Shown: in pieces, positions 1 through 64,000 of the stretch
Numbering within the stretch: the first letter of the stretch is position 1
Layout of the letters: each line of letters opens with the position of its first letter
Virus record (IMG/VR): IMGVR_UViG_3300045988_187870
Direction: 5' to 3' (one strand)
Length of the DNA stretch: 64,000 nt
Origin: a virus
The notes under the pieces: model-generated
Databases searched by the model: none
What the model was told of the DNA's origin: nothing
Seen by the model: only the letters and a program-made list of their open reading frames with translations
Program-made: the position numbers and the translations under genes

Positions 1-192
1 ATATGTTTATTGTATTTGGGTATCATGAAAAGCTATTTTCTTGGAACAATCCTACACACTTTATGCTGCGTGTGTGTGATAACTGCGTAGTGTATCGTGA
101 TTGGATGGTTTAATAAACTAGGCGTGTGCAGCCGTTTAGTAGTATGTCATAATAATCTTTAGAAGGAGGCTGTCCCACCCTCCTTCCAACAG

Positions 193-240
193 TAGGATCC
201 TTCAGATCCTTCAACGCTCTATAGTAATGCACAGATATGA
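193..240 (+). repeat. Copy A of a conserved ~45-bp element containing the GGATCcttcaGATCC palindrome; second copy at 1300-1350
   Basis: caacagtaggatccttcagatccttcaa...tagtaatgca versus caacagaaggatccttcagatccatcaa...tagtaatgca. Confidence 0.5.
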
Positions 241-272
241 CCAGCTACTGTCTATTGTGAAAGGAGTACTTT

Positions 273-1127
273 ATGTACAATTACAGCAATTTGGTACACA
301 CTGTTGTAGCTAGTGGTGAAAGATATGCCGCTAGAGTACACAAACAGACTATGCCATTTATGGTTCTGAGGCGTTTGGCAGCGGAGGATAATATGAACTC
401 CACATTTAAGAGTGCAAATATCTCTGCAGGTAGAGCTGTGGAGTACACTTTACGTGGTTTACGTGATACACTGACCGCTCGTAAGGAAGATAAGCCTAAG
501 CTTATGCGCATTTGGGACAGTGGATTCTTGGCTTTGACAGAGATCCTGCGCATTTATGGTGTGAAGATTGTAGAAGGTAGTCATTGTGCGGCAACGCTGT
601 ATAAGACGCTTAAGTCCATTGGTTATGACGTCTTAACAGAGAGCTTTTACAGGGCGAATAACTCAAAGCACATGACAGTTAGGATGTTTAGTCATGCTCT
701 TGCATACCCTGCAATGTATACATCTGCAAATATTTGTCAGCGTACAATAGCTCGTATGCAGCGGCTGCATACCAGATATGGTATCAATATTGAGATGAGT
801 GATTTTTCTGACGAGCAGCGTATTGATGTTGTTAATCTGACAAAGACGATTATTGACTGTGCAGAGGTATCCGGCTACTACTACACGTTTAGATACTTTG
901 CTGCTTTTGCTCCGAGATTTAAGCTCTCTGACCAGTTAGTGAAGAGCATCACGGACTGCCTTGACCACGAGAATTACAATAAGAATGTACTCTTACAGGT
1001 TTATTGGGAGCTCAGGAAGTTAAACGCACAGGGTGAGTTGCCTGAACAGCAGGGTATCATCTACTTATTTGACTTGTATGGTGGACCTTATTTCAACGCC
1101 GGGTACACTAATGTCTTCGGACGTTAA
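273..1127 (+). CDS. hypothetical protein (284 aa)
   Basis: ORF with the RBS gaaaggag 7 nt upstream of the ATG. Confidence 0.6.
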   Translation: MYNYSNLVHTVVASGERYAARVHKQTMPFMVLRRLAAEDNMNSTFKSANISAGRAVEYTLRGLRDTLTARKEDKPKLMRIWDSGFLALTEILRIYGVKIVEGSHCAATLYKTLKSIGYDVLTESFYRANNSKHMTVRMFSHALAYPAMYTSANICQRTIARMQRLHTRYGINIEMSDFSDEQRIDVVNLTKTIIDCAEVSGYYYTFRYFAAFAPRFKLSDQLVKSITDCLDHENYNKNVLLQVYWELRKLNAQGELPEQQGIIYLFDLYGGPYFNAGYTNVFGR

Positions 1128-1228
1128 GTCAGTATAAAGTGTACATTTAGCAGGTTGTAGATCAGGATAACAGAATGAATCTGACTGATTCATTAAGTAG
1201 TTACAGTAATGTGCCATGATGATAAGCA

Positions 1229-1300
1229 ACCTGCACAGCGCATGCAGCTGTGATATTGTAGGCTGATAGTATCTTTGGAGCTGCTGCATGCACTGTGCAG
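1229..1300 (+). other. long imperfect inverted repeat (arms ~22 bp: ctgcacagcgcatgcagctg / cagctgctgcatgcactgtgcag) in a 520-bp non-coding gap
   Basis: arms that are reverse complements of each other, read directly from the sequence. Confidence 0.4.
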
Positions 1301-1350
1301 CTCCAACAGAAGGATCCTTCAGATCCATCAAGTTGTTGTAGTAATGCATC
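1300..1350 (+). repeat. Copy B of the conserved ~45-bp element with the GGATC...GATCC palindrome
   Basis: about 85% identical to 193-240. Confidence 0.5.
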
Positions 1351-1576
1351 ATTTCAGAAGGCAGTATCAAATTATTTTATATTTGTGTGATAACAGATAC
1401 AGTTACTTAGGCTTCATGGCAGTAGTCATGAAGTTTTTATACGGACAGGGCTTTAGCAGCAGTTAAGGCTGAATGTAGGGAATGCCACAAGAGGTGGCAC
1501 AACGCTTGATGGTGGGTTTGAGGCATAACGAGATGACAATTTGCGCATGAGCAGAAAGTCATAACCAAATAGTATC

Positions 1577-1605
1577 TTGACACTAGGATTTAAGTGTGTT
1601 ATACT
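1577..1605 (+). promoter_or_regulatory. sigma-A type promoter: TTGACA, 17-nt spacer, TGtTATACT extended -10
   Basis: perfect -35 hexamer, 17-nt spacer, TGn plus TATACT, about 40 nt upstream of the RBS of ORF 1649. Confidence 0.6.
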
Positions 1606-1648
1606 ATTAGCAAAATAATGTTTCTTAGCTGAGATTGGAGAATAAAGC

Positions 1649-2125
1649 ATGCTTCACGTTTATTTCAATCCTAGGGACGATTATGACAGTGTCTTAACCG
1701 AGGATAACTATCGTATTCAGCCAACCTTTTGGTTTGATTATCAAGGAGGTGCTGATTATATTACTGGAGATGTTGAACGAGCAATTATTGCAGATATCGA
1801 TAAAGGTGAAGTTATCAATAGAAACATGATTGATTTCCCAGTTTTTGGGTGTATGTCTCCAGATAAGCTATCGGGTACTTCCAAAACACTTATTCTTGCC
1901 AACAATGAACCAGGCATATACGTAAATGGGGACTTTGTCGGTAATAATGGTTATAGGTGGATTCTATCTTTAGCAGAAGACAAGGATATCTATCTACATG
2001 CTACGTGTCTGATGCATTTCCAATGCGATTTTAAAGCTCATATTATTAATGATGATTCTTATATTTCCTCTTGGAAGGAGTTTTTAGATAAGGGGGTAGA
2101 TTTCTTATATGAAAGGAATTCGTAA
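1649..2125 (+). CDS. hypothetical protein (158 aa)
   Basis: RBS ggagaataaagc then ATG; overlaps the downstream ATPase gene. Confidence 0.6.
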   Translation: MLHVYFNPRDDYDSVLTEDNYRIQPTFWFDYQGGADYITGDVERAIIADIDKGEVINRNMIDFPVFGCMSPDKLSGTSKTLILANNEPGIYVNGDFVGNNGYRWILSLAEDKDIYLHATCLMHFQCDFKAHIINDDSYISSWKEFLDKGVDFLYERNS

Positions 2126-3083
2126 GTTTCAATTATCCTCAAAGAATATCTTGTTTGATATTGAGCTGCATAGAAATGTTACAGTAATTCGCGGTGACGG
2201 CGCAACATATAAGACAATGTTCTGTAATATGCTTAGAGCAGCCCATGTCAAGGGAAGCGGTGTTCATCTTCGCAGTTATCAAGCTGAAGTCCTCTGTTTA
2301 ACAGATCAGGAGTTTAATGCAGATAATTTAGTACAGTACAAAAATAAAGACGTCATTCTTGTATTTGACGAATCTTCTTCTTGTATACGTACAACAGCAT
2401 TTAGAGAAGCAATTGAATCCACAGGTTGCTACTTTATTCTAATCACTAGAAATAGATGTGACTGCTTTGGTATGAGCATGAAAGAGCTGTATGAGTTCAC
2501 ATATTCTGACTCAGTCGACTTAAGCAAGCGTGTGATTAGCATGAACCCACTTTACAAGAGTGATTGTTATGGAATATTAAGCAATCAGTCACAGGTGATT
2601 ACTGAAGATTCTAATGCAGGCAAGCAGTTCTTTAACAGGGCATATGGGCATGAACACGTTTACACCTCTCATGGCAAAAGTAATATTCCTGCAGCAATAA
2701 AAGAGTATTCAGATAGTATTGTAGTTGTGGATGGAGCAGCATTCGGTTTTGAAGTAGAAGATGTTCTCCCTCTGCTGTCAGCATACAATTGCTATTTAGT
2801 AGCAAAAGAGTCTTTTGAATATGTATTGTTGAAGTCTGGAATTTTGAAGAATCTTGTGACCATTAATATCGATGAGCCGGAGGTTGATTCAAAGAAATAT
2901 TTAACATGGGAACGTTTTTACACAGATTATATTCAAGAGATTACATCAGGAACTGTTTTTGAATATAATAAAGTACATTTAAATGAAGCCTACTACATTT
3001 CGCAAGACAACAAACAGAAAATTTTGGATGTTTACAAATTACCATATGCTTTATTTTCAGAAACCACTTCATATTTTGAATAA
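2109..3083 (+). CDS. P-loop NTPase-like protein (Walker A-like GDGATYKT, Walker B ILVFDE)
   Basis: motifs in the translated ORF; family not resolved. Confidence 0.45.
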   Translation: MKGIRKFQLSSKNILFDIELHRNVTVIRGDGATYKTMFCNMLRAAHVKGSGVHLRSYQAEVLCLTDQEFNADNLVQYKNKDVILVFDESSSCIRTTAFREAIESTGCYFILITRNRCDCFGMSMKELYEFTYSDSVDLSKRVISMNPLYKSDCYGILSNQSQVITEDSNAGKQFFNRAYGHEHVYTSHGKSNIPAAIKEYSDSIVVVDGAAFGFEVEDVLPLLSAYNCYLVAKESFEYVLLKSGILKNLVTINIDEPEVDSKKYLTWERFYTDYIQEITSGTVFEYNKVHLNEAYYISQDNKQKILDVYKLPYALFSETTSYFE

Positions 3084-3139
3084 CACATGTTATGACTGTA
3101 CGCTGTACAGTCATATTTCTTTAGTAGGAGGTAAATATA

Positions 3140-3321
3140 TGTCTACTTATGAGATCATCAGCTTTAACGGCAAAGTTATTTCTACAGGCATATGTAAAGA
3201 CATCAGGCACTATTATGATCCATTTACACATGTAGAAATGGTTGACTTTACAGATTCAGTAACGAATACAGTTATCACGATTTGTAAAGATTTTGTTACT
3301 ATCACACCTTTAGCAGCTTAA
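3140..3321 (+). CDS. small hypothetical protein (60 aa; internal ATG of track ORF 2983-3321)
   Basis: RBS taggaggtaaatat then ATG. Confidence 0.45.
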
Positions 3322-3338
3322 GGAGACGAATAAATATT

Positions 3339-4073
3339 ATGCGTATATGTAAAAAGGGAATTAATGACCTTAAAACTTGGTGCTCACAGCATGGAAATTT
3401 TGGTCAACAGCTAATGACCGAATGGACAGAAGATATTCCAATGGATAGCATAGCCAGAGGAAGTGGTAAAAAAGTCAAATGGAGATGTTCAAAAGGACAC
3501 GAGTGGTATGTAAGCATAAATGAAAGAACAGGGAAAAAGCGAAGTTGTCCTTATTGCTTTAGAGAAAACGCAAGTACATTGATGACAAAAGCAAGCCTTT
3601 CAGAAGAAAACAGTCTTAAAACCTGGTGTATGCAGAATGGCGCATTTGGTCAGCAGCTCATTAGTGAATGGACAGGCAAATTATATGACGGAACCAAAAC
3701 AAATTTAGATGAAGTAACAAGAGCAAGTGGCAAGAGAGTTAAGTGGAGATGTGACAAAGGGCATGAATGGTATGCTACAATATATAGTAGAACGAGACAA
3801 AAGTGTGGTTGTCCTTATTGTTCTGGACGGATGGCTTCAGAAGAAAACAGTTTAAAAACTTGGTGTATGCAAAATGGTGATTTTGGTAAGCAGCTTATGA
3901 GTGAATGGACAGGTGAGCTTGAAGATGGAGCTAAAACAAGTTTAGATGAGGTAGCAAAGGCAAGTCGTAAGAGGGTCAGGTGGAGATGTGACAAAGGGCA
4001 TGAATGGTATACAGCAATCTGGCAAAGAACAAGCCAGAAGACAGAGTGCCCTTATTGTTACAGAAAAAATTGA
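3339..4073 (+). CDS. protein of three tandem ~82-aa zinc-ribbon repeats (W..G.FGQQL..EWT...RV.WRC.KGHEWY...R...CPYC)
   Basis: three ~246-bp near-identical coding repeats; CxxC/CPYC pairs; RBS aaggagac. Confidence 0.7.
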   Translation: MRICKKGINDLKTWCSQHGNFGQQLMTEWTEDIPMDSIARGSGKKVKWRCSKGHEWYVSINERTGKKRSCPYCFRENASTLMTKASLSEENSLKTWCMQNGAFGQQLISEWTGKLYDGTKTNLDEVTRASGKRVKWRCDKGHEWYATIYSRTRQKCGCPYCSGRMASEENSLKTWCMQNGDFGKQLMSEWTGELEDGAKTSLDEVAKASRKRVRWRCDKGHEWYTAIWQRTSQKTECPYCYRKN

Positions 4074-4134
4074 AGCAAATAGGGAATCAGCACTCCTCAC
4101 GTCAACTGATTACTTTTAATTATAAGGAGATTTT

Positions 4135-5052
4135 ATGCTTTACGTATATGAGTACCTAGATTCTATAGTTCTGGTAAGAGAGATATGCAAGCATTGCACA
4201 GATTACATCGCATGTCCACCACGATTTTTTAATGATATGATTAGTCATATAGATTTTACTGATGAAACTATTCATGATATAATTTCACAAGTGGATTCTT
4301 CACTTATAAATCGTATTTATGCTGCAATTGATCATCAAGCGCTAGAAGATGTGTGCGCAATACTGTCAGATAGCTGTAAAACTGCAATTATAGCGCACCT
4401 CTATCAGGATTATTGTATATCGTTGGATTACGCATCATCTTTCTTAGTAGAAGAACTGATTCATAGTTGGGCTAAGCTTCGGGATGTAAGTATAGCAACA
4501 AGCAGACCACTTACGAATGTATATTGCAGTGCTCCAACATATTTTGTCCCAAGAGGAACATGCTATTCAATTGAGGAGATTAATAGATATATTGACGCTG
4601 ATTTGAAAGCAGAGCACAAGTCTTTACGGTGTCAGATGTCTACAGACGGTTTTTATTTAGATTTTGATCTTGCTGGACCTATACAGATAGTGCATGATAA
4701 ATATAGTTGTGCATCTAGACTTTATGAATTGGCACGAACACATACTAATAATATAATGGAAGGCACTGACCTATTATTGGGGGCTTATACACCAGGACAG
4801 TTTACAATGTTTCCACGAACTGCTAAGCATGTTTGGGTGGTTGACCCCTATGAAGAACTTATTGATAGCTCGGTAGTAGCACAGGAAATAATATCAGCTT
4901 CAATGAAGGGGCATTATTTTATCATACCAACATTGAAACCCATGCGCAGTTATTTTCAGGATGCTATTTATACAGATAGAGACCTAACTTTTGCAGAGCA
5001 TACTTTTAAGATACAGAAGCCCACGCCTACTACATCAACTAATTACTTTTGA
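4135..5052 (+). CDS. hypothetical protein, paralog A (paralog of 8466-9350)
   Basis: shared blocks ACPP..FN, LSDSCKT.I..YQ.Y.ISLDY and YF.I.TLKPM..YF with 8466-9350; RBS aaggagatttt. Confidence 0.65.
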   Translation: MLYVYEYLDSIVLVREICKHCTDYIACPPRFFNDMISHIDFTDETIHDIISQVDSSLINRIYAAIDHQALEDVCAILSDSCKTAIIAHLYQDYCISLDYASSFLVEELIHSWAKLRDVSIATSRPLTNVYCSAPTYFVPRGTCYSIEEINRYIDADLKAEHKSLRCQMSTDGFYLDFDLAGPIQIVHDKYSCASRLYELARTHTNNIMEGTDLLLGAYTPGQFTMFPRTAKHVWVVDPYEELIDSSVVAQEIISASMKGHYFIIPTLKPMRSYFQDAIYTDRDLTFAEHTFKIQKPTPTTSTNYF

Positions 5053-5067
5053 TTATAAGGATATTTC

Positions 5068-5127
5068 ATGTCAAAACATCTTTTAGCAGCTGAAAAAAAG
5101 TCTGAAGAAATATGCTGTTACAACTAA
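5068..5127 (+). pseudogene. 19-codon remnant (MSKHLLAAEKK...) of the 5-prime end of a 7357-type zinc-ribbon gene
   Basis: same MSKH start and same upstream context (ttgattataaggatatttcATG) as the 4135 and 7357 gene starts. Confidence 0.35.
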
Positions 5128-5168
5128 ACCTGCAGATGCTATGGCTAATCTGCACTCTGTGCTGATTC

Positions 5169-5405
5169 ATGAATATGAGAGTCGCTGTAAGTAACATGAA
5201 CAAACACATTCGAAATGTTTATAAATCCATATTCAACGAAAATTTCAACCCCGCTTTACCAGACAATCGTTTGAAAATGCAAAGTATGGTATATCTCCTT
5301 CAGGAGAGTGGAACATCATTAGGCGATTATGGTTTTCTATGGTACGAATGCGGCTTATATTGTCAGGCATTAACTGACGATATGCTTGAAGAAAACACAA
5401 AATAA
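5169..5405 (+). CDS. hypothetical small protein (78 aa)
   Basis: ORF only; weak RBS. Confidence 0.35.
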   Translation: MNMRVAVSNMNKHIRNVYKSIFNENFNPALPDNRLKMQSMVYLLQESGTSLGDYGFLWYECGLYCQALTDDMLEENTK

Positions 5406-5448
5406 AACAATAAATGTACGAAAAGGAAACAAATTCTGAGGGAACAAC

Positions 5449-5877
5449 ATGACATTAAACGAAATATTACAGAACATAACAATCCTCACAAACAACAGTG
5501 CGAGCCCCACCGGTTTTGCATGGGAATGCATTGTCTTATGCGGAATAGCATGCTGTATTATGATTGCATGGCTTATATGCGAGATCGTAAATTATGGACA
5601 TACTTCAGTCAAGATTTTTGCAGGCTTTATGGCAACGCTTTTTGCTGCTTGTATAATAGGCGGCATTTTATTGATTTGCAACGAAGACATGCATCTTGCT
5701 GGTACAGTAGTAAACCTATACGTCAGATTCAACGACGTCACAATCGAAGATATGTCACAGTATTTCAAAATAAGTAATATGACAGCGGCAAATGAAGGAA
5801 TATACGCTGATATAACGCCTATTGCTGAATATAGCATGGAAATTAAGCATGCATTGAACAGCATGGGTGTAATCTAA
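5449..5877 (+). CDS. predicted membrane protein (2-3 TM helices)
   Basis: hydrophobic segments; RBS gagggaacaac then ATG. Confidence 0.5.
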   Translation: MTLNEILQNITILTNNSASPTGFAWECIVLCGIACCIMIAWLICEIVNYGHTSVKIFAGFMATLFAACIIGGILLICNEDMHLAGTVVNLYVRFNDVTIEDMSQYFKISNMTAANEGIYADITPIAEYSMEIKHALNSMGVI

Positions 5878-6246
5878 AGATACACAAATCTCTGATAGAC
5901 ACAGTCTATGGTCTGTCTTCCACAGAACTTAATGCAATCTCCACCAGAAATAACAATCAGTTTTACAAGCATAGACAAAGTAAAACACATCATAAGCGAA
6001 GACATTATAGAAACTTCTATAAATATGCTGGTGTGTCATCACACCACGACAAACAGGATTACGAAGATTGTAATAAATATATCGTTCATTTTCGGCGACA
6101 AAATCGCAAACCTGATAACAATTTCGGCTATCATGATGAGCATTTTGTTGAAACAGAAAACAACTGGAAAGAAACATGAGTCAGAAAATAATATCTGTGG
6201 CACAAGCCACGCCACATCAACATTTCTGAAGAAAGGAAAGAACAAA

Positions 6247-7104
6247 ATGCTTAACATTGCCAAATCTGCAAAAATCATTCAGAAAGAACTTGATAAGCAA
6301 GCGCTTGAAAACGCAACGTCTGGCTGGATGGAAGAAAACATCACGCAGACTATATACAGTGGCGGCTGTGAAATCAAAATGCCAAAAACAGATGTCAACG
6401 ATTTCGATGCCTGTATTACATACATTTATGAAACGCTCAAACTTGCAAGAGAAAGAAATAAGCGTTTTTGCATCGACAAGCATGACATTGACAAGGAAAA
6501 CATTGCACAAACTATAACCGCTGTCATATCCGAATTTCAGCGCACGCAGGTAAATCCTGAAATCGATGCATACCGCTATTCCAGACTGGCTGCTGCAGCC
6601 GGCATTCGGGAAAACTATATCCCAAATAAAGCAACCATCACAGCCAGACTATTGAACCAGCTCAGCAAGGTTCGTAGTGAGATAAGTGATAAGGACGATA
6701 TTGTTATTGTCATGAGCCGTCATGCTTACGACAAGCTTATATATTCAGATAAAGTTTCGCAAAATATCGAAACATCTCAGTTCAGACAGGGCGAACTCGA
6801 TTTGTATGTAAAGTCCATTGATAATGTTTATATCATTCCTGTGCCGTCTACAAGAATGAAAACCGCATACACATTCAATGATAACGAGGGATTTGCTGCA
6901 ATCGAAAATGCCAAAGAAATCAACTGGATCATCTGTCCCAGAACAACCCCTATTGCAATATCCAAGACGGACAATATTGTAATCACAACACCCGAAACAA
7001 ATCAGTTTGACCCTGATTTATGGGACGTTGATTACAGCAAATATTATGACCTGTTCATACCCGACAACAAGAAAGCTACTATTGCTGTTTCCATTAGAGA
7101 ATAA
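6247..7104 (+). CDS. hypothetical protein (285 aa; the track ORF 5908-7104 is probably over-extended at its 5-prime end)
   Basis: internal ATG with RBS aaaggaaagaacaaa; the upstream 113 codons are low complexity and lack an RBS. Confidence 0.5.
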   Translation: MLNIAKSAKIIQKELDKQALENATSGWMEENITQTIYSGGCEIKMPKTDVNDFDACITYIYETLKLARERNKRFCIDKHDIDKENIAQTITAVISEFQRTQVNPEIDAYRYSRLAAAAGIRENYIPNKATITARLLNQLSKVRSEISDKDDIVIVMSRHAYDKLIYSDKVSQNIETSQFRQGELDLYVKSIDNVYIIPVPSTRMKTAYTFNDNEGFAAIENAKEINWIICPRTTPIAISKTDNIVITTPETNQFDPDLWDVDYSKYYDLFIPDNKKATIAVSIRE

Positions 7105-7356
7105 CACTTGAAAGAGGTGACAAAACCAACATGATGAATTTCATCATGCCAGACCCTAAAACGTAACCAAAAATAGTATTAAATGCCCCTTGATTCAGGA
7201 AATTGCTATCGATATGTGTAAATCAATGCTGGGCAATGATAATTTCGATACGCAGACATCTTACTGATGTCATGAAGAAAGGAGAATTGACATGACCAAA
7301 AACGAAATTAAGGCAGATTTATGCCTGGGAGCTACTGTTTATTAAAAGGAGTTTTT

Positions 7357-8451
7357 ATGTCAAAACATATATGGGGTTACTGGGACTGCCAGTGTGGGCA
7401 TACGCATATTCGAGGAGACGTCACAGAATGCCCAGGATGCGGTTCTCCGCGTTTAGCAGATACAAAATTTTATGTGGATACATCGGTCAAAGAGTATGTA
7501 GAGGATTCCCAGAAAAATTCAAACCCAAACTGGATTTGCAATTACTGTAATACTCAGAATGCTTCTGCAGACCAAGTATGCAAACAGTGTGGAGCATCAC
7601 GAGAAAAAGATTCTCAGACTTATTTTAATCATGGTGATAGCTCATCAAACAAAAGAATGGTGCAATCTTCAGTTATAGCGCAGTGCAATATGACTAACAA
7701 CGAACAGCCAGCATCTGATAAAGATACAATTTCAAGCAGAATCAGAGCTATTCCTCGACAGGCAAAGTTAGCAATCATATGGACAACCTTAGCAGTGACG
7801 CTAATAGCTTTGTTAGCTTGGCTGTTTATACCAGTCGAGCATCAAATGACAGTTGAAGGCTTTAGCTGGCAACGAAGCATAGCAGTTGAAGAATTAAGAA
7901 CATTTGATGAGTCTGGGTGGTCTCTTCCAACAAATGCTCGTTTGAATTATACTCGTCAGGAGTTTCATCATAATGAAGAAGTCCTAGATCATTATGCTAC
8001 TGAAACTCAGCAGGTTGAGCGTAAGCGCATAACGGGATATGATGAAAGAATTGTAGGATATAGAGATCTGGGAAATGGCCAGTTTGAAGAAGAAACAGTA
8101 AGAGAACCAATCTATGAAACATACTATGAAACAGAGACATATCAGGATCCAGTATACAGAATGGAACCAGTCTATATGACGAAGTACTATTACGAGATAG
8201 ACAGATGGACAAAGACACGCTCAGTAGACACAAGCGATTCAGGTAAAAGCCCGTACTGGGGCAAGATAGCTTTAGTAGACAAAGAGCGACGTGGAACATC
8301 ATCTGAAAGTTATTTCATAAATGGACATATTGAAGATGAATATAAACAATTTTCAATCAATTATGAAGACTGGTCAAGATTATTTGAAGGGGATATAATT
8401 TCGTTTACAACATTTAGATTTGGCAATGAGATTTTGAGCATGACAGCTTAA
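7357..8451 (+). CDS. double zinc-ribbon protein with a central TM helix (MSKHIWGYWDCQCGH...CPGCG...CNYC...CKQCG)
   Basis: four CxxC pairs; TM segment AIIWTTLAVTLIALLAWLFI; RBS aaaaggag. Confidence 0.6.
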   Translation: MSKHIWGYWDCQCGHTHIRGDVTECPGCGSPRLADTKFYVDTSVKEYVEDSQKNSNPNWICNYCNTQNASADQVCKQCGASREKDSQTYFNHGDSSSNKRMVQSSVIAQCNMTNNEQPASDKDTISSRIRAIPRQAKLAIIWTTLAVTLIALLAWLFIPVEHQMTVEGFSWQRSIAVEELRTFDESGWSLPTNARLNYTRQEFHHNEEVLDHYATETQQVERKRITGYDERIVGYRDLGNGQFEEETVREPIYETYYETETYQDPVYRMEPVYMTKYYYEIDRWTKTRSVDTSDSGKSPYWGKIALVDKERRGTSSESYFINGHIEDEYKQFSINYEDWSRLFEGDIISFTTFRFGNEILSMTA

Positions 8452-8465
8452 CAGGAGGAAGTATT

Positions 8466-9350
8466 ATGCTTTACATATGGGAAGATAATATAAATTTACG
8501 TGAAGTCGCAATTGAAAGTAATATGGAATATATAGCCTGTCCGCCAACCTGGTTTAACTCAGAGGCATTTCTGCAGATGAACTTAAACAAATTTAAGGAG
8601 ATTATTCAAAGAGTTGATAATAAGTCTTTAGCAGAGGTTAAAGATCCTATAGCAGACCTTTCAGATAGCTGTAAAACTGTTATCGTCGTATATCGGTATC
8701 CTAACTATATCATCTCCTTGGATTATATGGAATCTTCAGTTGGAGGTGCAATGATTGCAGAACTGTCCAGTATTAGAGATGTAAGAGTAGCTACAGGTCA
8801 TGCAATAGCAGGCTTGCCTTCTAACACACTTGCATACATAATGAATGATGCAGCTGCTCTTCATAAGGATATCAATCAGTGCATTGAAGAGGCATTTAAG
8901 CCTAAAGATAGATCGCTATATTGTAAATCATCTGCTGGAAGTTACAGAACAGAACTTGAGTTTGCAAAGAACATTCAGGTAGTCAGAGGTGACTCCAGAG
9001 AGATGAAGATGCTCTACGATTTTGTCAAGCGTGAAGGAGACATACCTTTAGCAGGAACAAATCTTATGCTAAGTAATTATGAATCTTATAAGTTTCGTAA
9101 TGACCACTATCGGTGCAATAATGTGTACATAACTAATCCATATGATACAGAGTTGGCAGATCCTGCTGTAGCAATGGAGATTATGACAGTGGCTATAACC
9201 GGAGGCTATTTCTTAATCTCAACACTGAAACCGATGCATAACTATTTCACTGAAATGATTGATACACAGGGCAAGCTACGTTTAGTAGGAGACACGTTTA
9301 AGCTTACAATACATAATGAAGCAAGTGAAACTAATCTGTTTGGGAAGTGA
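8466..9350 (+). CDS. hypothetical protein, paralog B (paralog of 4135-5052)
   Basis: same conserved blocks as 4135-5052; RBS caggaggaagtatt. Confidence 0.65.
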   Translation: MLYIWEDNINLREVAIESNMEYIACPPTWFNSEAFLQMNLNKFKEIIQRVDNKSLAEVKDPIADLSDSCKTVIVVYRYPNYIISLDYMESSVGGAMIAELSSIRDVRVATGHAIAGLPSNTLAYIMNDAAALHKDINQCIEEAFKPKDRSLYCKSSAGSYRTELEFAKNIQVVRGDSREMKMLYDFVKREGDIPLAGTNLMLSNYESYKFRNDHYRCNNVYITNPYDTELADPAVAMEIMTVAITGGYFLISTLKPMHNYFTEMIDTQGKLRLVGDTFKLTIHNEASETNLFGK

Positions 9351-9445
9351 GAGATTGAAGCATAACTTGGAAGCAGTTGGAATAATTATCGTATTTTCGG
9401 TTTCACTTTTTATTGTTTTATGTATAATTGGATAAGGAGATATCT

Positions 9446-9919
9446 ATGACGCATTGTTTAAAAACTAAACCGAAATATTTTAACGCAATCCTATCTGGTT
9501 TAAAGACATTTGAGCTAAGAAAGAGTGATCGAAATTATCACATTAACGATGAGCTTATCTTAGCAGAGTATGACACCACATTTACGGGTCGAAAAGTATC
9601 TGCAAGAATTTCATATATCTTAAATGTGGGTGATATTTGTCAGGAAGCTGCTAACTTTGTGATATTAGGTTTAAGCATGCATGATATATCAGAATTTCAA
9701 AATATCTTTGACTATGTTAAGAGCGCTGACTGGAATAACCATGTTTGCTTTGAGCAGTTACGCGCACTTTGGACAGCCTATTGTATACACAATCATTATG
9801 AGTGCGACACATATGCATATGATACAAAGCTGCGAGAATTGTACGAGGAGTATGCACAGCATGATGTTTCCTTAACAGTTGAGCAGTTTGATGAATATAT
9901 GTGTGAACATCTTGTTTAA
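9446..9919 (+). CDS. ASCH/DUF3850-like (PUA-fold) domain protein
   Basis: N-terminus KTKPKYFNAILSGLKTFELRKSDRNY...DELIL.EY matches the DUF3850 pattern; RBS aaggagatatct. Confidence 0.55.
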   Translation: MTHCLKTKPKYFNAILSGLKTFELRKSDRNYHINDELILAEYDTTFTGRKVSARISYILNVGDICQEAANFVILGLSMHDISEFQNIFDYVKSADWNNHVCFEQLRALWTAYCIHNHYECDTYAYDTKLRELYEEYAQHDVSLTVEQFDEYMCEHLV

Positions 9920-9933
9920 TTAGGAGGTACTTA

Positions 9934-10335
9934 ATGTATTTTTCAATGTACGCTACAATCAAATTTAACAGGCCTATAAATAAGGATACTGATTATGTTT
10001 CACCTGGCTCTTATGAAATAGTTTCTGGAGATAAAACATATAGATTTGATTTCGAAACTTATTATGGCAATGTCGATGCGGAAGATAATACAATTCTTCA
10101 TATAGAGTGCATGCATCCCGATGGTTATTGTTTTGAGGATATTGCAAGGCTCACAAAGGATACTTTAGCAGAGATTAAGCAGTTTAGTGAATTTTTCATT
10201 TATATTAATGCATCTGATCTTACACCTATAGCACTAATGGACTGCGACTTTGTTCTTCATGACTTTAACAACGAAGTTATATCATTATCTGAAAATGTCT
10301 GCAGTAAAACTAAATTTTCTTTTTCAGGAGATTAA
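9934..10335 (+). CDS. hypothetical protein (133 aa)
   Basis: RBS ttaggaggtactta then ATG. Confidence 0.6.
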   Translation: MYFSMYATIKFNRPINKDTDYVSPGSYEIVSGDKTYRFDFETYYGNVDAEDNTILHIECMHPDGYCFEDIARLTKDTLAEIKQFSEFFIYINASDLTPIALMDCDFVLHDFNNEVISLSENVCSKTKFSFSGD

Positions 10336-10336
10336 T

Positions 10337-10780
10337 GTGTATAAGATAGTTTATGTACAAAATAATGAATTGCAGGAGTCTACATATTCATTATCATTTT
10401 ATGAAGCGTTAAAGTCAGCAGCAATTTATATACAATTTGCTGACATGCGTGATAACAAATCCCACAAGCTCTTTATTCTAAAAGAAAATAGTAAAACTGG
10501 GTATCTTGAAGAATTTTATAGTGAGATAGGCACAAGTATATCTAAGGATGAGCTAGAGACGACTCTGGGTCCACTTATTTGTGTTAATGCTTCTACAGAA
10601 GACAATATAAACGTGTGGCATGGAATGTACACAAATCAGAACACAGCTATTAAAGCTCTACCTAAGATAGCATTACACTTGAAGCAGCACAAGTCATTGC
10701 TATTTGAACTAACAACCTTTAGCAGTAAGGAAAAGTTAGGCATGTTTGATCAATATGGCAAGGAAGTGGCTTATGGTTGA
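10337..10780 (+). CDS. hypothetical protein (GTG start)
   Basis: open frame following the stop of 9934-10335. Confidence 0.4.
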   Translation: MYKIVYVQNNELQESTYSLSFYEALKSAAIYIQFADMRDNKSHKLFILKENSKTGYLEEFYSEIGTSISKDELETTLGPLICVNASTEDNINVWHGMYTNQNTAIKALPKIALHLKQHKSLLFELTTFSSKEKLGMFDQYGKEVAYG

Positions 10781-11174
10781 TATTTGTTCTGTAAAGACAT
10801 TTAACTATGAGAAGAACTATGATTTAGTTTATATTATAGTGAGAAGTCTTACTGCACTAAGAAATAGTGGAGATCCAATTCTCTCTCGAGGAGTCCAATG
10901 CAAACTGCTAAGTCCGGGGGACATTCTCTTTAAGAAGTACTTAAGTCTGAAGAGAAATGGCAACTGGAATATTGTAACCTTTGAGAATATCTATCGTCCA
11001 GAATTTGAATCTCAAATATCAGAAAGTCAGGAAGCCCAGCTTATGCTCCAGTCATTAGCTTTAGCAGATAAACAAATTGCACTTGTTTGCTATTGTGATT
11101 CTCCATTTCTGTGTCATCGCAGAATTATTGGAGAAATGCTTGAAAATCTCGGGGCAGAGGTTGGATATTATTGA
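10773..11174 (+). CDS. DUF488 family protein
   Basis: C-terminal VCYCDSPFLCHRRIIGEML matches the DUF488 C..CHR motif. Confidence 0.5.
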   Translation: MVDICSVKTFNYEKNYDLVYIIVRSLTALRNSGDPILSRGVQCKLLSPGDILFKKYLSLKRNGNWNIVTFENIYRPEFESQISESQEAQLMLQSLALADKQIALVCYCDSPFLCHRRIIGEMLENLGAEVGYY

Positions 11175-11189
11175 TAAAGAGGTAATTTT

Positions 11190-11447
11190 ATGTTTACAAA
11201 TCGAGCAGAAACAGGCAGAAATAATATCGTAGGAGTGGCTGTGCACGAGTATCGTAAGCAGTTGCGAATCAGCCAGCGCGAACTTGCGGATAGACTGCAG
11301 ATTATAGGCTTGGATATAGACAAGAATGCTGTACAACGTATTGAATCCGGGCAGCGTTTTATAACAGACATTGAGCTAATATATCTAGCACAAGTGTTCA
11401 ATATTACAGTTGAAGAACTTTATGAGGGTAATCAGACACAAATTTAA
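11190..11447 (+). CDS. XRE-family helix-turn-helix transcriptional regulator
   Basis: LRISQRELADRLQ...NAVQRIESGQR HTH; RBS aagaggtaatttt. Confidence 0.75.
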   Translation: MFTNRAETGRNNIVGVAVHEYRKQLRISQRELADRLQIIGLDIDKNAVQRIESGQRFITDIELIYLAQVFNITVEELYEGNQTQI

Positions 11448-11481
11448 CGTATGAATATGCAAACATTTGTTTTGAAATGAG

Positions 11482-11916
11482 GTGATACATCTGAGTGAAA
11501 TACTATATAGAACTGAGTCAGCTTATGGCTCAAAACATAGAGAAATTATTGATGTTATGCAATATGAGATATTTGAGCTAAATAATTCAGATATTCTTGA
11601 TTATCTAATTATTCACCATACTGATGCTTTTGATGTTCATCAGATTAGCAGAATTTATGGTGTCTTTGCTGGCTTAATTAACACAGATAGTGCACAGTAT
11701 GACTTTTGTAGAGAATTGGTAGAAGCTCTTAACAGTTATTACAATGTGCATCTAAAATACTGTTTATGGCTTGCAAGTAAGTCAACAGTACTAGACTTAT
11801 ATAATGCTTCTGAACAGGATATACAGAAATATGAAACATCACCTATTATACTGAGTGATTTGGGTATGGACGGTATGCTTTTTGCCTATGAATCTATGCC
11901 AAGACCTCTAAATTGA
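11482..11916 (+). CDS. hypothetical protein (GTG start)
   Basis: ORF only. Confidence 0.4.
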   Translation: MIHLSEILYRTESAYGSKHREIIDVMQYEIFELNNSDILDYLIIHHTDAFDVHQISRIYGVFAGLINTDSAQYDFCRELVEALNSYYNVHLKYCLWLASKSTVLDLYNASEQDIQKYETSPIILSDLGMDGMLFAYESMPRPLN

Positions 11917-12051
11917 ATGATTATAGTGTATGATATGTTCATATAAGTGTAAAGTCCTTTTACCATATCTCCAACACAGCTGAAATATTATATAAGTATA
12001 CATGTATACTCACAGGGGATATACAGATTACCTTTAGCAGGAGGTTAGATT

Positions 12052-12342
12052 ATGATTCATCGTGACATACGCTATCGTAGGTTCCAGAGACGAAACGCAA
12101 TTCAGCACAAGGTGAAAATTGCTGCCAGCTCATTTAGTTTTTCGCCAGAGTATCTTGCAAATCCCAGGCATGTAGGACAGTGGGCTAAAGGTAAGGTGCA
12201 TTGCTCTTGTCCTTTATGTGCCTGCAAGTCAACAGAGTATTTTGGAGTTCATGATAAGTCTATGCATAATTACAGTGCAAGTGACAGACGCAAGTTCATG
12301 AGCATGCAGGAACAGATTACAGAGTATTATACAGCAGCGTAA
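12052..12342 (+). CDS. small Cys-containing hypothetical protein
   Basis: RBS agcaggaggttagatt. Confidence 0.55.
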   Translation: MIHRDIRYRRFQRRNAIQHKVKIAASSFSFSPEYLANPRHVGQWAKGKVHCSCPLCACKSTEYFGVHDKSMHNYSASDRRKFMSMQEQITEYYTAA

Positions 12343-12377
12343 AGCACCATCTTTTTCAGTTTAGGAGACTATGTGAT

Positions 12378-13166
12378 ATGCGAATAACAACATTTCGTTC
12401 AGGCAAAACAGCAGAGCAGGCAAGAGAACATCTTTTCAAGTATCTAAAGCAGGTATCTTTAGTAGCACCTAAGACAACTGTCATGCCGGATATTCTCGCT
12501 CCTGTGAATGGGAAAGAAACAATAATATCTTTAGTAGCTGATGGTGCAGCAGAAACTGTTGTGAAAGCACGCAGAGAGAATCCAAATGCTAAAATCGCAG
12601 TATTAAACTTTTCCAGTTTTAAACATCCGGGTGGCGGGTTTATGACAGATATGCTTGCACAGGAAGAGAGCTTGTGTTATTGCTCAAATCTGTATTGGGA
12701 ATTAAATAAGCATAGAAATGATTTTTATGCGGTTAACAGTAGCATGCTTAATTCAGGATTATACGCAGACAGGGCTATGCTTTCAGAAAATATTAGTTTT
12801 GTTGCATCAGCACCTGAAAACTATTTGCCTAACAAAGAAATTTGTACAGCAGATGTTATAACATGCGCTGCTCCAAATCTTAATTATATGATGCGAAGAG
12901 GACGCCATTGGGATAAGGAAGTTCTGCAGGCAGTACGGGATCGTATTCATTATGTGAACTCTATCTTAGCAGGACGAAATTACGATATAGTGATTTATGG
13001 TGCCTATGGTTGTGGTGTCTTTAAAAATGATCCTGACTTTGTAGCTAGATGCTTCAAATGGGACCTTCAGCAAAATTATCCCAACTCCTTTAGCAGAGTA
13101 ATATTTGCTATTCCAGATAAGTCAAGCAAGAATTATCTTGCATTCAAGGGGGTGCTCTTTGAATGA
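12378..13166 (+). CDS. PARG-like macrodomain protein (DUF2263/TIGR02452 family)
   Basis: FKHPGGGFMTDMLAQEESL matches the GGG-x6-8-QEE signature of bacterial poly(ADP-ribose) glycohydrolase-like proteins. Confidence 0.6.
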   Translation: MRITTFRSGKTAEQAREHLFKYLKQVSLVAPKTTVMPDILAPVNGKETIISLVADGAAETVVKARRENPNAKIAVLNFSSFKHPGGGFMTDMLAQEESLCYCSNLYWELNKHRNDFYAVNSSMLNSGLYADRAMLSENISFVASAPENYLPNKEICTADVITCAAPNLNYMMRRGRHWDKEVLQAVRDRIHYVNSILAGRNYDIVIYGAYGCGVFKNDPDFVARCFKWDLQQNYPNSFSRVIFAIPDKSSKNYLAFKGVLFE

Positions 13167-13441
13167 AAGTAAAAGATATGTTTATTGAATTTATAAATAA
13201 GACTGAGAGTATCATATCCACAATGGATGAAGACATGAGGATTCAGTGGCTATCTACAAAAGTATCATGCTCAGTGGGAATTATATTGCTGTGTGTGGGT
13301 ACGATACTCAGTTTAGCTGTTGGAGTTACAGCCTGTGCAGCTACGATTCTTTTCTTCAGTATAATGTATTTCTCTATGTCAATTATTATTGGTACTGTGA
13401 CCATTTTATGTATGCCAAAAGAGTCTACTGATAGACTTTGA
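13163..13441 (+). CDS. small membrane protein
   Basis: two hydrophobic helices. Confidence 0.45.
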   Translation: MKVKDMFIEFINKTESIISTMDEDMRIQWLSTKVSCSVGIILLCVGTILSLAVGVTACAATILFFSIMYFSMSIIIGTVTILCMPKESTDRL

Positions 13442-13459
13442 CCAAATTTTAATCAAAAG

Positions 13460-13756
13460 GTGAAATTCCAGCCTGACTGCACAGATTTTGGTAGTTGTTT
13501 TAGTGGATGTTCTATGTATAATCAGTCTACTATTATACCAAATGGCACTATTAATTGTTCAGAAATGTTCTATGATTGTAGTAGTTATGATCAAGAAACT
13601 ATTGTACCTACTAGTGTTAAGAGGACGGATTCTATGTTTAGTTCATGTGAGAATTTTCGTCACAGAGTTCATATCAGTGCAAATCAGCTTTCAGAGGACA
13701 CATTTGATGATTGCAAATATATGAATTCTGATAGTACTACATGTGTATATTTGTAA
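13460..13756 (+). CDS. BspA-type leucine-rich-repeat-like fragment (F..C...I.IP..V..I..F..C)
   Basis: pattern FGSCF...IIPNGTINCSEMFYDCSS...IVPTSVKRTDSMFSSC. Confidence 0.35.
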   Translation: MKFQPDCTDFGSCFSGCSMYNQSTIIPNGTINCSEMFYDCSSYDQETIVPTSVKRTDSMFSSCENFRHRVHISANQLSEDTFDDCKYMNSDSTTCVYL

Positions 13757-13781
13757 TTAATTACATTTAACAAGGAAAGGA

Positions 13782-13964
13782 GTGATCAATATGTCCAGCA
13801 ATCAGAAGATGGCACTGATAATCGCTATCGGCGCTGTTTCTGCAATCGTAGTGGGCGCAATGTGCTATACCGTACCTAAGCTGTTAGCTCTATTCTCAAG
13901 AGCTAATCAACAAACAGCCCTGCAGAAAGGGGTGACAACCATGGACAGAGAAGGCGGTCTGTAA
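13782..13964 (+). CDS. small membrane protein (60 aa)
   Basis: RBS aaggaaaggagtgatcaat; TM helix. Confidence 0.5.
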   Translation: MINMSSNQKMALIIAIGAVSAIVVGAMCYTVPKLLALFSRANQQTALQKGVTTMDREGGL

Positions 13965-14001
13965 TTACCTTGTCCTCTGATTATATCAGAGGACGCATCA
14001 T

Positions 14002-14380
14002 GGGGGCGTAAAGGTTTCGACAGGGTTTTGAAGGTATAGTAAGCGTGTACGGATTGAGTCGTTCCGTTCAAAAGACTCATATCGAATAACATTCGATAGA
14101 CCTGTAGCTCTCGCAGCTTAATGCGATAGGCGTTCACTAGAGCGCTGAAAAGGCACGGAGAGATTGAACTGACGACCTCTGCACTCCGTTGTTTCAAATG
14201 AAATGCCGTCATACTTAATCGAGATGCAGGGTAGCGGTTAAGCATTACTTGCCTGATATGTGACCTGTATGGAGGGTGGTGCCACCAGGCAGGAACTGAC
14301 AACAGTAAAAACACCTACACACGTAGAAAACTATATTGGAAAGATTTTGGACAGGGGTTCGATTCCCCTCGCCTCCACCA
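14002..14380 (+). ncRNA. ssrA: tmRNA (transfer-messenger RNA, SsrA); tag reading frame ends ...VALAA then TAA
   Basis: 5-prime GGGGGCGUAAAGGUUUCGACAGGG and 3-prime GGGGUUCGAUUCCCCUCGCCUCCACCA (T-arm, acceptor, encoded CCA) closely match Bacillus-type tmRNA; internal GUAGCUCUCGCAGCUUAA tag end. Confidence 0.9.
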
Positions 14381-14427
14381 ATATATGTAGACAATCTATT
14401 AGCAGTCACACTTGGAGGTGAGTATCT

Positions 14428-14907
14428 TTGTTACTTGGAGTTCATTTCAAAAACAGCAATATTGGTTTACATGAGCTTACAGAGAACACAATTCTCTTAT
14501 GCGATACTACTGTAGTTAAAGACAGAATAACTAACGATTTAGTAGCTACATTTGTTGATAAGACAGCAGAGCATGTAAACCTTAATGAAGGCTACGAATG
14601 GATTGATAATAACGATGTGAGTTTTAAAAAGATTATGAATTTCCTGCCCACATCAAAATATCAGTTCAATGCACGCAATATTCATATAAATCTTACAGTT
14701 TCGATTGAGCCTGCTATTGTGTATAGTGTAAAGAGTCTATATGACATTTGGTTTGTAAGACTGAGCAGTGATGACAAGCTTTTATTCTATCCTTTAACAG
14801 AATTTGAAAACTATGAGAAGTATAATGACTTAGATGCACTCTATAAAGCAGTAATAGTCGGAAGATTCTCTATAAAGGGAGATGCAAAGGCTATTCCTTC
14901 TGAATAG
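14428..14907 (+). CDS. hypothetical protein (TTG start)
   Basis: RBS ggaggtg 7 nt upstream of the TTG. Confidence 0.5.
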   Translation: MLLGVHFKNSNIGLHELTENTILLCDTTVVKDRITNDLVATFVDKTAEHVNLNEGYEWIDNNDVSFKKIMNFLPTSKYQFNARNIHINLTVSIEPAIVYSVKSLYDIWFVRLSSDDKLLFYPLTEFENYEKYNDLDALYKAVIVGRFSIKGDAKAIPSE

Positions 14908-15110
14908 AGTGGGTGGATACGTTGTTAGAGTTTAGCTATTATGACAGAATAATTCGTTAAACTGTTGCATACAACTGCTTGCTAAGCTCTGATACTCACA
15001 TAGACGATATCCTTATCGACCTAAATTCCTAGATGATTGAAACAAGGGGGTACTACGATGATTAACGATGACAAGCTGAAATCCAAGAAGCACAGACTGG
15101 TACAAACACA

Positions 15111-15767
15111 GTGCCATTAAGATATAACCATAATTGGCTATTGTTTATTATACGAGCTGCAGCAGTAATACTATCTCTTATTTTGCCAGGTATTATTGTA
15201 GACGCCTTCTGTTTGTTCATGCTTTTGTTAGATATTATAACACAAAAAAAAATATGCACTCGGCATGAATTACCGAGCTTTGCAATTGATGTTGAGAGAC
15301 TTATAATTAGTGAAGCTCGACTAACAGGAATGAATACGAATGAAAAAAGTATCACAAATCTACGTGAGGCATGGGATCTAGTTTTAAGAACAATAAATTA
15401 CAAGCTTGACGCTTCCTACTTAGCAGCTATTTGTTTTTGCTTAAATTGTATCAATATGAATAAGGAGACTGACATTGAGATTCCGGAACCTTTAGAGAGA
15501 GCGCTTAAGGAAATCAAAGATCCTATTAGGTTATGTACATATCTATTAAAGCAACCATTGTTTGAACAAGGGGCAGTTACAATTGCTTTAATTGTTGCAA
15601 ATAAAGAATTGATACATACAAAAAGAGGTATTCTTTTGATACCAGAAGAAAAATTCCCAGAATTCAACAGGGAACTTGATGCGTACAGAAAATCAAATGA
15701 TGATAGTCAACTTTATGCTTTCTTATCTTCATGTATCGAACCATTTCCTGAAACTAAAGCAGCTTAG
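15111..15767 (+). CDS. hypothetical membrane-associated protein; start uncertain
   Basis: ORF; a 20-codon ORF with a strong RBS (aagggggt) at 15058 lies upstream in another frame. Confidence 0.35.
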   Translation: MPLRYNHNWLLFIIRAAAVILSLILPGIIVDAFCLFMLLLDIITQKKICTRHELPSFAIDVERLIISEARLTGMNTNEKSITNLREAWDLVLRTINYKLDASYLAAICFCLNCINMNKETDIEIPEPLERALKEIKDPIRLCTYLLKQPLFEQGAVTIALIVANKELIHTKRGILLIPEEKFPEFNRELDAYRKSNDDSQLYAFLSSCIEPFPETKAA

Positions 15768-15864
15768 AGATTGGGTGCATAACATATTTTAATAACCTTA
15801 GCAAACTATGTAATACTTTCTTACCAAAGTATCCTATAGATATAGTAAGAAAGGAATGATTAAC

Positions 15865-16515
15865 ATGAAATGTAGATTACCCAAACAGCAGGAAAAAGAT
15901 TTTATCAAGATAATTGAAGATATCTTTAGCCGTACTGTAAACTCACGCACAGCTCATTATCAGGCAAGTATAACAGAAAAAGAGATTCCAGAGATTTTAA
16001 AACAGATTTATGCAATGAGTATCTTAGCAGTTCCTCATATCAAAAATCTAACACTTGAGCGTCTGGGTAATTATGCAAAATGTTTATACGACTCGTTTAG
16101 CTATCCATTAAAGCAGAATAATAAGCTGACAGATGAAGTGCTCAACAGCATTTTACCTTCAGATCAGCTTAGTGCATGGTGGCATATCTTAACAAAGGAA
16201 AAATCAGAGAATGCTGAATTTATAAGTTACTGTTGCATGTATTTTTGTTGCATTACGCTGTACGCAAGTGCAGAATCTTTAGTAGTTGCAGAAAGTATAC
16301 ATACAGCACTTATTTGCTACTTAGAATCTCTAAAATTGGACTCAGCCTTTGTGACAGGCGGAGCTGTCACTGTTGCATCAAAATGTGGTTGTCAGACAAC
16401 CAAAAAAGACACTTTGCTTGCCGATCCGCTTTCTCACAAGCCGATTAATCAGGAGATTTTTGGACATGTCAACAGCGGGTCAGAAACGCAAGTGGTGTCA
16501 TCATCTCACAGGTAG
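15865..16515 (+). CDS. hypothetical protein
   Basis: RBS aaaggaatgattaac then ATG. Confidence 0.5.
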   Translation: MKCRLPKQQEKDFIKIIEDIFSRTVNSRTAHYQASITEKEIPEILKQIYAMSILAVPHIKNLTLERLGNYAKCLYDSFSYPLKQNNKLTDEVLNSILPSDQLSAWWHILTKEKSENAEFISYCCMYFCCITLYASAESLVVAESIHTALICYLESLKLDSAFVTGGAVTVASKCGCQTTKKDTLLADPLSHKPINQEIFGHVNSGSETQVVSSSHR

Positions 16516-16906
16516 GGATTCATCACCTAAACAGCTACCTTTAGCAGAGTTGAATTCCTGGTACATTACATATCTAGCGAGTTTTGCAGTTCTTTATCCT
16601 ACGCTGGTTTCTGCACAATGCGATGCAAAAATGCATCTAAATAATGTGATCAATAACAAAGGATTTGCATATAAGGATTATCAGATCTCAAATATGCAGC
16701 ATGTTTGTGAAACATACAAAGAGTCTGCTGATAGAAAAACTGAAGAACTTACTAGAATGCATGAAAAATACGCAGAAATTTCTAAAGCTTATTCAGAGCA
16801 GACAAAACAGCCAAAATCATTGACAAAGAAGCTTGAATCAAAGCCATTAACAGTAGTTGCAAAGCCAGAAGTTGCACATGTTGTTGTTGAGAAAAGCAAA
16901 GATTGA
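16466..16906 (+). CDS. hypothetical protein; ends at an in-frame TGA and is followed in the same frame by ORF 16997-17377
   Basis: ORF; overlaps the previous gene. Confidence 0.4.
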   Translation: MSTAGQKRKWCHHLTGRDSSPKQLPLAELNSWYITYLASFAVLYPTLVSAQCDAKMHLNNVINNKGFAYKDYQISNMQHVCETYKESADRKTEELTRMHEKYAEISKAYSEQTKQPKSLTKKLESKPLTVVAKPEVAHVVVEKSKD

Positions 16907-16996
16907 CCTGCAATCATAGATAAACAACGCTCAGAGATTGCAGAATTATCTAGAAGATTAGATGAGGCGTTAAAGCAGCAGCAAGAATCTGATGAT

Positions 16997-17377
16997 ATGA
17001 TAAAAATGTTGTTATCCAATACCAATGAACATCAAATCGAGACGCAGGTGCTTTCAAGTGAAGATAAGCAGCTACTGAAATGCATAAGAGCACACTTTGT
17101 AATGCCTGATTTTAAAGCATTCAGACAACTAAAAGTTCTTATGCCTGGCTCAACATTTGAGTTTGTACCTAAAGAGTCTATTGGAAAGCTTGTTGTTCCG
17201 AAGTCTAAAGAGTTATATCTTTTCTGTACAAGTCATGCTGGTCACTCTGTGTATGAATCATGGTTCAAACAAGTAGCATTCTTAGCAGTACCACATATTG
17301 TCTTTAACAGTTCAAATATTAATGTTATTTGTCATTTGGTATTAGACAATTACAAAAAGAAAGTTCTTCATATCTAG
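16997..17377 (+). CDS. hypothetical protein (possibly a continuation of 16466-16906 through TGA 16904)
   Basis: same frame as the upstream ORF; no clear RBS. Confidence 0.35.
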   Translation: MIKMLLSNTNEHQIETQVLSSEDKQLLKCIRAHFVMPDFKAFRQLKVLMPGSTFEFVPKESIGKLVVPKSKELYLFCTSHAGHSVYESWFKQVAFLAVPHIVFNSSNINVICHLVLDNYKKKVLHI

Positions 17378-17390
17378 CAATATACTATTA

Positions 17391-17424
17391 GCCAGGTCGC
17401 AAATGCGACCTGGCTTATTTCGTT
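17391..17424 (+). terminator. rho-independent terminator (10-bp stem GCCAGGTCGC/GCGACCTGGC, loop AAAT, then TTATTTCGTT)
   Basis: perfect hairpin plus T-rich tail. Confidence 0.7.
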
Positions 17425-17442
17425 ATAGAAAGGCTAGTGATT

Positions 17443-18231
17443 ATGTCTTATAGTTATGATGAAAAACTAAAGATGTTTAATGAGAATCTAGGGCTTGTTT
17501 ATACTGTTGTGTACAAACACTGGGGGTTAAAATATGTGCCTGAGGATGATCTGCTCCAAGAAGGTTTTATGAATTTATGGCTGATTATTGATTTATACAA
17601 CCCTGATAGCGGTACAAAATTTGCAACATATGCTTACGTAGCATTAACAGATAGACTGACTAAATTTACTTTAAAGTATCAGTATGGTAGCTCTATGCGC
17701 AGTTCTTCTTTTCAAGAAGCTATGCCTGCATTGCGTTATGCTAAGTTAAATAACATATCTGTTGATTTAGCATGTGATGCGTTAGGATTTAAAGGCGCTA
17801 AACGAGAATATGCATTGCTCATGGCAAAAGGCAGTCTTCTAGTGGAAAGTCTATCATCACCTGTAGTATCTTCAGACCAGGATTGTGAAACAACACTAGA
17901 GGATATTGTTCCTGATGCATACTCTTTAGCAGATGAGGTATGTGAAAAAGTATCGTCAGAAAATTTAAAGAAGATACTCTATACTGATTTCGTGCAATAC
18001 TGTATCAAAAAACATACAGGGAAGCCGCCTGACTATTTTGAAGATTTAGTAAAAATGTATCTTGATACGATTTTTAATGATGAGCATATCTCTCAGAATG
18101 CTATAAGTAAGAAAATTGGTGTATCTAATACAGTTGTTAGTAAACACTTTAAATGTTTCAAGCAAAATCTCAAGCAATTCATTATACAAAAACATTTGAT
18201 CTCGAGGAGCGTTTCACAATGTTCACACTAA
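17443..18231 (+). CDS. sigma-70 family RNA polymerase sigma factor (region 2 and region 4 HTH)
   Basis: LVYTVVYKHWG...DLLQEGFMNLW...FATYAYVALTDRL (region 2); C-terminal ISQNAISKKIGVSNTVVSKH HTH. Confidence 0.7.
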   Translation: MSYSYDEKLKMFNENLGLVYTVVYKHWGLKYVPEDDLLQEGFMNLWLIIDLYNPDSGTKFATYAYVALTDRLTKFTLKYQYGSSMRSSSFQEAMPALRYAKLNNISVDLACDALGFKGAKREYALLMAKGSLLVESLSSPVVSSDQDCETTLEDIVPDAYSLADEVCEKVSSENLKKILYTDFVQYCIKKHTGKPPDYFEDLVKMYLDTIFNDEHISQNAISKKIGVSNTVVSKHFKCFKQNLKQFIIQKHLISRSVSQCSH

Positions 18232-18255
18232 TCAATAAAATTATACTAAGTATAC

Positions 18256-18284
18256 TTGACAAAGTGACAGAAATATTCTATTAA
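18256..18284 (+). promoter_or_regulatory. putative promoter: TTGACA, 17-nt spacer, TATTAA
   Basis: upstream of ORF 18297. Confidence 0.4.
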
Positions 18285-18296
18285 CGGAGGACTATT

Positions 18297-18527
18297 ATGA
18301 ACAAAATAGCAATGGCTATCACAACTGGTGCAGTCATAACTGCAGTCATAACTTTAGCAGCGCTTGCATACAAGAACCATGATGCAATTAATACGGTAAA
18401 GACAAAGGGAAGGAAAATATTGACCAAATTTAAATATAAAGCTGATGACACAGTTGCTAATGTCGAAGTAACTGCTGAACAGCTTGCAGATCTTTTGAAA
18501 GGACTAAGATCTGATGAAAAGGACTAA
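18297..18527 (+). CDS. small membrane-anchored protein
   Basis: RBS aacggaggactatt; N-terminal TM helix. Confidence 0.55.
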   Translation: MNKIAMAITTGAVITAVITLAALAYKNHDAINTVKTKGRKILTKFKYKADDTVANVEVTAEQLADLLKGLRSDEKD

Positions 18528-18827
18528 AGAGTGCTGGGTGATGTGGATTTACTATTTCACAGCATCTGCATTTATAACTTCTTTTATTTTCTTTATGCTT
18601 TTTATATTTATTGCTAGAATATTAATTACACTTCGATGATGATTATACTAATGCAAAATCATGAAAGACACATAAGCATCAAAGCACGGATCCTGCGTTT
18701 AGGAATTATCAATATAGTTGTTGCAATGACTTCTAGGAATACATAAAGTCTTTGATAAGATGATACTTGTGACAAATGCAGCTGCCGATATTCAGAGAGG
18801 TATCAGTTTATAAATTGTGAGGGAACT

Positions 18828-19064
18828 ATGTCATTGGAAGAAATACTAAAAATGCTAGGAAGTAAGCACCCACTACGTGAAAATCCAATTAAGGAAGTTA
18901 TTGATGGAGATGAGCACATGGATTACTTAACAATATCTGGATGGAAGGCATATGATCGACTTACATCACTTATTTTTGCTCTTGATACACTATGTCCAGG
19001 AACAATCAATATTGATTCTCTTATCGATGAGCTAGATTATCTTGTAGATAATGAACTGTACTAG
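18828..19064 (+). CDS. hypothetical protein (78 aa)
   Basis: RBS gtgagggaact. Confidence 0.5.
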   Translation: MSLEEILKMLGSKHPLRENPIKEVIDGDEHMDYLTISGWKAYDRLTSLIFALDTLCPGTINIDSLIDELDYLVDNELY

Positions 19065-19112
19065 ACATGGGGCAACTCTATCAAACATGTAAATCAGAAT
19101 CGGAGGAATATT

Positions 19113-19439
19113 ATGACAATTAGAGATTATTGTAAAGATTTCACAGAAGCAAATGACGAAAAGCGGCTAATCATCGTGGACGGGCAGACGCACGGTGTTT
19201 TAGCGGATTGCAAAATGATGATCATGCAAAATAGCAAAACTCGTCAATATGAACTGTGCACTATGATGCACGAAGAATTTCTGGATGCTGAAATAATAGA
19301 TGCTATTGATACACAAATTGCTATAACATTTGTTATTCATCCAACTCTTATTAACAGTCATATACCAGTAAAGATAGTTTTGACTCAAGTCAGTAATAGC
19401 AGAGACAATAACAAAGACAAGAGCGAATGCATTTGCTAA
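19113..19439 (+). CDS. hypothetical protein (108 aa)
   Basis: RBS atcggaggaatatt. Confidence 0.55.
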   Translation: MTIRDYCKDFTEANDEKRLIIVDGQTHGVLADCKMMIMQNSKTRQYELCTMMHEEFLDAEIIDAIDTQIAITFVIHPTLINSHIPVKIVLTQVSNSRDNNKDKSECIC

Positions 19440-19446
19440 ATCTATT

Positions 19447-19758
19447 ATGCTTGCATTGGTTATTTTAGCAGGAATATTTTTAATCAATGTAGTAATATAT
19501 CCACCGCAGCCAAGCGAACTCATAAAAGGCACTGCAGATTTTACTATTGTTGATAAGTTTACCTTATCCAATAATTCAAAAAGGAACAACTATGTACGGT
19601 TACATTGCAAAGACTTGAATATTCAAATTATGATATGTGATAGTCAGATATATAGACATAGTAATTTAGGTACAAGTGTATCATTGCCTTATACATATCA
19701 GTATAGTAAGTATACATTCCCTACAACAAATTGTATCTTAGTGGAGGATTTGCCATGA
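19447..19758 (+). CDS. hypothetical protein with an N-terminal TM helix
   Basis: ORF. Confidence 0.4.
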   Translation: MLALVILAGIFLINVVIYPPQPSELIKGTADFTIVDKFTLSNNSKRNNYVRLHCKDLNIQIMICDSQIYRHSNLGTSVSLPYTYQYSKYTFPTTNCILVEDLP

Positions 19759-21285
19759 ACATCAAAAGATCACTTACAACATCTTTAGCAGCTTTGCTAT
19801 TAACTATTACCCACCCCCCCCCTAACACCACTGGTTAGTGCAGAAAGTAACAGTATCTCTATAGCACTTAATGATATTTGTACAAGTGGATATTATACTA
19901 TAAAGACTATCGAAGATCATGGCACACATTTAGTAGTTGATGCAGGGGCATGCGAGCATGGTTCTTACGCAACACATTATTATGATGCAGCAACAAATGC
20001 TACAAATATGTATAGTATGCAGTATAGAGGGGAATCAGGGCTAGTAAGAGATAAATATTCTAATGTAACAACAATACAAGCTAAAGAAGTTAATAATCAG
20101 ACAGGTATACCGATATCTTTTACGTTTTCACCACCACTGTATCAGGGTAAATATATTATTCCTGGTACAAAATATACAGTATCTTGGACAGGCGATGGTA
20201 GACATATTCCTATAAAGTTTCTAGGTAAGCTGAATTATGGAGATACAACAAGGACGACAATGTATGACTATATTTTAGGAGATTCTTATTCAGGATCTTT
20301 TACTGCACAGTTGGAATCTTTAGCAGTATTAAAATATGAACCAACTAGTTCAGCGAGTATAATATCTCTACCGAATGCAGCCGAGTCAGAAGTGGAGACT
20401 CCATCATCATATCAAAATCTAAAACTTTCTGTGACATCTAAACTTGCATTATGCCCATATTCTACACATCCAGTGATTTCAGGTGACCATCCTAATATTA
20501 CAACATCAAGCTATGGAGATAATGCATCTCATTCTGGAGGAACCAACTTCACATGTCACACCTGTAATCGTACATGGAATTATTCTGAGAGTGACGCTGG
20601 TTCAGATAATTCAAGCTCAAGTTCTTCAAGAAAGTATGTATATACAAATCATGAAGGACTTCAGCTAAGCCACCAATTCTATTCATCTGAATGTAGAATA
20701 ACATATACATGGGAGCCTTGTCCAATTCACGGGTATATTGGTCCACACGCAGTAGATGAGAAGTATAACGTTTGGGGAGACCTTGCGTATTTTACATATA
20801 CCGACTTTGGGCTTACTCAGGATGTGAATGTTGAAATTGATACTTCTTTTTATCATAGTAAAGATATAAGTGCGATATCTACAGTTGATGGCGCTTATCA
20901 TTACGCTCCGCAATTCGGATATAGTGGTGGCGCCCAAGCAAAGGCAGTCGTTGGTAAGATCTCGGTTGATACCGATAACATATGTGCAGGATATACTAAT
21001 TATGTTTATGCAATATCTGGAACATCAGTGACATACACACCAGTAACTTCTGTAAAGTATAAATATAAAGTTATTGATATGACTTACACAGAAGATGTTG
21101 CAGGGAAAGCACAACGCATCATTTCAGAAGGTGAGACTAGCAGAGCATTTACTTTTTCAATGCCACCGGCAGAAATTAAGATAGTTATTGAGGCCTCAAA
21201 ACTTCCGCAAACTATAATCACTACTACGAATCTAACCAAACAGTATAATAATACAAAATTTAATTTGGGAGCAACAGTTTCATAA
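19755..21285 (+). CDS. variable secreted protein, family member 1: signal peptide (MNIKRSLTTSLAALLL) + C9 tract + mature domain in the +1 frame (currently OFF)
   Basis: strong RBS gtggaggatttgcc; ATG frame stops 5 codons after the C tract; downstream frame open from the tract to TAA 21285; C-terminus ...YNNTKFNLGATVS. Confidence 0.6.
19814..19822 (+). repeat. homopolymeric C9 tract (slipped-strand or transcriptional-slippage site)
   Basis: nine consecutive C read directly. Confidence 0.8.
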
Positions 21286-21302
21286 TAGAAAGGTGGAAAA
21301 TC

Positions 21303-22776
21303 ATGAACATCAAAAGAACCATTGCAATAACTTTAGCAGTTGCAATGTTAGCAGTTACCCCCCCCCCATACATTAATACAACATGCCAGCGCAAGTACTG
21401 TTGTCTCTGCAACCAAAATCTCGCACAGCTATCCTTATGACTGCAATGAAGGTAGTTATGACGCATCACAGAGTCCTTATGATGGTACTTGGTATGTAAG
21501 GGATAAAAAATTATGTAAGCATGGATCTTTAGCGCCACATCTTTACGATGACAAAGGATATTGCAATTATATTTTGCATGATATAACTGCTGTTGATACA
21601 AAACTTGTTATGGATTATGAGGGAACTTATCATGGATATCCTGAACCATGTCTTTATGAATTCAATGTTAAAGATATTGCAGCAGATTTAGTGGCATCTG
21701 GAATACCTGTGACAGTCTCTATATCTGGACCGATGTATGAGAATAAGTATTTTATTGCAGGGTATAAATATAAACTTAAGACATCGTGTCCTTATCACGT
21801 ACCGCTACTATTATCCTCTAAGGCAGGTGTATTTATAGACGCATATTCAGATGAGGTTGAGGTAATTCCAGAGCAATCAATAGGCCACTCTCTAAGCGTA
21901 GGCACATTATCTGGGCAGATATCTATTGCAAAACGTGATACTAAGACGGTAACTCATGATGCCTTAGCTTGTAGCGAAGGATTTCGGAAGATAATTGGTA
22001 CGCATAAAGATGTACATAGTTCACCAGGAGAAAATCACACAATTTATGATGATAAAGGTAATGCCATTGGTGGATATGGAACAACAAATCATTACTGTGC
22101 ATATTGTAGAACCGGATGGCAAACTGGGGGCAATGCTGTAACTCCAGGATATACAGGAGATGTTTATGACAAAAATGGAAATAAGGTAGGCAGCATATCT
22201 GAATCTGATTGGGGCTCAGATAATACAGGATTAAAATTGGTTTTACTTAATGGACTGCCGTGGTCAACACAGCCTGTGACGGAAAGTAATGCATGTATAA
22301 CTGCGAAGTATGATGTTTGCAGTGAGCATGCTAATTATGTAGGTCCACATTATTTTTGTCCAGATCACGGCTATGTGGGAACATCTAGATACTGTACATA
22401 TGCACTGGATGGTAAGCTATTATATGCAGACACAAAATGCTATGGATTTTCAGGAAATGGGTTTGACAGTATTTCAGTGTATAGTGTGACAATTAAAGGA
22501 GTCAACGGTGCTACAGGATATGCGGATTATGTTTCTTCTGTTCCAGGTGTATTAAATCATTTACACATGTCAAAGAAAACGAAATATCATATCACTACTG
22601 ACCAAGGCACTGAAATATCCTCTGGCGTAGGGACATCTGTTCCATTTACTATGCAGGATGAAAATATCATTATAAAGTTGGAACCAGATAAGCTAACTCA
22701 AACAGTCACATTACAGGGTTTATTGCATAAAACATATAATACAAAAACTTTTAATTTAAGCGCAACTGTTTCATAA
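21303..22776 (+). CDS. variable secreted protein, family member 2: signal peptide + C10 tract + out-of-frame mature domain (OFF)
   Basis: RBS gaaaggtggaaaatc; the ATG frame stops at about 21435; the mature frame is open from the tract; C-terminus ...YNTKTFNLSATVS. Confidence 0.6.
21358..21367 (+). repeat. homopolymeric C10 tract
   Basis: ten consecutive C. Confidence 0.8.
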
Positions 22777-22791
22777 CAAGGAGGAATAATC

Positions 22792-23501
22792 ATGAATATT
22801 AAACGAGCAATAAGTACAGCTTTAGCAGCTATCTTAGTAGTTACCCCCCCCCCCTGAGAGAGGTTAGCGCAGCTTCTTTTTGCCAGGAATATCATCTGCT
22901 GAAGGATACCCACAATGCGTGGGCTTCTCGTGATGATGTTGTGAAATTGCTTGGAGTTAACCCAGACAGTCACACCTTCAGTAACATACATAGCGGTAGT
23001 CATGAAGAATCGACAGGAGCTCCATCCGGAACTCCACAGTATGTTTATCTGTCTTTTATAAGAATCTACATTGACCCTAGACTGACGGGTACTTTTGAAC
23101 TTCATACATTTCATTTCGCGCATGATGACACAATGACATATAATGAATCTTCTAGTGGACTATATCAAGTATATAAGGGTTCAACTGATAGCTATCCTAC
23201 ATTAGGCACTATAGATATAAGATACGTGCCATCACAGGAAGATTTAAGCCGCGGAGTCTCATTTGTGAAAACAGATTCAAAAACTAGAGCTGTTCCTTCA
23301 GATTTTGCAAAAGTAGATCCACTGGCATCTAGCTTTAATATATCTGTTGGAACTGGTGACACTTGCGCCTTCACATTATCAGATATGCTATCCTATGCAC
23401 AGTATGGTGTCTTTAAACAGCCACAGGAAATATCTGTTTGTAAGAACCAGTTAGCAACATACAATCAAGCAGCATTTAATATTATGGTCAGTATCACATA
23501 G
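22792..23501 (+). CDS. variable secreted protein, family member 3: signal peptide + C11 tract + out-of-frame mature domain (OFF; TGA immediately after the tract in the ATG frame)
   Basis: RBS caaggaggaataatc; C-terminus ...YGVFKQPQEISV...YNQAAFNIMVSIT. Confidence 0.55.
22844..22854 (+). repeat. homopolymeric C11 tract
   Basis: eleven consecutive C. Confidence 0.8.
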
Positions 23502-23514
23502 GAGGATACAATAA

Positions 23515-24213
23515 ATGAACATTAAGAAACAAATTGCTACATCTTTAGTAGCTTTAATGATGTTACTCCCACCCCCACCCATAACACAAACTGCTAAAGC
23601 AGTAACATCTACATCTTCAGCCGAAGAGATTGCTAAAGAATTATTTAATTATGAAGATGATGCTTTTAAGGCAATCTATGCAGGAGTAAACAATAGTTAT
23701 AATTCTAGCACTCATGAATCAGGACATAGTCATGGATCATGTATAGTTGTTGATCCTCGTATAACAGGAAAAGTTGAAGTTTACGCACAACGTGCCAATA
23801 GTACCTCTGAAGATGAAATTCTGGGTAATAGAGACTCTTGTTCTTGGTCATTTTCAGTAAATGGAAGAGGTGAATACTCTGGACATAGTAGAATAAGAGT
23901 AGAATATACACCGTCGTCAGAAGATATTATGAATGGCGCTGTTGTATTATGCACACCGCAGCCTTTAACATATACGGGAGCTAATGATTTAGTCTATTTT
24001 GATGGTTCAAGACGATACATCGTAATGCCATCTACTCCTGGAACTACATGTAAGTATAGCACGCAATACTTAGGCTATGGCATAACATTTAAAGATGTAG
24101 TTAAATATGCATTTCCAACTGCATTTCAAGAGTCACAAACAATTATAGTGACAACACCTTGTACAACGATATATAATAAGCCACAGTTTAATCTAGGAGC
24201 ATCAGTTTCATAA
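23515..24213 (+). CDS. variable secreted protein, family member 4: in frame (ON) with an interrupted tract CCCACCCCCACCC (LLPPPPIT)
   Basis: a single ORF includes the signal peptide; RBS taggaggatacaataa; C-terminus ...YNKPQFNLGASVS. Confidence 0.75.
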   Translation: MNIKKQIATSLVALMMLLPPPPITQTAKAVTSTSSAEEIAKELFNYEDDAFKAIYAGVNNSYNSSTHESGHSHGSCIVVDPRITGKVEVYAQRANSTSEDEILGNRDSCSWSFSVNGRGEYSGHSRIRVEYTPSSEDIMNGAVVLCTPQPLTYTGANDLVYFDGSRRYIVMPSTPGTTCKYSTQYLGYGITFKDVVKYAFPTAFQESQTIIVTTPCTTIYNKPQFNLGASVS

Positions 24214-24228
24214 AAAGGAGGCATTATG

Positions 24229-24507
24229 CATATCAAGAAAACTTTGGTAGTCGCAGTATTTGCACTACTGTTATTTACTCCCCGCTAACTAGTCTCAAAG
24301 AACTTATTAGCCACTAAATTATCTGAAGAAGGATATGGTACTGAGCAAATGCAAATACCAGGTGGTACAATTTGCTTTTTGCTTGCAGACGTGATTTCAT
24401 ATGGGAAATATGGTGTTTTTAAGCAATCACAAGATATCACAGTAGATAGCACTAAATCAGTAACATATAACCAATTATCGTTCAATCTAGGAGTTACAAT
24501 TTCCTAG
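24229..24507 (+). pseudogene. truncated family member: signal peptide (MHIKKTLVVAVFALLLFTPR*) followed out of frame by a ~65-aa C-terminal module (...YGVFKQSQDITV...YNQLSFNLGVTIS)
   Basis: RBS aaaaggaggcatt; homology of both ends to family members. Confidence 0.5.
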
Positions 24508-24519
24508 AAAGGAGTAACT

Positions 24520-26012
24520 ATGAATATAAAGAAAATAGCAATGAGCTTAGCAGCAAGTTTACTAATGCTAGTTTTATCTCCCCCCCCACCCAACTGGTCA
24601 ATCTAGCAAGCGCAGAAACTGTAGTTGTTGATTCATGTTTTACTCAAGTAGGAGCAATAAATTATTCAGCATACTGTTCAGATTGCAACTATGCAATACA
24701 ACAAATAACAACTCCTGACAATAAGCATTATTGGAGGATGGCGGACAGTGCTAAAAAGTGCAGCCATGGCTCTTATAACCCACACTATTATAATCCAAGT
24801 ACAGGTGAGTGTTCTGGAAGAGTAACAGGAGTTGATTATTCAACTGCAGTACCAATCAGAGAAGGACAACCATCTCTCAGCGCAGTACCGTATTATACAT
24901 TCGATCCTATTTTAGCAGCTGCACCTCTTAGAAAGTATGCACAGAATGTAAGTGTATCTTATACAGGAAATCTATACCAAGGTAGTTATTATATTTACGG
25001 TAAGTCTTACACTCTATCTATAAAATCATCAAGTCATATTCCAATTACAGTTGAGAATTCATCTTTACTCTATGATGCATATAATATGAACACCAGTGTA
25101 CCTGTAAGTTCAAGTCTGTATACTATTGGGACATTATCAGGAGATGTTACTTTGTATTTAGGCCTTGGCAGACTTCAGCATAGAACAACTCTATGTCCAA
25201 ATAGTCAGCCAGTCTTAACGGGATCACATAAAAATGCTCATGAGGTAAGTTCTTGGTCAGAGAACTATAACGACGGTAATGGTAATATCATAGGTGGTGC
25301 TGGCGGAGCTAAGTTTGAGTGTTCAGCTTGTGGTGCGGCATGGACAGTGTCTGGAGGTGGGCTTACTACTCCTGGATACTCAGGTTCAATCTACAATAGT
25401 GATGGAGATCTAGTAGGAGGAATATCATCATCTAGTGGTACAACGAGCTCTTGGGGTGTGGGTCTTATGCTCGAACGCGGTGATTTTAATTATTCAGCTG
25501 GATCAAGTCTGGTTAGAAAAAATCCATGCTATACAGCAACTTATCCTGTATGTACCAAACATGATAACGCAGTAGGTGCACATTTTTATTGTGAAAGACA
25601 TAATTATTATGGGTTGTCAACCCTTTGCCCATTCGATGATAGAGGTAATCTCTTATATAAAGATGCCAGAGTGTATCAGTTTTATGATCAAAAAGATGAA
25701 ACAAGGGTATACTCTTGTAATTTGTCATGTGCACGTGGAACATTAGTGTATGCCAATTATGCATCTACAGTTCCGGGTGGGCATATTACACTAACTAACG
25801 CAACAAACAGTGACGCAAAATATACAGTCATTGCTAATTCCAAGACTGTTGCATCAGGTGTTCTAACATCAAGTGCTACTTTTGATATGCCTAGTGCAGA
25901 TGTCGTAGTCTATGTCGAGCCGGTTAAGCTTGCACAAAATGTTTCAGTATTAACGAGTTATACAATGCACTATAATAATCAAACATTCGATCTGCAAGCA
26001 GTTGTCTTTTAG
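24520..26012 (+). CDS. variable secreted protein, family member 5: signal peptide + C8(ACCC) tract + out-of-frame mature domain (OFF)
   Basis: RBS gaaaggagtaact; the ATG frame stops at about 24606; the mature frame is open from the tract to 26012; C-terminus ...YNNQTFDLQAVVF. Confidence 0.6.
24580..24587 (+). repeat. homopolymeric C8 tract (followed by ACCC)
   Basis: eight consecutive C. Confidence 0.8.
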
Positions 26013-26042
26013 AGAGGATACTTGTAAAAGTAAAGAAACATT

Positions 26043-26230
26043 ATTAGAAGTGGTAACGCTACATCTATAACTGATACATTGAAAGTAAATGAGGCTGTGA
26101 CATATACAACTTACGGATTAACCAGTATTTCATTGGAAGCTTCAAAACTAACACAGGCATTATCAATTCAGAACAGATTTAGCAAGCAGTACAACAGTAC
26201 TAAATTTAACTTAGGAGTAGCAGTTACATA
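26043..26230 (+). pseudogene. orphan C-terminal cassette of the variable family (...LEASKLTQALSIQNRFSKQYNSTKFNLGVAVT*), with no signal peptide or RBS
   Basis: a 62-codon open frame homologous to the last ~60 aa of member 1. Confidence 0.5.
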
Positions 26231-26232
26231 AA

Positions 26233-26760
26233 ATGAAACTCTTTAACTCAATCATGTTAGGCCTAGCAATCGGACTATTAATCTTTAGTGGCGTGTTGCT
26301 AGGCTTATCTTCACAAATAAACAATCTTATACAGGCAGATTATGTTGAATTTGCAAAAGAACAGGTTGCCATAAATAAGCAGAATAGCACATTGATTGTA
26401 TCATCGTCTCATCCGGAAGGTATTATTCTCGACGATCCAACTAGTGAATTTCATCAGACACTTTTAATACCTGAGCATCCCGGCAAGTATACGGTCTCGC
26501 TCGTTGATATCTATTTGCCAAGTGTTGCTGTTTTTATTCCAAATGTATGGAATTGCTTTAACTATCAACCATCAACGATAAAAGTCGCTACACTGCAAGA
26601 TGCTGACGTGTCATCTTTAGTAGACGCGGAAATAAATTATGTTACAGCACAATGCAATGTGACATATCAAAATATGGCATTATTGCTTGTTACACAAATT
26701 GCAATATCTGCTTTACTTATATGTTTAGCTTTAGCAGGATTAAAAGACAGAGAGGATTAA
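26233..26760 (+). CDS. membrane protein (N- and C-terminal TM helices)
   Basis: ORF; hydrophobic termini. Confidence 0.5.
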   Translation: MKLFNSIMLGLAIGLLIFSGVLLGLSSQINNLIQADYVEFAKEQVAINKQNSTLIVSSSHPEGIILDDPTSEFHQTLLIPEHPGKYTVSLVDIYLPSVAVFIPNVWNCFNYQPSTIKVATLQDADVSSLVDAEINYVTAQCNVTYQNMALLLVTQIAISALLICLALAGLKDRED

Positions 26761-26764
26761 TCAT

Positions 26765-27007
26765 ATGGATGTACCTTTTTGGGTAGCTGTGCCAGATTAT
26801 GGTGGAATAGCATGCCAATCATTTGAGTATATCTTAGATGCACCTGGTCACCCACATGCATTCTTATCAGAAGATGAGTTATCTGTATACATAGCAACTA
26901 GACATTTATCACAAGGCATTACAGAATATCTTCAGTATTATTCCATACCAACAGAAGATTGTCCAACACCGGAGAGACTTTATATTACCACACCTCTACT
27001 AGTATAA
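26765..27007 (+). CDS. hypothetical protein (80 aa)
   Basis: ORF; RBS gagagga. Confidence 0.45.
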   Translation: MDVPFWVAVPDYGGIACQSFEYILDAPGHPHAFLSEDELSVYIATRHLSQGITEYLQYYSIPTEDCPTPERLYITTPLLV

Positions 27008-27045
27008 AATGATTACAAAAATACAATTATACTGGAGGAAATATT

Positions 27046-27321
27046 ATGACGTACTACTTTACCTATGGCGCAGATAATACAATGTTTCATAAAGGAGGTT
27101 GGACGCGGTTAGATTGTCCCGAGGGAACGACAACGGAACAAGCAATTGCAATCTTTACAGCACTTCGTCCATCTCATGGTGAAAGATATGCACATTTTGC
27201 AGGTGTGTATCCAGCAGTTATATTTCATGAAACAAACATATATCTTAACGGAGATAACTGGGGGTATCGCGAGCATGATCATATAACTATTTTGGAGGAA
27301 TCAAATGAAGTTGGGATTTGA
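27046..27321 (+). CDS. hypothetical protein (91 aa)
   Basis: RBS ctggaggaaatatt. Confidence 0.55.
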   Translation: MTYYFTYGADNTMFHKGGWTRLDCPEGTTTEQAIAIFTALRPSHGERYAHFAGVYPAVIFHETNIYLNGDNWGYREHDHITILEESNEVGI

Positions 27322-27889
27322 TATAGACGATGTCCTTTACAAAACATCAGTTATGATAGAACATGAGGTACCCAATATAATGCACAGTATGAATCTCAGA
27401 CCAGAGTTTGATATGTCAGCATATGAATGGGAGGATATGTTCAAACTACCGATGCATGTAATAAAGCAGATACTAAATCAGATGTCATTTGATACACTGG
27501 AATATGTGGACCCTTTAGCAGTGCGAGCAATTAAACAGTACAAGCAGATTCATCCAGATATACAGCTTGCAATTGTGACTAAACGCAATAGAACATCTAC
27601 TGAAATCATAGCAAAATACATAGAAGATTACTTTTATCTCAACTTTGATGAAATTTACACAGACGCTGGAGGAGAGATTTCTAAACTTGAAGTTTGCAAA
27701 CGTAATCAGGTAGATATTCTTTTTGATGATCACCAACGAAATGTAATGCCATTTATAAAGGTTAGCAATCCTTTAGCAGTATTGGTATCTACACCTGCTG
27801 TAAAGCATAATAAAAGATTTGCAGAGACATACCCTCATGTTCTTACAGATTGGAGCGACCTGCATACAATACTTGACAATCTGGTTTAG
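27305..27889 (+). CDS. HAD-superfamily hydrolase, probable 5-prime(3-prime)-deoxyribonucleotidase-like
   Basis: N-terminal motif I GFDIDDVL (DxDxV); RBS ttggaggaatcaa. Confidence 0.45.
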   Translation: MKLGFDIDDVLYKTSVMIEHEVPNIMHSMNLRPEFDMSAYEWEDMFKLPMHVIKQILNQMSFDTLEYVDPLAVRAIKQYKQIHPDIQLAIVTKRNRTSTEIIAKYIEDYFYLNFDEIYTDAGGEISKLEVCKRNQVDILFDDHQRNVMPFIKVSNPLAVLVSTPAVKHNKRFAETYPHVLTDWSDLHTILDNLV

Positions 27890-27922
27890 CAGTAGTATAA
27901 TAATATAAAGAGGTGAACAATT

Positions 27923-28699
27923 ATGCTAGACTTAAGATACTTAAAGTGGGATGATACAACAGCACATGGTAGTAGCTTTGGTATGCTTAACAAGGCAGAG
28001 GAGTTCACCTCAACTGGGAAACATTTTTATTATAAGATGTCGCGTATGCAAGGTAGCAGCGTTGTAGGACATGAAGCAATTTTTGAATATATTGCATCAA
28101 GGGTCTTGGACGTGCTCGACATTCCTCATGTTAGTTATAATCTGCTTCCAGCCAACATATTCTTAAGAAATAAAGAGCTTAAAACAGTTATATGCCAATC
28201 AGAAGATTACAAGCAATCAGAAGATGAAGCCATTCCAATTTGTGAATACTGTCTAGAGCAATCTTTAGCAGAGCAGACAATAGTTAATGATTTTGGATTA
28301 AAGTCTCTATTTCAAATATATTTAGTAGACTTCATTCTCAACAATGTTGATAGACACGGGTATAACATTGAGATTGTGAATGGCATGAAGATTGCCCCAT
28401 TATTTGACCACGGAAACAGCTTGTTATACTGGGCGCCAAATGAAGAATCCGTACGCTCTTACGATGTTATGACTGACTCGCCAACAAATAATTATATAGG
28501 TGATGAGAGCCTATATATTAACTTGAATAAAATAAGTCATCCTGTCTCAGTTACTGCTTTAACTGAACGAGCTCGTTCTTACATTTTTTATAATGTGAAA
28601 AACGAGTTTCTTCCACAGCAAATTAAGGATAAGACTTGGGAAATGATTTGGAGGAGATACAACTATGCCAAAGACAAGGACTTTCTTGTTGAAAGATGA
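27923..28699 (+). CDS. HipA-like Ser/Thr kinase domain protein
   Basis: VDFILNNVDRHGYNIEIVNG...IAPLFDHGNS resembles the HipA C-terminal catalytic motifs (D.H..N ... APxYD). Confidence 0.45.
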   Translation: MLDLRYLKWDDTTAHGSSFGMLNKAEEFTSTGKHFYYKMSRMQGSSVVGHEAIFEYIASRVLDVLDIPHVSYNLLPANIFLRNKELKTVICQSEDYKQSEDEAIPICEYCLEQSLAEQTIVNDFGLKSLFQIYLVDFILNNVDRHGYNIEIVNGMKIAPLFDHGNSLLYWAPNEESVRSYDVMTDSPTNNYIGDESLYINLNKISHPVSVTALTERARSYIFYNVKNEFLPQQIKDKTWEMIWRRYNYAKDKDFLVER

Positions 28700-29033
28700 G
28701 CGACACCCACAGAAACCAGTAGCTACTTTAGCAGTTGTTGAAACAGGCAAACATAGCACTAATCAGTATACTATAAAAGTGCATGCAGACAGTAATCCAT
28801 CGCTTTCCTTAAAGGTTCTAGTTAAACATGCAGGAACAACAACAATTACAGGCAAACGTGCAGCAGACTGGATAGCAGGAAGAGCGACTCCAGCCGGACG
28901 ACAAAATATAGGTGATGTATTACATGCTGTTGGGCTGAGATCTTATGATGCTTGGGGTATTGTACAGGGACACAAGTGCAGATGCACCAGAGATCATATT
29001 TATATGGAGGAAATACAGGACGATCATAAGTGA
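28665..29033 (+). CDS. hypothetical protein (122 aa)
   Basis: RBS atttggaggagatacaact. Confidence 0.5.
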   Translation: MPKTRTFLLKDERHPQKPVATLAVVETGKHSTNQYTIKVHADSNPSLSLKVLVKHAGTTTITGKRAADWIAGRATPAGRQNIGDVLHAVGLRSYDAWGIVQGHKCRCTRDHIYMEEIQDDHK

Positions 29034-29052
29034 CCGTCCTGTGTTTGTTTAG

Positions 29053-30130
29053 AAGGAGTAAAATGAAAACAAAATCTGAATTATTTGAAAAGCTTAGATG
29101 TCCAAGTCAGAGCGATAAGATACTGCTGCTTACTCACACAGATCTTGACGGTGCAGGAGCAGCAATCTTAGCACGCCTTCATTATGCTGATGTAACAGTT
29201 AAACATTGCCCCAATAATACAATGAGCAGAGATATTCTTGAAGCATGTTTAGCAGAACCTAATGAATATGACTTCATTTTTGCTTGTGATATCTCATGTA
29301 ATGACGAAGATGCTGAGAGCATCGAAGCTTCTCCTTGGGCAAGAGACCATTTTGTTCTTATCGATCATCATCCAACTGCAATGTGCCTGAATTCCTATAA
29401 CTGGGCAGTTATTTACTCAGATATGGTTGCAGATAGCTTCAGAGTAAAGGAGTACCCTGACCCTAGTCTAGGTCATTCTTCAGGAACTGGGCTGTTTTAT
29501 GATTATCTATGTTTTAATTATAAAGATGATAATATGCACCCAGCTGTTAAAGAGTTTGTTCGTTTAGTCTCAATGTATGATACCTGGGATTGGACAACTA
29601 TCTTTAACTGTACAGAAGCAAAAGAGTTATCAGCACTATGCTTCCTATACGGATTAGAGTATTTTGAAGAAACAATGAACGACAGATTGTCTGATTCTTC
29701 TTGTAAGTGTTTATTTAATTGTACAGATCAGATTATTCTCAAATGCGAAGAGAATAAGATTAAATCACACATCGAGCGCATTCGCAAGTCATACAAATAT
29801 GGTACAATCACTTTAGCAGGAGTAACATACAATATTGTCTATTGCGCAACTTCACAGTATCTTCCTCAGACTTTTGAGGATATGAAAATCAGATATCCAG
29901 ACCAAGATATTTATATGATTAATTGCGGGAATACAATATCTATGCGTTCACGTAAGGACAGTATAGACCTTGGACCTATTGCAAAACAGCTTGGTGGCGG
30001 TGGACATGCCGGAGCAGCAGGTGTGCCTATTCCTTATGAAAAGCAGATAGCATATTTTGAATCTGCAATTGGATCTAAGTTTAATTACCAACTTGACAAT
30101 GGTCAGACAGATCTCTTTAGCAGGAGGTGA
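29053..30130 (+). CDS. DHH/DHHA1-family phosphoesterase (NrnA-like)
   Basis: LLLTHTDLDGAGAAIL (DHH motif) and C-terminal GGGGHAGAAG (DHHA1 GGGH motif); RBS agaaggagtaaa. Confidence 0.65.
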
Positions 30131-30135
30131 AAGTT

Positions 30136-30324
30136 ATGGAAGAGTTTGAGTCACTTGCACAGCAGATTGAGCAAATGTCAAAAGAAAGTACTACATCTAG
30201 CTCAGAGATGGAGTTAAAGCATGAGCTTCCACCTTATAAGGTTTCACCACAGGATGTTGCTAGTTATAAGTTTGATGCATCTAAACTTTCAAAATCTTTA
30301 ACAGTATCTTTCGACAAGAAGTAA
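30136..30324 (+). CDS. small acidic hypothetical protein
   Basis: RBS caggaggtgaaagtt. Confidence 0.5.
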   Translation: MEEFESLAQQIEQMSKESTTSSSEMELKHELPPYKVSPQDVASYKFDASKLSKSLTVSFDKK

Positions 30325-30343
30325 CGCAGCAAGTAGATAAAAG

Positions 30344-30380
30344 AAATCAGTGTTATCAAAAGATAGCACTGATTTTTATA
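30344..30380 (+). terminator. rho-independent terminator (14-bp stem AAATCAGTGTTATC/GATAGCACTGATTT, loop AAAA, T5)
   Basis: hairpin plus T-run read directly. Confidence 0.7.
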
Positions 30381-30431
30381 TAAGGAAGAGTGACTTCATT
30401 CTCTCCTAATCAAATTTTGGAGGTATAAGTT

Positions 30432-31232
30432 ATGACCAACGCAACAAATGCAACTGTAGGAGAGACTGCAAAGCTATTTAACATAGCTTTAACAGGGGAT
30501 AAGTATGAATTCACTGGAGTTTCAAAGGAGGTGGTTATTGATGAAAATGAAAATTGGGCAGTCACGTACAGACAGATTCGCGCTCTTAAGGACTTTCAGA
30601 CTGTTGATGAAAAGACAGTAAAGACAGGTACTCTTGGAGGATGGCTTGCACCAAGAGCTATTTTGGATCAGAACGGGAACTGCTGGGTTGATGAAACCAG
30701 TTATCTTGAAGATAAGGCAATTATTACAGGTGATGCTCTTGTCAAGAATTCAAAAGTAAGTTTTGGAGTATGTGCAGGTACCACACATCTTGAAAATAGT
30801 AGAATATTAGGTAACTGCAGATTATACAATGTTAAAGCAGTAAATACTCATTTGAGTAATGTTGTAGTAAGTAACACTATGGCTAGGATGACTATTATAA
30901 GTATGCATGTCAAAAACGTTAGAGTTATAGATGCAAACAATATTTTTATCGCAAGTGTGAGCAAGTATTCTGATATTGATTTCAATAATATCGATTTAGC
31001 AGATGGAACTTTCATTGTAGATGCTAGGGAGTTTGCTTATATTCAGAAGGGTTATAATAATCTCGTAATTTATCCAATTACAGATGGTATGACTCGTAGG
31101 TTTGATATATTTACAAGAAATGGTGATAGAATATCTCCAACCGGCACTATTGCAGACATCTGTACGCTTATCATGAAGGATATGCATCTCGTTGGTCAGG
31201 GTCCTGCAGAGGAGACAAATCTGTTTAATTAA
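30432..31232 (+). CDS. hypothetical protein (266 aa), first gene of an operon with the flotillin gene; C-terminus ...AEETNLFN
   Basis: RBS ttggaggtataagtt. Confidence 0.55.
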   Translation: MTNATNATVGETAKLFNIALTGDKYEFTGVSKEVVIDENENWAVTYRQIRALKDFQTVDEKTVKTGTLGGWLAPRAILDQNGNCWVDETSYLEDKAIITGDALVKNSKVSFGVCAGTTHLENSRILGNCRLYNVKAVNTHLSNVVVSNTMARMTIISMHVKNVRVIDANNIFIASVSKYSDIDFNNIDLADGTFIVDAREFAYIQKGYNNLVIYPITDGMTRRFDIFTRNGDRISPTGTIADICTLIMKDMHLVGQGPAEETNLFN

Positions 31233-31259
31233 TTCATATCAAAATATTTGGAGGAAATT

Positions 31260-32771
31260 ATGGAAATCAATTTTGGTTTAGTAGTACCTATAGCAATTAT
31301 TGCTCTTGCAATTATTATAATCTTTAGCTCTGGTTATCGCAAAGCACCACCAGACAGAGCTTATATCATAAGTGGTCTGCGTAAGAAGGCAAAGGTTGTT
31401 ATCGGTAAGGCAACAATAAAGCTTCCTTTTCTTGAGCGTTGTGATATTCTGGAACTTGCTCTGATGTCCGTTGATGTTAAGACTGCCCAGGCAGTTCCAA
31501 CAGCGGATTACATAAATATTTCCGTAGATGCTAATGTTAACGTTAAGATATCACCTGATCCTGACACAATTGCACGCGCTCAGCAGAACTTCCTTAACAA
31601 GAATGTTGATTATATCACAAAGGTAGCTCGTGAGGTACTCGAAGGCAACATGCGTGAGATTGTAGGGCAGATGCGTCTTGAAGAGATGGTCTCCAACCGG
31701 CAGGCATTTGCGGACAAGGTAAAGCAGAATGCAGACCCAGACCTCCGTGCAATGGGTCTTGAAATAGTATCGTTCAACGTGCAGAACTTCGTTGACGACA
31801 ACGGTATCATCAACGACATGGGTATCGACAACACCATGCAGATCAAAAAGAAGGCGGCCATCTCCAAGGCAGAAGCCGAAAGAGATATCAAGATCGCCCA
31901 GGCTGAAGCAAATCGTAAGGCTAATGATGCTAAGGTTGATTCTGAGACCGCCATTGCAGAGCGTGAGAACGAGCTTGCAATAAAGCAGGCTGAACTCAAG
32001 CGCGCCGCAGACATTAAGCAGGCAGAAGCTGATGCAGCCTACACTATTCAGCAGGAAGAGCAGCGTAAGACCATTGAGATAACCACTGCAAATGCAAATA
32101 TAGCAAAGCAGGAGAAGGAAGTCGAAATCAAGGCGAAGGAAGCTGAGATAAAGGAACGTGCTCTTGAAGCAGAAGTAAAGAAGACCGCTGAAGCTCAGAA
32201 GTATGCAGCACAGCAGAAGGCAGACGCAGAGCTGTACACAGTTCAGCGTAGTGCTGAAGCTAAGAAGTATGAAGACATACAGAATGCAGAGGCAGAGCTG
32301 GAAATTAAGAAGAACGAGGCTGCAGCAATTCTAGTAACTGCACAGAACGAGGCAGAAGCTGCGAAGGCTAAGGCAGAAGCTTCCCGCTATGCTGCTGAAC
32401 AGGAGGCAGAAGGTATTCGTGCTAAGGGCGTCGCAGAAGCAGATGCTGTTCGTGCTAAGTCTTTAGCAGAAGCAGAAGGTCTTGATAAGAAGGCAGAAGC
32501 AATGCGTAAGATGGAAGAAGCCGCAGTACTTCAGATGTATTTTGAGCAGATGCCTGCTATAGCAGAAGCAATTGCCAAGCCACTTGAGAATGTAGATAAG
32601 ATCACTATGTATGGCGATGGTAATACAGCAAAGCTTATCAAAGATATTACTGAAGCCACTACGCAGGCATCATCAGGACTTCTTGATGGTCTTGGTATTG
32701 ATCTTAAGTCTTTAGTAGGTAGCTTTGTAACGGGTAAGGCAGCAGCTGCAGGGATTAAGTCCGAGCAGTAA
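31260..32771 (+). CDS. SPFH/band-7 flotillin-like protein with a long Ala/Glu/Lys-rich coiled coil
   Basis: N-terminal TM helix, SPFH core (RAYIISGLRKKAKVVIGKATIKLPFLERCDILEL), EA-rich heptads typical of FloT/YqiK; RBS tttggaggaaatt. Confidence 0.75.
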   Translation: MEINFGLVVPIAIIALAIIIIFSSGYRKAPPDRAYIISGLRKKAKVVIGKATIKLPFLERCDILELALMSVDVKTAQAVPTADYINISVDANVNVKISPDPDTIARAQQNFLNKNVDYITKVAREVLEGNMREIVGQMRLEEMVSNRQAFADKVKQNADPDLRAMGLEIVSFNVQNFVDDNGIINDMGIDNTMQIKKKAAISKAEAERDIKIAQAEANRKANDAKVDSETAIAERENELAIKQAELKRAADIKQAEADAAYTIQQEEQRKTIEITTANANIAKQEKEVEIKAKEAEIKERALEAEVKKTAEAQKYAAQQKADAELYTVQRSAEAKKYEDIQNAEAELEIKKNEAAAILVTAQNEAEAAKAKAEASRYAAEQEAEGIRAKGVAEADAVRAKSLAEAEGLDKKAEAMRKMEEAAVLQMYFEQMPAIAEAIAKPLENVDKITMYGDGNTAKLIKDITEATTQASSGLLDGLGIDLKSLVGSFVTGKAAAAGIKSEQ

Positions 32772-32777
32772 TTCTAC

Positions 32778-32826
32778 ATGTCAAATGGGAGCAGATTTAG
32801 TCTGCTCCCATTTGACATTATTTATA
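32778..32826 (+). terminator. strong rho-independent terminator (17-bp perfect stem, 7-nt loop, then TATTTATAAAAT)
   Basis: atgtcaaatgggagcag / ctgctcccatttgacat. Confidence 0.8.
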
Positions 32827-33004
32827 AAATGTGTTATAGTAGACAGGGGCGATGAATATTATAACCCACAATCAGGCCATTTAACAGTTTAAAAACTAAA
32901 GGATATAACTATGTATAAAGGACAAAATTAATTGATCTGCGTATATTACAACGCGTTCAAAGAATTGTCGAGCAATCTTTAGCAGGGAAGGGTGTGACGG
33001 TGAT

Positions 33005-33397
33005 ATGGAGATAAAACCAGCTGTACAACATATGCAATTCAGGAGTGAAGATACTCCAATTTGTGATGTTTGGTATTGTTTTGCAACGAACTTTATAAAG
33101 GTTGTGAATCACACAGATAATTGGCTTATACTTCCATTTGGTAAAAAAGATCCATCCACAGTCACCCTTGAATACTTTGAGAATATCTTAGAAGAATTCT
33201 ATTGTTTTCCTAGAACTAGGAATAAGTGTCAAGAGATACTTGCAAGCATGGGTTTATGCTGCTATGATCCACTTGCAATAGTTCACATAACACATGGATT
33301 TATGTGGGGAACTCATGAGTGGATACATTTTGATGATGATCCACCTGGATTTAATTATGAACAGTTAAGAAGATTGCATAACCGAGGGTCAGATTAA
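33005..33397 (+). CDS. hypothetical protein (130 aa)
   Basis: ORF. Confidence 0.45.
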   Translation: MEIKPAVQHMQFRSEDTPICDVWYCFATNFIKVVNHTDNWLILPFGKKDPSTVTLEYFENILEEFYCFPRTRNKCQEILASMGLCCYDPLAIVHITHGFMWGTHEWIHFDDDPPGFNYEQLRRLHNRGSD

Positions 33398-33434
33398 TTA
33401 TCTGACTCTTTTCTTATTGTGTTTGGAGGTATGT

Positions 33435-34022
33435 ATGAGAATTTATTATCATGGTACATCAATTGAAAATGCTAGAAGTATCTTGAAGAATGGATTTGGT
33501 GCAGATACCACAATCTGGTATGCTTCTTATCTTAAGTATGTTTATATGCGCGAAGCAGTATCTTCGGAAGCTGGAGAAGATACTTATAATGAGACAATAC
33601 ACTCCGCATTTACAACAGCAGCTATCTGCAATTCACAGGAGAACGGCGTAGCAATATTTCAAATAGAAATTCCAGAGTCTTTAGCAGGTTGTGTTGAGCC
33701 GGATGACTCGGTTGAATATGATGAAAACAGTTATCAGATAGAAGCTGAGCAGCTTAATAAGTTCATTGCTGATGGGAGTATAAAGATTGAGTGCAGGGTT
33801 TTAGAAGGATATAGACCAGAATTCCGTAGCTTTGTGTTAGCGTATACTAATCTAACGCAGATTAATATATCAGACGAAATTAAGCAGGAGCTCAACACTA
33901 TAATATACAATTTTAAATCTGACTTACAATTTTCAGTGTTCGAGTGGATAGAATCTAAGTACAAGCCTTGGGAGAGTCTGAAGGAGCTCAGCTCCACGAC
34001 CGAGACAAGTTACTTTGATTGA
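33435..34022 (+). CDS. hypothetical protein with an N-terminal motif reminiscent of H-Y-E class ADP-ribosyltransferases (IYYHGTS...A..I...GF...Y.SY.KY)
   Basis: resembles the diphtheria-toxin-like SYHGTKPGYVDSIQKGI NAD-binding motif; tentative. Confidence 0.3.
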   Translation: MRIYYHGTSIENARSILKNGFGADTTIWYASYLKYVYMREAVSSEAGEDTYNETIHSAFTTAAICNSQENGVAIFQIEIPESLAGCVEPDDSVEYDENSYQIEAEQLNKFIADGSIKIECRVLEGYRPEFRSFVLAYTNLTQINISDEIKQELNTIIYNFKSDLQFSVFEWIESKYKPWESLKELSSTTETSYFD

Positions 34023-34048
34023 AATTATAAAGATTAAGGGAGTTTTAT

Positions 34049-34807
34049 ATGGAATTTGCACCTGAGCTTATAGAAGACCTCGAGAAGTATGTTTCGCCAA
34101 CTGGTAGTTATATTGTTCCAGTTAAGTGGAGTAGCTATGGTACAATATGCGTTGAAGCCGACAACTTATATGATGCTTTGACAAAACCTTTAGCAGGCGT
34201 TGACATTAGGGATATCATAGAACGCTACGATTGGAGCCCTGGAAGTAATGATTTACAACTTGCAGAGGGTGATGAAGAGTACTACGACTTTTTGCAAGAG
34301 GCAACAGTGGAAGAAGCATTTGAAATAATACACAATGCTGTCACTGTTATATACAAAATAAACAAACTAGTGTATTTTTATGTTTGGTTACGTCACTTAG
34401 ACGATTATCAAATTGAGCCAGAATACTTCTTTGTTCCAAACAAGACAAATTTAACATCTGTATCAAATGCAGTATGCAATACATATTATCGTGTACAAGG
34501 TATGTTAAGAAGCTGGGTGCTAGCTTTAGCTGATAGAATTCATTTAATATATCCAAACTTTAATGTAAACGCAGATATACTGCATGAAATAAACACTTAC
34601 TTTCATGAAGACAAGCACATGACTGTGAATTACTGCAAAGAACAACTAAAGAATATTATTGCGATCCTTGAATCTTTAGCAGGGGATAAAAGCACGCATT
34701 CGTATATTTTGAGTGAGTTCCCAGAGATTAAATTCTCTGCAGACTCTAAGGTCGTAAGAGAGGCATTTGGCAATTATGCAATAGAGGTAACATACAATGA
34801 AAGTTAA
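34049..34807 (+). CDS. hypothetical protein (252 aa)
   Basis: RBS aagggagtttt. Confidence 0.55.
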   Translation: MEFAPELIEDLEKYVSPTGSYIVPVKWSSYGTICVEADNLYDALTKPLAGVDIRDIIERYDWSPGSNDLQLAEGDEEYYDFLQEATVEEAFEIIHNAVTVIYKINKLVYFYVWLRHLDDYQIEPEYFFVPNKTNLTSVSNAVCNTYYRVQGMLRSWVLALADRIHLIYPNFNVNADILHEINTYFHEDKHMTVNYCKEQLKNIIAILESLAGDKSTHSYILSEFPEIKFSADSKVVREAFGNYAIEVTYNES

Positions 34808-35033
34808 AGAGGATAGCTTGATTGCTTGCTTGGCATTACTTATTGCAGTGTTGTTCTTGTTATTCGCTGTAGGTATTAGTTTGTACGCAATAGCACTTGA
34901 TAATGCAGAATATGCACAGATAGAAGCTGGAAAAGTGCAGGATTTGCGTACAGAGCCATGGGAAGGAGGTAAATCTATTGATTCGACACGCAAAACTACT
35001 AGATATGCCGTGGATCCTAAAATCTGCGCGTAA
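34797..35033 (+). CDS. small membrane protein (78 aa)
   Basis: overlapping ORF with a TM helix. Confidence 0.35.
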   Translation: MKVKEDSLIACLALLIAVLFLLFAVGISLYAIALDNAEYAQIEAGKVQDLRTEPWEGGKSIDSTRKTTRYAVDPKICA

Positions 35034-35874
35034 TTTATGTTATCTGAAAAAAACATACACAGCAGATTTGCCATCATGGATATTAAATAAAAGCCTGTAT
35101 GTATATGAGTCTAATGGACGACTTATGGGATTGCTTGGATTTTGCATTGTTAACAGAGTCCTAGTCATTGACTGCGTTTATGCAGTTGGGTTTAGTGCAG
35201 ATGTAAAGCAGAAAGTGATAAAAGAGCTAATTGATTTTGCAGTTCAATCATGTAACGGGTTAGCAGACAAAATCGAAATCGAATTTGACGCAGTTAGTAA
35301 CGAGTCTACAGACTTAGCAGTATTGGAAGAGTACAAACTGAAGATGACCGAATGTAAAGTGGTTAGTTCAACATCACGATTAGAAATGCCAGACGGCTGT
35401 TCAACTGCAAAATGGGGTGATCTCCAATATTTGCGAGCATTACTGAATGGAATGTGTAAGGAGTTAGACTATACTGACGAGGAAAAAGAAACTATTACAT
35501 ATCGTTATATTGAAAACTATAAAAGCACTATTGTCTACAAAGACATTGCGAATGGTAGAGTGCTTGGTTTTGCAGCAATATGCAATGCAGATGCAGGCTC
35601 CAGTTTAGGAATGGGTGTTGCAGATATTGATGTTCTTTACGTTACACCGGATGCACGTAGAAGAGGAATAGGTAAGAAGTTGGTCAATGCATGCTTAGCA
35701 TTAGCAGGTAAACGACATGCACATTTCCTTGAAACAACCATTGATGGAAGTGCTATTGATTATATCAGCATGTATAGAGACTTTGACATTGCTGTCTTTT
35801 CTGGTATTGCTAATTACCCTAGTTCGACTGTCGATACAACCCTTACACAAATACAATCAAAAGTGTTTGAGTAA
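34978..35874 (+). CDS. tandem GNAT-family N-acetyltransferase (TTG start)
   Basis: VLYVTPDARRRGIGKKLVNACLALAG (GNAT motif A); strong RBS ggaaggaggt 7 nt upstream of the TTG. Confidence 0.6.
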   Translation: MIRHAKLLDMPWILKSARNLCYLKKTYTADLPSWILNKSLYVYESNGRLMGLLGFCIVNRVLVIDCVYAVGFSADVKQKVIKELIDFAVQSCNGLADKIEIEFDAVSNESTDLAVLEEYKLKMTECKVVSSTSRLEMPDGCSTAKWGDLQYLRALLNGMCKELDYTDEEKETITYRYIENYKSTIVYKDIANGRVLGFAAICNADAGSSLGMGVADIDVLYVTPDARRRGIGKKLVNACLALAGKRHAHFLETTIDGSAIDYISMYRDFDIAVFSGIANYPSSTVDTTLTQIQSKVFE

Positions 35875-35883
35875 GGAGATAGT

Positions 35884-36364
35884 AATGATATGTTTTCTTT
35901 GCGGTAAACCTTTAGCAGGCAAACGTACTGCAAAATATTATTTGGCATCAACCATTATACGTAAGTGGACAAATCCTAACAGCATTCAGACAAAGCCAGA
36001 GCTGTCCATAAAGGTTGAGACACATGCTTCATGTGCTGCAAGATATCAGGGCACAATAACACTTCTTGCATCTGAGCGATTTAAAAGTCTTTCAGAAGCA
36101 GATCAGGTGCGCTATAGATCAGCTTATGACAATTCTATTAGTATAGCACGTTATGTTAATACTCTTAGCAAGGTAGTTAGAAGTCAGAATAACAAATGTG
36201 CATATTGTGATACAAAAATTACTATGGAAACAGCAGTTCTTCGACGCAGAGACTGTTCAAAACCTAGAGTATGCTGGAATGCAGATGCTGTTTGCATTGA
36301 CTGCAACCATCTGATGAATAAAATCAATTATCAGCTTGAAAGGAGTCAGTGTGGATCTTCTTGA
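35884..36364 (+). CDS. Zn-finger / HNH-like nuclease-domain protein, translationally coupled to the RT
   Basis: N-terminal CxxC; C-terminal KCAYCD...RRRD...N...CIDCNHL resembles an HNH motif; RBS aaggagatagta; the stop overlaps the RT start. Confidence 0.35.
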
Positions 36365-37568
36365 AGCACTATTTGAGCAGGACATTTGGGAAAATGTTAT
36401 TGACAAAGGAGCAGACAAGACAATACCATTATCAGTGCTAAGGAAGTGGTGTCATGTAGATAAACGTCTTGAACTACTGAATAAGATTATTGCAGGTGAG
36501 TACAATATCAAACCTCCAACTCTTGCTCGGATACCTAAAGACAATGGAAAATACAGAGAAATCTGTGTTAACACTGCTGATGACAGAGTTGTTTTAGCAG
36601 CTGTTAATCAAGCACTTTATAAACTGTTTGATTATAAGCTTTCTCCTGCATGTAAAGCATATCGAGAAGGACATAGCTGTGCTAAAACAGTGCAGGAAGC
36701 AGTGAAACACAAAATGTTCGGGTATAAGCTTGATCTGAGTAAGTACTTTGATTCTGTTCCTCATGAAGTCATTAATAAAGCTTTAGCAGAGCTTGACACT
36801 GATTCTCCACTAGAGCAAGTATTGTATAAATATTACAATGATGATACTGTCTATCAGAACCATCAGCTCATTCCGAGATTCAAGTCTCTAGCACAGGGTT
36901 GCGCTGTAGCATCATTTTTAGCTAACTATATTCTGACAGATGTTGATAACAGAATGATGCAGGAATGTCTTTACTATTGTAGATACTCAGATGATATGCT
37001 GCTCTTGTGTGAGGATCAGCAATCTGCAGATAAAGCTTTAGCAGTATTAAAGCAGATGCTTGATAAACTTGGATTATCTCTAAATCCAGACAAGGTCGAG
37101 GCAATCTCTCCTTTAGCAGAGTTTAAGTTTCTTGGTTTTGGTATTCTTGGCGATACGATAACCATATCACAGAAAGATTTCAAGCAAAAAAAGGCAGAAG
37201 TTAAACATGCCTGTAGAGTGGTTGAGACGAATAGAAAGATTTCTAAAGATAAGAAACTCAGAGCTGCTATTAAAGCTGTTCAAAAGGTGTTTTTCTCAAC
37301 TGCAGATCCATCTTATGGTTGGCTCCATTCAAAAGCTATGGGAATAAATAATTTTGAACGTATTGGTGAGCTCGATGCCTACTGTAAGGATTGCATTCGT
37401 GCAGCAGTGACAAGTAGTCAGAATTATACACACAATATTCATACCATTTCAAATGAGCAGCTATCTTTAGCAGGATATGTATCTTTGGTGCATATGGCTA
37501 AGCTTGTTCAGATTGATAAATCCCTGTATGAGACAGAGCATTTGCTGCATATTCAGCAACATAAGTAG
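36351..37568 (+). CDS. reverse transcriptase (RT domain motifs 1-7 plus a C-terminal thumb/X-like region); group-II-intron-like (FLGF), class unresolved
   Basis: IPKDNGKYREI, DRVV, LDLSKYFDSVPH, QGCAVASFLANYIL, YCRYSDDMLLL, LSLNPDKV, FKFLGFGI; GTG start 7 nt after aaaggag. Confidence 0.85.
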   Translation: MDLLEALFEQDIWENVIDKGADKTIPLSVLRKWCHVDKRLELLNKIIAGEYNIKPPTLARIPKDNGKYREICVNTADDRVVLAAVNQALYKLFDYKLSPACKAYREGHSCAKTVQEAVKHKMFGYKLDLSKYFDSVPHEVINKALAELDTDSPLEQVLYKYYNDDTVYQNHQLIPRFKSLAQGCAVASFLANYILTDVDNRMMQECLYYCRYSDDMLLLCEDQQSADKALAVLKQMLDKLGLSLNPDKVEAISPLAEFKFLGFGILGDTITISQKDFKQKKAEVKHACRVVETNRKISKDKKLRAAIKAVQKVFFSTADPSYGWLHSKAMGINNFERIGELDAYCKDCIRAAVTSSQNYTHNIHTISNEQLSLAGYVSLVHMAKLVQIDKSLYETEHLLHIQQHK

Positions 37569-37733
37569 TTAATTATACCGGTGCTAACGGTGCAAGATGC
37601 TTAGCTTGCTATAATTTTGCCATCATAGGAGGTAAACCTCCTTATATGAGAGCTGGGATCATAGATCCCTAATGTCTTAAAGCAATTAGCCAGTGCAAGA
37701 AGAGTATCTAACTAACTATAGTAGGGAGATATT

Positions 37734-38633
37734 ATGGCAAATAAGTATTATTCGCTGCAAGGTAAGCTAAAGAAAAACGGTGAACTCTATAACTTTAAGA
37801 TTCACAGATGTAATCTATACGGCTTTAGTCGTTCATCATTACTTCCTTTCATTCCGAATGGGCGCAGATATTATGCCCCAACACTAAAGCAGATTATGCA
37901 GCTTCTGCGTGTGTATAAGCAATATACAGATTGGCATACATCTCCATCTGACGCTAATTTCTCTAGTTGCTTGCTAGAACGTACAGATTACTTTTTAGTA
38001 CTTCGTCAGATATATTCTCAGCAGCTTTTTGATAGTATTTCAAGCATCCTACATAAGGGTATTTATGAATATCAGATGGAGATTGAAATTAATGAGCACT
38101 CATGGCTTAAGGAAGATGAAGAGAATCTTAGTAGCGAAGAAAAGTGTAAGGCAGTATACGTGAACATGTATGAAATCGCGCATAGAATGCTGAGGGACTT
38201 GCGTAGAGCAAATGGTAATAGAGTAACTGTCATGACTGTTCAGCCAACAACTGTGAACTACTCTTCTGATAAGGAACGTTATAATGATTATCTTTCGAAC
38301 GGTTCAGCATTCTACAAGTGTGGTGAAGCTTTAGCAGTACCTTCTAGTTATCATTCTAATGGACCGCATGCAGATGTGTGTCTTGCACTTGCACTTACAC
38401 TTGCACTTGCTTATAGGGCTTATGGTGCATATGTATTCCTTATGGGTGATGCAACTTACAGAAAGACTCCGCTTTACCCGGAGGAGACAAAGATAGCATT
38501 TGATGAGTATAAGAGAGTGCTAGCAACAGGCGGAGATATGATGAGTATTCTTATTGCATATGCTGATGCGATTGCATATGTGCATCGTAGAGGACATCGA
38601 GCATCACGCACTGAAACAAATTGTTTTGTATGA
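37734..38633 (+). CDS. hypothetical protein (299 aa) downstream of the RT
   Basis: RBS tagtagggagatatt. Confidence 0.55.
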   Translation: MANKYYSLQGKLKKNGELYNFKIHRCNLYGFSRSSLLPFIPNGRRYYAPTLKQIMQLLRVYKQYTDWHTSPSDANFSSCLLERTDYFLVLRQIYSQQLFDSISSILHKGIYEYQMEIEINEHSWLKEDEENLSSEEKCKAVYVNMYEIAHRMLRDLRRANGNRVTVMTVQPTTVNYSSDKERYNDYLSNGSAFYKCGEALAVPSSYHSNGPHADVCLALALTLALAYRAYGAYVFLMGDATYRKTPLYPEETKIAFDEYKRVLATGGDMMSILIAYADAIAYVHRRGHRASRTETNCFV

Positions 38634-38648
38634 TAAAGGAATAGTATT

Positions 38649-39167
38649 ATGATTGATGCAGCAACAGTTTATGACTGGATTCTTGAACTACCACAGGACG
38701 CATTGAAATATTTTTGGTGTATCTTAGACGATGAAAAGCTCTTCTTTAGAAGAACTCTCGTGTACGAAAGAGGGAAGTTCATTGCTTCAATTAAGTCTAA
38801 GCTTATAGGTGAGACAAGTGCCAAGGAGCTGAATAGGATTCCACTCATCACTTTAGCAGGTACTGAAAATTGGCAGACTGTTGTTGCATCCCTTTATGAT
38901 AACTATAAAACCTATGTTCCTAGCTATGACAAAAAGTATTTAAACTTTCCCTGTATGAATAAAAACACGTTTGATCCTTTTACCATGCGTCCAGCAGATG
39001 ATTATGATCGTTTAGCGCTTGAACTCTATGTCTTATTTCACAAAGCACAGAATGATTTAACTTGGCCGGATGACGATAGATTCTTTATAAAAGTATCAAA
39101 TGACTGTGCAGTATACAGGAAGTGGATAACTGGCTCACGCAGTCTTGCAAGTAGTTATTTTAAATAA
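38649..39167 (+). CDS. hypothetical protein (172 aa)
   Basis: RBS ataaaggaatagtatt. Confidence 0.55.
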   Translation: MIDAATVYDWILELPQDALKYFWCILDDEKLFFRRTLVYERGKFIASIKSKLIGETSAKELNRIPLITLAGTENWQTVVASLYDNYKTYVPSYDKKYLNFPCMNKNTFDPFTMRPADDYDRLALELYVLFHKAQNDLTWPDDDRFFIKVSNDCAVYRKWITGSRSLASSYFK

Positions 39168-39196
39168 TGGTGCTTTTATCTACTGATAAAACCACA

Positions 39197-39222
39197 CAAC
39201 CAGCCTACCGGCTGGTCAGTTT
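39197..39222 (+). terminator. putative terminator (7-bp stem, loop TACC, T5)
   Basis: aaccagcc tacc ggctggt cag ttttt. Confidence 0.45.
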
Positions 39223-39279
39223 TTGTAGTATCGTGACAGAAGTAAAGGCTTGCAAAATCTTTAGAAGGGACAAAGATAT

Positions 39280-40197
39280 ATGAGTAATGTATTACAGGAA
39301 AATCTACAGAAATATCATGGGAGAATTTCTGTTGCAAAACGTCATGCCCTATACAACAAGGTACTTTCAACCGGAGAACTTTATAACCCACATGTTCACG
39401 CTTCCTTTGCTCCATGGCAGTTTCTTAAAATGTGGAATGGTACGACATCCACGATGAGAACACCTAATCCTGAAAAGGTCATTACAGCAGCACTTAGAAT
39501 GCTGAAGATCTTGAAGGATTACAATACAGATGAGGACTCATATAAAGCAATTGAGAATATTGTATATGAGAATGAGGTAGAGGAATCCTTAAGACGAATC
39601 CTAAGTTTTAGCAGATATTGCCTTGATGAAAACTTTGATAAGGAGTTTGAATGCTATCCATCTGTTGAATCTGTTCTGCGAACCTTTGGCGTCACATTAA
39701 GAACAGTAGAGTGCTTCGGTCCACGTCGAGTAGGTACATTGGCATACTGCTATCTTGTATTTCCATATACATATCGTGCATATATTGCATGTACATCAAG
39801 GGACATGGGTACTATTGATAAGCCATCTAATAGGATTTCAAATTCAATGTCTACATATTTCATTGTGCATCAGGGTTCCGCATATCGCGTTAGACAGAAT
39901 ATAGAGAAGTATGTAGATATTCCTGAGTTTGGAGATATCTATTATGATTTCTTAATGTGCACAGAGCATTTGTGCAGGGCTTATCTAGACTTTGGTAGAT
40001 ACCTTACAATAAAATACTTCTATACGTTCAGAGATAAATATAATATCTCTGATGATTTAGCAGACGAGTTAAAGGAAGCTCTAGATTATGCCAAACAGAC
40101 AGCTTGTGCTTATCATCAAACTGATGATATAATGCTTACTTATTTAAAGGATAGTGTGATGCTATCAGAAACAGCAGAAACTAAATATTTCAGTTGA
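39280..40197 (+). CDS. hypothetical protein (305 aa)
   Basis: RBS agaagggacaaagatat. Confidence 0.55.
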   Translation: MSNVLQENLQKYHGRISVAKRHALYNKVLSTGELYNPHVHASFAPWQFLKMWNGTTSTMRTPNPEKVITAALRMLKILKDYNTDEDSYKAIENIVYENEVEESLRRILSFSRYCLDENFDKEFECYPSVESVLRTFGVTLRTVECFGPRRVGTLAYCYLVFPYTYRAYIACTSRDMGTIDKPSNRISNSMSTYFIVHQGSAYRVRQNIEKYVDIPEFGDIYYDFLMCTEHLCRAYLDFGRYLTIKYFYTFRDKYNISDDLADELKEALDYAKQTACAYHQTDDIMLTYLKDSVMLSETAETKYFS

Positions 40198-40210
40198 AGG
40201 AGGTGATATC

Positions 40211-40429
40211 ATGCAGATAAAGCTAAACAGTATACAGGATGTGAAAGATTTCGTCAATGCAGCCAATAAATCGGCGAAAGAGATTGACGTGAAGAGCGGA
40301 CGTTATAGTGTTGATGCAAAATCATTGCTTGGAATGTTTTCACTTGATCTTTCCTGTCCTGTTGACGTAATTGTTTCTGGAGAACCTGATATGGAATTTA
40401 CAGAGGCAATTCAGAAGTTCTCAATTTAA
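40211..40429 (+). CDS. hypothetical small protein (72 aa)
   Basis: RBS ttgaaggaggtgatatc. Confidence 0.6.
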   Translation: MQIKLNSIQDVKDFVNAANKSAKEIDVKSGRYSVDAKSLLGMFSLDLSCPVDVIVSGEPDMEFTEAIQKFSI

Positions 40430-40492
40430 GATCATACCTGCTTTAGCAGTTATGAAATATACATTATTTTTTTTCAATGGAGGATTATACCA

Positions 40493-40837
40493 ATGAAGAG
40501 ACTTATTACACTAGCAGCAATTGCTGCTACCATCGCAATTACAGCAACTTGCGCATCTGCAGAAACAGTCGAGCCTGAGGTTAATTATGACGACCAGGTA
40601 GTACTCATTTCTGCAACCGAGGAGTCAGTACCTGCTGTAGGTTCTACTGTAGAGGTGACTGACACAGTCACATCCGAAGCCGAGACAGTTGCAACTGCCG
40701 AAGTCAATACAGTGACTCCTGCTACTGTGGAGGCAGATGACAAGGGTTCCCCTGACACCGGCGTTGAGGGCGTAGCTGCTCTTGCAGGTATTGCAGTTCT
40801 TGCAGCGGGTGCAATTATTCTTACTCGCAAGAAGTAA
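40493..40837 (+). CDS. small surface protein with a signal peptide and a C-terminal sortase sorting signal SPDTG + hydrophobic segment + RKK
   Basis: MKRLITLAAIAATIAITATCASA ... KGSPDTGVEGVAALAGIAVLAAGAIILTRKK; matches the (S/P)PxTG motif of Clostridioides-type sortase B. Confidence 0.6.
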   Translation: MKRLITLAAIAATIAITATCASAETVEPEVNYDDQVVLISATEESVPAVGSTVEVTDTVTSEAETVATAEVNTVTPATVEADDKGSPDTGVEGVAALAGIAVLAAGAIILTRKK

Positions 40838-40941
40838 TCTTTAGCAGATATGAGGAGAGTCAGCCACAGGCTCTCCTCTTCATATCAGTACAAAAAGGTA
40901 ACTGTCTTTGAGTGCTGTCCATAACTATCGGAGGTTTATTC

Positions 40942-41334
40942 ATGTATCATATCTCAATTATCAATAGAACTAATGGCCTTAAGAAGACATTTCAGCTTCT
41001 TGAGCCATCAAAGTATTTAACAGATGAAGGTATCACATTTTGTTCAGACAATGCATGGGATGGCATGCTTCACTTTATTCCATGCAGAGGAGTAGACAAG
41101 AATATTAGCATAACTTATAAGGTTCTTGGTAGAGTAGGTGACGCACGTACAATCAATGATGTACTGAAGTCAGCAGGAAGAATTTTTATAGCTGAGCAGG
41201 TTATTATTAAAGATGCACATAATAAAACCTTGTGTAGCTGTTCACCCTGTGAAGTTCCTGATAATTTAAGAAAGCTTAAGTATTCGTCAGTATACAAGAT
41301 TAGTAACAAATATTACTTTAAGGTAGGAGAATAA
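40942..41334 (+). CDS. hypothetical protein
   Basis: RBS atcggaggtttattc. Confidence 0.5.
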   Translation: MYHISIINRTNGLKKTFQLLEPSKYLTDEGITFCSDNAWDGMLHFIPCRGVDKNISITYKVLGRVGDARTINDVLKSAGRIFIAEQVIIKDAHNKTLCSCSPCEVPDNLRKLKYSSVYKISNKYYFKVGE

Positions 41335-41340
41335 AGACTA

Positions 41341-42204
41341 ATGAAAATGCAATCCACAGCCATTGCGCTGTTATGTAGCATTATGGCTGTAACACAGTTA
41401 TCTGGCTGTGAAATGGTGCAAAATGCCTTAGGTTCTAATAAGCAAACAGTCGATTACTCGGAAGTATTAGCAAGGTCTGACTCATTCTTTAGCAGTAAAC
41501 CAAGTGCTATAAATATTGAAGAAATCTCTAATACACTTAGACTTGAGTATGTGTATGGAGATTATTTTTCTGTCACAGAAACTTATAAGTTTGAGAATAA
41601 TGCGGTCCAGACAACCACAATTGTATATCCTGGAGAAATAAGCACAGTGCCAGAGTTCGTTTACTACACAAACAACACATTATCAACAGCAAATCTCCAG
41701 GCAACAATAAGTGGCACATATAAGTGGACAGGAGAACCACTGCTTATTCCAGGAATAGCAAATCTTGATCAGGAACACGCAGTACCTTTAGCAGAACAGC
41801 TGAAGGAGGAAGTAGACAACAACCCGGGCATTCCGCCTGACTTCATTTTGCCGTCAGAAGAGCAAACAGATGCGATCACACAGGAGACAATTGACACTAA
41901 TGAAGATGCTATTACACTACCTGGTTTGACAGATAATGGTTTATCAATTTTGGAATATTCTGATAACACACTTACAATGGATAAGTATGCTATTCACGTT
42001 GGAATAGACAAAGAGCGCCAAATTACAATAGCACAATGCCCTAAAGATTATGTAGATAAGCTTGTGTTCATTTCCGATAATCCTACAATTGCTTCAGTAG
42101 ACTCTAAAGGTATAGTAAGAGGTCATAAAAATGGGTCTGCAACTATAACAGTTACAGTTGATGGCGCTGCAGGATATTCTAGTATTATGGTGTATGTATA
42201 CTGA
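41341..42204 (+). CDS. lipoprotein (lipobox LSGC) with a C-terminal bacterial Ig-like (Big_2) domain
   Basis: MKMQSTAIALLCSIMAVTQLSGC; C-terminal ...ATITVTVDGAAGYSSIMVYVY. Confidence 0.55.
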   Translation: MKMQSTAIALLCSIMAVTQLSGCEMVQNALGSNKQTVDYSEVLARSDSFFSSKPSAINIEEISNTLRLEYVYGDYFSVTETYKFENNAVQTTTIVYPGEISTVPEFVYYTNNTLSTANLQATISGTYKWTGEPLLIPGIANLDQEHAVPLAEQLKEEVDNNPGIPPDFILPSEEQTDAITQETIDTNEDAITLPGLTDNGLSILEYSDNTLTMDKYAIHVGIDKERQITIAQCPKDYVDKLVFISDNPTIASVDSKGIVRGHKNGSATITVTVDGAAGYSSIMVYVY

Positions 42205-42278
42205 GGTGGAAAATGATAAAAGCCAAGGGAGAACTTGGTATGGCAATATTATTTATTGAGATAAGGGGTTAGAATAAC

Positions 42279-42674
42279 TTGCAATGTAAAACTGTCACAT
42301 TTGAATTTCACAATCTAGACGAAGTAACTTTAGCAGCTGGAAAAATGCAGATAACATTATCTGATATTACTTCAAACATTAAAATAGCAAATGCACATGC
42401 TAATTTAAAGAAGAAAGCAAGGAAAGCTGAAATAATTTTCAAGAGAGATTTCTTTGATGGGCGCTTCAGAGAGTCACAAGATTTGGAATGTATAGCTATC
42501 GAAACAAATGCAAAATGCTTCCGAATATATTTTGACAATAAATTTTCAGACAGCATAAACCTCAACGAGCATGTGTGGATGAATGACTTCGATAATATGT
42601 GTATCGCTATAGGGGAATATTCTGAAAACGAACTAAAACAAGTGCATGAGAGATTGAATTATGAATTTAAATGA
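42279..42674 (+). CDS. hypothetical protein (TTG start)
   Basis: ORF. Confidence 0.35.
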   Translation: MQCKTVTFEFHNLDEVTLAAGKMQITLSDITSNIKIANAHANLKKKARKAEIIFKRDFFDGRFRESQDLECIAIETNAKCFRIYFDNKFSDSINLNEHVWMNDFDNMCIAIGEYSENELKQVHERLNYEFK

Positions 42675-43086
42675 TGAAATAACAAGGCGCATGACACTGT
42701 TGGGCATTTCACAAAGCAGAACATTAGCAGTATCTACATATAGAGGAATTGAGTCCCCAAGTAAAGATGTTAGAGATTATGTCACCTACCTAGAAGAAGA
42801 AAATAAATGTACCATTTATCATGTGATAGAAGGTCCAGAACTTCTTTCAAATAGATTCTTTATGCTTGCAATCTCCAATGATTCAAACGCTTGGAACAGT
42901 GAGCTTGTTGCTCTACCTGAGAACAGGTTTAAAGCATATGCCTATTTTGGCTCATATAGACAATATCACTATGAACCAGGATACATAACAATAGAACGAC
43001 ATGGTAATCACTATAGCTACGTAGCTAATCCGAATCTGAGAGAACTCTTTAGCAGTATTCCATGTCCAGGGAAGAAGGTGAACTGA
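42661..43086 (+). CDS. hypothetical protein
   Basis: ORF; overlaps the neighbouring genes. Confidence 0.45.
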   Translation: MNLNDEITRRMTLLGISQSRTLAVSTYRGIESPSKDVRDYVTYLEEENKCTIYHVIEGPELLSNRFFMLAISNDSNAWNSELVALPENRFKAYAYFGSYRQYHYEPGYITIERHGNHYSYVANPNLRELFSSIPCPGKKVN

Positions 43087-43524
43087 GTGACATTAGAAGA
43101 ATTTACAAAGAATTTGTTTGGTGATCAGTTGATTGCCCTATGTAGTACATCAGCAGCGAATGTTTTTTGGCTAGGTACAGCAGCATCAGCAGCAAAGTCT
43201 ATATATGCATACAGTCAGATACTTGCTATTGATTTAGCAGATGCAAAGTTTCAGCCTAAACACCTAACGCGAGCAGACTATTGGAACATAATGTATATTC
43301 AGATGGTTGATAGCACCCTTAACAGCAATGGCTTTAAGCATTTGTGTTACGCAATTTATCTGAACTATTGGGAAGAAATGCATGTGTTTGATTGTGGAAT
43401 GGAGCCAATATGTTATGAAGAGTTCCTTTCAAATGAATATAAAGACAGTGAAGTAATGAAGGAAATTCTTTCACCATCTTTGTTCGAGCAGTATATTAAG
43501 ATGAAGGAGGGTGTAAATTCATGA
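43087..43524 (+). CDS. hypothetical protein (GTG start directly after TGA)
   Basis: RBS gaaggtg 6 nt upstream. Confidence 0.45.
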   Translation: MTLEEFTKNLFGDQLIALCSTSAANVFWLGTAASAAKSIYAYSQILAIDLADAKFQPKHLTRADYWNIMYIQMVDSTLNSNGFKHLCYAIYLNYWEEMHVFDCGMEPICYEEFLSNEYKDSEVMKEILSPSLFEQYIKMKEGVNS

Positions 43525-44090
43525 CATACAGAGAAGTATCTTGCGAAGGAAAAGATCTTAAAGAAGTTGTAGTGTATCTTGTTTCTTTAGCAGCTGAAGG
43601 AGAATTGGTCTGTACAAACTATCAGGGGACAATGCTGTATTCTGATAAAGTTAGCTTAAATAGTGCATTTATGAATATACTGGGCAAATCTTACCAGAGT
43701 TACCTTGAGAAAACGCATAAGCAGTCAGATAGTTCAGCTGATTTGGATGAAACAAGCATTACTCAGACCCTATTAGGTAGAGGTAAGCAGATTATCGATT
43801 CACAGTTTTACTCTACTTGGGAAAAATATGTACTAAAGTATGTTAGTAAACAGGGATTTATCGAAATCTTCAATTATGCTCTGAAGATCCTCGCACTTGT
43901 TAACAAAGGCTGCATGTCAGAGGCTGCAACTACGTACAATTCTTGTCCGCCTGCATATCATAAGAACATTTGTCTCTTAGTGGAAAAGTGTTCAGCCTAT
44001 GGCGAAAACTTTGTAGCTCGCGTTATTAGTGCACAGAATATCTACAATGATACAGGAATCACAGGCAGTACGGAGTACTTTAAAAAGTAG
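43521..44090 (+). CDS. hypothetical protein (189 aa)
   Basis: ATGA overlap; RBS gaaggagggtg. Confidence 0.55.
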   Translation: MTYREVSCEGKDLKEVVVYLVSLAAEGELVCTNYQGTMLYSDKVSLNSAFMNILGKSYQSYLEKTHKQSDSSADLDETSITQTLLGRGKQIIDSQFYSTWEKYVLKYVSKQGFIEIFNYALKILALVNKGCMSEAATTYNSCPPAYHKNICLLVEKCSAYGENFVARVISAQNIYNDTGITGSTEYFKK

Positions 44091-44185
44091 TGTATTACCT
44101 GCAAATACTTTAGTAGTGGTAGTTACAACACTAACATGGTTATAGAGCAGACCTTATTACTCAATTCATGAAGGAGATTGTTATT

Positions 44186-44722
44186 ATGAATAAGCGTATT
44201 ATTACAATGGATGAGGTGGTTGCCAGACCTCAGGATGTGCCTCTTGGAAGAGTGTCATGGAAAGATATGAAAGTTGGCGGTATATATCAGCGTAAAGATG
44301 GAAGATATTACATTTATGCTGGTAGAGCTAATACAACACATACAATCCTCGCATCAAGAACTGACTTTGGTGAGAAGTATTATTACACTTACATCTATCT
44401 AGACTATCCTACTGTTTTTACAGAGGACGTGGATACTAACAAGCTGCGAATCATTGCAAGCTCTGCTAAAATCAGAACATCTGAATATAGAGACATTGCA
44501 GAGGCACAGATTGGTATGCTTCCTGGATTTGTAGAACAGTCTGTATGGGAAGTTGCTGACTTTACAATCTATACTGATCCAAAGCATGTAAGTGGCGGCT
44601 CTAAGAAGGCAAAAGTTAAGTTTAGTGCAGAAGCAGCTGCAACATTTAAGGTTTATGAGAAGAAAGCCGAACTTCAGCAGAAGAAAAAGCGTGCGGGCAG
44701 AAAGGCTAAAACAAAAGTATGA
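44186..44722 (+). CDS. hypothetical protein with a basic C-terminal tail
   Basis: RBS gaaggagattgttatt. Confidence 0.5.
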   Translation: MNKRIITMDEVVARPQDVPLGRVSWKDMKVGGIYQRKDGRYYIYAGRANTTHTILASRTDFGEKYYYTYIYLDYPTVFTEDVDTNKLRIIASSAKIRTSEYRDIAEAQIGMLPGFVEQSVWEVADFTIYTDPKHVSGGSKKAKVKFSAEAAATFKVYEKKAELQQKKKRAGRKAKTKV

Positions 44723-45045
44723 CAGATAAGAAAAAGATATCGAAAATAATCAGCACTATCATATGGGCAGTAGTGTTTTTTGCTGTAGGAGCTTTAGCAG
44801 CAATTATGATAGCCTTGGAAGGAATGAAGGGTGCAGCATCATCAACACCTATTATGTATCTTGCAATGGGTAATACACTTTCAGGCACTGTGCAGGATAA
44901 ATCCTATGATGCTGGAGCTCATATGCTTTCACTGGAGACAAATGAGTTTGGGACAATTACTGTAGATTGTTCTACTGATATGTATAACTCTTGTGACATA
45001 GGCGACACAGTTCATGTCGACTTCGAGCTTTATGCTAACAAATAA
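44719..45045 (+). CDS. small membrane protein
   Basis: ATGA overlap; TM helix. Confidence 0.5.
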   Translation: MTDKKKISKIISTIIWAVVFFAVGALAAIMIALEGMKGAASSTPIMYLAMGNTLSGTVQDKSYDAGAHMLSLETNEFGTITVDCSTDMYNSCDIGDTVHVDFELYANK

Positions 45046-45069
45046 ATCCTTAGTAGGAAGGAGAAGTGT

Positions 45070-45330
45070 ATGGTTAACTATACTCCAAAGTTTAAAGTTG
45101 GAGATGACTGCATTGTTGAGACATTCACCTCTCGAACATCATTGACGCGTACTCTTAATGACAGGGAGTTCGCAAAAGGTAAAATTATTTATGTACACCC
45201 CACACACGGTTGGGCTACTTATAGAGCTTTAGGCTATAACATGTCACTTCCCAATGATCAGATTATGACAGTGACAGAGTATCAGGCAATGATTGCTGGT
45301 AAGTCTAATGTAAAACCACTTCGTGTGTAA
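45070..45330 (+). CDS. hypothetical small protein (86 aa)
   Basis: RBS gtaggaaggagaagtgt. Confidence 0.6.
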   Translation: MVNYTPKFKVGDDCIVETFTSRTSLTRTLNDREFAKGKIIYVHPTHGWATYRALGYNMSLPNDQIMTVTEYQAMIAGKSNVKPLRV

Positions 45331-45337
45331 AATTAAT

Positions 45338-45451
45338 GGCTGTAGGATTATCCTACAGCCATTTTCCGTTAAAGAGGCTGCAGGATTATCCTGCAGCCAT
45401 TTTCAATTAAAGAGGCTGCAGGGTACCCTGCAGCCATTTTCAATTATACAG
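45338..45451 (+). repeat. three tandem 38-bp units, each a 10-bp-stem palindrome (GGCTGCAGGa tta tCCTGCAGCC) followed by ATTTTCAATTAAAGA
   Basis: period exactly 38 bp; unit 1 carries compensatory changes (tgtagga/tcctaca) that preserve the palindrome. Confidence 0.8.
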
Positions 45452-45465
45452 AAAGGATTCACAAC

Positions 45466-46509
45466 ATGGCAAAAGCAGTGAAGATGCAGACATCCTCTGC
45501 ACCTAAAGTTGGAGGCGGAACAGGTAAGCGTATCATAGCGCTTGTACTTATGGCATCAATGATTGTAGGCTTATTATTCCTGGCATCAATGATTATGAAT
45601 CAGCGTGAAGAGTTAGTATCTGTAATGCGCCTTAAGAAATCAATTACATCTGGCACAGCAATTACGGATAGTATCTTAGAAGAATATCAGATGCCTAAGA
45701 GCACTTATGAAACTCTTGGTTCTATTACAATGTATGACGCAAACAATAATCCATATCAGCAGCAGACTTATTTGCTTTGGCAGCAGAAGGAGCAGGTGCT
45801 TGGGATGTTTGCATCTAATTATATTGCTCAGGGTGATGTGCTCACATCAATGGACCTCACACGAACTTTAACAGTACGAAATCCATGGGTTACTGCAATG
45901 AAGGAAGACGAAGAGATATTCACAATGTCTTTTGATGCAGGTACTATTAACACGCGAATGATTTACCCTGGAACTCGTCTAAGAGCTAGATTTGTATCTG
46001 AAGTACCTGTAGACAAGCTTAGTGAAGTAAAAACACAGATTGAGCATGCAGAAAATATTGGCGATGAAACTGATGATATTGTTCATGATGCAGTAACCAC
46101 TCTTCATGGCGATATCTTAGAAGACTCTGAAGCTAAGAATAGTGTACAGGTTGCTGAAGTTATTATCGATGAGATTATTATCACGGACATGACTAATAGC
46201 TCCGGTGAGAGTATTTATGATCTCTATATGAGTCTTCTCAAGCTCCCAATCAATGAACGTATCAACTATTTGAAAACAGGTATTGGTTCAAATGATATTT
46301 CTAATAACTGGGCAGCAAGAGTTACACCTTCTACAATCACATTCATCCTCGATAAAAAATCAGCATCTCGTTTAGCAGAATTTGAACAGACAGGTGGTAC
46401 AATTAAGTACACAATTCTTCCAGATAAGGCAGATTCTGAAGATCAGGCGAATCTGATGTCTCAGTTTGTTGAACTTAGCAACCAGATAAACACTGTTACG
46501 GAGGATTAA
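45466..46509 (+). CDS. CpaB/RcpC-like Flp pilus assembly protein (N-terminal TM)
   Basis: position at the head of the Tad-like operon; TM helix + periplasmic domain; RBS cagaaaggattcacaac. Confidence 0.4.
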   Translation: MAKAVKMQTSSAPKVGGGTGKRIIALVLMASMIVGLLFLASMIMNQREELVSVMRLKKSITSGTAITDSILEEYQMPKSTYETLGSITMYDANNNPYQQQTYLLWQQKEQVLGMFASNYIAQGDVLTSMDLTRTLTVRNPWVTAMKEDEEIFTMSFDAGTINTRMIYPGTRLRARFVSEVPVDKLSEVKTQIEHAENIGDETDDIVHDAVTTLHGDILEDSEAKNSVQVAEVIIDEIIITDMTNSSGESIYDLYMSLLKLPINERINYLKTGIGSNDISNNWAARVTPSTITFILDKKSASRLAEFEQTGGTIKYTILPDKADSEDQANLMSQFVELSNQINTVTED

Positions 46510-46511
46510 GC

Positions 46512-47387
46512 ATGAATATCAAACAGCAGCTTATAACTCCACTTGTGACATTGCTTAAGACATTTTCTGGCACCGAAGAAATTCAGGTAAATGTCCCAGA
46601 TTACAGTAACGTCTTTGGGTTTTACTCACCAACAGGTGGTACAGGTGTAACTACATTCGTAGCAAACCTGGGGTATGTCCTTGCATCTCAACTTAAGGTT
46701 GCTATTGTTGATTTTGACTTATATCATCCAGCACTATTTAGATTCTTACTTGATGATAGTGATGATAAAACAGGATTGCATCCAGAAGCTGATTTAGTGG
46801 ATAAACTTATCACGTCAGGAGCTAATATTACTTCTTTTGGGCATACATCAAAGTATAACAATATAACATTGTTCACCGGTATGCCACAGGATGACATCAT
46901 TAAGTTCTGTGAGCTGGATTATAGTAATATTGTGCAATGTATTAAGGAACTCTCACGCCTCTACGATATTGTTTTAGTAGACTTTAAGGGCAATCTTGCA
47001 CAAGAAACCGTAATGGCTTCGATTGATGCTTGTACGCGAGTGTTCACATTTATCAGGCCATTGTTTAGTGATGTTGATAGCGTGCACAAGGATAATGATC
47101 TGTTGATTCGTTATGGTTATGGAAAGAAACTTACGGCAATCGTGCAGGCTAATATTCAAAAGCGATATCTGCCTGATAGCGCTTTTGATGATGATGACAT
47201 TGTAACTGTAATGCGTCTACCATATGTAAAATCAGTCGAAGATACTGGTGAGAGCTTTGATATTTTCTATGCGACCAATGCAGGCTCATCAAAAGCTGGT
47301 GCAGCTTATGCAGAGTGTTGCAAGTTTATGGCAGAGTATTTATGCAACTATGAAAGAATGATTTTTGAGAAGGGAGATGAGAAGTAA
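46512..47387 (+). CDS. ParA/MinD-like ATPase (TadZ/CpaE-like; deviant Walker A PTGGTGVTT)
   Basis: FYSPTGGTGVTTFVANLG; operon context. Confidence 0.45.
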   Translation: MNIKQQLITPLVTLLKTFSGTEEIQVNVPDYSNVFGFYSPTGGTGVTTFVANLGYVLASQLKVAIVDFDLYHPALFRFLLDDSDDKTGLHPEADLVDKLITSGANITSFGHTSKYNNITLFTGMPQDDIIKFCELDYSNIVQCIKELSRLYDIVLVDFKGNLAQETVMASIDACTRVFTFIRPLFSDVDSVHKDNDLLIRYGYGKKLTAIVQANIQKRYLPDSAFDDDDIVTVMRLPYVKSVEDTGESFDIFYATNAGSSKAGAAYAECCKFMAEYLCNYERMIFEKGDEK

Positions 47388-48919
47388 TGGCGCTTACAAA
47401 GGGATTTTTCACAGCACGACGTTCAGAAAGCGCAGGTAGTGATCTTGCTTCTTGTATTTCCTTTGAGCAGTGCGTAGATATTCTATATTCTTATATTAAT
47501 CAATGTACTCTTGAGCAGGAGAGTACCGTCGAGAATATGAATTATGCACAGGTCCGCAAGTTTACTGCAGACTGTATTGTAAACTATGTAAGTTCAAAGC
47601 ATCCTTTGGTGACTGGGTTTGTTGACGAAACAGGAAAAGCCGAATATGGTCGACTTACTAAAGCTTTAACAGATGAAGTGCTTGATTGGGGTGTCTTAAC
47701 AGATGCAATGCAAGACCCTAATGTGTCAGAAATTCAAGGTAATGATTATAAGAGTATCTATGTGGAGAAGAGTGGTAAAACAGATCTTCTTCGCTCGGAT
47801 ATTACTGATAAGATCATAACTTTTGAGTCAGCCGATGACATGCTCAAGATAGCAAATAAGCTATTACGTTTTTCTGAAGTATCACTTAGTAGGAATGGAG
47901 CATTGCAGGGCGGTATGACACGTGAGGGCTTCCGTGTTGCAGTCTGCGACCCATCTGTAGCAGCGCCTGATAAGGGAGAAAATCAATTAAAAGATAAATC
48001 TCCTATGTTTGTTATACGTAAGTATGGCTCAACACCACCTAGCCTTGAAAAGTTGATTGGATGGCACTCAGTTACTATACAACAGGCAAATTTTATGAAG
48101 ATCCTAGCAAAGACTGGTTTACCGATTGTAATTTGCGGAGCAACTGGTTCTGGTAAAACAGTACTACTTCAGTCTATTTTAAATAATCGTGTACCCACTA
48201 GACGTTTAGCAGTTGTTGAGGATCAGTCAGAGTTAAACGCACGCATGCGTGATGAAAACGGTATAGATAAGTCAAACACAATACAGTTTGAGGCAAGACC
48301 AACACCACCTAGCGGCACGGCACCTCTTACTTTTCCAACATTCAGTAATGTTACGATGCAGCTACTTCGTATGACACCTAGACTTATTGTATTAGGTGAG
48401 ATGAGAACGGATGAAATTGTATCACAGGCAATAACAGCAGCTTACACCGGCCATGGTTTGTATTCTACTATTCATGCCGAGAATGTTGAAGACTGCGTAA
48501 CACGTATGACAAAGTGTGTACAGGCAACATCTAATGGTACTCCATGGGACGTAAACATGCAAACAGTATGTGCTGCTATTCCATTCATTATCTCTCAGCA
48601 GAGGCTTGATGATGGATCTCGTAAGATGCTTGAATTCTCTGAAATTGAAGGTACTATCATGAAAGATGGAAAGCTAATGCCTAAGGTGAACACATTATTC
48701 AAGTTCATTTCTGACGGACAAGGTATTCATCCTGAGGATGGTAAGCTTCATGGTGAGTTCTATCAGATTAATAAGCTTTCATCTAAAATGATGGAACGCT
48801 TGAAGCTCAAGGCACTTACAAAAGACGAACTGAATATATTACTCTCTGGTCCCGAGCCAGGAACTATGCTTTCATGCACATTTGATGATACAACAGAGCA
48901 GCAGGTAGTAAGGGGGTGA
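47387..48919 (+). CDS. TadA/CpaF/VirB11-family secretion ATPase
   Basis: Walker A VICGATGSGKTVLLQS, Walker B/Asp box RLAVVEDQSEL, His-box-like IVLGEMRTDE. Confidence 0.75.
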   Translation: MALTKGFFTARRSESAGSDLASCISFEQCVDILYSYINQCTLEQESTVENMNYAQVRKFTADCIVNYVSSKHPLVTGFVDETGKAEYGRLTKALTDEVLDWGVLTDAMQDPNVSEIQGNDYKSIYVEKSGKTDLLRSDITDKIITFESADDMLKIANKLLRFSEVSLSRNGALQGGMTREGFRVAVCDPSVAAPDKGENQLKDKSPMFVIRKYGSTPPSLEKLIGWHSVTIQQANFMKILAKTGLPIVICGATGSGKTVLLQSILNNRVPTRRLAVVEDQSELNARMRDENGIDKSNTIQFEARPTPPSGTAPLTFPTFSNVTMQLLRMTPRLIVLGEMRTDEIVSQAITAAYTGHGLYSTIHAENVEDCVTRMTKCVQATSNGTPWDVNMQTVCAAIPFIISQQRLDDGSRKMLEFSEIEGTIMKDGKLMPKVNTLFKFISDGQGIHPEDGKLHGEFYQINKLSSKMMERLKLKALTKDELNILLSGPEPGTMLSCTFDDTTEQQVVRG

Positions 48920-48927
48920 GTTGATAG

Positions 48928-49905
48928 ATGGAAAACATCGTTTTAGCAGGTATTGGAATACTTGCCTACTTCTTTATGCGCACTTTAACGGGGCTAAAGA
49001 TCTTCCCGTTACTTCATGAGATACTCACTGCTTTAACAGGCTCTGCAGTTAAGTCTACAACTCAATTTCGAGAACAGACTGCAGTGACATTTAGAAGAAT
49101 GTCACTTGATGAAAAGCGTAAGAGCGTGAAATATCGCTACTACTGTTTCATCAATGAGGTTTTAGCAGCATTCGGCTTAAAACAGCGTGGAATCAATGTT
49201 GAGGGCTTTACAATGTCTCTTATTGCAGTTGTGATTGCAATAAGCATTGTTATTGCACTAGTAACTTCATCAGTGGCTTATGCTTTGCTATTACCAATTA
49301 TCTTACTGCCAACTTTTATTGCATTGATATTTTTAGGATCACGTATGAGGGTACGCAAACGCAAAATTGAACTTTTGGATGCCATGGATATCTTATGTGC
49401 AGTTATGACAGATGGAATACTGAAAGCTGTTAAAGAGAACTATGCACAATTCCCTACAGATATCCAGGATTACTTTAAGAAATTTGTAAATAACGTGGAA
49501 CTTCTCAATATGTCAGTACCACAGGCAGTACAGGAGTTGAACGAGGATATTGGTAGTCTGTATGATGAATTTTGTGATAGTGTCATCACATACGAGGCAA
49601 ATAGAGCTAGAGGTATGGAAACACTGTTTAACTTCTATATTTCAGAAAATGGTAAAACACAAGCTCGTGATAGACAGATAAAGCGATTAAGCGATTCAGC
49701 TAATATGGACTATTTTGCTTCACTGCTAGTTATTGTGCTATTTGGTGTCTTCTCATCAGTGTTTCTTGGGGGCGGTTCAAGCTTGTGGGCAACACCATTA
49801 GGCAAAGTTGTAATAGTACTACTGATCTTGGGAGCAGTAGGTGTATTCATATACATTCAGTACTTGCTTTCGAAGCCATTCATTTATACGGAGAAAGATA
49901 ATTAA
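48928..49905 (+). CDS. TadB-like polytopic membrane protein (GspF fold)
   Basis: multiple TM helices; follows the ATPase. Confidence 0.45.
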   Translation: MENIVLAGIGILAYFFMRTLTGLKIFPLLHEILTALTGSAVKSTTQFREQTAVTFRRMSLDEKRKSVKYRYYCFINEVLAAFGLKQRGINVEGFTMSLIAVVIAISIVIALVTSSVAYALLLPIILLPTFIALIFLGSRMRVRKRKIELLDAMDILCAVMTDGILKAVKENYAQFPTDIQDYFKKFVNNVELLNMSVPQAVQELNEDIGSLYDEFCDSVITYEANRARGMETLFNFYISENGKTQARDRQIKRLSDSANMDYFASLLVIVLFGVFSSVFLGGGSSLWATPLGKVVIVLLILGAVGVFIYIQYLLSKPFIYTEKDN

Positions 49906-50849
49906 TGACACAGATTGCCAACAACATAGTCAAGTTCTTCTCAGAGAAATGGCCTATACTGGCAATTGCAGTTGTTGCCATAATATTCTGTTTTCTGCTT
50001 TACAAATGGTTGTTTACGCCAAGAAAAAGCACAGTACAGAGTAATTCAGAGAAGAATCGTAAACGGATTGATAAAGGCATTTCTTATAAAGAAAACCAAA
50101 AAGCATTACAAGCTAAAATCGACATTGCAAAGTTCTGGGGAAAGTTACCACTAGTTTCTTTCACAGAAGAGGACAAAGAAGAGCTTCAAAAACTCATTTT
50201 AGCAGTAGACAAACGAACGCCATCTGGACGTTTGATGCTACCTGAAGAGATTTATTGCCAGCAGCTATTTATAGCTCTGGCAATAATTTTTGTATGTGTA
50301 ATCTTGATGTTTCTTACACCTTTTACAATCTTGGGTGTACTTATAGTTCCAATCATTATGCGTACACCAGTTAAAACGTTAGAAGGAGAACGGAAGGATT
50401 TTGCTGTTGCTTTAGCAGATGAATTTCTCTCTTTTTATAAACTGTATTTTGTCCAGTTTATTCAACCGGATAATACAACTACTCTCTCAGCAGTAATTAA
50501 TGACTATTTACAAAATGCATCGTTGTCAGTAAAGAAAATACTGAAAGTAGTAGATAGTGATTTGGCTAAGGGGGAAGAATTTGCACTGAAGCGTTTTGAT
50601 GCACGCTTCCCAGATAGCCCAAAAGTACATAAGTTTTGTTCTGTCGCACGAGCTAGGACAAAGGGTGATGAAACAAGCTATGAAACAATGAAAAGCTTTC
50701 TGGATCTTTTACAGGAAGAGCACGATGTGTATTTTGACACAGAGTGCAAGAAACGCGAAAAGCGAATTGAATCAGTTATAGGCATATTCTTAGCAATAAG
50801 TTTATGTATTGTTGCATTCATGGCTTTCGCGATGATGTTTATGGTCTAA
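49905..50849 (+). CDS. TadC-like polytopic membrane protein
   Basis: TM topology; ATGA overlap with the upstream gene. Confidence 0.45.
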   Translation: MTQIANNIVKFFSEKWPILAIAVVAIIFCFLLYKWLFTPRKSTVQSNSEKNRKRIDKGISYKENQKALQAKIDIAKFWGKLPLVSFTEEDKEELQKLILAVDKRTPSGRLMLPEEIYCQQLFIALAIIFVCVILMFLTPFTILGVLIVPIIMRTPVKTLEGERKDFAVALADEFLSFYKLYFVQFIQPDNTTTLSAVINDYLQNASLSVKKILKVVDSDLAKGEEFALKRFDARFPDSPKVHKFCSVARARTKGDETSYETMKSFLDLLQEEHDVYFDTECKKREKRIESVIGIFLAISLCIVAFMAFAMMFMV

Positions 50850-50862
50850 GGAGGACACATAT

Positions 50863-51084
50863 ATGAATCTTAAGAAGATAGGGCCAGTTGTAGCAATTTT
50901 GGCCGTAGTACTCGTAATCGCAATTGTAGTTATCGCAAACTGGACTAAATGGGCTACTGCTTTAGGCGACTATGCTGGTCAGCAGGTAGGCCTTGATGGG
51001 CTTGGTACTGCTGTTATTGGTGATGCAACAGGTAGAGATGGCGCGCAGGGTAATGGTAATGGCGGAGGCGCACAGGTTCCGTAA
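50863..51084 (+). CDS. small pilin-like protein (73 aa; N-terminal hydrophobic helix, Gly-rich C-terminus)
   Basis: MNLKKIGPVVAILAVVLVIAIVVIANW; RBS taaggaggacacatat; no canonical Flp G/xxxxEY motif. Confidence 0.35.
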   Translation: MNLKKIGPVVAILAVVLVIAIVVIANWTKWATALGDYAGQQVGLDGLGTAVIGDATGRDGAQGNGNGGGAQVP

Positions 51085-51157
51085 TTACTAAATTGACGCT
51101 TATATAGGGGGAGTCCTAGCTCCCTCTAACTTTTGATTAAAGATAAAGGAGAAAAAT

Positions 51158-51793
51158 ATGCATAGATTCACATGGGTGGCCAAGGGGCTCTTAGGGTTCA
51201 TTTTAGCAGTTATTGCATTTGATATAATTATGCTCTGCTATTCATTTAGCGTTGTATCAAGCGCAATGGATGATACTTTGGACACAATAGCTGCAATGGT
51301 TGCAGAGGAGAATTGTCTTGACAAGGGTTTGGATAGCGGAAAAGCAATTAAAACTACTATTGACCCAAAAGTCACAATATCTAAAGACTCTAAGATATAC
51401 TCAGCGCTCTCTGTTATGGTTGAAAATGCACCAATCTGGCTAACATACAATCAAAATGGCATGTCCGAGCTTAAAGATGGTAGCAATTGGATTCCTAAGA
51501 ACCCAACTAATACACAAATAACAGTACTTCGGGGTAAACCTGATGATGCAATTAAGAATATCGATGTTAGTTGCTTAACACTAAATGGAACATCTATCAA
51601 CAGTGATATTACATATTTCAGTTATGAGAATTGTCCACAAAGAGGTACCCCTATAACAGTTGAGCTAACTGGATACTGGACGATACAGGTGCTTCCTCAT
51701 TTCGGGAATGGCGCACCTTGGGATGGTTCTGTAAATTTTCAGATTAAGCGTTCTGTTACTGTAGTCGGTACAAAATTTTATAAAGGTAAGTGA
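51158..51793 (+). CDS. TadE-like pseudopilin / membrane-anchored protein
   Basis: N-terminal TM helix GLLGFILAVIAFDIIMLCYSF; RBS aaggagaaaaat. Confidence 0.35.
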   Translation: MHRFTWVAKGLLGFILAVIAFDIIMLCYSFSVVSSAMDDTLDTIAAMVAEENCLDKGLDSGKAIKTTIDPKVTISKDSKIYSALSVMVENAPIWLTYNQNGMSELKDGSNWIPKNPTNTQITVLRGKPDDAIKNIDVSCLTLNGTSINSDITYFSYENCPQRGTPITVELTGYWTIQVLPHFGNGAPWDGSVNFQIKRSVTVVGTKFYKGK

Positions 51794-51797
51794 TAGT

Positions 51798-52709
51798 ATG
51801 TATCTGAAGAAAATAGCTTTAGCAGTTCTTGGATTTTTCATTTTAAGTTTTGCATCAGGATTTATCATTTGGTGCAATGATTTGACAAAACATGAGTCAG
51901 ATCTTCAAACATACATCCGTTTAGCAGTTAAAGATGCTATCATAAATGTACAAACAACTGAGCAGGAAGGCTTAAACTTTACAGTAGCAAATGCAAGAGC
52001 AAGCCAGGAAAAATATGAGGCATATCTTGCGGATTTAAAATCATCAGCAGGGAAGAATCCTGCAGTTGATGAAACTCTTAAAACTATTAGAACATTCTTA
52101 AACAATAACAACGAAGCCTTGCGGAGTACTAAAATAGATGGAGAAGGGTTATTCCGTCCTATACAATTTGGAATGACATATCTTGATAAGGAGTTATTTG
52201 AGGAATCATTTAAAAAATCCTTATCAAATCTTATTGAGGTAAATTATAATTCTGATCATAACATTTCAAAGAGTTTCACATGCTATGACGCTTTACATGT
52301 GTACACAGAGACAATTAACTTTAATATTGATGGCCCTTATGTTGTTCCTTTAACAGATACAGATGACAAGACTAAACAGTTCTTACGCCAGCTTTATGGA
52401 ATAGACAAAGCAAGTGAATATATCTCAGGATATAATGATGCCTTGGGTGCAGATAGTGCAAGTTTGGGTATTTCAACTAATACTGTTCCTGATTTTTATG
52501 TGTATTATGACATCACTGTTGATGTGCCCTGGGGATCTTCAACAGCATTTCCTTTCCTGAGTAAGTCTGTTTGGGATAATAAAGGGTTTAAGAATATAGA
52601 ATATTCTGATCCTGCAAATCAAGATGTTACAGACGCTCAGCGTTTTATTCGTTGGCATAGTGATAGCACTGTCGAGACATATACGTATCGCTATGTATTA
52701 TTAAATTAA
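51798..52709 (+). CDS. membrane-anchored protein (TadE/TadG-like?)
   Basis: N-terminal TM helix. Confidence 0.3.
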   Translation: MYLKKIALAVLGFFILSFASGFIIWCNDLTKHESDLQTYIRLAVKDAIINVQTTEQEGLNFTVANARASQEKYEAYLADLKSSAGKNPAVDETLKTIRTFLNNNNEALRSTKIDGEGLFRPIQFGMTYLDKELFEESFKKSLSNLIEVNYNSDHNISKSFTCYDALHVYTETINFNIDGPYVVPLTDTDDKTKQFLRQLYGIDKASEYISGYNDALGADSASLGISTNTVPDFYVYYDITVDVPWGSSTAFPFLSKSVWDNKGFKNIEYSDPANQDVTDAQRFIRWHSDSTVETYTYRYVLLN

Positions 52710-52726
52710 TTCATGAGGTTTAGCAG

Positions 52727-54253
52727 ATGTTAAATGTAATTCTAACAAACAAACCAAACAAACGTGACCTCTTAGACAGGTTTATTCGATCAAGAGGAAT
52801 TTCAAATTTTATCATCATCACAGAGGCTGCAGATATTGGGAGTATTCTCAGTGATATTATGATTACTAGCGATTCGACTTTTAATCTCCATATTTTTGAC
52901 TATTACGGAGACCTTTCGATAGTTAATACAATTCGTGATTACAGAGATCAGATTAATCTTCTTCGTGTATACGTAGCATCTATTGAGGATTCACATGCAT
53001 ATCTGACTTTAACAGAAGATGTGTTTATAATGCCGAATGTATTTGATATTCTTATGTACTTTTGGGATTCAGATGCTTGTCGAGCTAAGAATGTTGCTGC
53101 GTTTGACTTGATGCATATTGACTTCTTCAAAGTAAACATTCCTGACTCACTTGGTAGAACAGATCAGTTAGCAATTAATATAAACACGCAGCAGATTCCT
53201 TTGAAGTACAAGACAGCAAGTGGCTCGATTGTAGAAACACAGGGACCACAGCTTGTAGTTTCTTGTAAAGCAAAGTCAAAAGAGATTAAATCAATCTTTG
53301 ATACAAGAAATCAAGAGGAAGTCTATAGTCACCGAGTCAGAGATCTATCTGACCTTCCAACAGACATTGTGGAAGATCCAGTTCCTAAGAAAGAACAGGA
53401 AATTGTCATCTCTAAAGAGCCCAAACCTATCAAAGTCAAAGAACCTAAACCAGTTAAAGTTAAAGAGCCCAAGTCTATTAAGGAAAAACCGATTAAGCAG
53501 GCACAACCGGAGAAAGGAAGCTCAGATAAACATGATAATGGTTTCTCTGCTTTCTTTAAGAAGTTCAAGTTCAAGGAAGATGAACATGTTACAGAACCCT
53601 TAGCAGTTAAGGAAGAACCTGTTGCAACGCCGGAGCCAGAACCAATTCAGGAACAGATACCAATACAAGAGGAGCAGAAGTACACAGAGTCTATACCAAC
53701 TTCACAACCAGAGGAATCAAAGTCAAAGCCAGAACTAAAACCTTTTGTTACTTTCTCTGGTGTGAAGGGTGGTACAGAAGTAGCGACTGGTCGTGCACCT
53801 ACACGCAGATACACACTATCAGAGGTGTATGCATCAATATCGCAGTTTTGCATTGAGAAGAAATATATTTCTGCTGAGGATGGTGTATCTTTACAGAAGG
53901 AAGTTGCTAATAAGCCTTCAAGAGATGCACTGTTTGGTAATCTTGCATTGGAACGTGGTCTGATTACAGAAGAGCAGCTGATAGATGCAGTAACACAGGT
54001 AAACCATGTAGAGATTCTTACATGGGAAAAAATATCTGCAATGGAGCTCGATTTCACATACTTTAACAGTGACAAGTGCAAGGAGTTCAAGTTCTTTAAA
54101 CTTAAAGATGCTCAGCCTAATGATACAGCACAAATAGTTTGTGCTTTCTCTCTATCTAGTATACATCCAGAGGTTAGACGTTTATTCGATAATCCACGAA
54201 TTTTGTATACGCTCGATTCCTACATCACACGTAAGTTAGGAGAAACTTCATGA
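52727..54253 (+). CDS. protein with a KEPKPxKV repeat linker and a C-terminal GspE-N (T2SSE_N/MshEN-like) domain
   Basis: C-terminal LFGNLALERGLITEEQLIDAVTQ resembles the GspE/PilB N-terminal domain; 21-bp tandem repeats at 53415-53498. Confidence 0.4.
   Translation: MLNVILTNKPNKRDLLDRFIRSRGISNFIIITEAADIGSILSDIMITSDSTFNLHIFDYYGDLSIVNTIRDYRDQINLLRVYVASIEDSHAYLTLTEDVFIMPNVFDILMYFWDSDACRAKNVAAFDLMHIDFFKVNIPDSLGRTDQLAININTQQIPLKYKTASGSIVETQGPQLVVSCKAKSKEIKSIFDTRNQEEVYSHRVRDLSDLPTDIVEDPVPKKEQEIVISKEPKPIKVKEPKPVKVKEPKSIKEKPIKQAQPEKGSSDKHDNGFSAFFKKFKFKEDEHVTEPLAVKEEPVATPEPEPIQEQIPIQEEQKYTESIPTSQPEESKSKPELKPFVTFSGVKGGTEVATGRAPTRRYTLSEVYASISQFCIEKKYISAEDGVSLQKEVANKPSRDALFGNLALERGLITEEQLIDAVTQVNHVEILTWEKISAMELDFTYFNSDKCKEFKFFKLKDAQPNDTAQIVCAFSLSSIHPEVRRLFDNPRILYTLDSYITRKLGETS
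53415..53498 (+). repeat. 3.5 copies of a 24-bp in-frame tandem repeat (AAAGAGCCCAAACCTATCAAAGTC) encoding KEPKPIKV
   Basis: read directly from the sequence. Confidence 0.7.
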
Positions 54254-55620
54254 TAGGTGTTGTATTGACAAAACGTCGAGAAGAGTTCTATAAACTTGCA
54301 TCTAAGTATGCATTACAGTTCGAGGAAATATTTGATATCTCTGATACTGAAACTTTATGTTCCTATGAGAAAATTTATACTGATGGTCCTGCTATTCCTG
54401 CAGGGCCATTTTTGGTTACGGATATATCTTCAGTTGATCTTAGAACAATTTTTATAGAATCGCCATTGATAGACGCTGAAGTTTTGTTAAAACAGGCATA
54501 TCTTAGATATACTTTTGAAAAGTTTCAAGATGCTATACGGGTTGAGCCATTATCATTCTCTTGTACCTTTGAGGAGCCTTCTATTGTTGATGAATCTACT
54601 CAAGTTAAGATAAAACCGGTTATACTTGATAAAGTACAAGCAAATCCTGTTATAGATAAACCTGTTTTTGAAAAAGAACCTACAGTTGACTTTCAAGACA
54701 TCTTTAACAGCGGTGAACCTGAACCTGAACCAGTACAAGAATGTGAGCAAGAGTCAACATTCATAAACGAGCCTCCATCATCAAAAGTATATCCTACAGA
54801 CTTGTTTGTACAAAAACCAAAGCAGACGCAGCCTGTCAGAAGAACTTCATTGCAACCTGGATCAATTCGAGTACGTGGATTCACACAAAGAAAAAAGATA
54901 TTCCAGGTTCCTGTTTTCACATTTAACAGTTTAACAGATAGAACTGGCACAACAACTCTCACAGCAGCTTTAGCAGTGGCAATGGCAATCCAGCAACCTT
55001 CTGCAAAGATATTGTACTTGGATTTGGATATATCAAATCCAAATTATCTTTTGGAAATGTGGAATCGTAATCCAGGAACAGATGCTAGTGTTAAAACAAT
55101 TGCAGGTTTAGCAGAGGCTGATTTTGAGCAGAACATTTCTCTGTTATCGGAAACTATTTCTGTTTCACAAGCAGTATTTTCATTAATTACTTGGGGACAG
55201 ACCACTTTCGTTGAAAAGAGAATATTAGCAGCACAGGATTTCAATTTATTCATAAACATTATCTACAATAGCTTTGACCTCATTCTTGTAGATATGGGAA
55301 AGCTCCAGTCAACTCTTGATTATCAGATGAAAATGCTCATGTCAACATCAACAAAGCATTTCATTATTGCAGATGGTTCAACATCTCGTAATGTGAGTAC
55401 ATTCATTCAGTTAGCCAGTCAGTTACCTTATAATTTTGAAGTAATTATAAATAAGAACGTGCCTCAATCAGGATCTTTTGCAATTACACAACAATTAAGA
55501 CAAAATCCTATTGCTACTGTAGGATATTATAGAAATATTGATAGAATTCTCACTGATCAGTTACCTATGCAGGGGACTGCGCTGTTCACTGAATTGTGTG
55601 AGTTAGGAGGTAAACTCTGA
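54250..55620 (+). CDS. TadZ/CpaE-like protein (N-terminal receiver-like domain + ParA-like domain)
   Basis: ATGA overlap; TDRTGTTTLTAALAVAMA region. Confidence 0.35.
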   Translation: MIGVVLTKRREEFYKLASKYALQFEEIFDISDTETLCSYEKIYTDGPAIPAGPFLVTDISSVDLRTIFIESPLIDAEVLLKQAYLRYTFEKFQDAIRVEPLSFSCTFEEPSIVDESTQVKIKPVILDKVQANPVIDKPVFEKEPTVDFQDIFNSGEPEPEPVQECEQESTFINEPPSSKVYPTDLFVQKPKQTQPVRRTSLQPGSIRVRGFTQRKKIFQVPVFTFNSLTDRTGTTTLTAALAVAMAIQQPSAKILYLDLDISNPNYLLEMWNRNPGTDASVKTIAGLAEADFEQNISLLSETISVSQAVFSLITWGQTTFVEKRILAAQDFNLFINIIYNSFDLILVDMGKLQSTLDYQMKMLMSTSTKHFIIADGSTSRNVSTFIQLASQLPYNFEVIINKNVPQSGSFAITQQLRQNPIATVGYYRNIDRILTDQLPMQGTALFTELCELGGKL

Positions 55621-56411
55621 TGAACTTAGAAGAACGCATGCGTGAATCAGCACAGCGAGCAACAGCACCAAGACCAGGAGAAGACTACAGCGCATTGAAA
55701 GACCCTAATATAGTATCTATGCTTCGAAACGCCATTAAAGAATCAGAGCCAGAGGATGCTAAATCGTCAGATATAGATGAGCCTGAAGATATGACGCTTG
55801 ATGATGAGGACGAAGTTTTAGATATGCATGCCATGGCTAACAAAATTGCACCTGCTGTTGGCGTATCAGTAACAGGCAAGACAGAAAGTAGTACGCCTGC
55901 GACAACATCTTTAGTAGAAGATAAAAATAGCTCAATGTTAGATTTGGATGATCTGTCGCTGGATAAAAAGGATGAAGATACAGATGAGCCTCAGAACAAT
56001 AAGTTAAAGTTTATTGTTGCAGGTATAGTTTTTATAATCATCTTGGCTATTGTAATAATTTTTAAGATAAAATCTTCTTCTGAACAGCAAAATTCTTCAA
56101 CACAGTCAACTAGCACAACTCAGCAAATTGAATCCAACATACATAAGTATTCAAATGATACTTTAGCGGTGACAGATAGTCAGACATATCAGGATTCAAT
56201 GACAATCAGCAAGTACATTGAGATTATAGACGATGCTTGTTTATTTGTGTTTGAAGGATACGCAGAAAATGCTAGGGCATTTGTTAAAGCTTATGTAGAT
56301 ATTGATACTTACAATACCTACAAGGTTGGAGCACGTGTACCTATCATATATAACCGAATAACAATCGGTAATAAAGATTATTATATGAAAGTGAGGTTGA
56401 ACATTTCATGA
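55620..56411 (+). CDS. acidic protein with a single TM helix
   Basis: RBS gttaggaggtaaactctg; TM helix FIVAGIVFIIILAIVIIF. Confidence 0.5.
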   Translation: MNLEERMRESAQRATAPRPGEDYSALKDPNIVSMLRNAIKESEPEDAKSSDIDEPEDMTLDDEDEVLDMHAMANKIAPAVGVSVTGKTESSTPATTSLVEDKNSSMLDLDDLSLDKKDEDTDEPQNNKLKFIVAGIVFIIILAIVIIFKIKSSSEQQNSSTQSTSTTQQIESNIHKYSNDTLAVTDSQTYQDSMTISKYIEIIDDACLFVFEGYAENARAFVKAYVDIDTYNTYKVGARVPIIYNRITIGNKDYYMKVRLNIS

Positions 56412-57052
56412 GAACGAAAAAGAAGATGTATGTCTTCAGTTTGTTTGCATGCTTCATGTGTTGGATTGGTTTGTTTAGCACATCTGTTTTAGCAGCAAAT
56501 AACTTAGTGCCTTATGATGATACATCGCAGAGCTCATCAGTAACAGCTGTTACTGCTAGCACACCAGAAGACTCTGTAAAGGAGCCACATGATTATGCTG
56601 GCGAGATTTTCCAGGATGTTAAGTATTCAGAGGATCCAGCTGTTACTGGTGCAGTAAGTTCTGTAGCAAAGGTGCTTAGCTGGATAATTACATTTGTTAT
56701 TGGCGTTGTCCCATATGTTATGGGCATTTTGATGGTTATTGATATTGTTTGTTTACTTATCAAACAGGTCAATGTCCTTTTAGCAGGTTTGCCTATTCAG
56801 TTATACTCTGATACTGTTATAGAAATCAACGGTATTCAGTTCGTGGGAACAGGTGAAGGTAACAAAGGCACAACCAATGTTGAGAAAAAGGACCTTAAGG
56901 GTCAATCAAAGTTTTTGTATTACATAAAATCAAAATTCTTTGATATTCTGATAGCAGTAACATTGTTCTTGCTACTACACACGGGCATTCTCTTCGATGT
57001 GATATTCTGGATTGCAAACAGGATTGTAGGATGGATTGATGGTCTTATATGA
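56408..57052 (+). CDS. secreted/membrane protein (signal peptide + 2 TM)
   Basis: ATGA overlap. Confidence 0.45.
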   Translation: MRTKKKMYVFSLFACFMCWIGLFSTSVLAANNLVPYDDTSQSSSVTAVTASTPEDSVKEPHDYAGEIFQDVKYSEDPAVTGAVSSVAKVLSWIITFVIGVVPYVMGILMVIDIVCLLIKQVNVLLAGLPIQLYSDTVIEINGIQFVGTGEGNKGTTNVEKKDLKGQSKFLYYIKSKFFDILIAVTLFLLLHTGILFDVIFWIANRIVGWIDGLI

Positions 57053-57363
57053 TTAAAGCAATTATACGTATTTTTGCTGCAATTAAATGTTCATTGCAGG
57101 AAAAGAATCGCCAATCAAGACAGTTTCAGCAGAAGCAACGTGAGGTGTATAACGAAAGCCTGATAGAAGTAAAACTGATGCAGCAATTGCAGTATATCGT
57201 AGATGAAATGATAAACGATCCTACTATCGAAACTATTAGAATACGTTTCGCTCAGTCTGCATTGCCTTTTGTTGAAGATGCTTTCGCTCACACTCCTCTG
57301 AGGGTTACAGAATGCGCAGAAGAGACAGAATTTATTATCAGTTGCGACGAGGAATTGTTATAA
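57049..57363 (+). CDS. hypothetical protein (104 aa)
   Basis: ATGA overlap. Confidence 0.4.
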   Translation: MIKAIIRIFAAIKCSLQEKNRQSRQFQQKQREVYNESLIEVKLMQQLQYIVDEMINDPTIETIRIRFAQSALPFVEDAFAHTPLRVTECAEETEFIISCDEELL

Positions 57364-57857
57364 TCCTCGTCATTTTTAGTTGCATAGCCTGCACACCTTT
57401 AGCAGGTTATGCAACAAGCTCTCTGGATACAAAGAATGGATATTCTATTGGCAGAAATGATAACTTAACAAATGCTGTACCACAAACAACATCAAAACCA
57501 GGAGTAATTAATTCAGATGACTCTGAATTGATAGACCCTGTTAAGTCTAAAGAGGCGATAGATACAGAATCATTCAATAATGATTTTATCGATACTGCTA
57601 TTTATATCATTGGAGGTTTAGCAGGTATTATGATGATGCTTCAGATCGCAGCATTTTGCTTTACAAAAGTCTATCCATCAACAAATCGCTTTTTTGAGAA
57701 ATTAAAATTCATAGGTATTGATGGTTACGATAGAGGATTTGTTGTGCCAACAATCAAAATTTTACTTTTGGGAATACTATCATTTTTCTGTATCTCAGGA
57801 CTACTAAAACAAGCCATTGCTTATATCTTAGGCTGGTTTGTAATCACATTTGGATAA
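57312..57857 (+). CDS. membrane protein
   Basis: ORF; TM helices. Confidence 0.35.
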   Translation: MRRRDRIYYQLRRGIVIILVIFSCIACTPLAGYATSSLDTKNGYSIGRNDNLTNAVPQTTSKPGVINSDDSELIDPVKSKEAIDTESFNNDFIDTAIYIIGGLAGIMMMLQIAAFCFTKVYPSTNRFFEKLKFIGIDGYDRGFVVPTIKILLLGILSFFCISGLLKQAIAYILGWFVITFG

Positions 57858-57867
57858 GGAGGTTTAT

Positions 57868-58950
57868 ATGCAAACAAAGATAAATAAATGGATGTGCGTT
57901 GATAGGCAAACGCACATTTTTCGTGCTTTAGTATCATTGCTCATTGTTGCAATGATGTTTCTATCTCAAGCATCTTTAGCAGTGACATCATATGCAGCAA
58001 CATCAGTTAGTTTTGATGATTATGCAACTTTTCTTGCTTACAATCGAGCAAAAAACAGTATAGACCCAAAGTCGGGTACTACAGAGAATAAAGACTTTGC
58101 TTTAGCAGATACAGATAGTGCAGAAGAAACTAAAGATACTGACATCTCCGGTGTGTGGACGCTTATTGATGATGTCGCTAAAGCAAAAGCTGCCGGCAAG
58201 ATTGATTCCGTAAAGCAGCCTGTTCTGACAAAACTTGCAGCAACAGCACAACGTATTGTATCAAGTACAACACAAGCCAAATTCACAGAGCAGGTTAAGG
58301 CGGTTTACGCTGCAGCTGGTGGTACAATAAAAATTCATACTGGCACAGGCGCCTATGAAGCAGGGGAGTCTAACTATGCTTCAAAATTGCGCACTGCAGT
58401 AGGCAACTTCAATGCAGCTCAGGCAAGCAGTGCAGCAACTGATGTTTTTGAGTCTATATATGGCGCAGAAAACTGGCATCCTGATACGGGGCTTGCTACA
58501 GAGGCAATGGCAGTTATCTATTCTGTTGTAAATGTTATCTTTACCGTTGTTGCGCAGATTATTATGTGGTTCTTTATGGCACAATCAGCATTTGATTTAT
58601 TCTATATCTCATTTGAACCTATTAGACCCTTCATTGGTCCAAAGGGTAGCGGAGAGAGTAGAGCTAACAACAATGGCGGCGGGGGATTTTGGGATAAGTT
58701 TTGTATTCCGATCTGCTCTAATGCCGCAGTTGAAGCCGCAAATGGAAGCGGCAAGGGTGGTATGGATGGCGGAGCTAGCACAAACTCCAGTAAAGCTGCT
58801 ATCAACTACATAATTAAACGTGCACCATTACTGATAACAATTGCAATTTACTTTATTCTTTCAGTAATGGGTTACTGGACAAAGGTTATTGGTTGGGTAG
58901 CAGATTTTGTTATCAGAATCTTTAACTTTATTTTATCTATCGGCGGATAA
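57868..58950 (+). CDS. membrane protein with an N-terminal TM/signal, a Gly-rich segment and C-terminal TM helices
   Basis: RBS taaggaggtttat. Confidence 0.5.
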   Translation: MQTKINKWMCVDRQTHIFRALVSLLIVAMMFLSQASLAVTSYAATSVSFDDYATFLAYNRAKNSIDPKSGTTENKDFALADTDSAEETKDTDISGVWTLIDDVAKAKAAGKIDSVKQPVLTKLAATAQRIVSSTTQAKFTEQVKAVYAAAGGTIKIHTGTGAYEAGESNYASKLRTAVGNFNAAQASSAATDVFESIYGAENWHPDTGLATEAMAVIYSVVNVIFTVVAQIIMWFFMAQSAFDLFYISFEPIRPFIGPKGSGESRANNNGGGGFWDKFCIPICSNAAVEAANGSGKGGMDGGASTNSSKAAINYIIKRAPLLITIAIYFILSVMGYWTKVIGWVADFVIRIFNFILSIGG

Positions 58951-58982
58951 TCATGTATGTGTCCGCCATATGGGGGACATAT

Positions 58983-61900
58983 ATGAAAAAAGTCATAGCA
59001 ACAATCATGGCTGCGGCAGTTATGCTGTCGCAGCTTTCTTTACTCGTCAAGGCAACAGATGGTAATCCTTTAGCAGTATCAAATAGAGTGACTGCAGACA
59101 TTAATGAACTTAGACAGCGCGAAGAGGATATCAAAAATCAACGTGCTGCGCAAAAAGCAGCCTCAAGAGCCCTAATTAACTACGGAAAAACTACGGGAAA
59201 GACAAATGATCTCTCGTTTTATATAAATCGTAAAAATCTGACTAAACGCGAATTCGAAGCATTCAAGTGGTCATTTATATTTAGTCAGTTTGCACATCCT
59301 TTAGAAGATTCTTTATTAAATGTTTTTGATCAGGATTTCTTTCAAGAATTGTCTAAGGCTGATCTTGATATTGATTCAGTTAGAACGACGATTTTGAATA
59401 GTGGCTTAGTAGCAGATTCTGATGATATCAAAGCTAGCTCGATGGATACAGATCTTCAGGCAATGATGTTGCAAGATGTGAATTTTAATGAATTAGCTGA
59501 AGTTATAAAGTCTAATTATGCTATATACCCGTTAGTAGACTCAAATGGAACACCTGCAAGCCTGGATTCTTTTATATCAGGGGATCTCGGTCTTTATGAG
59601 CCTTTCTTTATCTATGACACCCATGGAACTGCTGATAGTGTTAATGAACTTAATGCACTTTTATATTCCAAGGATAAACTGACCGACCTGGATAAGAATT
59701 ATGGAGATAAATGGACTCTTACAGGGTTTACAACAGATGATTCTGCAGAACCCTATAAAGTGCCTGTATTATTTTATGACAGTAATACATTTTTAGCTAT
59801 GCAGATGGCAATGACAATCTACATGACAAATAATGATTACAGTTCTCTGACAGAAGCGGTGGCATTTCTTGGTGCGCAAACTTTAGCAGTAGATTCTTAT
59901 GGTAATATTTGCTTACAGAAGCAATCAGGCGACGCTGTTATATTTATCCCCAACTTTTATAATACAGTATTAACATCAGTGTTATGCGAGATAGATGGCG
60001 GTGAGAAGACTAAACAGGCTTTGCGTGAGACAATGGATTTGTTTAATGTTTGGTTTGTTGCATTGTATTCAAAAAACACTAGAACTCGTACAACTATTTA
60101 TCCAGCTGTTTATACAACACATGTAAATGGTAGTACATCAAAAATCGTAAACCCAGATACTGGCGAAATTGAAGAAAAGGCAACAGAAGTCTTAGCAGAC
60201 CATTACGCACAACTAATAGGAGGTACAAGTCACTCATTATCTCGAAAGTTTCTGTTGGTAGAAAACTCAATCATATCTCCAGGAGAACAGCAAACTCAGG
60301 CTGTAGTGGATAGTGCTATAGATAATAAAGATGATGAAACTGCATTAGCATTTTCTCATGCAGCAAAAATGATAGCAGAAAAAACATTGAGTGAGTATAT
60401 AGATTCTTGGTTTCCTGGAAACATGAGTTCACGTCCAAAATCTGACGCATCAAATGTTGGTACTCTCGTTTCACCTTATAACACACATGCTTCAGCATTT
60501 ATGCCATTTACTGCAAATGACTCGAGTAAACCAACATACTTTGAGAATAAGTATCCACTTGCACAAGCACAAGTTGCCTTTAAGGAAAAAGATGTAATAA
60601 GCTCTGATGCAGCAAGTGCAACAAACTTTAGCAGGTTTGCAGCTATACTTGAAAATGCAAAATGGAAGTATATACTCTCTCCGAGAAGAGGAAGCTATAG
60701 TACTCATAGTATACAGAGCTCCATGCATGCAGCATACAACGATAGTTCAAATATGATGGCTATTAATCCAACTGTTTCATTGATGACATCACTTCCAGCA
60801 GAGCAACTCATTCCAGACTTAAGATTTGTTAGTGCAAAGAAGAGCGAGCAATCAACAGGAGCTAGAACAGTAATATTTTTGCCAAAAGAAATACTTGACT
60901 TAGGACAGACCATGTCTGCATATACTCTATCAGATGAGAAAGGAATGTTCTTGTCTCAATATGAGGTTTATTTCTCGGGAGATATAGAAAGATTTCGAGA
61001 GTATATGCTGGGAACATATAATCAAGTTCTAGGTACAGATTCAGGCCGATTCTTGACAGTAGATTATGATAGTGGAGTGCTCAAGGTGAAATCACTAGCG
61101 ACCTTTAACAGAACCTATCTCACTGAAGACACTGAATTTACACTATCTTGGAGCACTAATAAATATACTAGTACAGATTTTTTCGATTATGTTCATTACA
61201 GTATTAAAGATGAGTATAAAAGCGGTCATTACAATGAGGGAGCACGATATGTTTATGAGGTCTTGAAGGAAAAAAAGGACGAAGATGGTAATACATATTA
61301 TGAAAATTATGATCCTCCAAAATACACCGTTAGTAGTGATGAGAAGTCCGGAGACAAGTACAGTTTTATTGCCGCTTATTATTATGATTCTGATATTATT
61401 GATCCGGGCATATCTACTGGTTCATGTAGCGAGATTCCAACACCAGATTACAAGTTGAAAAATGATAGTGCAGACGCTAAAATGAAAGCAGGAGCTCAAG
61501 CCTTATGGGCAGCAGGTGCTGCTATTGCAGGTATGTCAAAAGATGCAGAATATGGTAGTACTGAAGGATTTCAGAAGCTCTTAGCAGATGTGTGTGCATC
61601 ATGTGGCTTTAACACAGACGAATTCTATTACATGCTCGTAAACATCTATAGATTCAATGGAAAAGATAATGGTACATTTGGAATAAACAGTGTTTATTTC
61701 TATGATGAATATACTTGTCTATTGCGTAATGGTGCAACAGCATTTTCTGATATTGATTGTGAGAACTCTGATGACTTTGTGCAAACAACTTATTACTGGG
61801 ATAGATATTATTTAACTAAACAGCAGCTTTCTCAGGATGTTTCAGATTATGTAAACAAGCAGTATGAGTCTATAGATTCTTTAGTAAGTGATTATGAAAA

Positions 61901-64000
61901 TTATCTTAATCAGACATTTCAAACATCACTACAATATAGTTTTTCGCGGTATCTACAGGATTACAAGAGTACAGCAACACTTCCACCATTTGCAAACGAA
62001 TACGCACTGCAGGTTCAATCTTTAGCAGAGTGGAAGACTAAGAATCCTGCAGTATCAAAACTGCTACAAAGCAAACAAGCTTCTCTCGTGTATGAGTATT
62101 TAGCAGACGATACAATAATTCTATATCCATTTGGATGGGATGATTATTATTATGATCTACACTTGTATGCCGGAGCAGGGGATACAATATACCAACATTC
62201 AGCAAGTGGAGAGGCAAATACAGAGCAGATAAATGTAGCTAGAACTAAGACATCTGTTAATTTAATTCAGACACTATTAGCTCTGCAGAAGAATACAGAT
62301 TATCAGCACAATAATCTTAAAACAACATATACTCAGCGCATAGATGAAAATCATGTAACTAGGGAGGAATTGATGGATAAGGCAAATCAGTTCTTTGACA
62401 GTCCAGTCTCAGGGCTAAGCTACATCTTAACAGGATTCCTTTATCAGATTCATGAATCTGTAGCAACTGGAGATTTTGGTAGCATATTCAACATTAGCTA
62501 TTTAACAGAAACTGATGCATATAAGTGGATAATGGATAGATACATTGCATTAGTTACAATAGCTATTGCAATTGTATTATTCCTTAAGCTTATTCAATTC
62601 GCAATGAATAAGAGCAAGGATTTTGCACACATTGGACGTTCTATTTTAGGTATCTTAGCAATGTGTATGGTCCCTGTAGTAGTCTTTAACAGTTTTGTAT
62701 GGGCATTTGATGTCTCGTCAGATTGGGCGATGAAGAGTACATCAGATAAGATACTTCTTGCACAAATAAACAGATACTGTTCAGATGCAAATAATGATGG
62801 TAATGTGACTGCAGAAATTACTGCCTTTAAACAGCAATTTAGCAGTGTGAAGGGTACATATGATTGTCTGCAATTCGAGCAGATGACAAACTACTCACTT
62901 GGCTCCGGTCCAGTATATTCAGTAGTGCCTATTTCGGACATGATTGCAAATCTACAATATTCAACATCATATGACACATGGTACTCTAATAAATCATTTA
63001 TACCAGTCCATCAAGACTTATATAAGGATTCTTATTTCTACTTCTTTTATGACTATATTAAGCAAGAATTCTTAAAGTATTCAGCAGAGCACGATGACGG
63101 TAGTTCGGAAGTAAAACAAGCAGGCGAAAGCTTTGAAACTAATCGCAAAAGCTTAAAAGCAGGCTCTGCTGATGATATCGCAAAGGATATTAATGCAGCA
63201 GAAAATCTGTTCAGAACATCACGCGGCAGTTTCAGACGTATGCTTCTTGACACAGACTTTGTATATAAAAACTCTGTGCATGAAACACAAGAAGCAAGAT
63301 ATGGTGGACCTCATGCAACTGATTTAGCAGGTATGTACATGATTTTCGATGCGTCTGCAGCAGGACAAGTTACTAAGACCCTACAAGACACAGTGTACTT
63401 TAGAGCATATACAGATGCAGATGCAATGAAGGTATCTAATGAAGGAATGATATCTGAAACATGGCTGAATCAGAATGCGATTAGTGATTATGTAGAAAAA
63501 CAGATTTCTCTAGGCAAAGGTATTCGTGGTGACCCTGGAAAAGGTTCATATGCAATCTATACTTCAGGACTTGACCCATATGAAGGAACTTTGAATACAA
63601 ATGCTTATTTAACAGATGCAACAAATACAGCTACAGCACCTATTATAACACCACTCGAACAGGCGCTTATCGATGTTACAGAAAAGACATACAATCAGAC
63701 AATGACAGCTCTTAACTATCTTCCTGGACAGATGCATGATGAAGCAGCAATTGTGCTAATGGCTTATATTGCCACATTTAATCTCAATCAGGCGATGAGT
63801 TATGAACCTCAAGCACCTTTAACACAGTCTGTTACTCTGGATGATGTTGTTTCTACAGCATTCCTAACAGACCTTGACATGATAGGCACAGAGACGAATA
63901 CTCTATATGCTATGATAGCTCAAGGTGATAGTGTAGGTAAGGCAGCAATAGTTGTTATACTTGAAATAATCATTTGCTTATCGTCAATATTCAGAGTACT
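58983..64000 (+). CDS. giant secreted/surface protein (more than 1670 aa; partial, runs off the window) with a signal peptide and internal TM segments
   Basis: RBS ggggga 6 nt before the ATG; no in-frame stop found on manual codon-by-codon reading to the window end; absent from the ORF track because it has no stop. Confidence 0.6.
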   Translation, partial: MKKVIATIMAAAVMLSQLSLLVKATDGNPLAVSNRVTADINELRQREEDIKNQRAAQKAASRALINYGKTTGKTNDLSFYINRKNLTKREFEAFKWSFIFSQFAHPLEDSLLNVFDQDFFQELSKADLDIDSVRTTILNSGLVADSDDIKASSMDTDLQAMMLQDVNFNELAEVIKSNYAIYPLVDSNGTPASLDSFISGDLGLYEPFFIYDTHGTADSVNELNALLYSKDKLTDLDKNYGDKWTLTGFTTDDSAEPYKVPVLFYDSNTFLAMQMAMTIYMTNNDYSSLTEAVAFLGAQTLAVDSYGNICLQKQSGDAVIFIPNFYNTVLTSVLCEIDGGEKTKQALRETMDLFNVWFVALYSKNTRTRTTIYPAVYTTHVNGSTSKIVNPDTGEIEEKATEVLADHYAQLIGGTSHSLSRKFLLVENSIISPGEQQTQAVVDSAIDNKDDETALAFSHAAKMIAEKTLSEYIDSWFPGNMSSRPKSDASNVGTLVSPYNTHASAFMPFTANDSSKPTYFENKYPLAQAQVAFKEKDVISSDAASATNFSRFAAILENAKWKYILSPRRGSYSTHSIQSSMHAAYNDSSNMMAINPTVSLMTSLPAEQLIPDLRFVSAKKSEQSTGARTVIFLPKEILDLGQTMSAYTLSDEKGMFLSQYEVYFSGDIERFREYMLGTYNQVLGTDSGRFLTVDYDSGVLKVKSLATFNRTYLTEDTEFTLSWSTNKYTSTDFFDYVHYSIKDEYKSGHYNEGARYVYEVLKEKKDEDGNTYYENYDPPKYTVSSDEKSGDKYSFIAAYYYDSDIIDPGISTGSCSEIPTPDYKLKNDSADAKMKAGAQALWAAGAAIAGMSKDAEYGSTEGFQKLLADVCASCGFNTDEFYYMLVNIYRFNGKDNGTFGINSVYFYDEYTCLLRNGATAFSDIDCENSDDFVQTTYYWDRYYLTKQQLSQDVSDYVNKQYESIDSLVSDYENYLNQTFQTSLQYSFSRYLQDYKSTATLPPFANEYALQVQSLAEWKTKNPAVSKLLQSKQASLVYEYLADDTIILYPFGWDDYYYDLHLYAGAGDTIYQHSASGEANTEQINVARTKTSVNLIQTLLALQKNTDYQHNNLKTTYTQRIDENHVTREELMDKANQFFDSPVSGLSYILTGFLYQIHESVATGDFGSIFNISYLTETDAYKWIMDRYIALVTIAIAIVLFLKLIQFAMNKSKDFAHIGRSILGILAMCMVPVVVFNSFVWAFDVSSDWAMKSTSDKILLAQINRYCSDANNDGNVTAEITAFKQQFSSVKGTYDCLQFEQMTNYSLGSGPVYSVVPISDMIANLQYSTSYDTWYSNKSFIPVHQDLYKDSYFYFFYDYIKQEFLKYSAEHDDGSSEVKQAGESFETNRKSLKAGSADDIAKDINAAENLFRTSRGSFRRMLLDTDFVYKNSVHETQEARYGGPHATDLAGMYMIFDASAAGQVTKTLQDTVYFRAYTDADAMKVSNEGMISETWLNQNAISDYVEKQISLGKGIRGDPGKGSYAIYTSGLDPYEGTLNTNAYLTDATNTATAPIITPLEQALIDVTEKTYNQTMTALNYLPGQMHDEAAIVLMAYIATFNLNQAMSYEPQAPLTQSVTLDDVVSTAFLTDLDMIGTETNTLYAMIAQGDSVGKAAIVVILEIIICLSSIFRV

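What the first reader, a model, noticed from the sequence alone, without database searches (positions are those of the whole stretch)
1..64000. Extreme, fully strand-polarised over-representation of the motif (C)TTTAGCAG
The octamer TTTAGCAG, usually preceded by C, occurs roughly every 400-800 bp along the + strand. I count about 85 exact copies plus about 10 CTTAGCAG variants, against only 2 copies of the complement CTGCTAAA (23588, 44467). For an 8-mer at this base composition, about 2-4 copies per strand are expected, so this is an enrichment of more than 20-fold with a 40:1 strand bias.

The motif is not a peptide repeat. It appears as TTA-GCA-G (Leu-Ala, for example at 8626, 9046, 19783), as TTT-AGC-AG (Phe-Ser-Arg, for example at 13088) and in intergenic or RBS regions (12034 and 30114 as CTTTAGCAGGAGGT; also 27886, 32980, 40441, 40838). 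It is never in the frame where its TAG would be a stop.

Density is lower in the first 8 kb and within the variable surface-protein genes. Selection therefore acts at the DNA or transcript level and is orientation specific. The behaviour resembles Chi-like (AddAB) or KOPS/SRS-like translocase-orienting signals, or uptake/packaging/priming signals, but the density is 5-20 times higher than known examples. That is why it may be an undescribed system, such as a recognition site for an element-encoded protein or a self-marking motif.
Basis: seen in the sequence. Interest (0 to 1): 0.92.

Follow-up and report, generated by a model that had tools for sequence, protein, structure and literature searches.

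The report
One-stranded guide word peppering a giant element
A large (~300 kb) mobile element from human-gut bacteria carries the 8-letter word TTTAGCAG about every 780 bases on one DNA strand only, and its relatives carry slightly different versions of the word, so it is a real, evolving recognition signal, most likely one that tells a DNA-end-processing enzyme to stop degrading.

Summary
TTTAGCAG occurs 81 times on the + strand and 2 on the - strand, against about 4.8 expected for both strands together. It is the most frequent of 31,647 octamers. Synonymous-codon shuffles leave about 7 of the 66 coding copies. Non-coding DNA holds 14 copies against 0.3 expected.

The window is positions 94,438-158,437 of a 319,751-bp gut metagenome contig. 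This is an uncharacterised large element with every gene on one strand.

Syntenic relatives carry dialects of the word: TTTAGCAG, TCTAGCAG, TCTAGC and TTTAGCCAG, sharing the core T-Y-T-A-G-C. At six homologous positions TTTAGCAG aligns with TCTAGCAG. Copies are 5-12 times more conserved than random octamers, but most turn over. There is no hairpin context and no peptide or tandem repeat.

My best reading (confidence 0.4) is a Chi-like word for an AddAB-type helicase-nuclease. It meets the criteria described for Chi-rich phages P1, LLS and MD8, and its 3' part AGCAG is one transition from Bacillus Chi (AGCGG).

Rivals are a translocase guide, a primase start site (the core embeds TTA/CTA) and a transcript-level signal.

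I found no description of this word as a signal.

The parts
1..64000 (+). Domain carrying 81 co-oriented copies of (C)TTTAGCAG, a mean of 1 per 777 bp. 1-based starts: 1146, 1452, 1969, 3309, 5082, 7452, 8627, 9047, 10164, 10718, 11060, 12033, 13089, 16540, 17925, 18353, 19464, 19784, 20319, 21332, 22821, 24911, 26730, 27514, 27772, 27885, 28264, 28727, 29248, 29812, 30116, 30995, 32462, 32978, 33680, 34189, 34675, 35911, 36593, 36782, 37037, 37112, 37466, 38330, 38852, 39607, 40056, 40442, 40840, 41488, 41787, 42329, 43048, 43233, 43586, 44793, 46371, 48205, 48942, 49161, 50198, 50411, 51202, 51818, 51920, 52719, 54969, 55107, 56488, 56779, 57398, 57617, 57975, 58101, 59069, 59882, 60627, 62021, 62099, 62838, 63323.
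   Evidence: The domain extends outside the window: from about 4 kb upstream (L038:5711) to at least 5.4 kb downstream (L043).
12033..12040 (+). Non-coding copy, CTTTAGCAGGAGGT. Its 3' AG runs into a Shine-Dalgarno sequence.
   Evidence: It is one of 3 copies followed by GAG.
30116..30123 (+). Copy in the TTT-AGC-AG frame, 15 nt before the stop of ORF 29030-30130. It overlaps the ribosome-binding site of the next gene (CTTTAGCAGGAGGT).
27885..27892 (+). Copy at the 3' end of ORF 27305-27889, overlapping its stop codon; intergenic by the script's criterion because it is not wholly inside a gene.
32978..32985 (+). Intergenic copy.
40442..40449 (+). Intergenic copy.
40840..40847 (+). Intergenic copy.
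23591..23598 (-). One of the two reverse-oriented copies (chance level).
44463..44470 (-). Second reverse-oriented copy (chance level).
13097..16539 (+). Longest motif-free stretch in the window (3.45 kb). It contains the tmRNA gene and three small ORFs.
   Evidence: Counts per gene are otherwise Poisson-like: 5 long genes have no copy against 5.5 expected.
14002..14380 (+). Context: tmRNA gene carried by the element.
   Evidence: RF00023, 123.7 bits.
5908..7104 (+). Context: HK97-type major head protein gene.
   Evidence: phrog_422, 4e-63.
17437..18231 (+). Context: sigma-70 family factor.
36336..37568 (+). Context: UG27-class reverse transcriptase. This gene holds 5 motif copies.
45466..58950 (+). 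Context: Tad/Flp-like pilus block (CpaF ATPase at 47387-48919), used as the syntenic anchor for comparing relatives.
58953..64000 (+). Context: 5' part of a 1883-aa ORF that runs off the window. It holds 7 motif copies.

Best explanation
The word is a distributed, strand-specific DNA recognition sequence of the Chi type.

Proposed mechanism. A helicase-nuclease of the AddAB/RecBCD class enters at a double-strand end: a collapsed replication fork, a rolling-circle tail, or a linear entry or packaging end. It travels leftwards in window coordinates and degrades DNA. It meets 5'-TTTAGCAG-3' from its 3' side on the 3'-ended (+) strand. There it stops degrading and hands the end to RecA. The host's enzyme is the most likely reader.

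Why the density is high. A dense carpet of co-oriented copies means that any break costs at most a few hundred bases. It would also limit the supply of degradation fragments for CRISPR spacer acquisition.

Dialects. The variant words in related elements would reflect different specificities of the enzymes in their hosts, or in the elements themselves.

What is shown: real, one-strand, nucleic-acid-level enrichment; selection on density with turnover of individual sites; concerted change of the word between relatives; no structural or positional context.

For: 1. The word meets the criteria that separate direct selection for Chi on mobile elements from codon by-products. It is the most frequent octamer, as Chi is in P1 and MD8 (bioRxiv 10.1101/2021.07.08.451572; PMC12315714). 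It is at least as dense in non-coding as in coding DNA: 1 per 426 bp against 1 per 873 bp, with 14 fully non-coding copies against 0.30 expected. It is essentially all on one strand, 81:2, as in MD8 (32:0).
2. Near-cognate one-transition words are also polar (TTTAACAG 22/2, TTTAGTAG 18/1). MD8 similarly has an abundant 7-of-8 relative of its Chi.
3. The signal is position independent, with no conserved flanks and no hairpin context. Counts per gene are Poisson-like. Density is similar in all relatives (23-46 copies per 21.5 kb) although only 19-28% of sites are positionally conserved. This is what is expected of a distributed 'any copy will do' signal.
4. Polarity: the word is on the sense strand, which is G-rich. 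Cumulative GC skew rises monotonically across the window. This is the orientation Chi has on leading strands.
5. The element looks Firmicutes-associated: the capsid's nearest relatives are from Streptococcus, Clostridioides and Listeria phages, and the sigma factor is SigF/G/K-like. Firmicutes use AddAB, whose known Chi words are AGCGG (B. subtilis) and GAAGCGG (S. aureus), that is, a core plus a 5' extension (bioRxiv 10.1101/2021.07.08.451572). The 3' part of the present word, AGCAG, is one transition from AGCGG, and TTT would be a 5' extension.
6. A core plus a variable extension across the dialects (T-Y-TAGC with AG, CAG or nothing) parallels how known Chi words differ between taxa (PMC3384302; PMC12315714).
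Against: 1. No test of the defining property was possible. The host is unknown, so I could not ask whether its chromosome is enriched and skewed for the word.
2. No AddAB/RecBCD-like gene was seen in the 79 kb read.
3. The density is 2-3 times that of the most Chi-rich phages (about 400 copies per element if it is uniform). The copies are spread evenly, not clustered near an end as in P1, LLS and MD8. The marginal benefit of each extra Chi at this density should be very small.
4. The word matches no known Chi exactly.
5. A complete scan of IMG/VR for three co-oriented copies found only local repeat clusters. If this were the Chi of a common gut host, some of that host's phages might have shown it. 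The test is weak, because detection probability per phage is low.
6. The 5.7-kb co-oriented block upstream has no copy.
7. The dialect differs between fairly close relatives: 74% CpaF identity gives TCTAGCAG, while the 64% and 68% relatives keep TTTAGCAG. On the host-enzyme version this needs repeated host switches, or else an element-borne reader.
8. Sites differ between strains at 1% divergence at the neutral rate (3 of 240 positions against 2.4 expected), so per-site selection is weak.
Confidence: 0.4

Rival explanations
1. Guide word for a directional double-strand DNA translocase, like KOPS/SRS for FtsK/SpoIIIE or the 8-bp TraB recognition sequences of Streptomyces plasmids. An FtsK/HerA-type motor, from the host or the element, loads at the word and is oriented by it. 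It would then pump the 300-kb element one way during segregation, forespore packaging, conjugative transfer or capsid filling.
For: The word is a fully polar 6-9-mer with skew 0.98-1.0, and KOPS/SRS are defined by skew above about 0.9 (PMC3384302). This matches the dialects and the concerted T-to-C change. A TraG/DUF87 (FtsK-HerA superfamily) ATPase and ParA-like genes lie just downstream of the window. The even spacing fits a guidance role.
Against: The density is 3-25 times higher than any KOPS/SRS (1 per 2.1 to 1 per 22 kb), and that paper states frequency is less critical than skew for KOPS activity. No gamma-domain-bearing FtsK was identified. No switch of polarity, as at a dif-like site, occurs in the 79 kb read. 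The word is not G-rich like most KOPS.
Confidence: 0.15
2. Preferred start site for primer synthesis on the strand that must be copied discontinuously. That strand is the lagging-strand template of a unidirectionally replicating element, or the transferred single strand during conjugation. A primase (host DnaG with its helicase, or one encoded by the element) initiates opposite the middle T of the embedded YTA. The 3' flank GC(AG) would act as an extended 'cryptic' recognition context.
For: The invariant core T-Y-T-A-G-C embeds TTA (window, L046, L048, L252, L254) or CTA (L047, L049). These are exactly the two template trinucleotides on which Bacilli-class DnaG initiates, starting opposite the middle T (PMC2978363). 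For the C. difficile primase a pyrimidine 5' of its preferred trinucleotide d(CCC) gave the best priming (PMC5204125). Here C or T precedes the word in 80% of window copies. The + strand is the lagging-strand template if forks move with transcription. Spacing of 0.5-0.8 kb is on the scale of Okazaki fragments and is more even than random, with no pair closer than 75 bp. Initiation trinucleotides skewed toward the lagging-strand template are reported for C. difficile (PMC5204125).
Against: Known bacterial and phage primases read three bases, and TTA/CTA already occur every few dozen bases in this DNA, so an 8-9-nt word is unnecessary for host DnaG. No primase gene was recognised in the 79 kb read. 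The strongly conserved part lies 3' of YTA, while the copied 5' side is weakly conserved. The YTA match has only two observed states and could be coincidence.
Confidence: 0.12
3. A signal read during or after transcription. All genes are on the + strand, so the word is in every transcript (CUUUAGCAG) and on the non-template DNA strand. It could recruit or retain an elongation or antitermination factor (ops/RfaH-like, or sigma-dependent pausing using the element's own sigma factor). Or it could bind an element-encoded RNA-binding protein that marks its own transcripts.
For: The orientation is identical to that of all 85 ORFs, and no minus-strand gene exists in the 79 kb read, so this cannot be separated from replication polarity. 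The element encodes a sigma factor and a PUA/ASCH-like RNA-binding protein. Some non-coding copies sit just upstream of start codons and overlap ribosome-binding sites.
Against: There is no fixed distance to starts or stops, and copies are spread through gene bodies in a Poisson-like way. There is no structural context. Known ops, put or nut signals occur once per operon, not every 0.8 kb. The co-oriented, presumably co-transcribed 5.7-kb upstream block lacks the word entirely.
Confidence: 0.08
4. Target of an asymmetric DNA modification or restriction system (type III, type ISP, type IIL or BREX-like). These systems methylate one strand only and cleave only when sites are head to head, so a one-orientation genome is immune.
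For: TAGCAG resembles EcoP15I's CAGCAG, and TTAGCC in L254 fits the lactococcal type ISP site TnAGCC. Both comparisons are from memory and were not checked here. The word is asymmetric and 6-9 bp long, and dialects differing by one base are typical of specificity-domain evolution.
Against: Orientation immunity predicts avoidance of the reverse orientation. It does not predict 35-fold enrichment of the forward one. The reverse orientation is at chance level, not depleted (2 observed, about 2.4 expected), and those two copies would create head-to-head pairs. No methyltransferase or helicase-nuclease gene was seen.
Confidence: 0.04
5. Uptake- or transfer-type signal that accumulates by molecular drive, like the DUS/USS of Neisseria and Haemophilus. 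Here it would be read by the element's Tad-like pilus or secretion machinery.
For: The density (about 1 per kb), the tens-fold enrichment, placement in permissive reading frames, and 'dialects' with homologous sites converted between relatives all resemble DUS/USS (DUS dialects: PMC7371117; densities from memory). The element encodes a complete Tad/Flp-like system.
Against: DUS/USS work in either orientation and occur on both strands, whereas this word is 98-100% on one strand. Nothing links Tad systems of this kind to sequence-specific DNA binding.
Confidence: 0.03
6. Compositional, codon-usage or repeat artefact.
For: About 88% of coding copies (51 of 58) are Leu(TTA)-Ala(GCA), and both are favoured codons.
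Against: Dinucleotide, synonymous-codon and codon-order shuffles all fail to reproduce the counts. Non-coding DNA is 47-fold enriched. L049 uses two frames 26:19. Relatives with similar composition use a different word. Eighty-one control loci show nothing similar. Spacing is not periodic.
Confidence: 0.01

Closest known systems
Chi accumulation on mobile elements: phage P1 (50 Chi), Rec-less lambdoid phages such as LLS (23 Chi, 1 per 1.86 kb, 20 in the active orientation) and Pseudomonas phage MD8 (32 'Chi', all on one strand, the most frequent octamer)
   Same: A short asymmetric word is the most frequent octamer of a mobile element. Nearly all copies are on one strand. It is found in coding and non-coding DNA alike, near-cognate words are also abundant, and the word differs between host groups (PMC12315714; bioRxiv 10.1101/2021.07.08.451572).
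   Different: The word itself is new. The density is 2-3 times higher. The distribution is uniform over at least 73 kb, not clustered near an end. The genome is about 300 kb, not 40-90 kb. Dialects are seen within one element family.
KOPS / SRS guide words for FtsK / SpoIIIE
   Same: These are polar 7-8-mers with skew of about 0.8-1.0.
   Different: KOPS/SRS density is 1 per 2-22 kb, against 1 per 0.5-0.8 kb here. They are mostly G-rich. Their polarity converges on dif, and no convergence point was seen here. They are a chromosomal feature, not an element feature.
DNA uptake sequences (DUS/USS) and their dialects
   Same: The density is about 1 per kb, the enrichment is very high, the reading frames used are permissive, and there are lineage-specific dialects with converted homologous sites (PMC7371117 for dialects; densities from memory).
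   Different: DUS/USS are orientation independent, whereas this word is strictly one-stranded.
Initiation trinucleotides of Firmicutes DnaG primase (CTA, TTA)
   Same: The variable base of the core makes the embedded trinucleotide TTA or CTA. The word lies on the presumed lagging-strand template and usually follows a pyrimidine (PMC2978363; PMC5204125).
   Different: Primases read 3 bases, whereas this signal is 6-9 bases long and its best-conserved part lies 3' of the trinucleotide.
Hodor conjugative megaplasmids of the human gut (element type, not the motif)
   Same: Both are extrachromosomal elements of more than 300 kb from human-gut Bacillota. Both have secretion and partition genes and large surface proteins, carry phage-derived genes, have few annotated genes, and were previously filed among 'huge phages' (PMC12934698).
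   Different: Hodors have 44.6-47.1% GC, against 37-38% here. No homology test was possible. That paper reports no strand or motif analysis.

Membership tests
Chi (crossover hotspot instigator) sites | Short asymmetric word, over-represented and strongly skewed to one strand of the replicon | tested here: met
   81:2; about 34-fold over dinucleotide expectation; the most frequent octamer.
Chi (crossover hotspot instigator) sites | On mobile elements under direct selection: present in non-coding DNA at a density similar to or higher than in coding DNA, and not explained by codon usage (the P1 criteria) | tested here: met
   14 non-coding copies against 0.30 expected. Coding copies: 66 against about 7 after synonymous shuffling.
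Chi (crossover hotspot instigator) sites | Co-oriented with replication (on the leading strand) | tested here: inconclusive
   This is inferred only from positive GC skew and gene orientation. No origin or terminus lies in the sequence available.
Chi (crossover hotspot instigator) sites | Same word over-represented and skewed on the host chromosome | not tested
   The host was not identified.
Chi (crossover hotspot instigator) sites | Recognised by RecBCD/AddAB, with attenuation of nuclease activity and RecA loading | not testable with these tools
   This is a biochemical and genetic property.
Chi (crossover hotspot instigator) sites | Identity with a known Chi word | tested here: not met
   AGCAG in the word differs from B. 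subtilis AGCGG by one transition. There is no exact match to AGCGG, GAAGCGG, GCGCGTG or GCTGGTGG (sequences from bioRxiv 10.1101/2021.07.08.451572).
KOPS / SRS (FtsK/SpoIIIE orienting sequences) | Skew of 0.9 or more toward one strand | tested here: met
   0.98 in the window and 0.96-1.0 in relatives.
KOPS / SRS (FtsK/SpoIIIE orienting sequences) | Polarity converging on a dif/terminus site | tested here: inconclusive
   There is no inversion in the 79 kb read.
KOPS / SRS (FtsK/SpoIIIE orienting sequences) | Reader with an FtsK gamma (winged-helix) domain | not tested
   Only a TraG/DUF87 ATPase, cut by the end of the locus, was seen downstream.
DNA uptake sequences (DUS/USS) | High density (about 1 per kb) with lineage dialects | tested here: met
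DNA uptake sequences (DUS/USS) | Works and occurs in both orientations | tested here: not met
   98-100% of copies are on one strand.
Primase initiation sites (Firmicutes DnaG) | Template trinucleotide CTA or TTA | tested here: met
   The core T-Y-T-A-G-C always embeds TTA or CTA (PMC2978363).
Primase initiation sites (Firmicutes DnaG) | Specificity limited to about 3 nt plus a weak 5' context | tested here: not met
   6-9 nt are conserved, mostly 3' of the trinucleotide.
Type III / ISP restriction-site orientation bias (as for EcoP15I sites in T7) | Absence or depletion of the reverse orientation, without a need for forward enrichment | tested here: not met
   The reverse orientation is at chance level (2 against about 2.4), and the forward orientation is enriched about 34-fold.
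Tandem or peptide repeat | Periodic spacing, a conserved longer unit, or a single reading frame | tested here: not met
   Flanks are not conserved, spacings are not periodic, and copies occur in two frames plus non-coding DNA. By contrast, the IMG/VR false positives are periodic.

The most novel reading that the evidence does not exclude
The word is a private 'self' signal. It is read by a protein encoded by the element family itself: a helicase-nuclease, a directional translocase or a primase lying outside the 79 kb seen. That protein's specificity has switched between close relatives (TTTAGCAG, TCTAGCAG, TCTAGC, TTTAGCCAG), dragging hundreds of sites with it. This would be a mobile-element-borne, co-evolving polar word system that distinguishes the element's DNA from host and competitor DNA. 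It would operate at the highest density known to me for a polar word.
Probability: 0.3. Interest if true: 0.85.

Novelty: new variant of a known kind. Interest (0 to 1): 0.68.

Why it matters
If the Chi-like reading is right, this element family gives candidate Chi words for uncultured gut Firmicutes, where none is known. The candidates are T-Y-TAGC with its extensions. It would be the most extreme case I know of a mobile element saturating itself with a host repair signal. That bears on how large elements survive DNA-end degradation and evade CRISPR spacer acquisition.

Either way the dialect series is useful. It has homologous sites converted in concert, so it is a natural experiment for how a dispersed recognition word and its reader co-evolve. 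The word is also a practical marker for recognising, binning and orienting fragments of this unnamed family of ~300-kb elements in metagenomes, and for spotting recently acquired blocks that lack it.

Tried and rejected
1. Codon or composition artefact: rejected by three kinds of shuffle and by the non-coding enrichment.

2. Peptide or tandem repeat: rejected.

3. Hairpin-loop or single-strand structural signal: the pairing probability of the word and the local folding energy equal those of controls.

4. tmRNA-tag connection: from memory, the E. coli ssrA tag DNA contains CTTTAGCAG. The element's own tmRNA encodes ...VALAA with CTC-GCA-GCT and lacks the word. I treat this as coincidence.

5. 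Link to known elements: there are no megablast matches in the phage or plasmid collections. At the protein level CpaF finds only distant rhizobial plasmids. Hodor megaplasmids differ in GC, and pMMCAT is a Bacteroidales plasmid present in PLSDB.

6. Finding the host or more of the replicon:
- GTDB scans with CpaF and with an alignment found nothing close. The alignment scans of the genome and metagenome collections were swamped by a Walker-A pattern.

7. Other carriers in IMG/VR:
- Capsid and CpaF searches found no close relative.
It returned chance hits and tandem protein repeats, none related to the family by tblastx.
- The complete three-copy scan returned only local repeat clusters.

8. 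A correlation between GC content and dialect, suggested after four relatives, was broken by L252 (41% GC, TTTAGCAG).

9. 'Foreign genes lack the word' inside the window: not supported. Zero-copy genes occur at the Poisson rate, and density shows no correlation with GC or GC3. Only the 5.7-kb upstream block is significantly empty.

10. Purifying selection between strains at 1% divergence: not detectable.

11. Search for a reader among window proteins with Pfam, PHROGs, NCBIfam, PADLOC and PDB sequences: nothing relevant.

12. Literature search for the word itself: about 1,100 papers contain the string; the top-ranked ones listed are incidental (DNA barcodes, primers) and none describes it as a signal.

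Full report
OBSERVATION

TTTAGCAG occurs 81 times on the + strand of the window and twice on the - strand (23591 and 44463). Dinucleotide-preserving shuffles give 4.76 +- 2.26 for both strands together, and never more than 16. It is the most frequent of the 31,647 distinct octamers present. C precedes it in 54 of 81 copies, and no other flanking position within 20 nt carries information. The only tolerated variants are transitions at two positions: TTTAACAG (22 on +, 2 on -) and TTTAGTAG (18 and 1). The - strand count is what chance predicts, so the asymmetry is one-strand enrichment of about 34-fold. It is not avoidance on the other strand.

Every credible ORF lies on the + strand: 85 ORFs covering 90% of the window. 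GC skew is positive throughout.

NOT A CODING OR COMPOSITIONAL BY-PRODUCT

- About 88% of coding copies (51 of 58 in the first gene set) lie in the frame xxT-TTA-GCA-Gxx (Leu-Ala), 7 lie in TTT-AGC-AG, and none lies in the frame where TAG would be a stop.
- Permuting synonymous codons within each gene leaves only about 7 of the 66 coding copies (z about 24). Permuting codon order leaves about 1.5.
- The Leu-Ala dipeptide is itself inflated (173 against 114 expected). TTA-GCA accounts for 81 of these 173, against about 29 expected from codon usage. The word has therefore shaped protein sequences.
- Non-coding DNA is denser than coding DNA (1 per 426 bp against 1 per 873 bp). It holds 14 fully non-coding copies where a Markov model of the non-coding sequence expects 0.30.
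- Spacing is not periodic and is slightly more even than random (CV 0.78 against 0.98, p about 0.012; no pair is closer than 75 bp).
- Counts per gene are Poisson-like: five genes of 900 bp or more have no copy, against 5.5 expected. Density shows no relation to GC or GC3.
- The word has no preferred single-strand structural context.
- Eighty-one unrelated loci of similar size, fetched in passing, show no word with more than 11 polar copies.

WHAT THE WINDOW IS

The window is identical to positions 94,438-158,437 of ENA contig ERZ27296959:k119_20781, which is 319,751 bp long. Its proteins recur in hundreds of assemblies, including human-gut and HMP samples. Several of the listed carrier contigs fall at 300-320 kb (300,076; 303,476; 310,444; 319,751), but contigs of 0.4-0.64, 1.34, 3.67 and 3.82 Mb also occur. 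The likely picture is a ~300-kb element that may also exist integrated, or be mis-joined in some assemblies.

Recognisable genes in the window:
- an HK97-type major head protein (5908-7104; phrog_422, 4e-63) and an HNH endonuclease;
- a tmRNA (14002-14380);
- a sigma-70 family factor;
- a PARG-like protein, a flotillin, a DHH/DHHA1 protein and a GNAT acetyltransferase;
- a UG27-class reverse transcriptase, with a second paralogue just upstream of the window;
- a complete Tad/Flp-like pilus block around a CpaF ATPase (47387-48919).

A 1883-aa ORF starts at 58953 and runs off the window. It is followed downstream by a ParA-like ATPase and a TraG/DUF87 ATPase. Most other proteins match nothing.

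The capsid's nearest relatives are from Streptococcus, Clostridioides and Listeria phages, at 36% identity or less. This, together with the sporulation-type sigma similarities, points to a Bacillota host.

There is no megablast match in the phage or plasmid collections. No close relative is present in IMG/VR, and no GTDB species representative carries it. The recently described 'Hodor' gut megaplasmids are the same sort of object, but they have 44.6-47.1% GC, against 37-38% here. That paper contains no strand or motif analysis.

EXTENT OF THE SIGNAL

Downstream, the dense run continues for at least 5.4 kb beyond the window. Upstream, it begins about 4 kb before the window. Before that lies a 5.7-kb block that is co-oriented but has no copy at all (P about 7e-4 at the local rate). 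The block encodes a dCMP deaminase, two MatE transporters and a nucleoside deoxyribosyltransferase.

These genes have the same prevalence as the element's genes, and variants in the same 90%-identity clusters occur on the same very long contigs. They also occur at 90% amino-acid identity or more on the 238-kb contig of a relative whose Tad region is only 64% identical in DNA. The block therefore belongs to the element but looks recently exchanged. This suggests the word accumulates with residence time.

THE KEY RESULT: DIALECTS

CpaF homologues form a graded series from 84% to 46% identity, mostly on contigs of 120-260 kb. I fetched about 21.5 kb around seven of them. All are syntenic with the window's Tad block, and all have every gene on one strand. 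An unbiased k-mer analysis gave these polar words, as + / - counts:

- window (38% GC): TTTAGCAG, 32/1
- L046 (84% CpaF identity): TTTAGCAG, 28/1
- L252 (68%, 41% GC): TTTAGCAG, 23/0
- L048 (64%, 34% GC): TTTAGCAG, 29/0
- L047 (74%, 42% GC): TCTAGCAG, 41/1, with only 4 TTTAGCAG
- L049 (51%, 43% GC): TCTAGC followed by any base, 46/2
- L254 (47%, 40% GC): TTTAGCCAG (TTTAGCC 26/0, TTAGCCAG 18/0)
- L253 (49%): only a weak TTTAGCC, 8/0

The shared core is T-Y-T-A-G-C, with a variable 3' extension. In every relative, synonymous shuffling removes most copies.

Alignments of the window against the relatives show three things:
- Conservation: 9 of 32 window copies sit in the same column in L046 (28%, against 5% for random octamers), and 6 of 32 in L048 (19% against 1.5%).
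- Turnover: most copies are not positionally conserved, yet density is maintained.
- Concerted change: six window TTTAGCAG columns align exactly with TCTAGCAG in L047.

The sites have therefore followed a change in the specificity of whatever reads them. Distant capsid relatives (small phages) have no such word. Between strains 1% apart, sites change at the neutral rate and always by single transitions. This is as expected if each copy contributes little.

WHAT IT IS NOT, AND SEARCHES THAT FAILED

A scan of IMG/VR for two co-oriented copies returned chance pairs and tandem protein-repeat arrays, with periodic spacings and longer repeated units. None is related to this family. A complete scan for three copies returned only local clusters. 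I therefore found no independent population of phages carrying a distributed TTTAGCAG signal.

The host could not be identified, and the rest of the 320-kb contig could not be read. Two decisive tests were therefore impossible: counting the word on the host chromosome, and looking for polarity flips. No helicase-nuclease, FtsK-like reader, primase or methyltransferase was recognisable in the 79 kb available.

MOST LIKELY MECHANISM (confidence 0.4)

I think this is a Chi-type word. The documented cases closest to this pattern that I found are mobile elements that accumulate the Chi of their host:
- Lambdoid phages that lack their own recombination module carry up to 25 Chi in the active orientation. 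LLS has 23, or 1 per 1.86 kb, with 20 in the active orientation.
- Pseudomonas phage MD8 has 32 'Chi', all on one strand. It is the most frequent octamer, and a 7-of-8 relative is also abundant (PMC12315714).

The present word meets each of these criteria.

Its polarity is the one Chi has on leading strands: it lies on the sense, G-rich strand. It would be read from its 3' side by an enzyme entering a double-strand end on the right and moving left. That is the geometry of a collapsed rightward fork or a rolling-circle tail.

The hosts are probably Bacillota, which use AddAB. The known AddAB words are AGCGG (Bacillus) and GAAGCGG (Staphylococcus). The 3' part of the present word, AGCAG, is one transition away from AGCGG. 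The 'core plus extension' pattern of the dialects resembles how Chi words differ among taxa.

A plausible reason for such a high density is that every extra copy shortens the tract lost at a break. From my own knowledge of work on CRISPR adaptation (not checked here), it would also shorten the tract available as a source of spacers.

Against this reading:
- The defining biochemical and host-genome tests are missing.
- The density is 2-3 times that of the precedents.
- The distribution is uniform, not clustered near an end.
- The word matches no known Chi exactly.
- The dialect differs between fairly close relatives.

RIVALS

(a) A guide word for a directional translocase (0.15). The skew, the word length and the documented co-evolution of KOPS with FtsK fit (PMC3384302). 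An FtsK/HerA-superfamily ATPase lies just downstream. But the density is 3-25 times too high, and no convergence point or gamma domain was seen.

(b) A primase start site (0.12). The variable base makes the embedded trinucleotide TTA or CTA, which are exactly the two on which Bacilli-class DnaG initiates (PMC2978363). The spacing is on the scale of Okazaki fragments and is over-regular. But primases read three bases, and the conserved part lies on the side that is not copied.

(c) A transcription- or transcript-level signal (0.08). This cannot be excluded, because no minus-strand gene exists in the sequence available. But there is no positional or structural pattern, and the co-oriented upstream block lacks the word.

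(d) An asymmetric restriction-modification target (0.04). This predicts depletion of the reverse orientation. It does not predict enrichment of the forward one.

(e) A DUS/USS-like uptake signal (0.03). The density and the dialects fit, but the strict polarity does not.

(f) An artefact (0.01).

I put this at about 0.3. It would make the word a private self-marking system.

NOVELTY AND VERDICT

The feature is real, very strong and functional. I found no description of the word as a signal: the string occurs in about 1,100 papers, and the top-ranked ones are incidental sequence data. I also found no description of its dialects, or of this element family as such.

In kind, it belongs with the known polar guide words (Chi, KOPS) and most resembles Chi saturation of mobile elements. 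It differs in four respects: the sequence, the density (the highest I know of for a polar word), the uniform distribution over a ~300-kb element, and the within-family dialect switches with concerted site conversion. I therefore rate it a new variant of a known kind, with interest 0.68. There is a substantial chance (about 0.3) that it is something more novel, namely a co-evolving word-reader pair borne by the element.

Noticed in passing
window 14002-14380 (+): A tmRNA gene sits inside the element (Rfam RF00023, 123.7 bits), but ARAGORN does not call it. Its tag reading frame ends ...DRPVALAA. It lies in the longest motif-free gap of the window.
   Followed up: partly
window 36336-37568 (+) and L038:8208-9416 (just upstream of the window): There are two paralogous UG27-class (DRT-type) reverse transcriptases (PADLOC 4.6e-92 and 1.3e-86). 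The upstream one is followed by a ~148-aa ORF, and the same RT-plus-small-ORF pair recurs in relatives L048 and L252. Their function here is unknown.
   Followed up: partly
window 3339-7104 (+): An HK97-type major head protein gene (phrog_422, 4e-63, with an extra ~114-aa N-terminal part) lies near an HNH endonuclease gene. No terminase or portal is recognisable nearby. It may be a capsid remnant, a captured gene, or a very divergent packaging module.
   Followed up: partly
L038:1-5700 (window -9728 to about -4029): A co-oriented block (dCMP deaminase, two MatE transporters, nucleoside deoxyribosyltransferase; GC 40-43%) has zero motif copies (P about 7e-4). It is 90% or more identical in protein to the copy on an otherwise much more diverged relative, so it looks like a recently exchanged cassette.
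   Followed up: partly
window, whole length: ATTATGA (38/3) and TATTATGA (18/2) are the next most polar words after the main family. They probably reflect start-codon context (..ATT-ATG-A..).
   Followed up: no
window 45466-64000 and L043:11086-21083: A complete Tad/Flp-like pilus gene block is followed by a 1883-aa ORF with no Pfam match, a ParA-like AAA_31 ATPase and a TraG/DUF87 ATPase. The order is conserved in all seven relatives examined.
   Followed up: partly
L253 (49% CpaF relative, 261-kb contig): This relative has only a weak polar word (TTTAGCC 8/0; CTTTAAC 11/0). The signal may be decaying there or in transition between dialects.
   Followed up: no
L044 position ~21050 against L043: Within the window's own strain group, one site is polymorphic between TTTAGCAG and TCTAGCAG, the dialect of relative L047.
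   Followed up: no
L080 (Polyangiaceae MAG, 14.9 kb): TGCCGCAG occurs 11 times on one strand and 0 on the other. It may be a polar word of that genome.
   Followed up: no
L159 / L229 (IMG/VR 3300045988_031432 and a second contig): Six TTTAGCAG copies lie within 2.3 kb, antisense, in two adjacent genes of an unrelated ~60-kb gut phage. This is a local cluster, not a distributed signal, and its cause was not examined.
   Followed up: partly
carrier contigs: The same genes occur on contigs of 300-320 kb but also on contigs of 0.42-0.64 Mb, 1.34 Mb and 3.67-3.82 Mb. Whether these are integrated copies, concatemers or misassemblies is unresolved.
   Followed up: no

What the first reader, a model, noticed from the sequence alone, without database searches (positions are those of the whole stretch)
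14002..14380. A tmRNA gene embedded among hypothetical, mobile-element-like genes
This is a clear ssrA: a Bacillus-like 5-prime end, a tRNA-like 3-prime end with an encoded CCA, and an internal tag ending GUAGCUCUCGCAGCUUAA (VALAA-stop).

No smpB or other housekeeping gene is nearby. The flanking genes are small hypothetical ORFs, a PARG-like gene upstream and unknowns downstream, all co-oriented. Element-encoded tmRNAs are known from some large phages and plasmids and may counter host translational stress or defences.

The coding part of the tag upstream of VALAA (...ITFDRP) looks atypical.

Alternatively, the 3-prime end of a chromosomal ssrA is a classic integration site, and the downstream DNA could be an island.
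Basis: partly seen in the sequence, partly recalled or inferred. Interest (0 to 1): 0.6.

Follow-up and report, generated by a model that had tools for sequence, protein, structure and literature searches.

The report
Extra tmRNA on giant gut element
This is a real, intact ribosome-rescue RNA gene (tmRNA) carried by a very large and very common but undescribed mobile genetic element of the human gut, not by a bacterium's core genome; such element-borne tmRNAs are known from huge phages, so it is a well-supported new example with a few unusual details.

Summary
Confirmed: window 14002-14380 (+) is a full-length one-piece tmRNA (Rfam RF00023, 123.7 bits, E 7e-48). It has a 7-bp acceptor stem with G3:U70, an A73 discriminator, an encoded CCA, a canonical T-arm, a long helix 2, PK1, and a tag frame ending ...FDRPVALAA with the stop codon in a hairpin loop.

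Relatives carry four diverged versions (types A-D). Comparing them gives 19 base pairs with compensatory double changes, against 2-5 in slid controls, so the RNA is under structural selection.

It is not a housekeeping ssrA. There is no smpB and no core gene within about 74 kb of co-oriented, mostly unknown genes. The same neighbourhood recurs on hundreds of human-gut contigs (up to 417 kb). Neither of two diagnostic tmRNA segments (22 and 28 nt) occurs exactly in any of 185,579 species-representative genomes.

Relatives often carry two tandem tmRNA genes with different tags; the window is a deletion derivative that keeps one. Some lineages hold recombinant alleles with a broken helix 2.

Unusual features: the likely resume codon is UUC, not GCN. 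It lies in an 18-nt block that forms a hairpin and is invariant across all four types. Default ARAGORN misses the gene.

I found no support for integration into the ssrA 3' end. Whether the element is a phage or a plasmid/ICE is unresolved. Verdict: a new member of a known kind.

The parts
13791..13964 (+). 57-aa small hydrophobic ORF immediately upstream; a conserved left neighbour of the tmRNA
   Evidence: The exact protein is found in 502 blocks of the assembly collection, always followed by the tmRNA. A homologous ORF precedes the type-D tmRNA in the distant relative L101.
13972..13994 (+). Leader hairpin GTCCTCTGAT-TATA-TCAGAGGAC, ending 7 nt before the mature 5' end, with no U-tract
   Evidence: dG -15.8 kcal/mol. 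Types C and D have hairpins of unrelated sequence at the same place (-14.5 each), 4-7 nt before the 5' end. No sigma-70-like promoter on the + strand and no terminator in 13400-14700. It is also the point where contig L052 switches to Phocaeicola DNA.
14002..14380 (+). tmRNA gene (type A, copy 1), one-piece, CCA encoded
   Evidence: RF00023, 123.7 bits, E 7.1e-48, full length. Among intact alleles 98.4% of structure cells pair, with 15 compensatory pairs; across types A-D there are 19 compensatory pairs against 2-5 in slid controls.
14002..14008 (+). Acceptor stem 5' strand; pairs with 14370-14376. G3:U70 = 14004:14374, discriminator A 14377, CCA 14378-14380
   Evidence: 7 of 7 pairs, G:U at position 3 in all intact alleles.
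14021..14048 (+). Helix 2 5' strand in three segments: 14021-29, 14033-40, 14043-48, pairing with 14341-49, 14330-37, 14319-24
   Evidence: Duplex -20.5 kcal/mol. 8 compensatory double changes between types A and B. Mosaic alleles lose it (-3.8 to -6.2).
14049..14079 (+). Pseudoknot 1: stem 1 ACGGA/UCCGU, stem 2 UGAGUC/GACUCA
   Evidence: Stem 1 has 2 compensatory pairs. Stem 2 has entirely different but complementary sequences in types A, B/D and C; the type A duplex is -6.6 against -0.4 shuffled, and cross-type combinations give -0.3 to -3.4.
14080..14098 (+). Perfect 8-bp palindromic hairpin UAUCGAAU-AAC-AUUCGAUA enclosing the resume region. Its first 18 nt (tm 79-96) are invariant in types A-D
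   Evidence: The A equivalent to E. coli A86 (14088) sits in the triloop. The hairpin alone folds at -5.2 kcal/mol.
14092..14121 (+). Preferred tag reading frame UUC...GCU UAA, giving (A)FDRPVALAA (9 codons plus stop). The alternative start is GAC at 14074
   Evidence: U at -5 and A at -4 (rule from PMC2481249). PK1 ends at nt 78 as in E. coli. Supported by the Rfam alignment and by analogy with canonical tmRNAs that share the tag end. The paralogue type C keeps 9 codons from the same UUC, FDATEAVAA.
14111..14126 (+). Helix 5 hairpin UCGCA-GCUUAA-UGCGA with the UAA stop (14119-14121) in the loop
   Evidence: Type C has a different 5-bp hairpin that also presents the stop codon in its loop (read from the type C sequence: GUAGC/GUUAC).
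14152..14306 (+). Pseudoknot ring, proposed as PK2 14152-14207, PK3 14227-14264, PK4 14265-14306
   Evidence: PK3 stem 1 has 2 compensatory pairs, PK3 stem 2 has 1, and the PK4 stem has 1-3. PK2 pairs are invariant, so untested. The Rfam alignment is weak here (accuracy 0.60).
14353..14369 (+). T-arm AGGGG / UUCGAUU / CCCCU
   Evidence: 5 of 5 pairs; G:C to C:G compensatory change in types B, C and D.
14428..14907 (+). 159-aa ORF of unknown function directly downstream; in two-copy relatives it lies between the two tmRNA genes
   Evidence: It is absent where the tmRNA abuts the 15102 junction (L052, L074).
15102..15107 (+). Deletion junction (6-nt microhomology) where relatives carry 1.35 kb more, including tmRNA copy 2 (type C)
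   Evidence: L088 against the window: 1-6317 = window 8791-15107, and 7667-10174 = window 15102-17591. Copy 2 scores 96-97 bits in L060, L088, L089, L092 and L096.

Best explanation
Window 14002-14380 encodes an intact accessory tmRNA belonging to a very large mobile genetic element of the human gut. The element is seen on contigs up to about 417 kb and is prevalent and undescribed. It is either huge-phage-like or a conjugative/plasmid-like element, and its host probably uses Shine-Dalgarno sequences (Bacillota-like). The gene is not the host's housekeeping ssrA.

Proposed mechanism, with shown and inferred steps marked:
1. Inferred: the gene is transcribed by read-through with the co-oriented upstream genes.
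2. Shown: a structurally conserved leader hairpin sits 4-7 nt before the mature 5' end. Inferred: RNase P makes the 5' end. Shown: the CCA is encoded.
3. Shown: the alanine identity set (G3:U70, A73) and a canonical T-arm are present. Inferred: host AlaRS charges the RNA, and host SmpB and EF-Tu deliver it to stalled ribosomes. No smpB is encoded in the 64 kb.
4. Inferred: translation resumes on the internal frame, most likely at UUC (14092), and appends (A)FDRPVALAA. The ...LAA end is the usual degradation signal.
5. Inferred: the element thereby adds ribosome-rescue capacity, or substitutes its own, while it burdens or fights the host's translation system.

Shown: the gene belongs to an element-specific tmRNA family of four types (A-D). 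The ancestral arrangement in this lineage had two tandem genes with different tags (FDRPVALAA and FDATEAVAA). The window kept copy 1 after a 1.35-kb deletion.
For: Identity:
- RF00023 full length, 123.7 bits.
- All tRNA-like-domain features are present.

Selection on structure:
- Types A against B: 15 compensatory pairs, 98.4% of cells paired, slid controls 0-2.
- Types A-D: 19 compensatory pairs against 2-5.
- PK1 stem 2 and helix 5 are replaced by different complementary sequences in the paralogues.

Selection on the tag:
- Two paralogues with 11 nucleotide differences both keep 9 codons from the same UUC.
- Both keep an A-x-A-A end and a stop codon in a hairpin loop.

Accessory and element-borne:
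- No SmpB or any core gene among 79 ORFs or in 10 kb further upstream.
- All genes are co-oriented, at 34-41% GC.
- The window is 100% identical to part of a 319,751-bp contig.
- The neighbouring ORFs occur in 119 and 502 blocks of gut assemblies, on contigs up to 417 kb.
- Neither of two diagnostic segments (a 28-mer spanning the tag end and helix 5, and a 22-mer of the type-B PK1) occurs exactly in any of the 185,579 GTDB species representatives.
- A distant relative (PARG 42% identical) keeps a tmRNA in the same micro-synteny, with the tag block 100% identical.
- Copy number varies between 1 and 2, and some lineages carry helix-2-broken recombinants. That is tolerable for an accessory gene, not for a sole ssrA.

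Precedent:
- tmRNAs are reported in huge phages, phage G and Bxz1-like mycobacteriophages, and second ssrA alleles occur in genomes and plasmids (PMC7162821; PMC12484599; PMC4131195).

Host type:
- Strict SD motifs precede 18 of 29 element genes, against a 6% background and 0 of 9 Phocaeicola genes.
- The flotillin is FloT-type.
Against: - No expression, aminoacylation or tagging data exist.
- The likely resume codon (UUC) is not the usual GCN/G-start codon, and it is base-paired in an 8-bp hairpin. In E. coli, extra pairing around the resume codon abolishes activity (PMC2481249), so efficient tagging is not guaranteed.
- ARAGORN rejects the gene at default thresholds.
- The close relative L097 has no tmRNA within 10 kb of its PARG gene, and mosaic alleles with a broken helix 2 are common, so the gene is dispensable in some lineages.
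- Related regions lie on contigs of 0.94, 1.34, 3.67 and 3.82 Mb, so the element may reside in a chromosome. I could not see its ends or the host's own ssrA/smpB.
- The type of element is unresolved: no terminase, portal or integrase is in view, and the one capsid-like gene lies in a dispensable indel.
Confidence: 0.8

Rival explanations
1. It is the host bacterium's own chromosomal ssrA, and the flanking DNA is one or more genomic islands integrated at it.
For: Closely related regions sit on contigs of 0.94-3.82 Mb. One contig (L052) joins a type-B copy, 54 nt downstream of rpsP, to genuine bacterial chromosome. ssrA is a classic integration target (PMC4131195).
Against: - There is no second copy of the 3' end (3 or fewer mismatches) in the 64 kb.
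- Both flanks are conserved element DNA in every long contig and in a distant relative.
- No core gene lies within about 24 kb upstream or 50 kb downstream.
- In relatives the duplicated copies are complete genes whose two halves have co-evolved, not 3' fragments.
- The L052 chromosome is Phocaeicola, whose genes lack SD motifs (0 of 9) while the element's genes have them (62-71%). The ordinary Phocaeicola rpsP locus has no tmRNA. The L052 join lies upstream of the gene, not in its 3' end.
- The tmRNA is absent from all GTDB species representatives at two diagnostic segments.
- Lineages with a broken helix 2 exist.
Confidence: 0.07
2. It is a decoy or regulator and not a tagging tmRNA. It would be charged and bind SmpB, but because its resume codon is non-canonical and sequestered in a hairpin it would mainly titrate SmpB or ribosomes and damp host trans-translation. 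The TLD-only RNA of mycobacteriophage DS6A has been suggested to act this way.
For: The likely resume codon is UUC, not GCN, inside an invariant 8-bp hairpin. Pairing around the resume codon inactivates E. coli tmRNA (PMC2481249). The DS6A precedent and inhibition by TLD-like RNAs are noted in PMC4131195.
Against: The tag frame is maintained in two diverged paralogues, with the same length, a canonical hydrophobic ...LAA/...VAA end and the stop codon in the helix 5 loop. PK1 to PK4 and helix 2 are all kept by compensatory change, which a mere SmpB sponge would not need. The A equivalent to E. coli A86 is exposed in the hairpin's triloop, and the hairpin is only -5.2 kcal/mol.
Confidence: 0.1
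3. It is a decaying pseudogene or recombination remnant with no function.
For: Mosaic alleles (type B/C 5' part joined to a type A 3' part) have lost helix 2 (-3.8 to -6.2 against -20.5 kcal/mol) and score only 73-89 bits. One of them (L074) also has an acceptor-stem mismatch. The relative L097 lacks the gene.
Against: The window's allele is the intact type A: 123.7 bits and every helix paired. Types A to D differ by 19 compensatory double changes, which requires continued selection. Its sequence is identical in at least 6 independent assemblies.
Confidence: 0.03

Closest known systems
tmRNAs encoded by huge phages (Al-Shayeb et al. 2020, PMC7162821) and by Bacillus megaphage G (PMC12484599; tag AKLNITNNELQVA)
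   Same: A complete one-piece tmRNA carried by a very large, mostly uncharacterised mobile genome, lying in a non-coding gap between unknown genes, and presumably relying on host SmpB and AlaRS. Relatives of this element carry genes such as a P-type Ca-ATPase that have been reported in 200-447 kb gut huge phages (PMC12880540).
   Different: Phage identity is not shown here. No terminase, portal or reliable capsid gene is in view, the element is absent from IMG/VR, and its secretion ATPase best matches a conjugal-transfer TadA family. The family has two tandem paralogues with different tags and a non-GCN resume context. Default ARAGORN, the tool those studies used, misses type A.
Mycobacteriophage tmRNAs (Bxz1, Cali, Catera and others) and the TLD-only RNA of DS6A (Hudson et al. 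2014, PMC4131195)
   Same: An accessory tmRNA on a mobile element, in addition to the host's own.
   Different: Different host phylum and much smaller phages. This gene is full length, unlike DS6A.
Canonical bacterial SsrA (E. coli; Bacillus subtilis)
   Same: The architecture matches element for element: acceptor stem with G3:U70, T-arm, helix 2, PK1 ending at nt 78, U/A at -5/-4, a short tag ending ALAA, the stop codon in helix 5, and three further pseudoknot-like modules.
   Different: No adjacent smpB or core genes. The likely resume codon is UUC (E. coli uses GCA; for B. subtilis GGC is from my memory). The resume region is locked in an invariant 8-bp hairpin. Copy number is variable.
Second or third ssrA alleles in genomes and on plasmids (PMC4131195)
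   Same: Additional tmRNA genes besides the housekeeping copy.
   Different: Here the copies form an element-specific lineage of four types that recombine with one another.
ssrA-targeting integrative islands (attL/attR with a duplicated ssrA 3' end)
   Same: A tmRNA gene at a boundary of variable DNA. One contig (L052) shows a switch to foreign DNA next to it.
   Different: There is no 3'-end duplication and no integrase next to the gene. The only junction seen lies in the leader hairpin upstream of the gene and involves a host whose translation signals do not fit the element.

Membership tests
tmRNA (Rfam RF00023, one-piece) | Full-length match to the covariance model above the curated gathering score | tested here: met
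   123.7 bits against 47, model 1-374 of 374, E 7.1e-48.
tmRNA (Rfam RF00023, one-piece) | tRNA-Ala-like domain: 7-bp acceptor stem with G3:U70, A73 discriminator, 3' CCA, T-arm with a GGUUCGAnUCC-type loop | tested here: met
   GGGGGCG/CGCCUCC with G:U at pair 3 in all alleles, then ACCA; AGGGG-UUCGAUU-CCCCU.
tmRNA (Rfam RF00023, one-piece) | Long helix 2 joining the tRNA-like domain to the pseudoknot ring, maintained in evolution | tested here: met
   -20.5 kcal/mol; 8 compensatory pairs between types A and B.
tmRNA (Rfam RF00023, one-piece) | Pseudoknot 1 immediately upstream of the resume region | tested here: met
   Stem 1 has 2 compensatory pairs. Stem 2 is complementary in all types with unrelated sequences. 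It ends at nt 78, as in E. coli.
tmRNA (Rfam RF00023, one-piece) | Short internal reading frame ending in a hydrophobic ...(L/V)AA degradation signal, with the stop codon in the helix 5 loop | tested here: met
   ...FDRPVALAA-UAA, with the stop in the loop of UCGCA/UGCGA. The paralogue reads ...FDATEAVAA.
tmRNA (Rfam RF00023, one-piece) | Resume-codon context: A at -4 and U at -5, single-stranded, with the resume codon usually GCN or another G-start codon | tested here: inconclusive
   U86/A87 precede UUC at nt 91 with the correct spacing. But the codon is UUC and is paired in an 8-bp hairpin. ARAGORN prefers an upstream GCC in types B-D that type A lacks.
tmRNA (Rfam RF00023, one-piece) | Pseudoknots PK2-PK4 downstream of the tag | tested here: inconclusive
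   PK3 and PK4 stems have 4-6 compensatory pairs. PK2 pairs never vary. The pseudoknotted second stems are proposed by eye. The Rfam alignment is weak in this region.
tmRNA (Rfam RF00023, one-piece) | Alanylation, SmpB binding and trans-translation activity | not testable with these tools
   Needs biochemistry or genetics.
Housekeeping chromosomal ssrA | Single conserved copy among core genes (often near smpB), present in the species' reference genome | tested here: not met
   No SmpB or core gene among 79 ORFs or in the 10 kb upstream. Diagnostic 28-mer and 22-mer are absent from 185,579 species representatives. Copy number is 0, 1 or 2 among relatives.
Phage-encoded tmRNA | The carrier genome is a phage (capsid, portal, terminase, tail genes) | tested here: inconclusive
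   The only capsid-like gene (5908-7104, phrog_422 at 4e-63) lies in a 2.25-kb indel that L009 and L097 lack. No terminase or portal is in the 64 kb. The element is not in IMG/VR. A relative shares a Ca-ATPase reported in huge gut phages.
ssrA-targeting integrative island | Direct repeat of the ssrA 3' end at the far boundary, and an integrase next to the gene | tested here: not met
   No second copy of the 3' 23-mer with 3 or fewer mismatches in the 64 kb. No integrase family among the 79 ORFs. Only the window, not the whole element, could be searched.

The most novel reading that the evidence does not exclude
The element family runs its own specialised trans-translation module. This would consist of two tandem tmRNA paralogues that write different tags (FDRPVALAA and FDATEAVAA) and that start at a non-alanine resume codon held in an invariant 18-nt block that forms a hairpin. 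That hairpin could act as a switch, for example opened only by a particular SmpB, ribosome state or element factor. The element, not the host, would then decide when rescued proteins are tagged and which protease pathway they enter. Recombination between the two copies continually creates hybrid alleles. The carrier would be a prevalent, undescribed giant element of gut Bacillota of about 0.4 Mb that current virus and plasmid catalogues, and ARAGORN-based annotation, have missed.
Probability: 0.15. Interest if true: 0.7.

Novelty: new member of a known kind. Interest (0 to 1): 0.5.

Why it matters
Mobile-element tmRNAs are known but barely studied. This family would be a good place to study them, for four reasons.
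1. It sits on an element found in hundreds of human-gut assemblies.
2. It offers natural 'experiments': four co-evolved types, one-copy and two-copy states, and recombinants with a broken helix 2.
3. It has an unusual, invariant resume region that bears on how the reading frame is set on tmRNA, a question previously addressed mainly by E. coli mutagenesis.
4. Standard ARAGORN-based annotation can miss or mis-tag such genes, so surveys of translation genes in huge phages and plasmids probably undercount them.

If the gene works as proposed, it supports the idea that very large elements supplement ribosome rescue during their own replication.

Tried and rejected
1. Deposited phages and plasmids. 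Megablast of 14-25 kb found nothing. A concatenated 2,900-aa tblastn of 12 neighbouring proteins gave only three marginal hits.
2. Exact-pattern scans. The tag and helix 5 28-mer, and the 'foreign' PK1 22-mer, gave no hits in the GTDB representatives. Three patterns gave no hits in IMG/VR. The donor of the mosaic segment was therefore not a sequenced host; it turned out to be the element's own paralogues.
3. Inocle (24-32% GC, oral Streptococcus), Jug phages (27-30% GC) and pMMCAT (about 100 kb, present in PLSDB) were each considered as the carrier and rejected.
4. I first took the phrog_422 capsid hit as proof of a phage. I withdrew this because the gene lies in a 2.25-kb indel absent from relatives and is truncated in many cluster members.
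5. I read the L052 junction as attB x attP integration into the Phocaeicola rpsP terminator, which would have placed the tmRNA under rpsP read-through. I downgraded this after the Shine-Dalgarno test and after failing to find the reciprocal junction among the 22 longest contigs. It is reported as unexplained.
6. Classifying the element by structure failed. The 305-aa candidate has only 5 homologues among 1.8 billion representatives, AlphaFold gave pLDDT 36, and there were no PDB sequence hits.
7. A DGR around the RT was not found: no template/variable repeats.
Full report
OBSERVATION

The Rfam tmRNA covariance model (RF00023) matches window 14002-14380 on the + strand over its full length, at 123.7 bits (gathering score 47) and E 7.1e-48. 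It is the only Rfam family found in the 64 kb. The sequence shows:
- a 7-bp acceptor stem GGGGGCG/CGCCUCC with G3:U70;
- an A discriminator and an encoded CCA;
- a canonical T-arm;
- a three-segment helix 2;
- a frame ending GUA GCU CUC GCA GCU UAA.

ARAGORN at default settings reports nothing. With relaxed thresholds it recovers exactly 14002-14380 but picks an implausible tag, VKHYLPDM. The miss is therefore a tag-finding problem, not a defect of the tRNA-like domain.

IS THE RNA UNDER SELECTION?

The exact neighbouring proteins led to many related contigs, a tag-pattern scan of metagenomes added more, and a PARG homologue led to a distant relative. Together they hold four full-length tmRNA types:

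| Type | Where | Rfam bits | Tag read from UUC |
|---|---|---|---|
| A | window and many contigs | 122-128 | FDRPVALAA |
| B | L052 | 114 | FDRPVALAA |
| C | second, tandem copy in L060, L088, L089, L092, L096 | 96-97 | FDATEAVAA |
| D | L101, L102 | 115-116 | FDRPVALAA |

I counted an explicit structure derived from the window sequence.
- On the intact alleles (types A and B), 98.4% of cells pair and 15 pairs change on both sides. With the 3' partners slid by 1-3 columns the figure is 0-2, and the shuffle mean is 3.8.
- On types A-D, 19 pairs change on both sides, against 2-5 slid and 4.8 shuffled.
- The compensatory changes fall in helix 2a/b/c (8 pairs), PK1 stem 1, PK3, PK4 and the T-arm.
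- PK1 stem 2 and the helix 5 hairpin that holds the stop codon are replaced by different, still complementary sequences in the paralogues. The column counts miss this because of indels.

One caveat: the structure was derived from one of the sequences counted, which inflates the percentage paired. It does not inflate the count of double changes.

THE TAG AND THE RESUME CODON

The C-terminal part, ...FDRPVALAA plus stop, is secure. The start is not.

I prefer UUC at window 14092, for four reasons.
1. PK1 ends at nt 78, exactly as in E. coli. U86/A87 occupy the places of E. coli U85/A86, the nearly invariant A that sets the frame 4 nt before the resume codon (PMC2481249).
2. Rfam aligns AAUAAC to the consensus AAUAAu.
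3. Canonical bacterial tmRNAs that share the same tag ending read ...CGAAUAGUC|GCC AAC GAC UAU CCU GUA GCU..., against ...CGAAUAACA|UUC GAU AGA CCU GUA GCU... here.
4. Paralogue C keeps exactly 9 codons from the same UUC.

The alternative comes from ARAGORN. On types B, C and D it starts at an upstream GCC, giving ADHYRITFDRPVALAA and ANYYRITFDATEAVAA. In type A a 3-nt indel has removed that GCC, leaving GAC at 14074. That position lies inside the 3' strand of PK1 stem 2, so I consider it less likely, but it stays in frame and cannot be excluded.

Two features are unusual. The preferred resume codon is not GCN or another G-start codon. And the resume region sits in a perfect 8-bp hairpin (14080-14098), whose first 18 nt are the longest internal block invariant in all four types. 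The A86 equivalent is exposed in the triloop. In E. coli, extra pairing around the resume codon abolishes activity, so this hairpin may modulate function. That is inference only.

CONTEXT: NOT A HOUSEKEEPING ssrA

- All 79 substantial ORFs in the window are on the + strand, and GC is 34-41%.
- Pfam, PHROGs and NCBIfam recognise few of them: a PARG-like protein, ASCH, DUF488, an ECF-type sigma factor, a DHH phosphoesterase, a FloT-type flotillin, a GNAT acetyltransferase, a group-II-intron-type reverse transcriptase, and a Tad-like locus whose ATPase best matches a conjugal-transfer TadA family.
- There is no SmpB and no core gene.
- The 10 kb upstream of the window continues in the same style.
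- The window is identical to part of a 319,751-bp gut-metagenome contig.
- The ORFs flanking the tmRNA occur in 119 and 502 blocks of public assemblies, on contigs up to 417 kb, with the tmRNA at varying distances from the contig ends.
- Nothing similar exists among about 50,000 deposited phages or about 72,000 plasmids or in IMG/VR.
- Two diagnostic tmRNA segments are absent from all 185,579 GTDB species representatives.
- A distant relative, with PARG only 42% identical, keeps a tmRNA in the same micro-synteny: small membrane ORF, tmRNA, 249-aa ORF. Its tag block is 100% identical.
- A closer relative (L097) has no tmRNA within 10 kb of its PARG gene.

COPY NUMBER AND RECOMBINATION

Five contigs of 49-417 kb carry two tmRNA genes about 1.6 kb apart, type A followed by type C. 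The window lacks 1.35 kb relative to them, with the join at a 6-nt microhomology (15102-15107). It is therefore a deletion derivative that lost copy 2.

Other lineages (L003, L045-L050, L065, L074) hold mosaic genes with a type-B/C 5' part joined to a type-A 3' part. In these:
- the helix-2 duplex energy falls from -20.5 to between -3.8 and -6.2 kcal/mol;
- Rfam scores fall to 73-89 bits;
- L074 also has an acceptor-stem mismatch.

This pattern fits an accessory gene family that recombines within the element. It does not fit an indispensable single ssrA.

INTEGRATION-SITE HYPOTHESIS

There is no second copy of the 3' 23-mer (3 or fewer mismatches) in the window. Both flanks are conserved element DNA wherever I looked.

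One 16.6-kb contig at 5x coverage (L052) joins Phocaeicola chromosome to a type-B tmRNA. The chromosome is 99.3% identical to an ordinary Phocaeicola contig, with RelA/SpoT, an OPT transporter and S16. The switch occurs inside the rpsP terminator hairpin, at a 9-nt identity (TCCTCTGAT) with the tmRNA's leader hairpin.

That could be an attL junction. Against it:
- the element's genes carry strict Shine-Dalgarno motifs (18 of 29, and 22 of 31 in L101, against a 6% background), whereas the Phocaeicola genes have none (0 of 9);
- a relative encodes chemoreceptors and CheX, which I would not expect in non-motile Bacteroidales (my own knowledge, not tested here);
- no reciprocal junction was found.

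I treat L052 as unexplained: either a chimera or a rare event.

WHAT CARRIES THE GENE

This is unresolved.

Evidence for a huge phage:
- nucleotide-metabolism genes;
- dense, co-oriented small genes;
- a relative carrying the P-type Ca-ATPase reported in 81 gut huge phages of 200-447 kb (PMC12880540).

Evidence against:
- absence from IMG/VR;
- a conjugation-type ATPase and ParA-like genes;
- no terminase or portal in view;
- the one capsid-like gene (5908-7104, phrog_422) lies in a 2.25-kb indel missing from L009 and L097, and is truncated in many cluster members.

Related regions also lie on contigs of 0.94-3.82 Mb, so a chromosomally resident form is likely. A structural route to classification failed.

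MECHANISM

Shown:
- all sequence and structure determinants of a chargeable, SmpB-compatible tmRNA;
- a maintained tag frame;
- a structurally conserved leader hairpin 4-7 nt before the 5' end in types A, C and D, with unrelated sequences;
- no promoter-like or terminator-like site around the gene (using a sigma-70 consensus only).

Inferred:
- read-through transcription and RNase P processing;
- charging by host AlaRS and delivery by host SmpB and EF-Tu;
- resumption at UUC and tagging with (A)FDRPVALAA for proteolysis;
- a benefit to the element through extra or substitute ribosome rescue.

COMPARISON AND VERDICT

Element-borne tmRNAs are documented in huge phages (PMC7162821), phage G (PMC12484599) and Bxz1-like mycobacteriophages. 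Extra ssrA alleles occur in genomes and plasmids (PMC4131195).

This gene meets every structural membership criterion for tmRNA except a canonical resume codon. It is a new member of a known kind. It has some noteworthy specifics: tandem paralogues with different tags, an invariant hairpin over the resume region, natural hybrid alleles, high prevalence in the human gut, and invisibility to default ARAGORN. By the term counts, the two recent huge-gut-phage papers do not contain the word tmRNA.

Interest is moderate (0.5).

Noticed in passing
L052:11378-11431 compared with window 13972-14001 and L084:6553-6600: Contig L052 switches from Phocaeicola chromosome (44.9% GC) to element DNA (35.3% GC) inside the rpsP terminator hairpin, at a 9-nt identity (TCCTCTGAT) with the tmRNA leader hairpin. 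The two hairpins match at about 20 of 24 positions. It is either a real recombination junction or a chimera; Shine-Dalgarno usage argues that Phocaeicola is not the normal host.
   Followed up: partly
L003, L045-L050, L065, L074 (for example L050:9568-9953): Natural mosaic tmRNA alleles (type-B/C 5' strand plus PK1, joined to a type-A 3' part) have lost helix 2. They occur in several independent assemblies, and L074 also has an acceptor-stem G:G mismatch.
   Followed up: yes
window 5080-7332 (ORF 5908-7104): An HK97-type major-capsid-like gene (phrog_422 at 4e-63; about 36% identical to capsids of small Streptococcus/Clostridioides siphophages) lies in a 2.25-kb indel that is absent from L009, L047 and L097. 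It is truncated to 130-285 aa in many cluster members, so it looks like dispensable cargo and not the element's own capsid gene.
   Followed up: partly
window 45338-45446: Three tandem copies of a 38-nt unit, each containing a GC-rich hairpin (GGCTGCAGGAT-TATCCTGCAGCC), sit in the gap just before the Tad-like locus. They could be terminators, iterons or a regulator-binding array.
   Followed up: no
window 45466-50849: A Tad/Flp-like secretion or pilus locus: a 347-aa ORF, a ParA/CpaE-like ATPase, a CpaF-like ATPase (best NCBIfam match: TadA family conjugal-transfer ATPase) and two TadB/C-sized membrane proteins. Homologues of the ATPase form a graded, unnamed family (84% down to 31% identity) on metagenome contigs of 120-260 kb.
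   Followed up: partly
window 36336-37568, and L041:8208-9416 (about 1.8 kb upstream of the window start): Two reverse transcriptases. The one in the window best matches group II intron maturases (1e-42), but Rfam finds no intron RNA and there are no DGR-type template/variable repeats nearby.
   Followed up: partly
window 58983-64000: An ORF with an N-terminal signal peptide runs open to the end of the window (at least 1,672 aa). It is a giant secreted or surface protein directly after the Tad-like block.
   Followed up: no
window 3599-4059: A 237-bp unit is repeated 1.9 times (78% identity) inside the DUF4379 treble-clef zinc-finger / HNH-like gene (3339-4073), matching the three DUF4379 stretches seen by Pfam.
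   Followed up: no
window 20008-22776: Two adjacent paralogous Cys-rich proteins (425 and 400 aa) vary between assemblies. They are called as 341, 388, 424, 451, 493-494 or 508-510 aa, and are sometimes fused, which suggests a fast-evolving or recombining surface-protein pair.
   Followed up: no
L097:13279-19347: A syntenic relative from Hadza gut samples (contigs up to 468 kb) carries two methyl-accepting chemotaxis proteins and a Tpt1 RNA 2'-phosphotransferase where the window has the tmRNA region. It has no tmRNA within 10 kb of its PARG gene.
   Followed up: partly
window 39280-40197: A 305-aa protein has only five homologues among 1.84 billion representative proteins. AlphaFold gave no usable model (pLDDT 36).
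   Followed up: yes

What the first reader, a model, noticed from the sequence alone, without database searches (positions are those of the whole stretch)
19755..26230. Tandem family of secreted proteins gated by homopolymeric C tracts placed immediately after the signal peptide
Six consecutive genes share these features:
- a strong RBS;
- an MNIKK/MHIKK signal peptide ending ...LA..LL..TPPPP;
- divergent mature domains of about 200-470 aa;
- a conserved C-terminal motif YNxxxFNLGAxVS followed by a stop.

In four copies an uninterrupted C run (C9 at 19814, C10 at 21358, C11 at 22844, C8 at 24580) sits exactly at the junction between signal peptide and mature domain. I verified codon by codon that the ATG frame terminates a few codons after the tract, and that a different frame is open from the tract to the conserved C-terminus. 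A change of plus or minus one C would therefore fuse them.

The only copy that is in frame (23515-24213) has an interrupted, non-slippery tract (CCCACCCCCACCC). This fits slipped-strand phase variation or transcriptional slippage, with one member locked ON. It is unusual for a low-GC Gram-positive-like element and may control variable surface or receptor-binding proteins.
Basis: seen in the sequence. Interest (0 to 1): 0.88.

Follow-up and report, generated by a model that had tools for sequence, protein, structure and literature searches.

The report
Phage gene array switched by poly-C tracts
A large phage-like element from the human gut carries a row of related exported-protein genes, each probably switched on or off at random by a slippery run of C bases inside its export signal, a bacterial "contingency gene" strategy so far reported for only a few phages.

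Summary
The only C or G runs of 7 or more in 64 kb are C9, C10, C11 and C8. Each lies 52-60 nt after an SD-preceded ATG, inside a Sec-type signal peptide. Each puts a 210-480-codon open mature frame out of register.

The tracts are not sequencing artefacts. Across about 30 independent gut-metagenome assemblies the flanks are nearly identical. Pure tracts range from C7 to C13, giving ON and OFF alleles, including ON alleles that differ by 3 nt. Interrupted tracts (g4, g5, some g3 and g6 alleles) never vary. Nearly all indels in a 6.9-kb alignment fall in the four tracts. OFF genes show purifying selection (dN/dS about 0.3-0.5).

Two distant relatives (about 30% identity) have similar tandem arrays with C8-C11, G10 or (CT)n at the same junction.

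Best explanation: slipped-strand phase variation of an exported, all-beta, Ig-like / InlB-B-repeat-like family, with some members locked ON. The role of the proteins is unknown.

This is a new variant of a known kind. It works like Neisseria opa and Gardnerella nanH3. The nearest phage precedents are Fletchervirus polyG receptor-binding proteins and T-even A-runs. Within-population switching and RNA-level slippage remain untested.

The parts
19755..21285 (+). g1: SD + ATG + signal peptide + C9 tract (19814-19822) + 482-codon mature frame. OFF in the window; ON at C8 or C11.
   Evidence: ON orthologues P0002, P0022, P0024 and P0031 (508-510 aa) and OFF orthologues (424/425 aa) in public assemblies. 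7 tract alleles in 12 loci.
21303..22776 (+). g2: signal peptide + C10 tract (21358-21367) + about 470-codon mature frame. OFF in the window; ON at C9 or C12.
   Evidence: P0001 = C9 ON form, 490 aa. 8 tract alleles in 17 loci. dN/dS 0.28-0.49.
22792..23501 (+). g3: signal peptide + C11 tract (22844-22854) + about 215-codon mature frame. OFF in the window; ON at C12 or C9.
   Evidence: ON forms of 235-237 aa. Pure tracts C9-C13 observed. The interrupted CTC7AC5 allele is invariant and ON in 7 loci. Three contigs start inside this tract and one has an N-gap there.
23515..24213 (+). g4: in-frame member (232 aa) with interrupted tract CCCACCCCCACCC (23568-23580). Locked ON.
   Evidence: Always full length (232/238 aa) in 23 loci and 11 of 13 cluster members. 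Its alleles differ by 21% nt between lineages with dN/dS of about 1.
24226..24507 (+). g5: decayed member. The signal-peptide ORF stops after 20 codons (C4 only, 24226-24288). A 52-aa ORF at 24349-24507 retains the C-terminal module.
   Evidence: Sequence identical in all 21 loci examined.
24520..26012 (+). g6: signal peptide + C8 tract (24580-24587, followed by ACCC) + 467-codon mature frame. OFF in the window; ON at C9 or C6.
   Evidence: Alleles C5, C7, C8 and C10 followed by AC3 are OFF. C6AC3 is ON (P0066). CCTCCCC is locked ON at 495 aa in 12 loci. CCTCCC is OFF.
26079..26231 (+). Remnant of a seventh copy: C-terminal module only (…KLTQALSIQNRFSKQYNSTKFNLGVAVT*).
17437..18231 (+). Context: sigma-70 region-2 protein upstream of the array. 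A terminator-like hairpin at 17390-17415 precedes it, and no convincing terminator lies within the array (only two weak consensus matches, 5- and 7-bp stems).
   Evidence: The same gene lies upstream of the array in L003 and L005-L013.
26233..26760 (+). Context: 175-aa protein with hydrophobic N- and C-terminal segments directly after the array. No family assignment.
   Evidence: Conserved in position in all loci.

Best explanation
The locus is a tandem array of contingency genes carried by a large phage or phage-like element of the human gut.

How it is built. Each gene has its own Shine-Dalgarno site, ATG, and the n- and h-regions of a Sec signal peptide. A homopolymeric C tract follows, read as Pro codons. 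It lies between the hydrophobic core and the AxA cleavage region.

How it switches. Slipped-strand mispairing during DNA replication changes the tract length. Only one length class modulo 3 joins the signal peptide to the mature domain (ON). The other two give a 21-45-aa peptide (OFF). The four tracts vary independently, so a population can hold up to 16 expression combinations on top of the constitutively ON g4. A base substitution inside a tract removes the slipperiness. That locks a gene ON (g4, and some g3 and g6 alleles) or OFF (g5, and the L006 g6 allele).

What is shown:
- the architecture;
- frame dependence on tract length;
- DNA-level tract-length polymorphism confined to pure tracts across independent samples;
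- purifying selection on OFF genes;
- conservation of the design in distant relatives with other repeat types.

What is inferred:
- high-frequency, reversible switching within one population;
- export and cleavage of the products;
- their biological role.

The products are all-beta, Ig-like / InlB-B-repeat-like, Cys/His-rich exported proteins. My best guess is that they remodel or decorate the surface of the infected or lysogenic cell (adhesion, or exclusion of other phages) under fluctuating selection. I hold that guess with low confidence.
For: - Tracts are unique in the window and identically placed.
- Public assemblies hold both full-length signal-peptide forms and truncated forms of g1, g2, g3 and g6. 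g4 is always full length.
- Allele tables over about 30 loci from more than 10 studies show pure tracts from C7 to C13 and 7-9 alleles per gene. ON alleles differ by 3 nt: THPPL versus THPPPL, and C9 versus C12 in g3.
- In a 6.86-kb alignment, close relatives differ from the window by 0-4 substitutions but 3-7 tract indel columns. Outside the tracts there are only two single-base indels, one of them at an A6 run, plus a 6-column block in L011 where ambiguous bases fall.
- Mature frames of 210-480 codons remain open, with dN/dS 0.28-0.5 for g1, g2 and g6.
- In the distant relatives L015 and L016, all five G/C runs of 7 or more lie at the same signal-peptide junction. For the four poly-C runs the shifted frame restores an AxA-type cleavage site. 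The runs include a G10 tract, and one signal peptide holds a (CT)n repeat. This points to selection for slipperiness rather than for proline.
- A third lineage (L003, L004) has a C8 OFF tract.
- Assemblies repeatedly break at the g3 tract.
- Published analogue with the same layout: Gardnerella nanH3, poly-C of 8-14 right after the signal peptide, ON at C9 or C12, with within-culture heterogeneity.
Against: - No read-level data were available, so heterogeneity within one population, its rate and its reversibility are not shown.
- Four assemblies (L005, L007, L011, and probably the window's own source) share the identical 9/10/11/8 OFF configuration. Consensus states can therefore be stable.
- In the window-like lineage only about 4 of 47 tract-gene states are ON, below the one-third expected from neutral drift. 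That could mean selection for OFF. It could also mean that expression normally relies on RNA-level slippage.
- L012 is probably a long-read assembly, so its tract calls may be unreliable.
- No signal-peptide predictor was available, so export is inferred from sequence features.
- Protein function has no direct evidence: no significant Pfam hit for the window proteins, and only generic beta-sandwich fold matches.
Confidence: 0.8

Rival explanations
1. Expression from the out-of-frame alleles is achieved mainly at the RNA or translation level. RNA polymerase slips on the C/G run, or tRNA-Pro shifts by +1 or -1 on CCC-C. All genes would then be expressed constitutively at a low, tract-length-tuned level. 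DNA-length variation would be secondary.
For: - Most consensus alleles in the window-like lineage are OFF yet stay intact under purifying selection.
- Runs of 9 or more identical bases and CCC-C codons are known slippage-prone contexts (my own knowledge, not tested here).
Against: - The required shift differs between genes: g1 and g2 need minus 1 nt, g3 and g6 need plus 1 nt. It also differs between alleles of the same gene. A programmed frameshift normally has a fixed direction.
- No stimulatory element was looked for or seen.
- DNA-level variation producing true in-frame alleles is directly observed.
- Relatives use poly-G and (CT)n, which do not share tRNA-Pro slippage.
Confidence: 0.12
2. 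The frameshifts are homopolymer sequencing or assembly errors, and the genes are simply intact paralogs.
For: - Homopolymers are error-prone.
- Some contigs break at tracts or have N-gaps there.
- One probable long-read assembly (L012) has odd calls: C12 plus T in g3.
Against: - The same OFF lengths are reproduced in several independent short-read assemblies made with MEGAHIT, SPAdes and Logan.
- The range C7-C13 is far beyond plus or minus 1.
- In-frame alleles differ by 3 nt.
- The correction needed is minus 1 for two genes and plus 1 for two others.
- A/T runs and all other sequence in the 6.9 kb are essentially indel-free.
- Interrupted tracts never vary.
- Distant relatives show the same out-of-frame layout.
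Confidence: 0.03
3. The array is a set of decaying pseudogenes. These would be relics of a once-functional secreted family in which poly-Pro codons happened to expand and break the frame.
For: - g5 and the seventh remnant are clearly degraded.
- Secondary inactivating lesions exist in some loci: an indel at an A6 run that truncates the in-frame g2 of L008, and stops in L002 g2 and L013 g6.
- g1 is deleted in some lineages.
Against: - 210-480-codon frames stay open in nearly all loci.
- dN/dS is 0.28-0.5.
- ON alleles are common in public data.
- The tracts are kept long and pure in several paralogs that are otherwise only about 30% identical, and in distant lineages.
Confidence: 0.05

Closest known systems
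Gardnerella piotii nanH3 sialidase poly-C switch (bioRxiv 10.1101/2020.09.16.300947)
   Same: A poly-C run of 8-14 lies directly after the signal-peptide-coding region. The gene is ON at C9 or C12. Other lengths give a 37-44-aa peptide. Annotation pipelines call truncated, signal-less proteins.
   Different: It is a single chromosomal gene of an actinobacterium encoding a known enzyme. Here there is a tandem family of 4-7 paralogs of unknown function on a phage-like element, with locked-ON and locked-OFF derivatives.
Neisseria opa opacity-protein genes (CTCTT repeats in the leader-peptide coding region; from my own knowledge, not tested here)
   Same: A multigene family in which a repeat inside the signal-peptide coding region sets the frame of each copy independently. 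This gives combinatorial ON/OFF expression of exported proteins. The (CT)n repeat in the signal peptide of an L016 gene is especially similar.
   Different: Opa genes are dispersed chromosomal genes for beta-barrel outer-membrane proteins of a Gram-negative bacterium, with pentamer repeats. There is no sequence or fold relationship. Here the genes form a homopolymer-switched tandem operon-like array on a phage-like element.
[quoted passage not shown] 2021, as cited in PMC12633550)
   Same: Phage-encoded G/C homopolymers of 7-11 nt in several genes create subpopulations with different protein repertoires.
   Different: Those tracts are in virion receptor-binding proteins and change host range. 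Here the tracts are embedded in Sec signal peptides of exported, non-virion-like proteins, and the default state is mostly OFF.
Contingency loci in T2/T4 and other coliphages (Gomez, Barrick & Waters, bioRxiv 2025.10.21.683753)
   Same: Slippage at homopolymers in phage genes acts as bet-hedging.
   Different: Those are short A runs (6-9 nt) scattered in ordinary, normally ON genes such as agt and rIIA. Here long C tracts (8-13 nt) sit at one conserved position of a dedicated paralog family.

Membership tests
SSR-mediated phase-variable (contingency) locus | A hypermutable simple-sequence repeat lies within the coding region or promoter. | tested here: met
   C8-C11 tracts, the only such runs in 64 kb, each 52-60 nt after the ATG.
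SSR-mediated phase-variable (contingency) locus | A change in repeat length toggles the reading frame between a full-length and a truncated product. | tested here: met
   In-silico length series. Natural in-frame alleles encode 490-, 508-510-, 235-237- and 495/496-aa proteins.
SSR-mediated phase-variable (contingency) locus | Repeat length is polymorphic among otherwise near-identical genomes, while non-repeat controls are stable. | tested here: met
   7-9 alleles per gene over 12-24 loci. Indels are confined to the tracts. Interrupted tracts are invariant.
SSR-mediated phase-variable (contingency) locus | High-frequency, reversible switching occurs within a clonal population. | not testable with these tools
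   No reads or cultures were available. The only indirect hints are contig breaks and an N-gap at tracts.
Programmed ribosomal frameshift / transcriptional slippage site | A fixed slippery site with a conserved direction of shift gives a defined product ratio. | tested here: not met
   The direction differs between paralogs and between alleles, and repeat types differ in relatives.
Programmed ribosomal frameshift / transcriptional slippage site | Transcript or peptide heterogeneity exceeds DNA heterogeneity. | not testable with these tools
   No RNA-seq or proteomics were available.
Phage receptor-binding / virion proteins with polyG tracts (Fletchervirus type) | The tract-bearing genes encode virion structural or receptor-binding proteins. 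| tested here: inconclusive
InlB B-repeat (Pfam Flg_new_2) / bacterial Ig-like domain proteins | A significant match to the Pfam domain models. | tested here: inconclusive
   The window proteins have no significant Pfam hit. A family profile recruits multi-repeat Flg_new_2 proteins at profile positions 365-450. The distant member P0087 hits Flg_new_2 below the cut-off (E 4.5e-4). In P0077 the C-terminal motif continues into a sub-threshold Big_2-like domain. The L015 and L016 paralogs carry precomputed Ig_Eae PF26918 hits.
Diversity-generating retroelement target | A reverse transcriptase with a template/variable repeat pair that includes the target gene. | tested here: not met
   An RT-like gene lies at 36336-37568. 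No TR/VR-like direct repeat was found in the window.

The most novel reading that the evidence does not exclude
A large gut phage carries its own opa-like 'phasome': a dedicated operon of exported Ig-like proteins whose members switch on and off independently through repeats built into their signal peptides. Each infected or lysogenic cell would then display a different surface repertoire. This would be phage-driven bet-hedging against competing phages or host immunity. Locked-ON members such as g4 would instead diversify by sequence. A more speculative extension: the conserved C-terminal motif looks like the first two strands of an Ig-like domain that is complete in P0077 and disordered in the model. 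It could dock interchangeable, phase-variable 'heads' onto one common anchor, such as the membrane protein encoded right after the array.
Probability: 0.4. Interest if true: 0.8.

Novelty: new variant of a known kind. Interest (0 to 1): 0.66.

Why it matters
Repeat-driven phase variation is a classic bacterial strategy. The 2025 preprint read here says contingency loci had not previously been ascribed to phages. It names only a few earlier phage homopolymer examples: Fletchervirus receptor-binding proteins, a BPP-1 methylase and a PB1-like baseplate gene.

This locus would add a different case. It is a multigene, combinatorial switch governing exported (non-virion) proteins of a phage-like element that recurs in human gut metagenomes from many studies. 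The design is conserved in distant relatives that use C, G or CT repeats.

It gives a concrete and directly testable system, since the tract lengths can be read from existing datasets. It could be used to ask how phages diversify the surface of the cells they occupy.

It also flags a systematic annotation problem. Gene callers report these genes as signal-less 400-425-aa fragments, or start them in the wrong frame (the 'MENYEHQKN…' forms).

Tried and rejected
- DNA search of the locus and of 24 kb of the window against 50,697 phage records found no match.
- IMG/VR scans with g2, g4 and P0077 found no relatives.
- GTDB species-representative scans with g4 and with an upstream MatE-like gene found no relatives. 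The host is therefore unidentified. Capsid similarity points to phages of Firmicutes at 36% identity.
- The JGI metagenome scan gave only 4 extra loci.
- Pfam on the five window proteins gave nothing significant.
- The promoter and terminator scan was no better than shuffled sequence.
- A DGR link to the nearby RT was rejected because there is no TR/VR repeat.
- Gene conversion as the reason for the shared 5' module was considered. The 5' regions are only 39-62% identical in a gap-free comparison (64-76% in the aligned repeat family), so recent homogenisation is unlikely. One g1/g2 recombinant does exist.

Full report
**1. Observation**

Window region 19755-26231 holds six consecutive plus-strand genes and a seventh remnant. 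They are separated by only 12-17 nt, and each has its own strong Shine-Dalgarno site.

The only C runs of 7 or more in the whole 64-kb window (37.6% GC, 17% C) are these:

| Gene | Tract | Position |
|---|---|---|
| g1 | C9 | 19814 |
| g2 | C10 | 21358 |
| g3 | C11 | 22844 |
| g6 | C8 | 24580 |

There is no G run of 7 or more. About 0.04 C8+ runs would be expected by chance.

Each tract begins 52-60 nt after an ATG. It follows a K/R-rich n-region and a 12-14-residue hydrophobic core. An in-silico length series gives this:

| Gene | OFF product in window | ON lengths |
|---|---|---|
| g1 | 27 codons at C9 | C8 or C11 |
| g2 | 45 codons at C10 | C9 or C12 |
| g3 | 21 codons at C11 | C12 or C9 |
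| g6 | 28 codons at C8 | C9 or C6 |

In each case the ON reading continues through an AxA signal-peptidase motif (VSA|E, ASA|S, VSA|A, ASA|E). It then runs into an open frame of 210-480 codons that ends at the conserved C-terminal motif.

- g4 (23515-24213) is in frame, with an interrupted CCCACCCCCACCC.
- g5 has only C4 and is degraded.
The one refinement is that the tract lies inside the signal peptide, before the cleavage region.

**2. The family**

- The paralogs are only 26-33% identical in protein, apart from the short g7 fragment at 42%.
- They share the module [C-terminal motif, stop, SD, ATG, signal peptide, tract]. This module is also detected as DNA repeat families.
- The window proteins have no significant Pfam hit.
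- A profile search of 1.84 billion representative proteins found only 22 hits.
  - These include a handful of distant full-length members. Nearly all end with the same …YNxxxFNLxAxV motif.
  - In one of them (P0077) the motif continues into a Big_2-like Ig domain that scores below the Pfam cut-off. The motif therefore looks like the first strands of an Ig-like domain.
- The preceding ~80 residues match the repeat unit of multi-repeat 'divergent InlB B-repeat' (Flg_new_2) proteins.
- An AlphaFold model built on 13 sequences (pLDDT 67) is all-beta, with a disordered C-terminal motif.
- The products are therefore exported, Cys/His-rich, adhesin-like beta proteins of unknown activity.

**3. Are the frameshifts real and variable?**

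The protein collection holds each tract gene in both forms:

| Gene | Full length, signal peptide present | Truncated |
|---|---|---|
| g1 | 508-510 aa | 424/425 aa |
| g2 | 490 aa | 400 aa |
| g3 | 235-237 aa | 186 aa |
| g6 | 495/496 aa | 424 aa |

g4 is 232 aa in every complete member.

I fetched about 30 loci from independent human-gut assemblies and tabulated the tracts:

| Gene | Alleles / loci | Detail |
|---|---|---|
| g1 | 7 / 12 | C8, C10 and C12, or CCCA followed by C9, C10 or C11. ON at C12 and at CCCA-C11. |
| g2 | 8 / 17 | C7-C12 plus interrupted forms. ON at C9. |
| g3 | 9 / 20 | Pure C9-C13 varies. CTC7AC5 is invariant and ON. |
| g6 | 7 / 24 | C5, C7, C8 and C10 followed by AC3 are OFF. 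CCTCCCC is invariant and ON. CCTCCC is OFF. |
| g4, g5 | no variation within a lineage | g4 has two interrupted alleles, one per lineage, always ON. g5 is identical in all loci. |

- ON alleles that differ by a whole Pro codon exist (THPPL versus THPPPL). Plus-or-minus-1 base-calling errors cannot produce that.
- In a 6.86-kb alignment, close relatives differ from the window by 0-4 substitutions but 3-7 tract indel columns.
- Outside the tracts there are two single-base indels, one of them at an A6 run. There is also a 6-column block in L011 where ambiguous bases fall.
- Three contigs start inside the g3 tract, one ends 13 nt after it, and one scaffold has an N-gap there. That fits either heterogeneity or difficulty at the tract.
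- The mature frames of OFF genes are under purifying selection, with dN/dS 0.28-0.5.

**4. Conservation of the design**

Two distant relatives, L015 and L016, have proteins about 30% identical to the window family. They carry tandem arrays of 5-7 secreted paralogs with precomputed Ig_Eae hits.

- All five G/C runs of 7 or more in those 42 kb lie at the signal-peptide junction.
  - They are C11, C8 and G10 in L015, and C10 and C10 in L016.
  - For the four poly-C runs, the shifted frame restores an AxA-type cleavage site and continues into the mature domain.
  - After the G10 run the shifted frame restores an ANA motif but stops again about 20 codons later.
- One further L016 gene has a (CT)n repeat inside its signal peptide.
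- A third close lineage (L003, L004) has a C8 OFF tract.
- Different repeat chemistries at the same position argue that slipperiness, not polyproline, is what is maintained.

**5. Mechanism and rivals**

The best explanation is slipped-strand mispairing at the DNA level, giving independent ON/OFF switching of each paralog. Tract interruption acts as a lock.

- *RNA-level or ribosomal slippage.* This cannot be excluded as a contributor. Consensus alleles in the window-like lineage are mostly OFF (about 4 of 47 states ON), which could be read in its favour. Against it, the required shift differs in direction between genes and alleles, and true in-frame DNA alleles are common.
- *Sequencing artefact.* Section 3 effectively excludes this.
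- *Pseudogene decay.* The open frames, the dN/dS values and the maintained tracts argue against it. g5, the seventh remnant and a few loci with secondary lesions do show that individual copies die.

**6. Context**

- The window is all plus-strand and mostly novel. It encodes:
  - an HK97-type major head protein (phrog_422, E 4e-63), closest to capsids of Firmicutes siphophages at 36% identity;
  - a weak terminase-like hit;
  - a sigma-70 region-2 protein just upstream of the array;
  - a DHH phosphoesterase;
  - two RT-like genes, one of them upstream of the window;
  - a ParA-like protein;
  - an ORF of more than 1,691 aa that runs off the window end.
- Contigs carrying the locus reach 320-400 kb and more.
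- No GTDB representative genome has it. It may be a huge phage or a prophage of an unrepresented host. This is unresolved.

**7. Comparison with what is known**

- The layout is that of Gardnerella nanH3, with poly-C directly after the signal peptide.
- The logic is that of Neisseria opa, a multigene family with a repeat in the leader peptide (my own knowledge).
- In phages, G/C homopolymer switching is documented for Fletchervirus receptor-binding proteins. A-run contingency loci were described in T-even phages in a 2025 preprint, which states that contingency loci had not previously been ascribed to phages.
- A dedicated tandem family of exported proteins with the repeat built into the signal peptide, conserved across phage lineages, did not appear in the literature I could search.

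I therefore rate it a new variant of a known kind, of good but not exceptional interest. The mechanism is familiar. The carrier, the multigene architecture and the exported products are not.

Noticed in passing
window 23515-24213 versus L020-L029 and L032: The always-ON gene g4 differs by about 21% nt (dS 0.24-0.27, dN/dS 0.9-1.0) between lineages whose neighbouring genes differ by less than 3%. This suggests allelic replacement or diversifying selection on the one member that cannot switch off.
   Followed up: partly
L030:2700-2900: The g1 upstream region and first ~33 nt are fused to the rest of the g2 signal peptide, and g1 is absent. Recombination between the conserved 5' modules appears to change array copy number. 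Lineage L020-L029 also lacks g1.
   Followed up: partly
L015:12712 and L016:11733-11800: A distant relative uses a G10 tract (Gly codons) at the signal-peptide junction. Another gene has a (CT)9-10 dinucleotide repeat encoding LSLSLS inside its signal peptide.
   Followed up: partly
window 21291-21370 (g2 5' end): The third reading frame is open from a GTG inside the g2 ribosome-binding site through the signal-peptide region. With C8 or C11, gene callers therefore report a 493/494-aa 'MENYEHQKN…' protein without a signal peptide (P0008, P0013, P0014). This is probably an annotation artefact.
   Followed up: no
window 36336-37568; L017:8208-9416 (about 2 kb upstream of the window start): Two reverse-transcriptase-like genes (phrog_1423, RVT_1) on the element. 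No DGR-type template/variable repeat was found in the window. Their role is unknown.
   Followed up: partly
window about 58980-64000: A very large ORF of at least 1,691 aa starts with a signal-peptide-like MKKVIATIMAAAVMLSQLSLLVKA and runs off the window end. Distant relatives have 1,762-2,936-aa proteins downstream of their arrays, one of them with a weak Big_2 hit.
   Followed up: no
window 15244-15252 and 40467-40474: The other long homopolymers in the window are an A9 and a T8 run. They were not checked for variability or coding context, but they would serve as controls or further switch candidates.
   Followed up: no
window 3339-4073: An internal triple repeat of about 237 nt (65-79% identity) lies within one ORF. 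That ORF carries a DUF4379 hit in the equivalent gene of L017.
   Followed up: no
L014:1, L031:1, L033:1, L001 end, L013:5267-5320: Public contigs repeatedly begin, end or carry an N-gap at the g3 poly-C tract. The tracts appear to fragment assemblies of this element.
   Followed up: partly
L017:1-9500 (10 kb upstream of the window): The genes upstream are all on the same strand: dCMP deaminase, two MatE-like transporters, a nucleoside deoxyribosyltransferase, a CheX/CheC-like protein and DUF1848. These are unusual cargo for a phage, and it is unclear whether this stretch is phage or host DNA.
   Followed up: no
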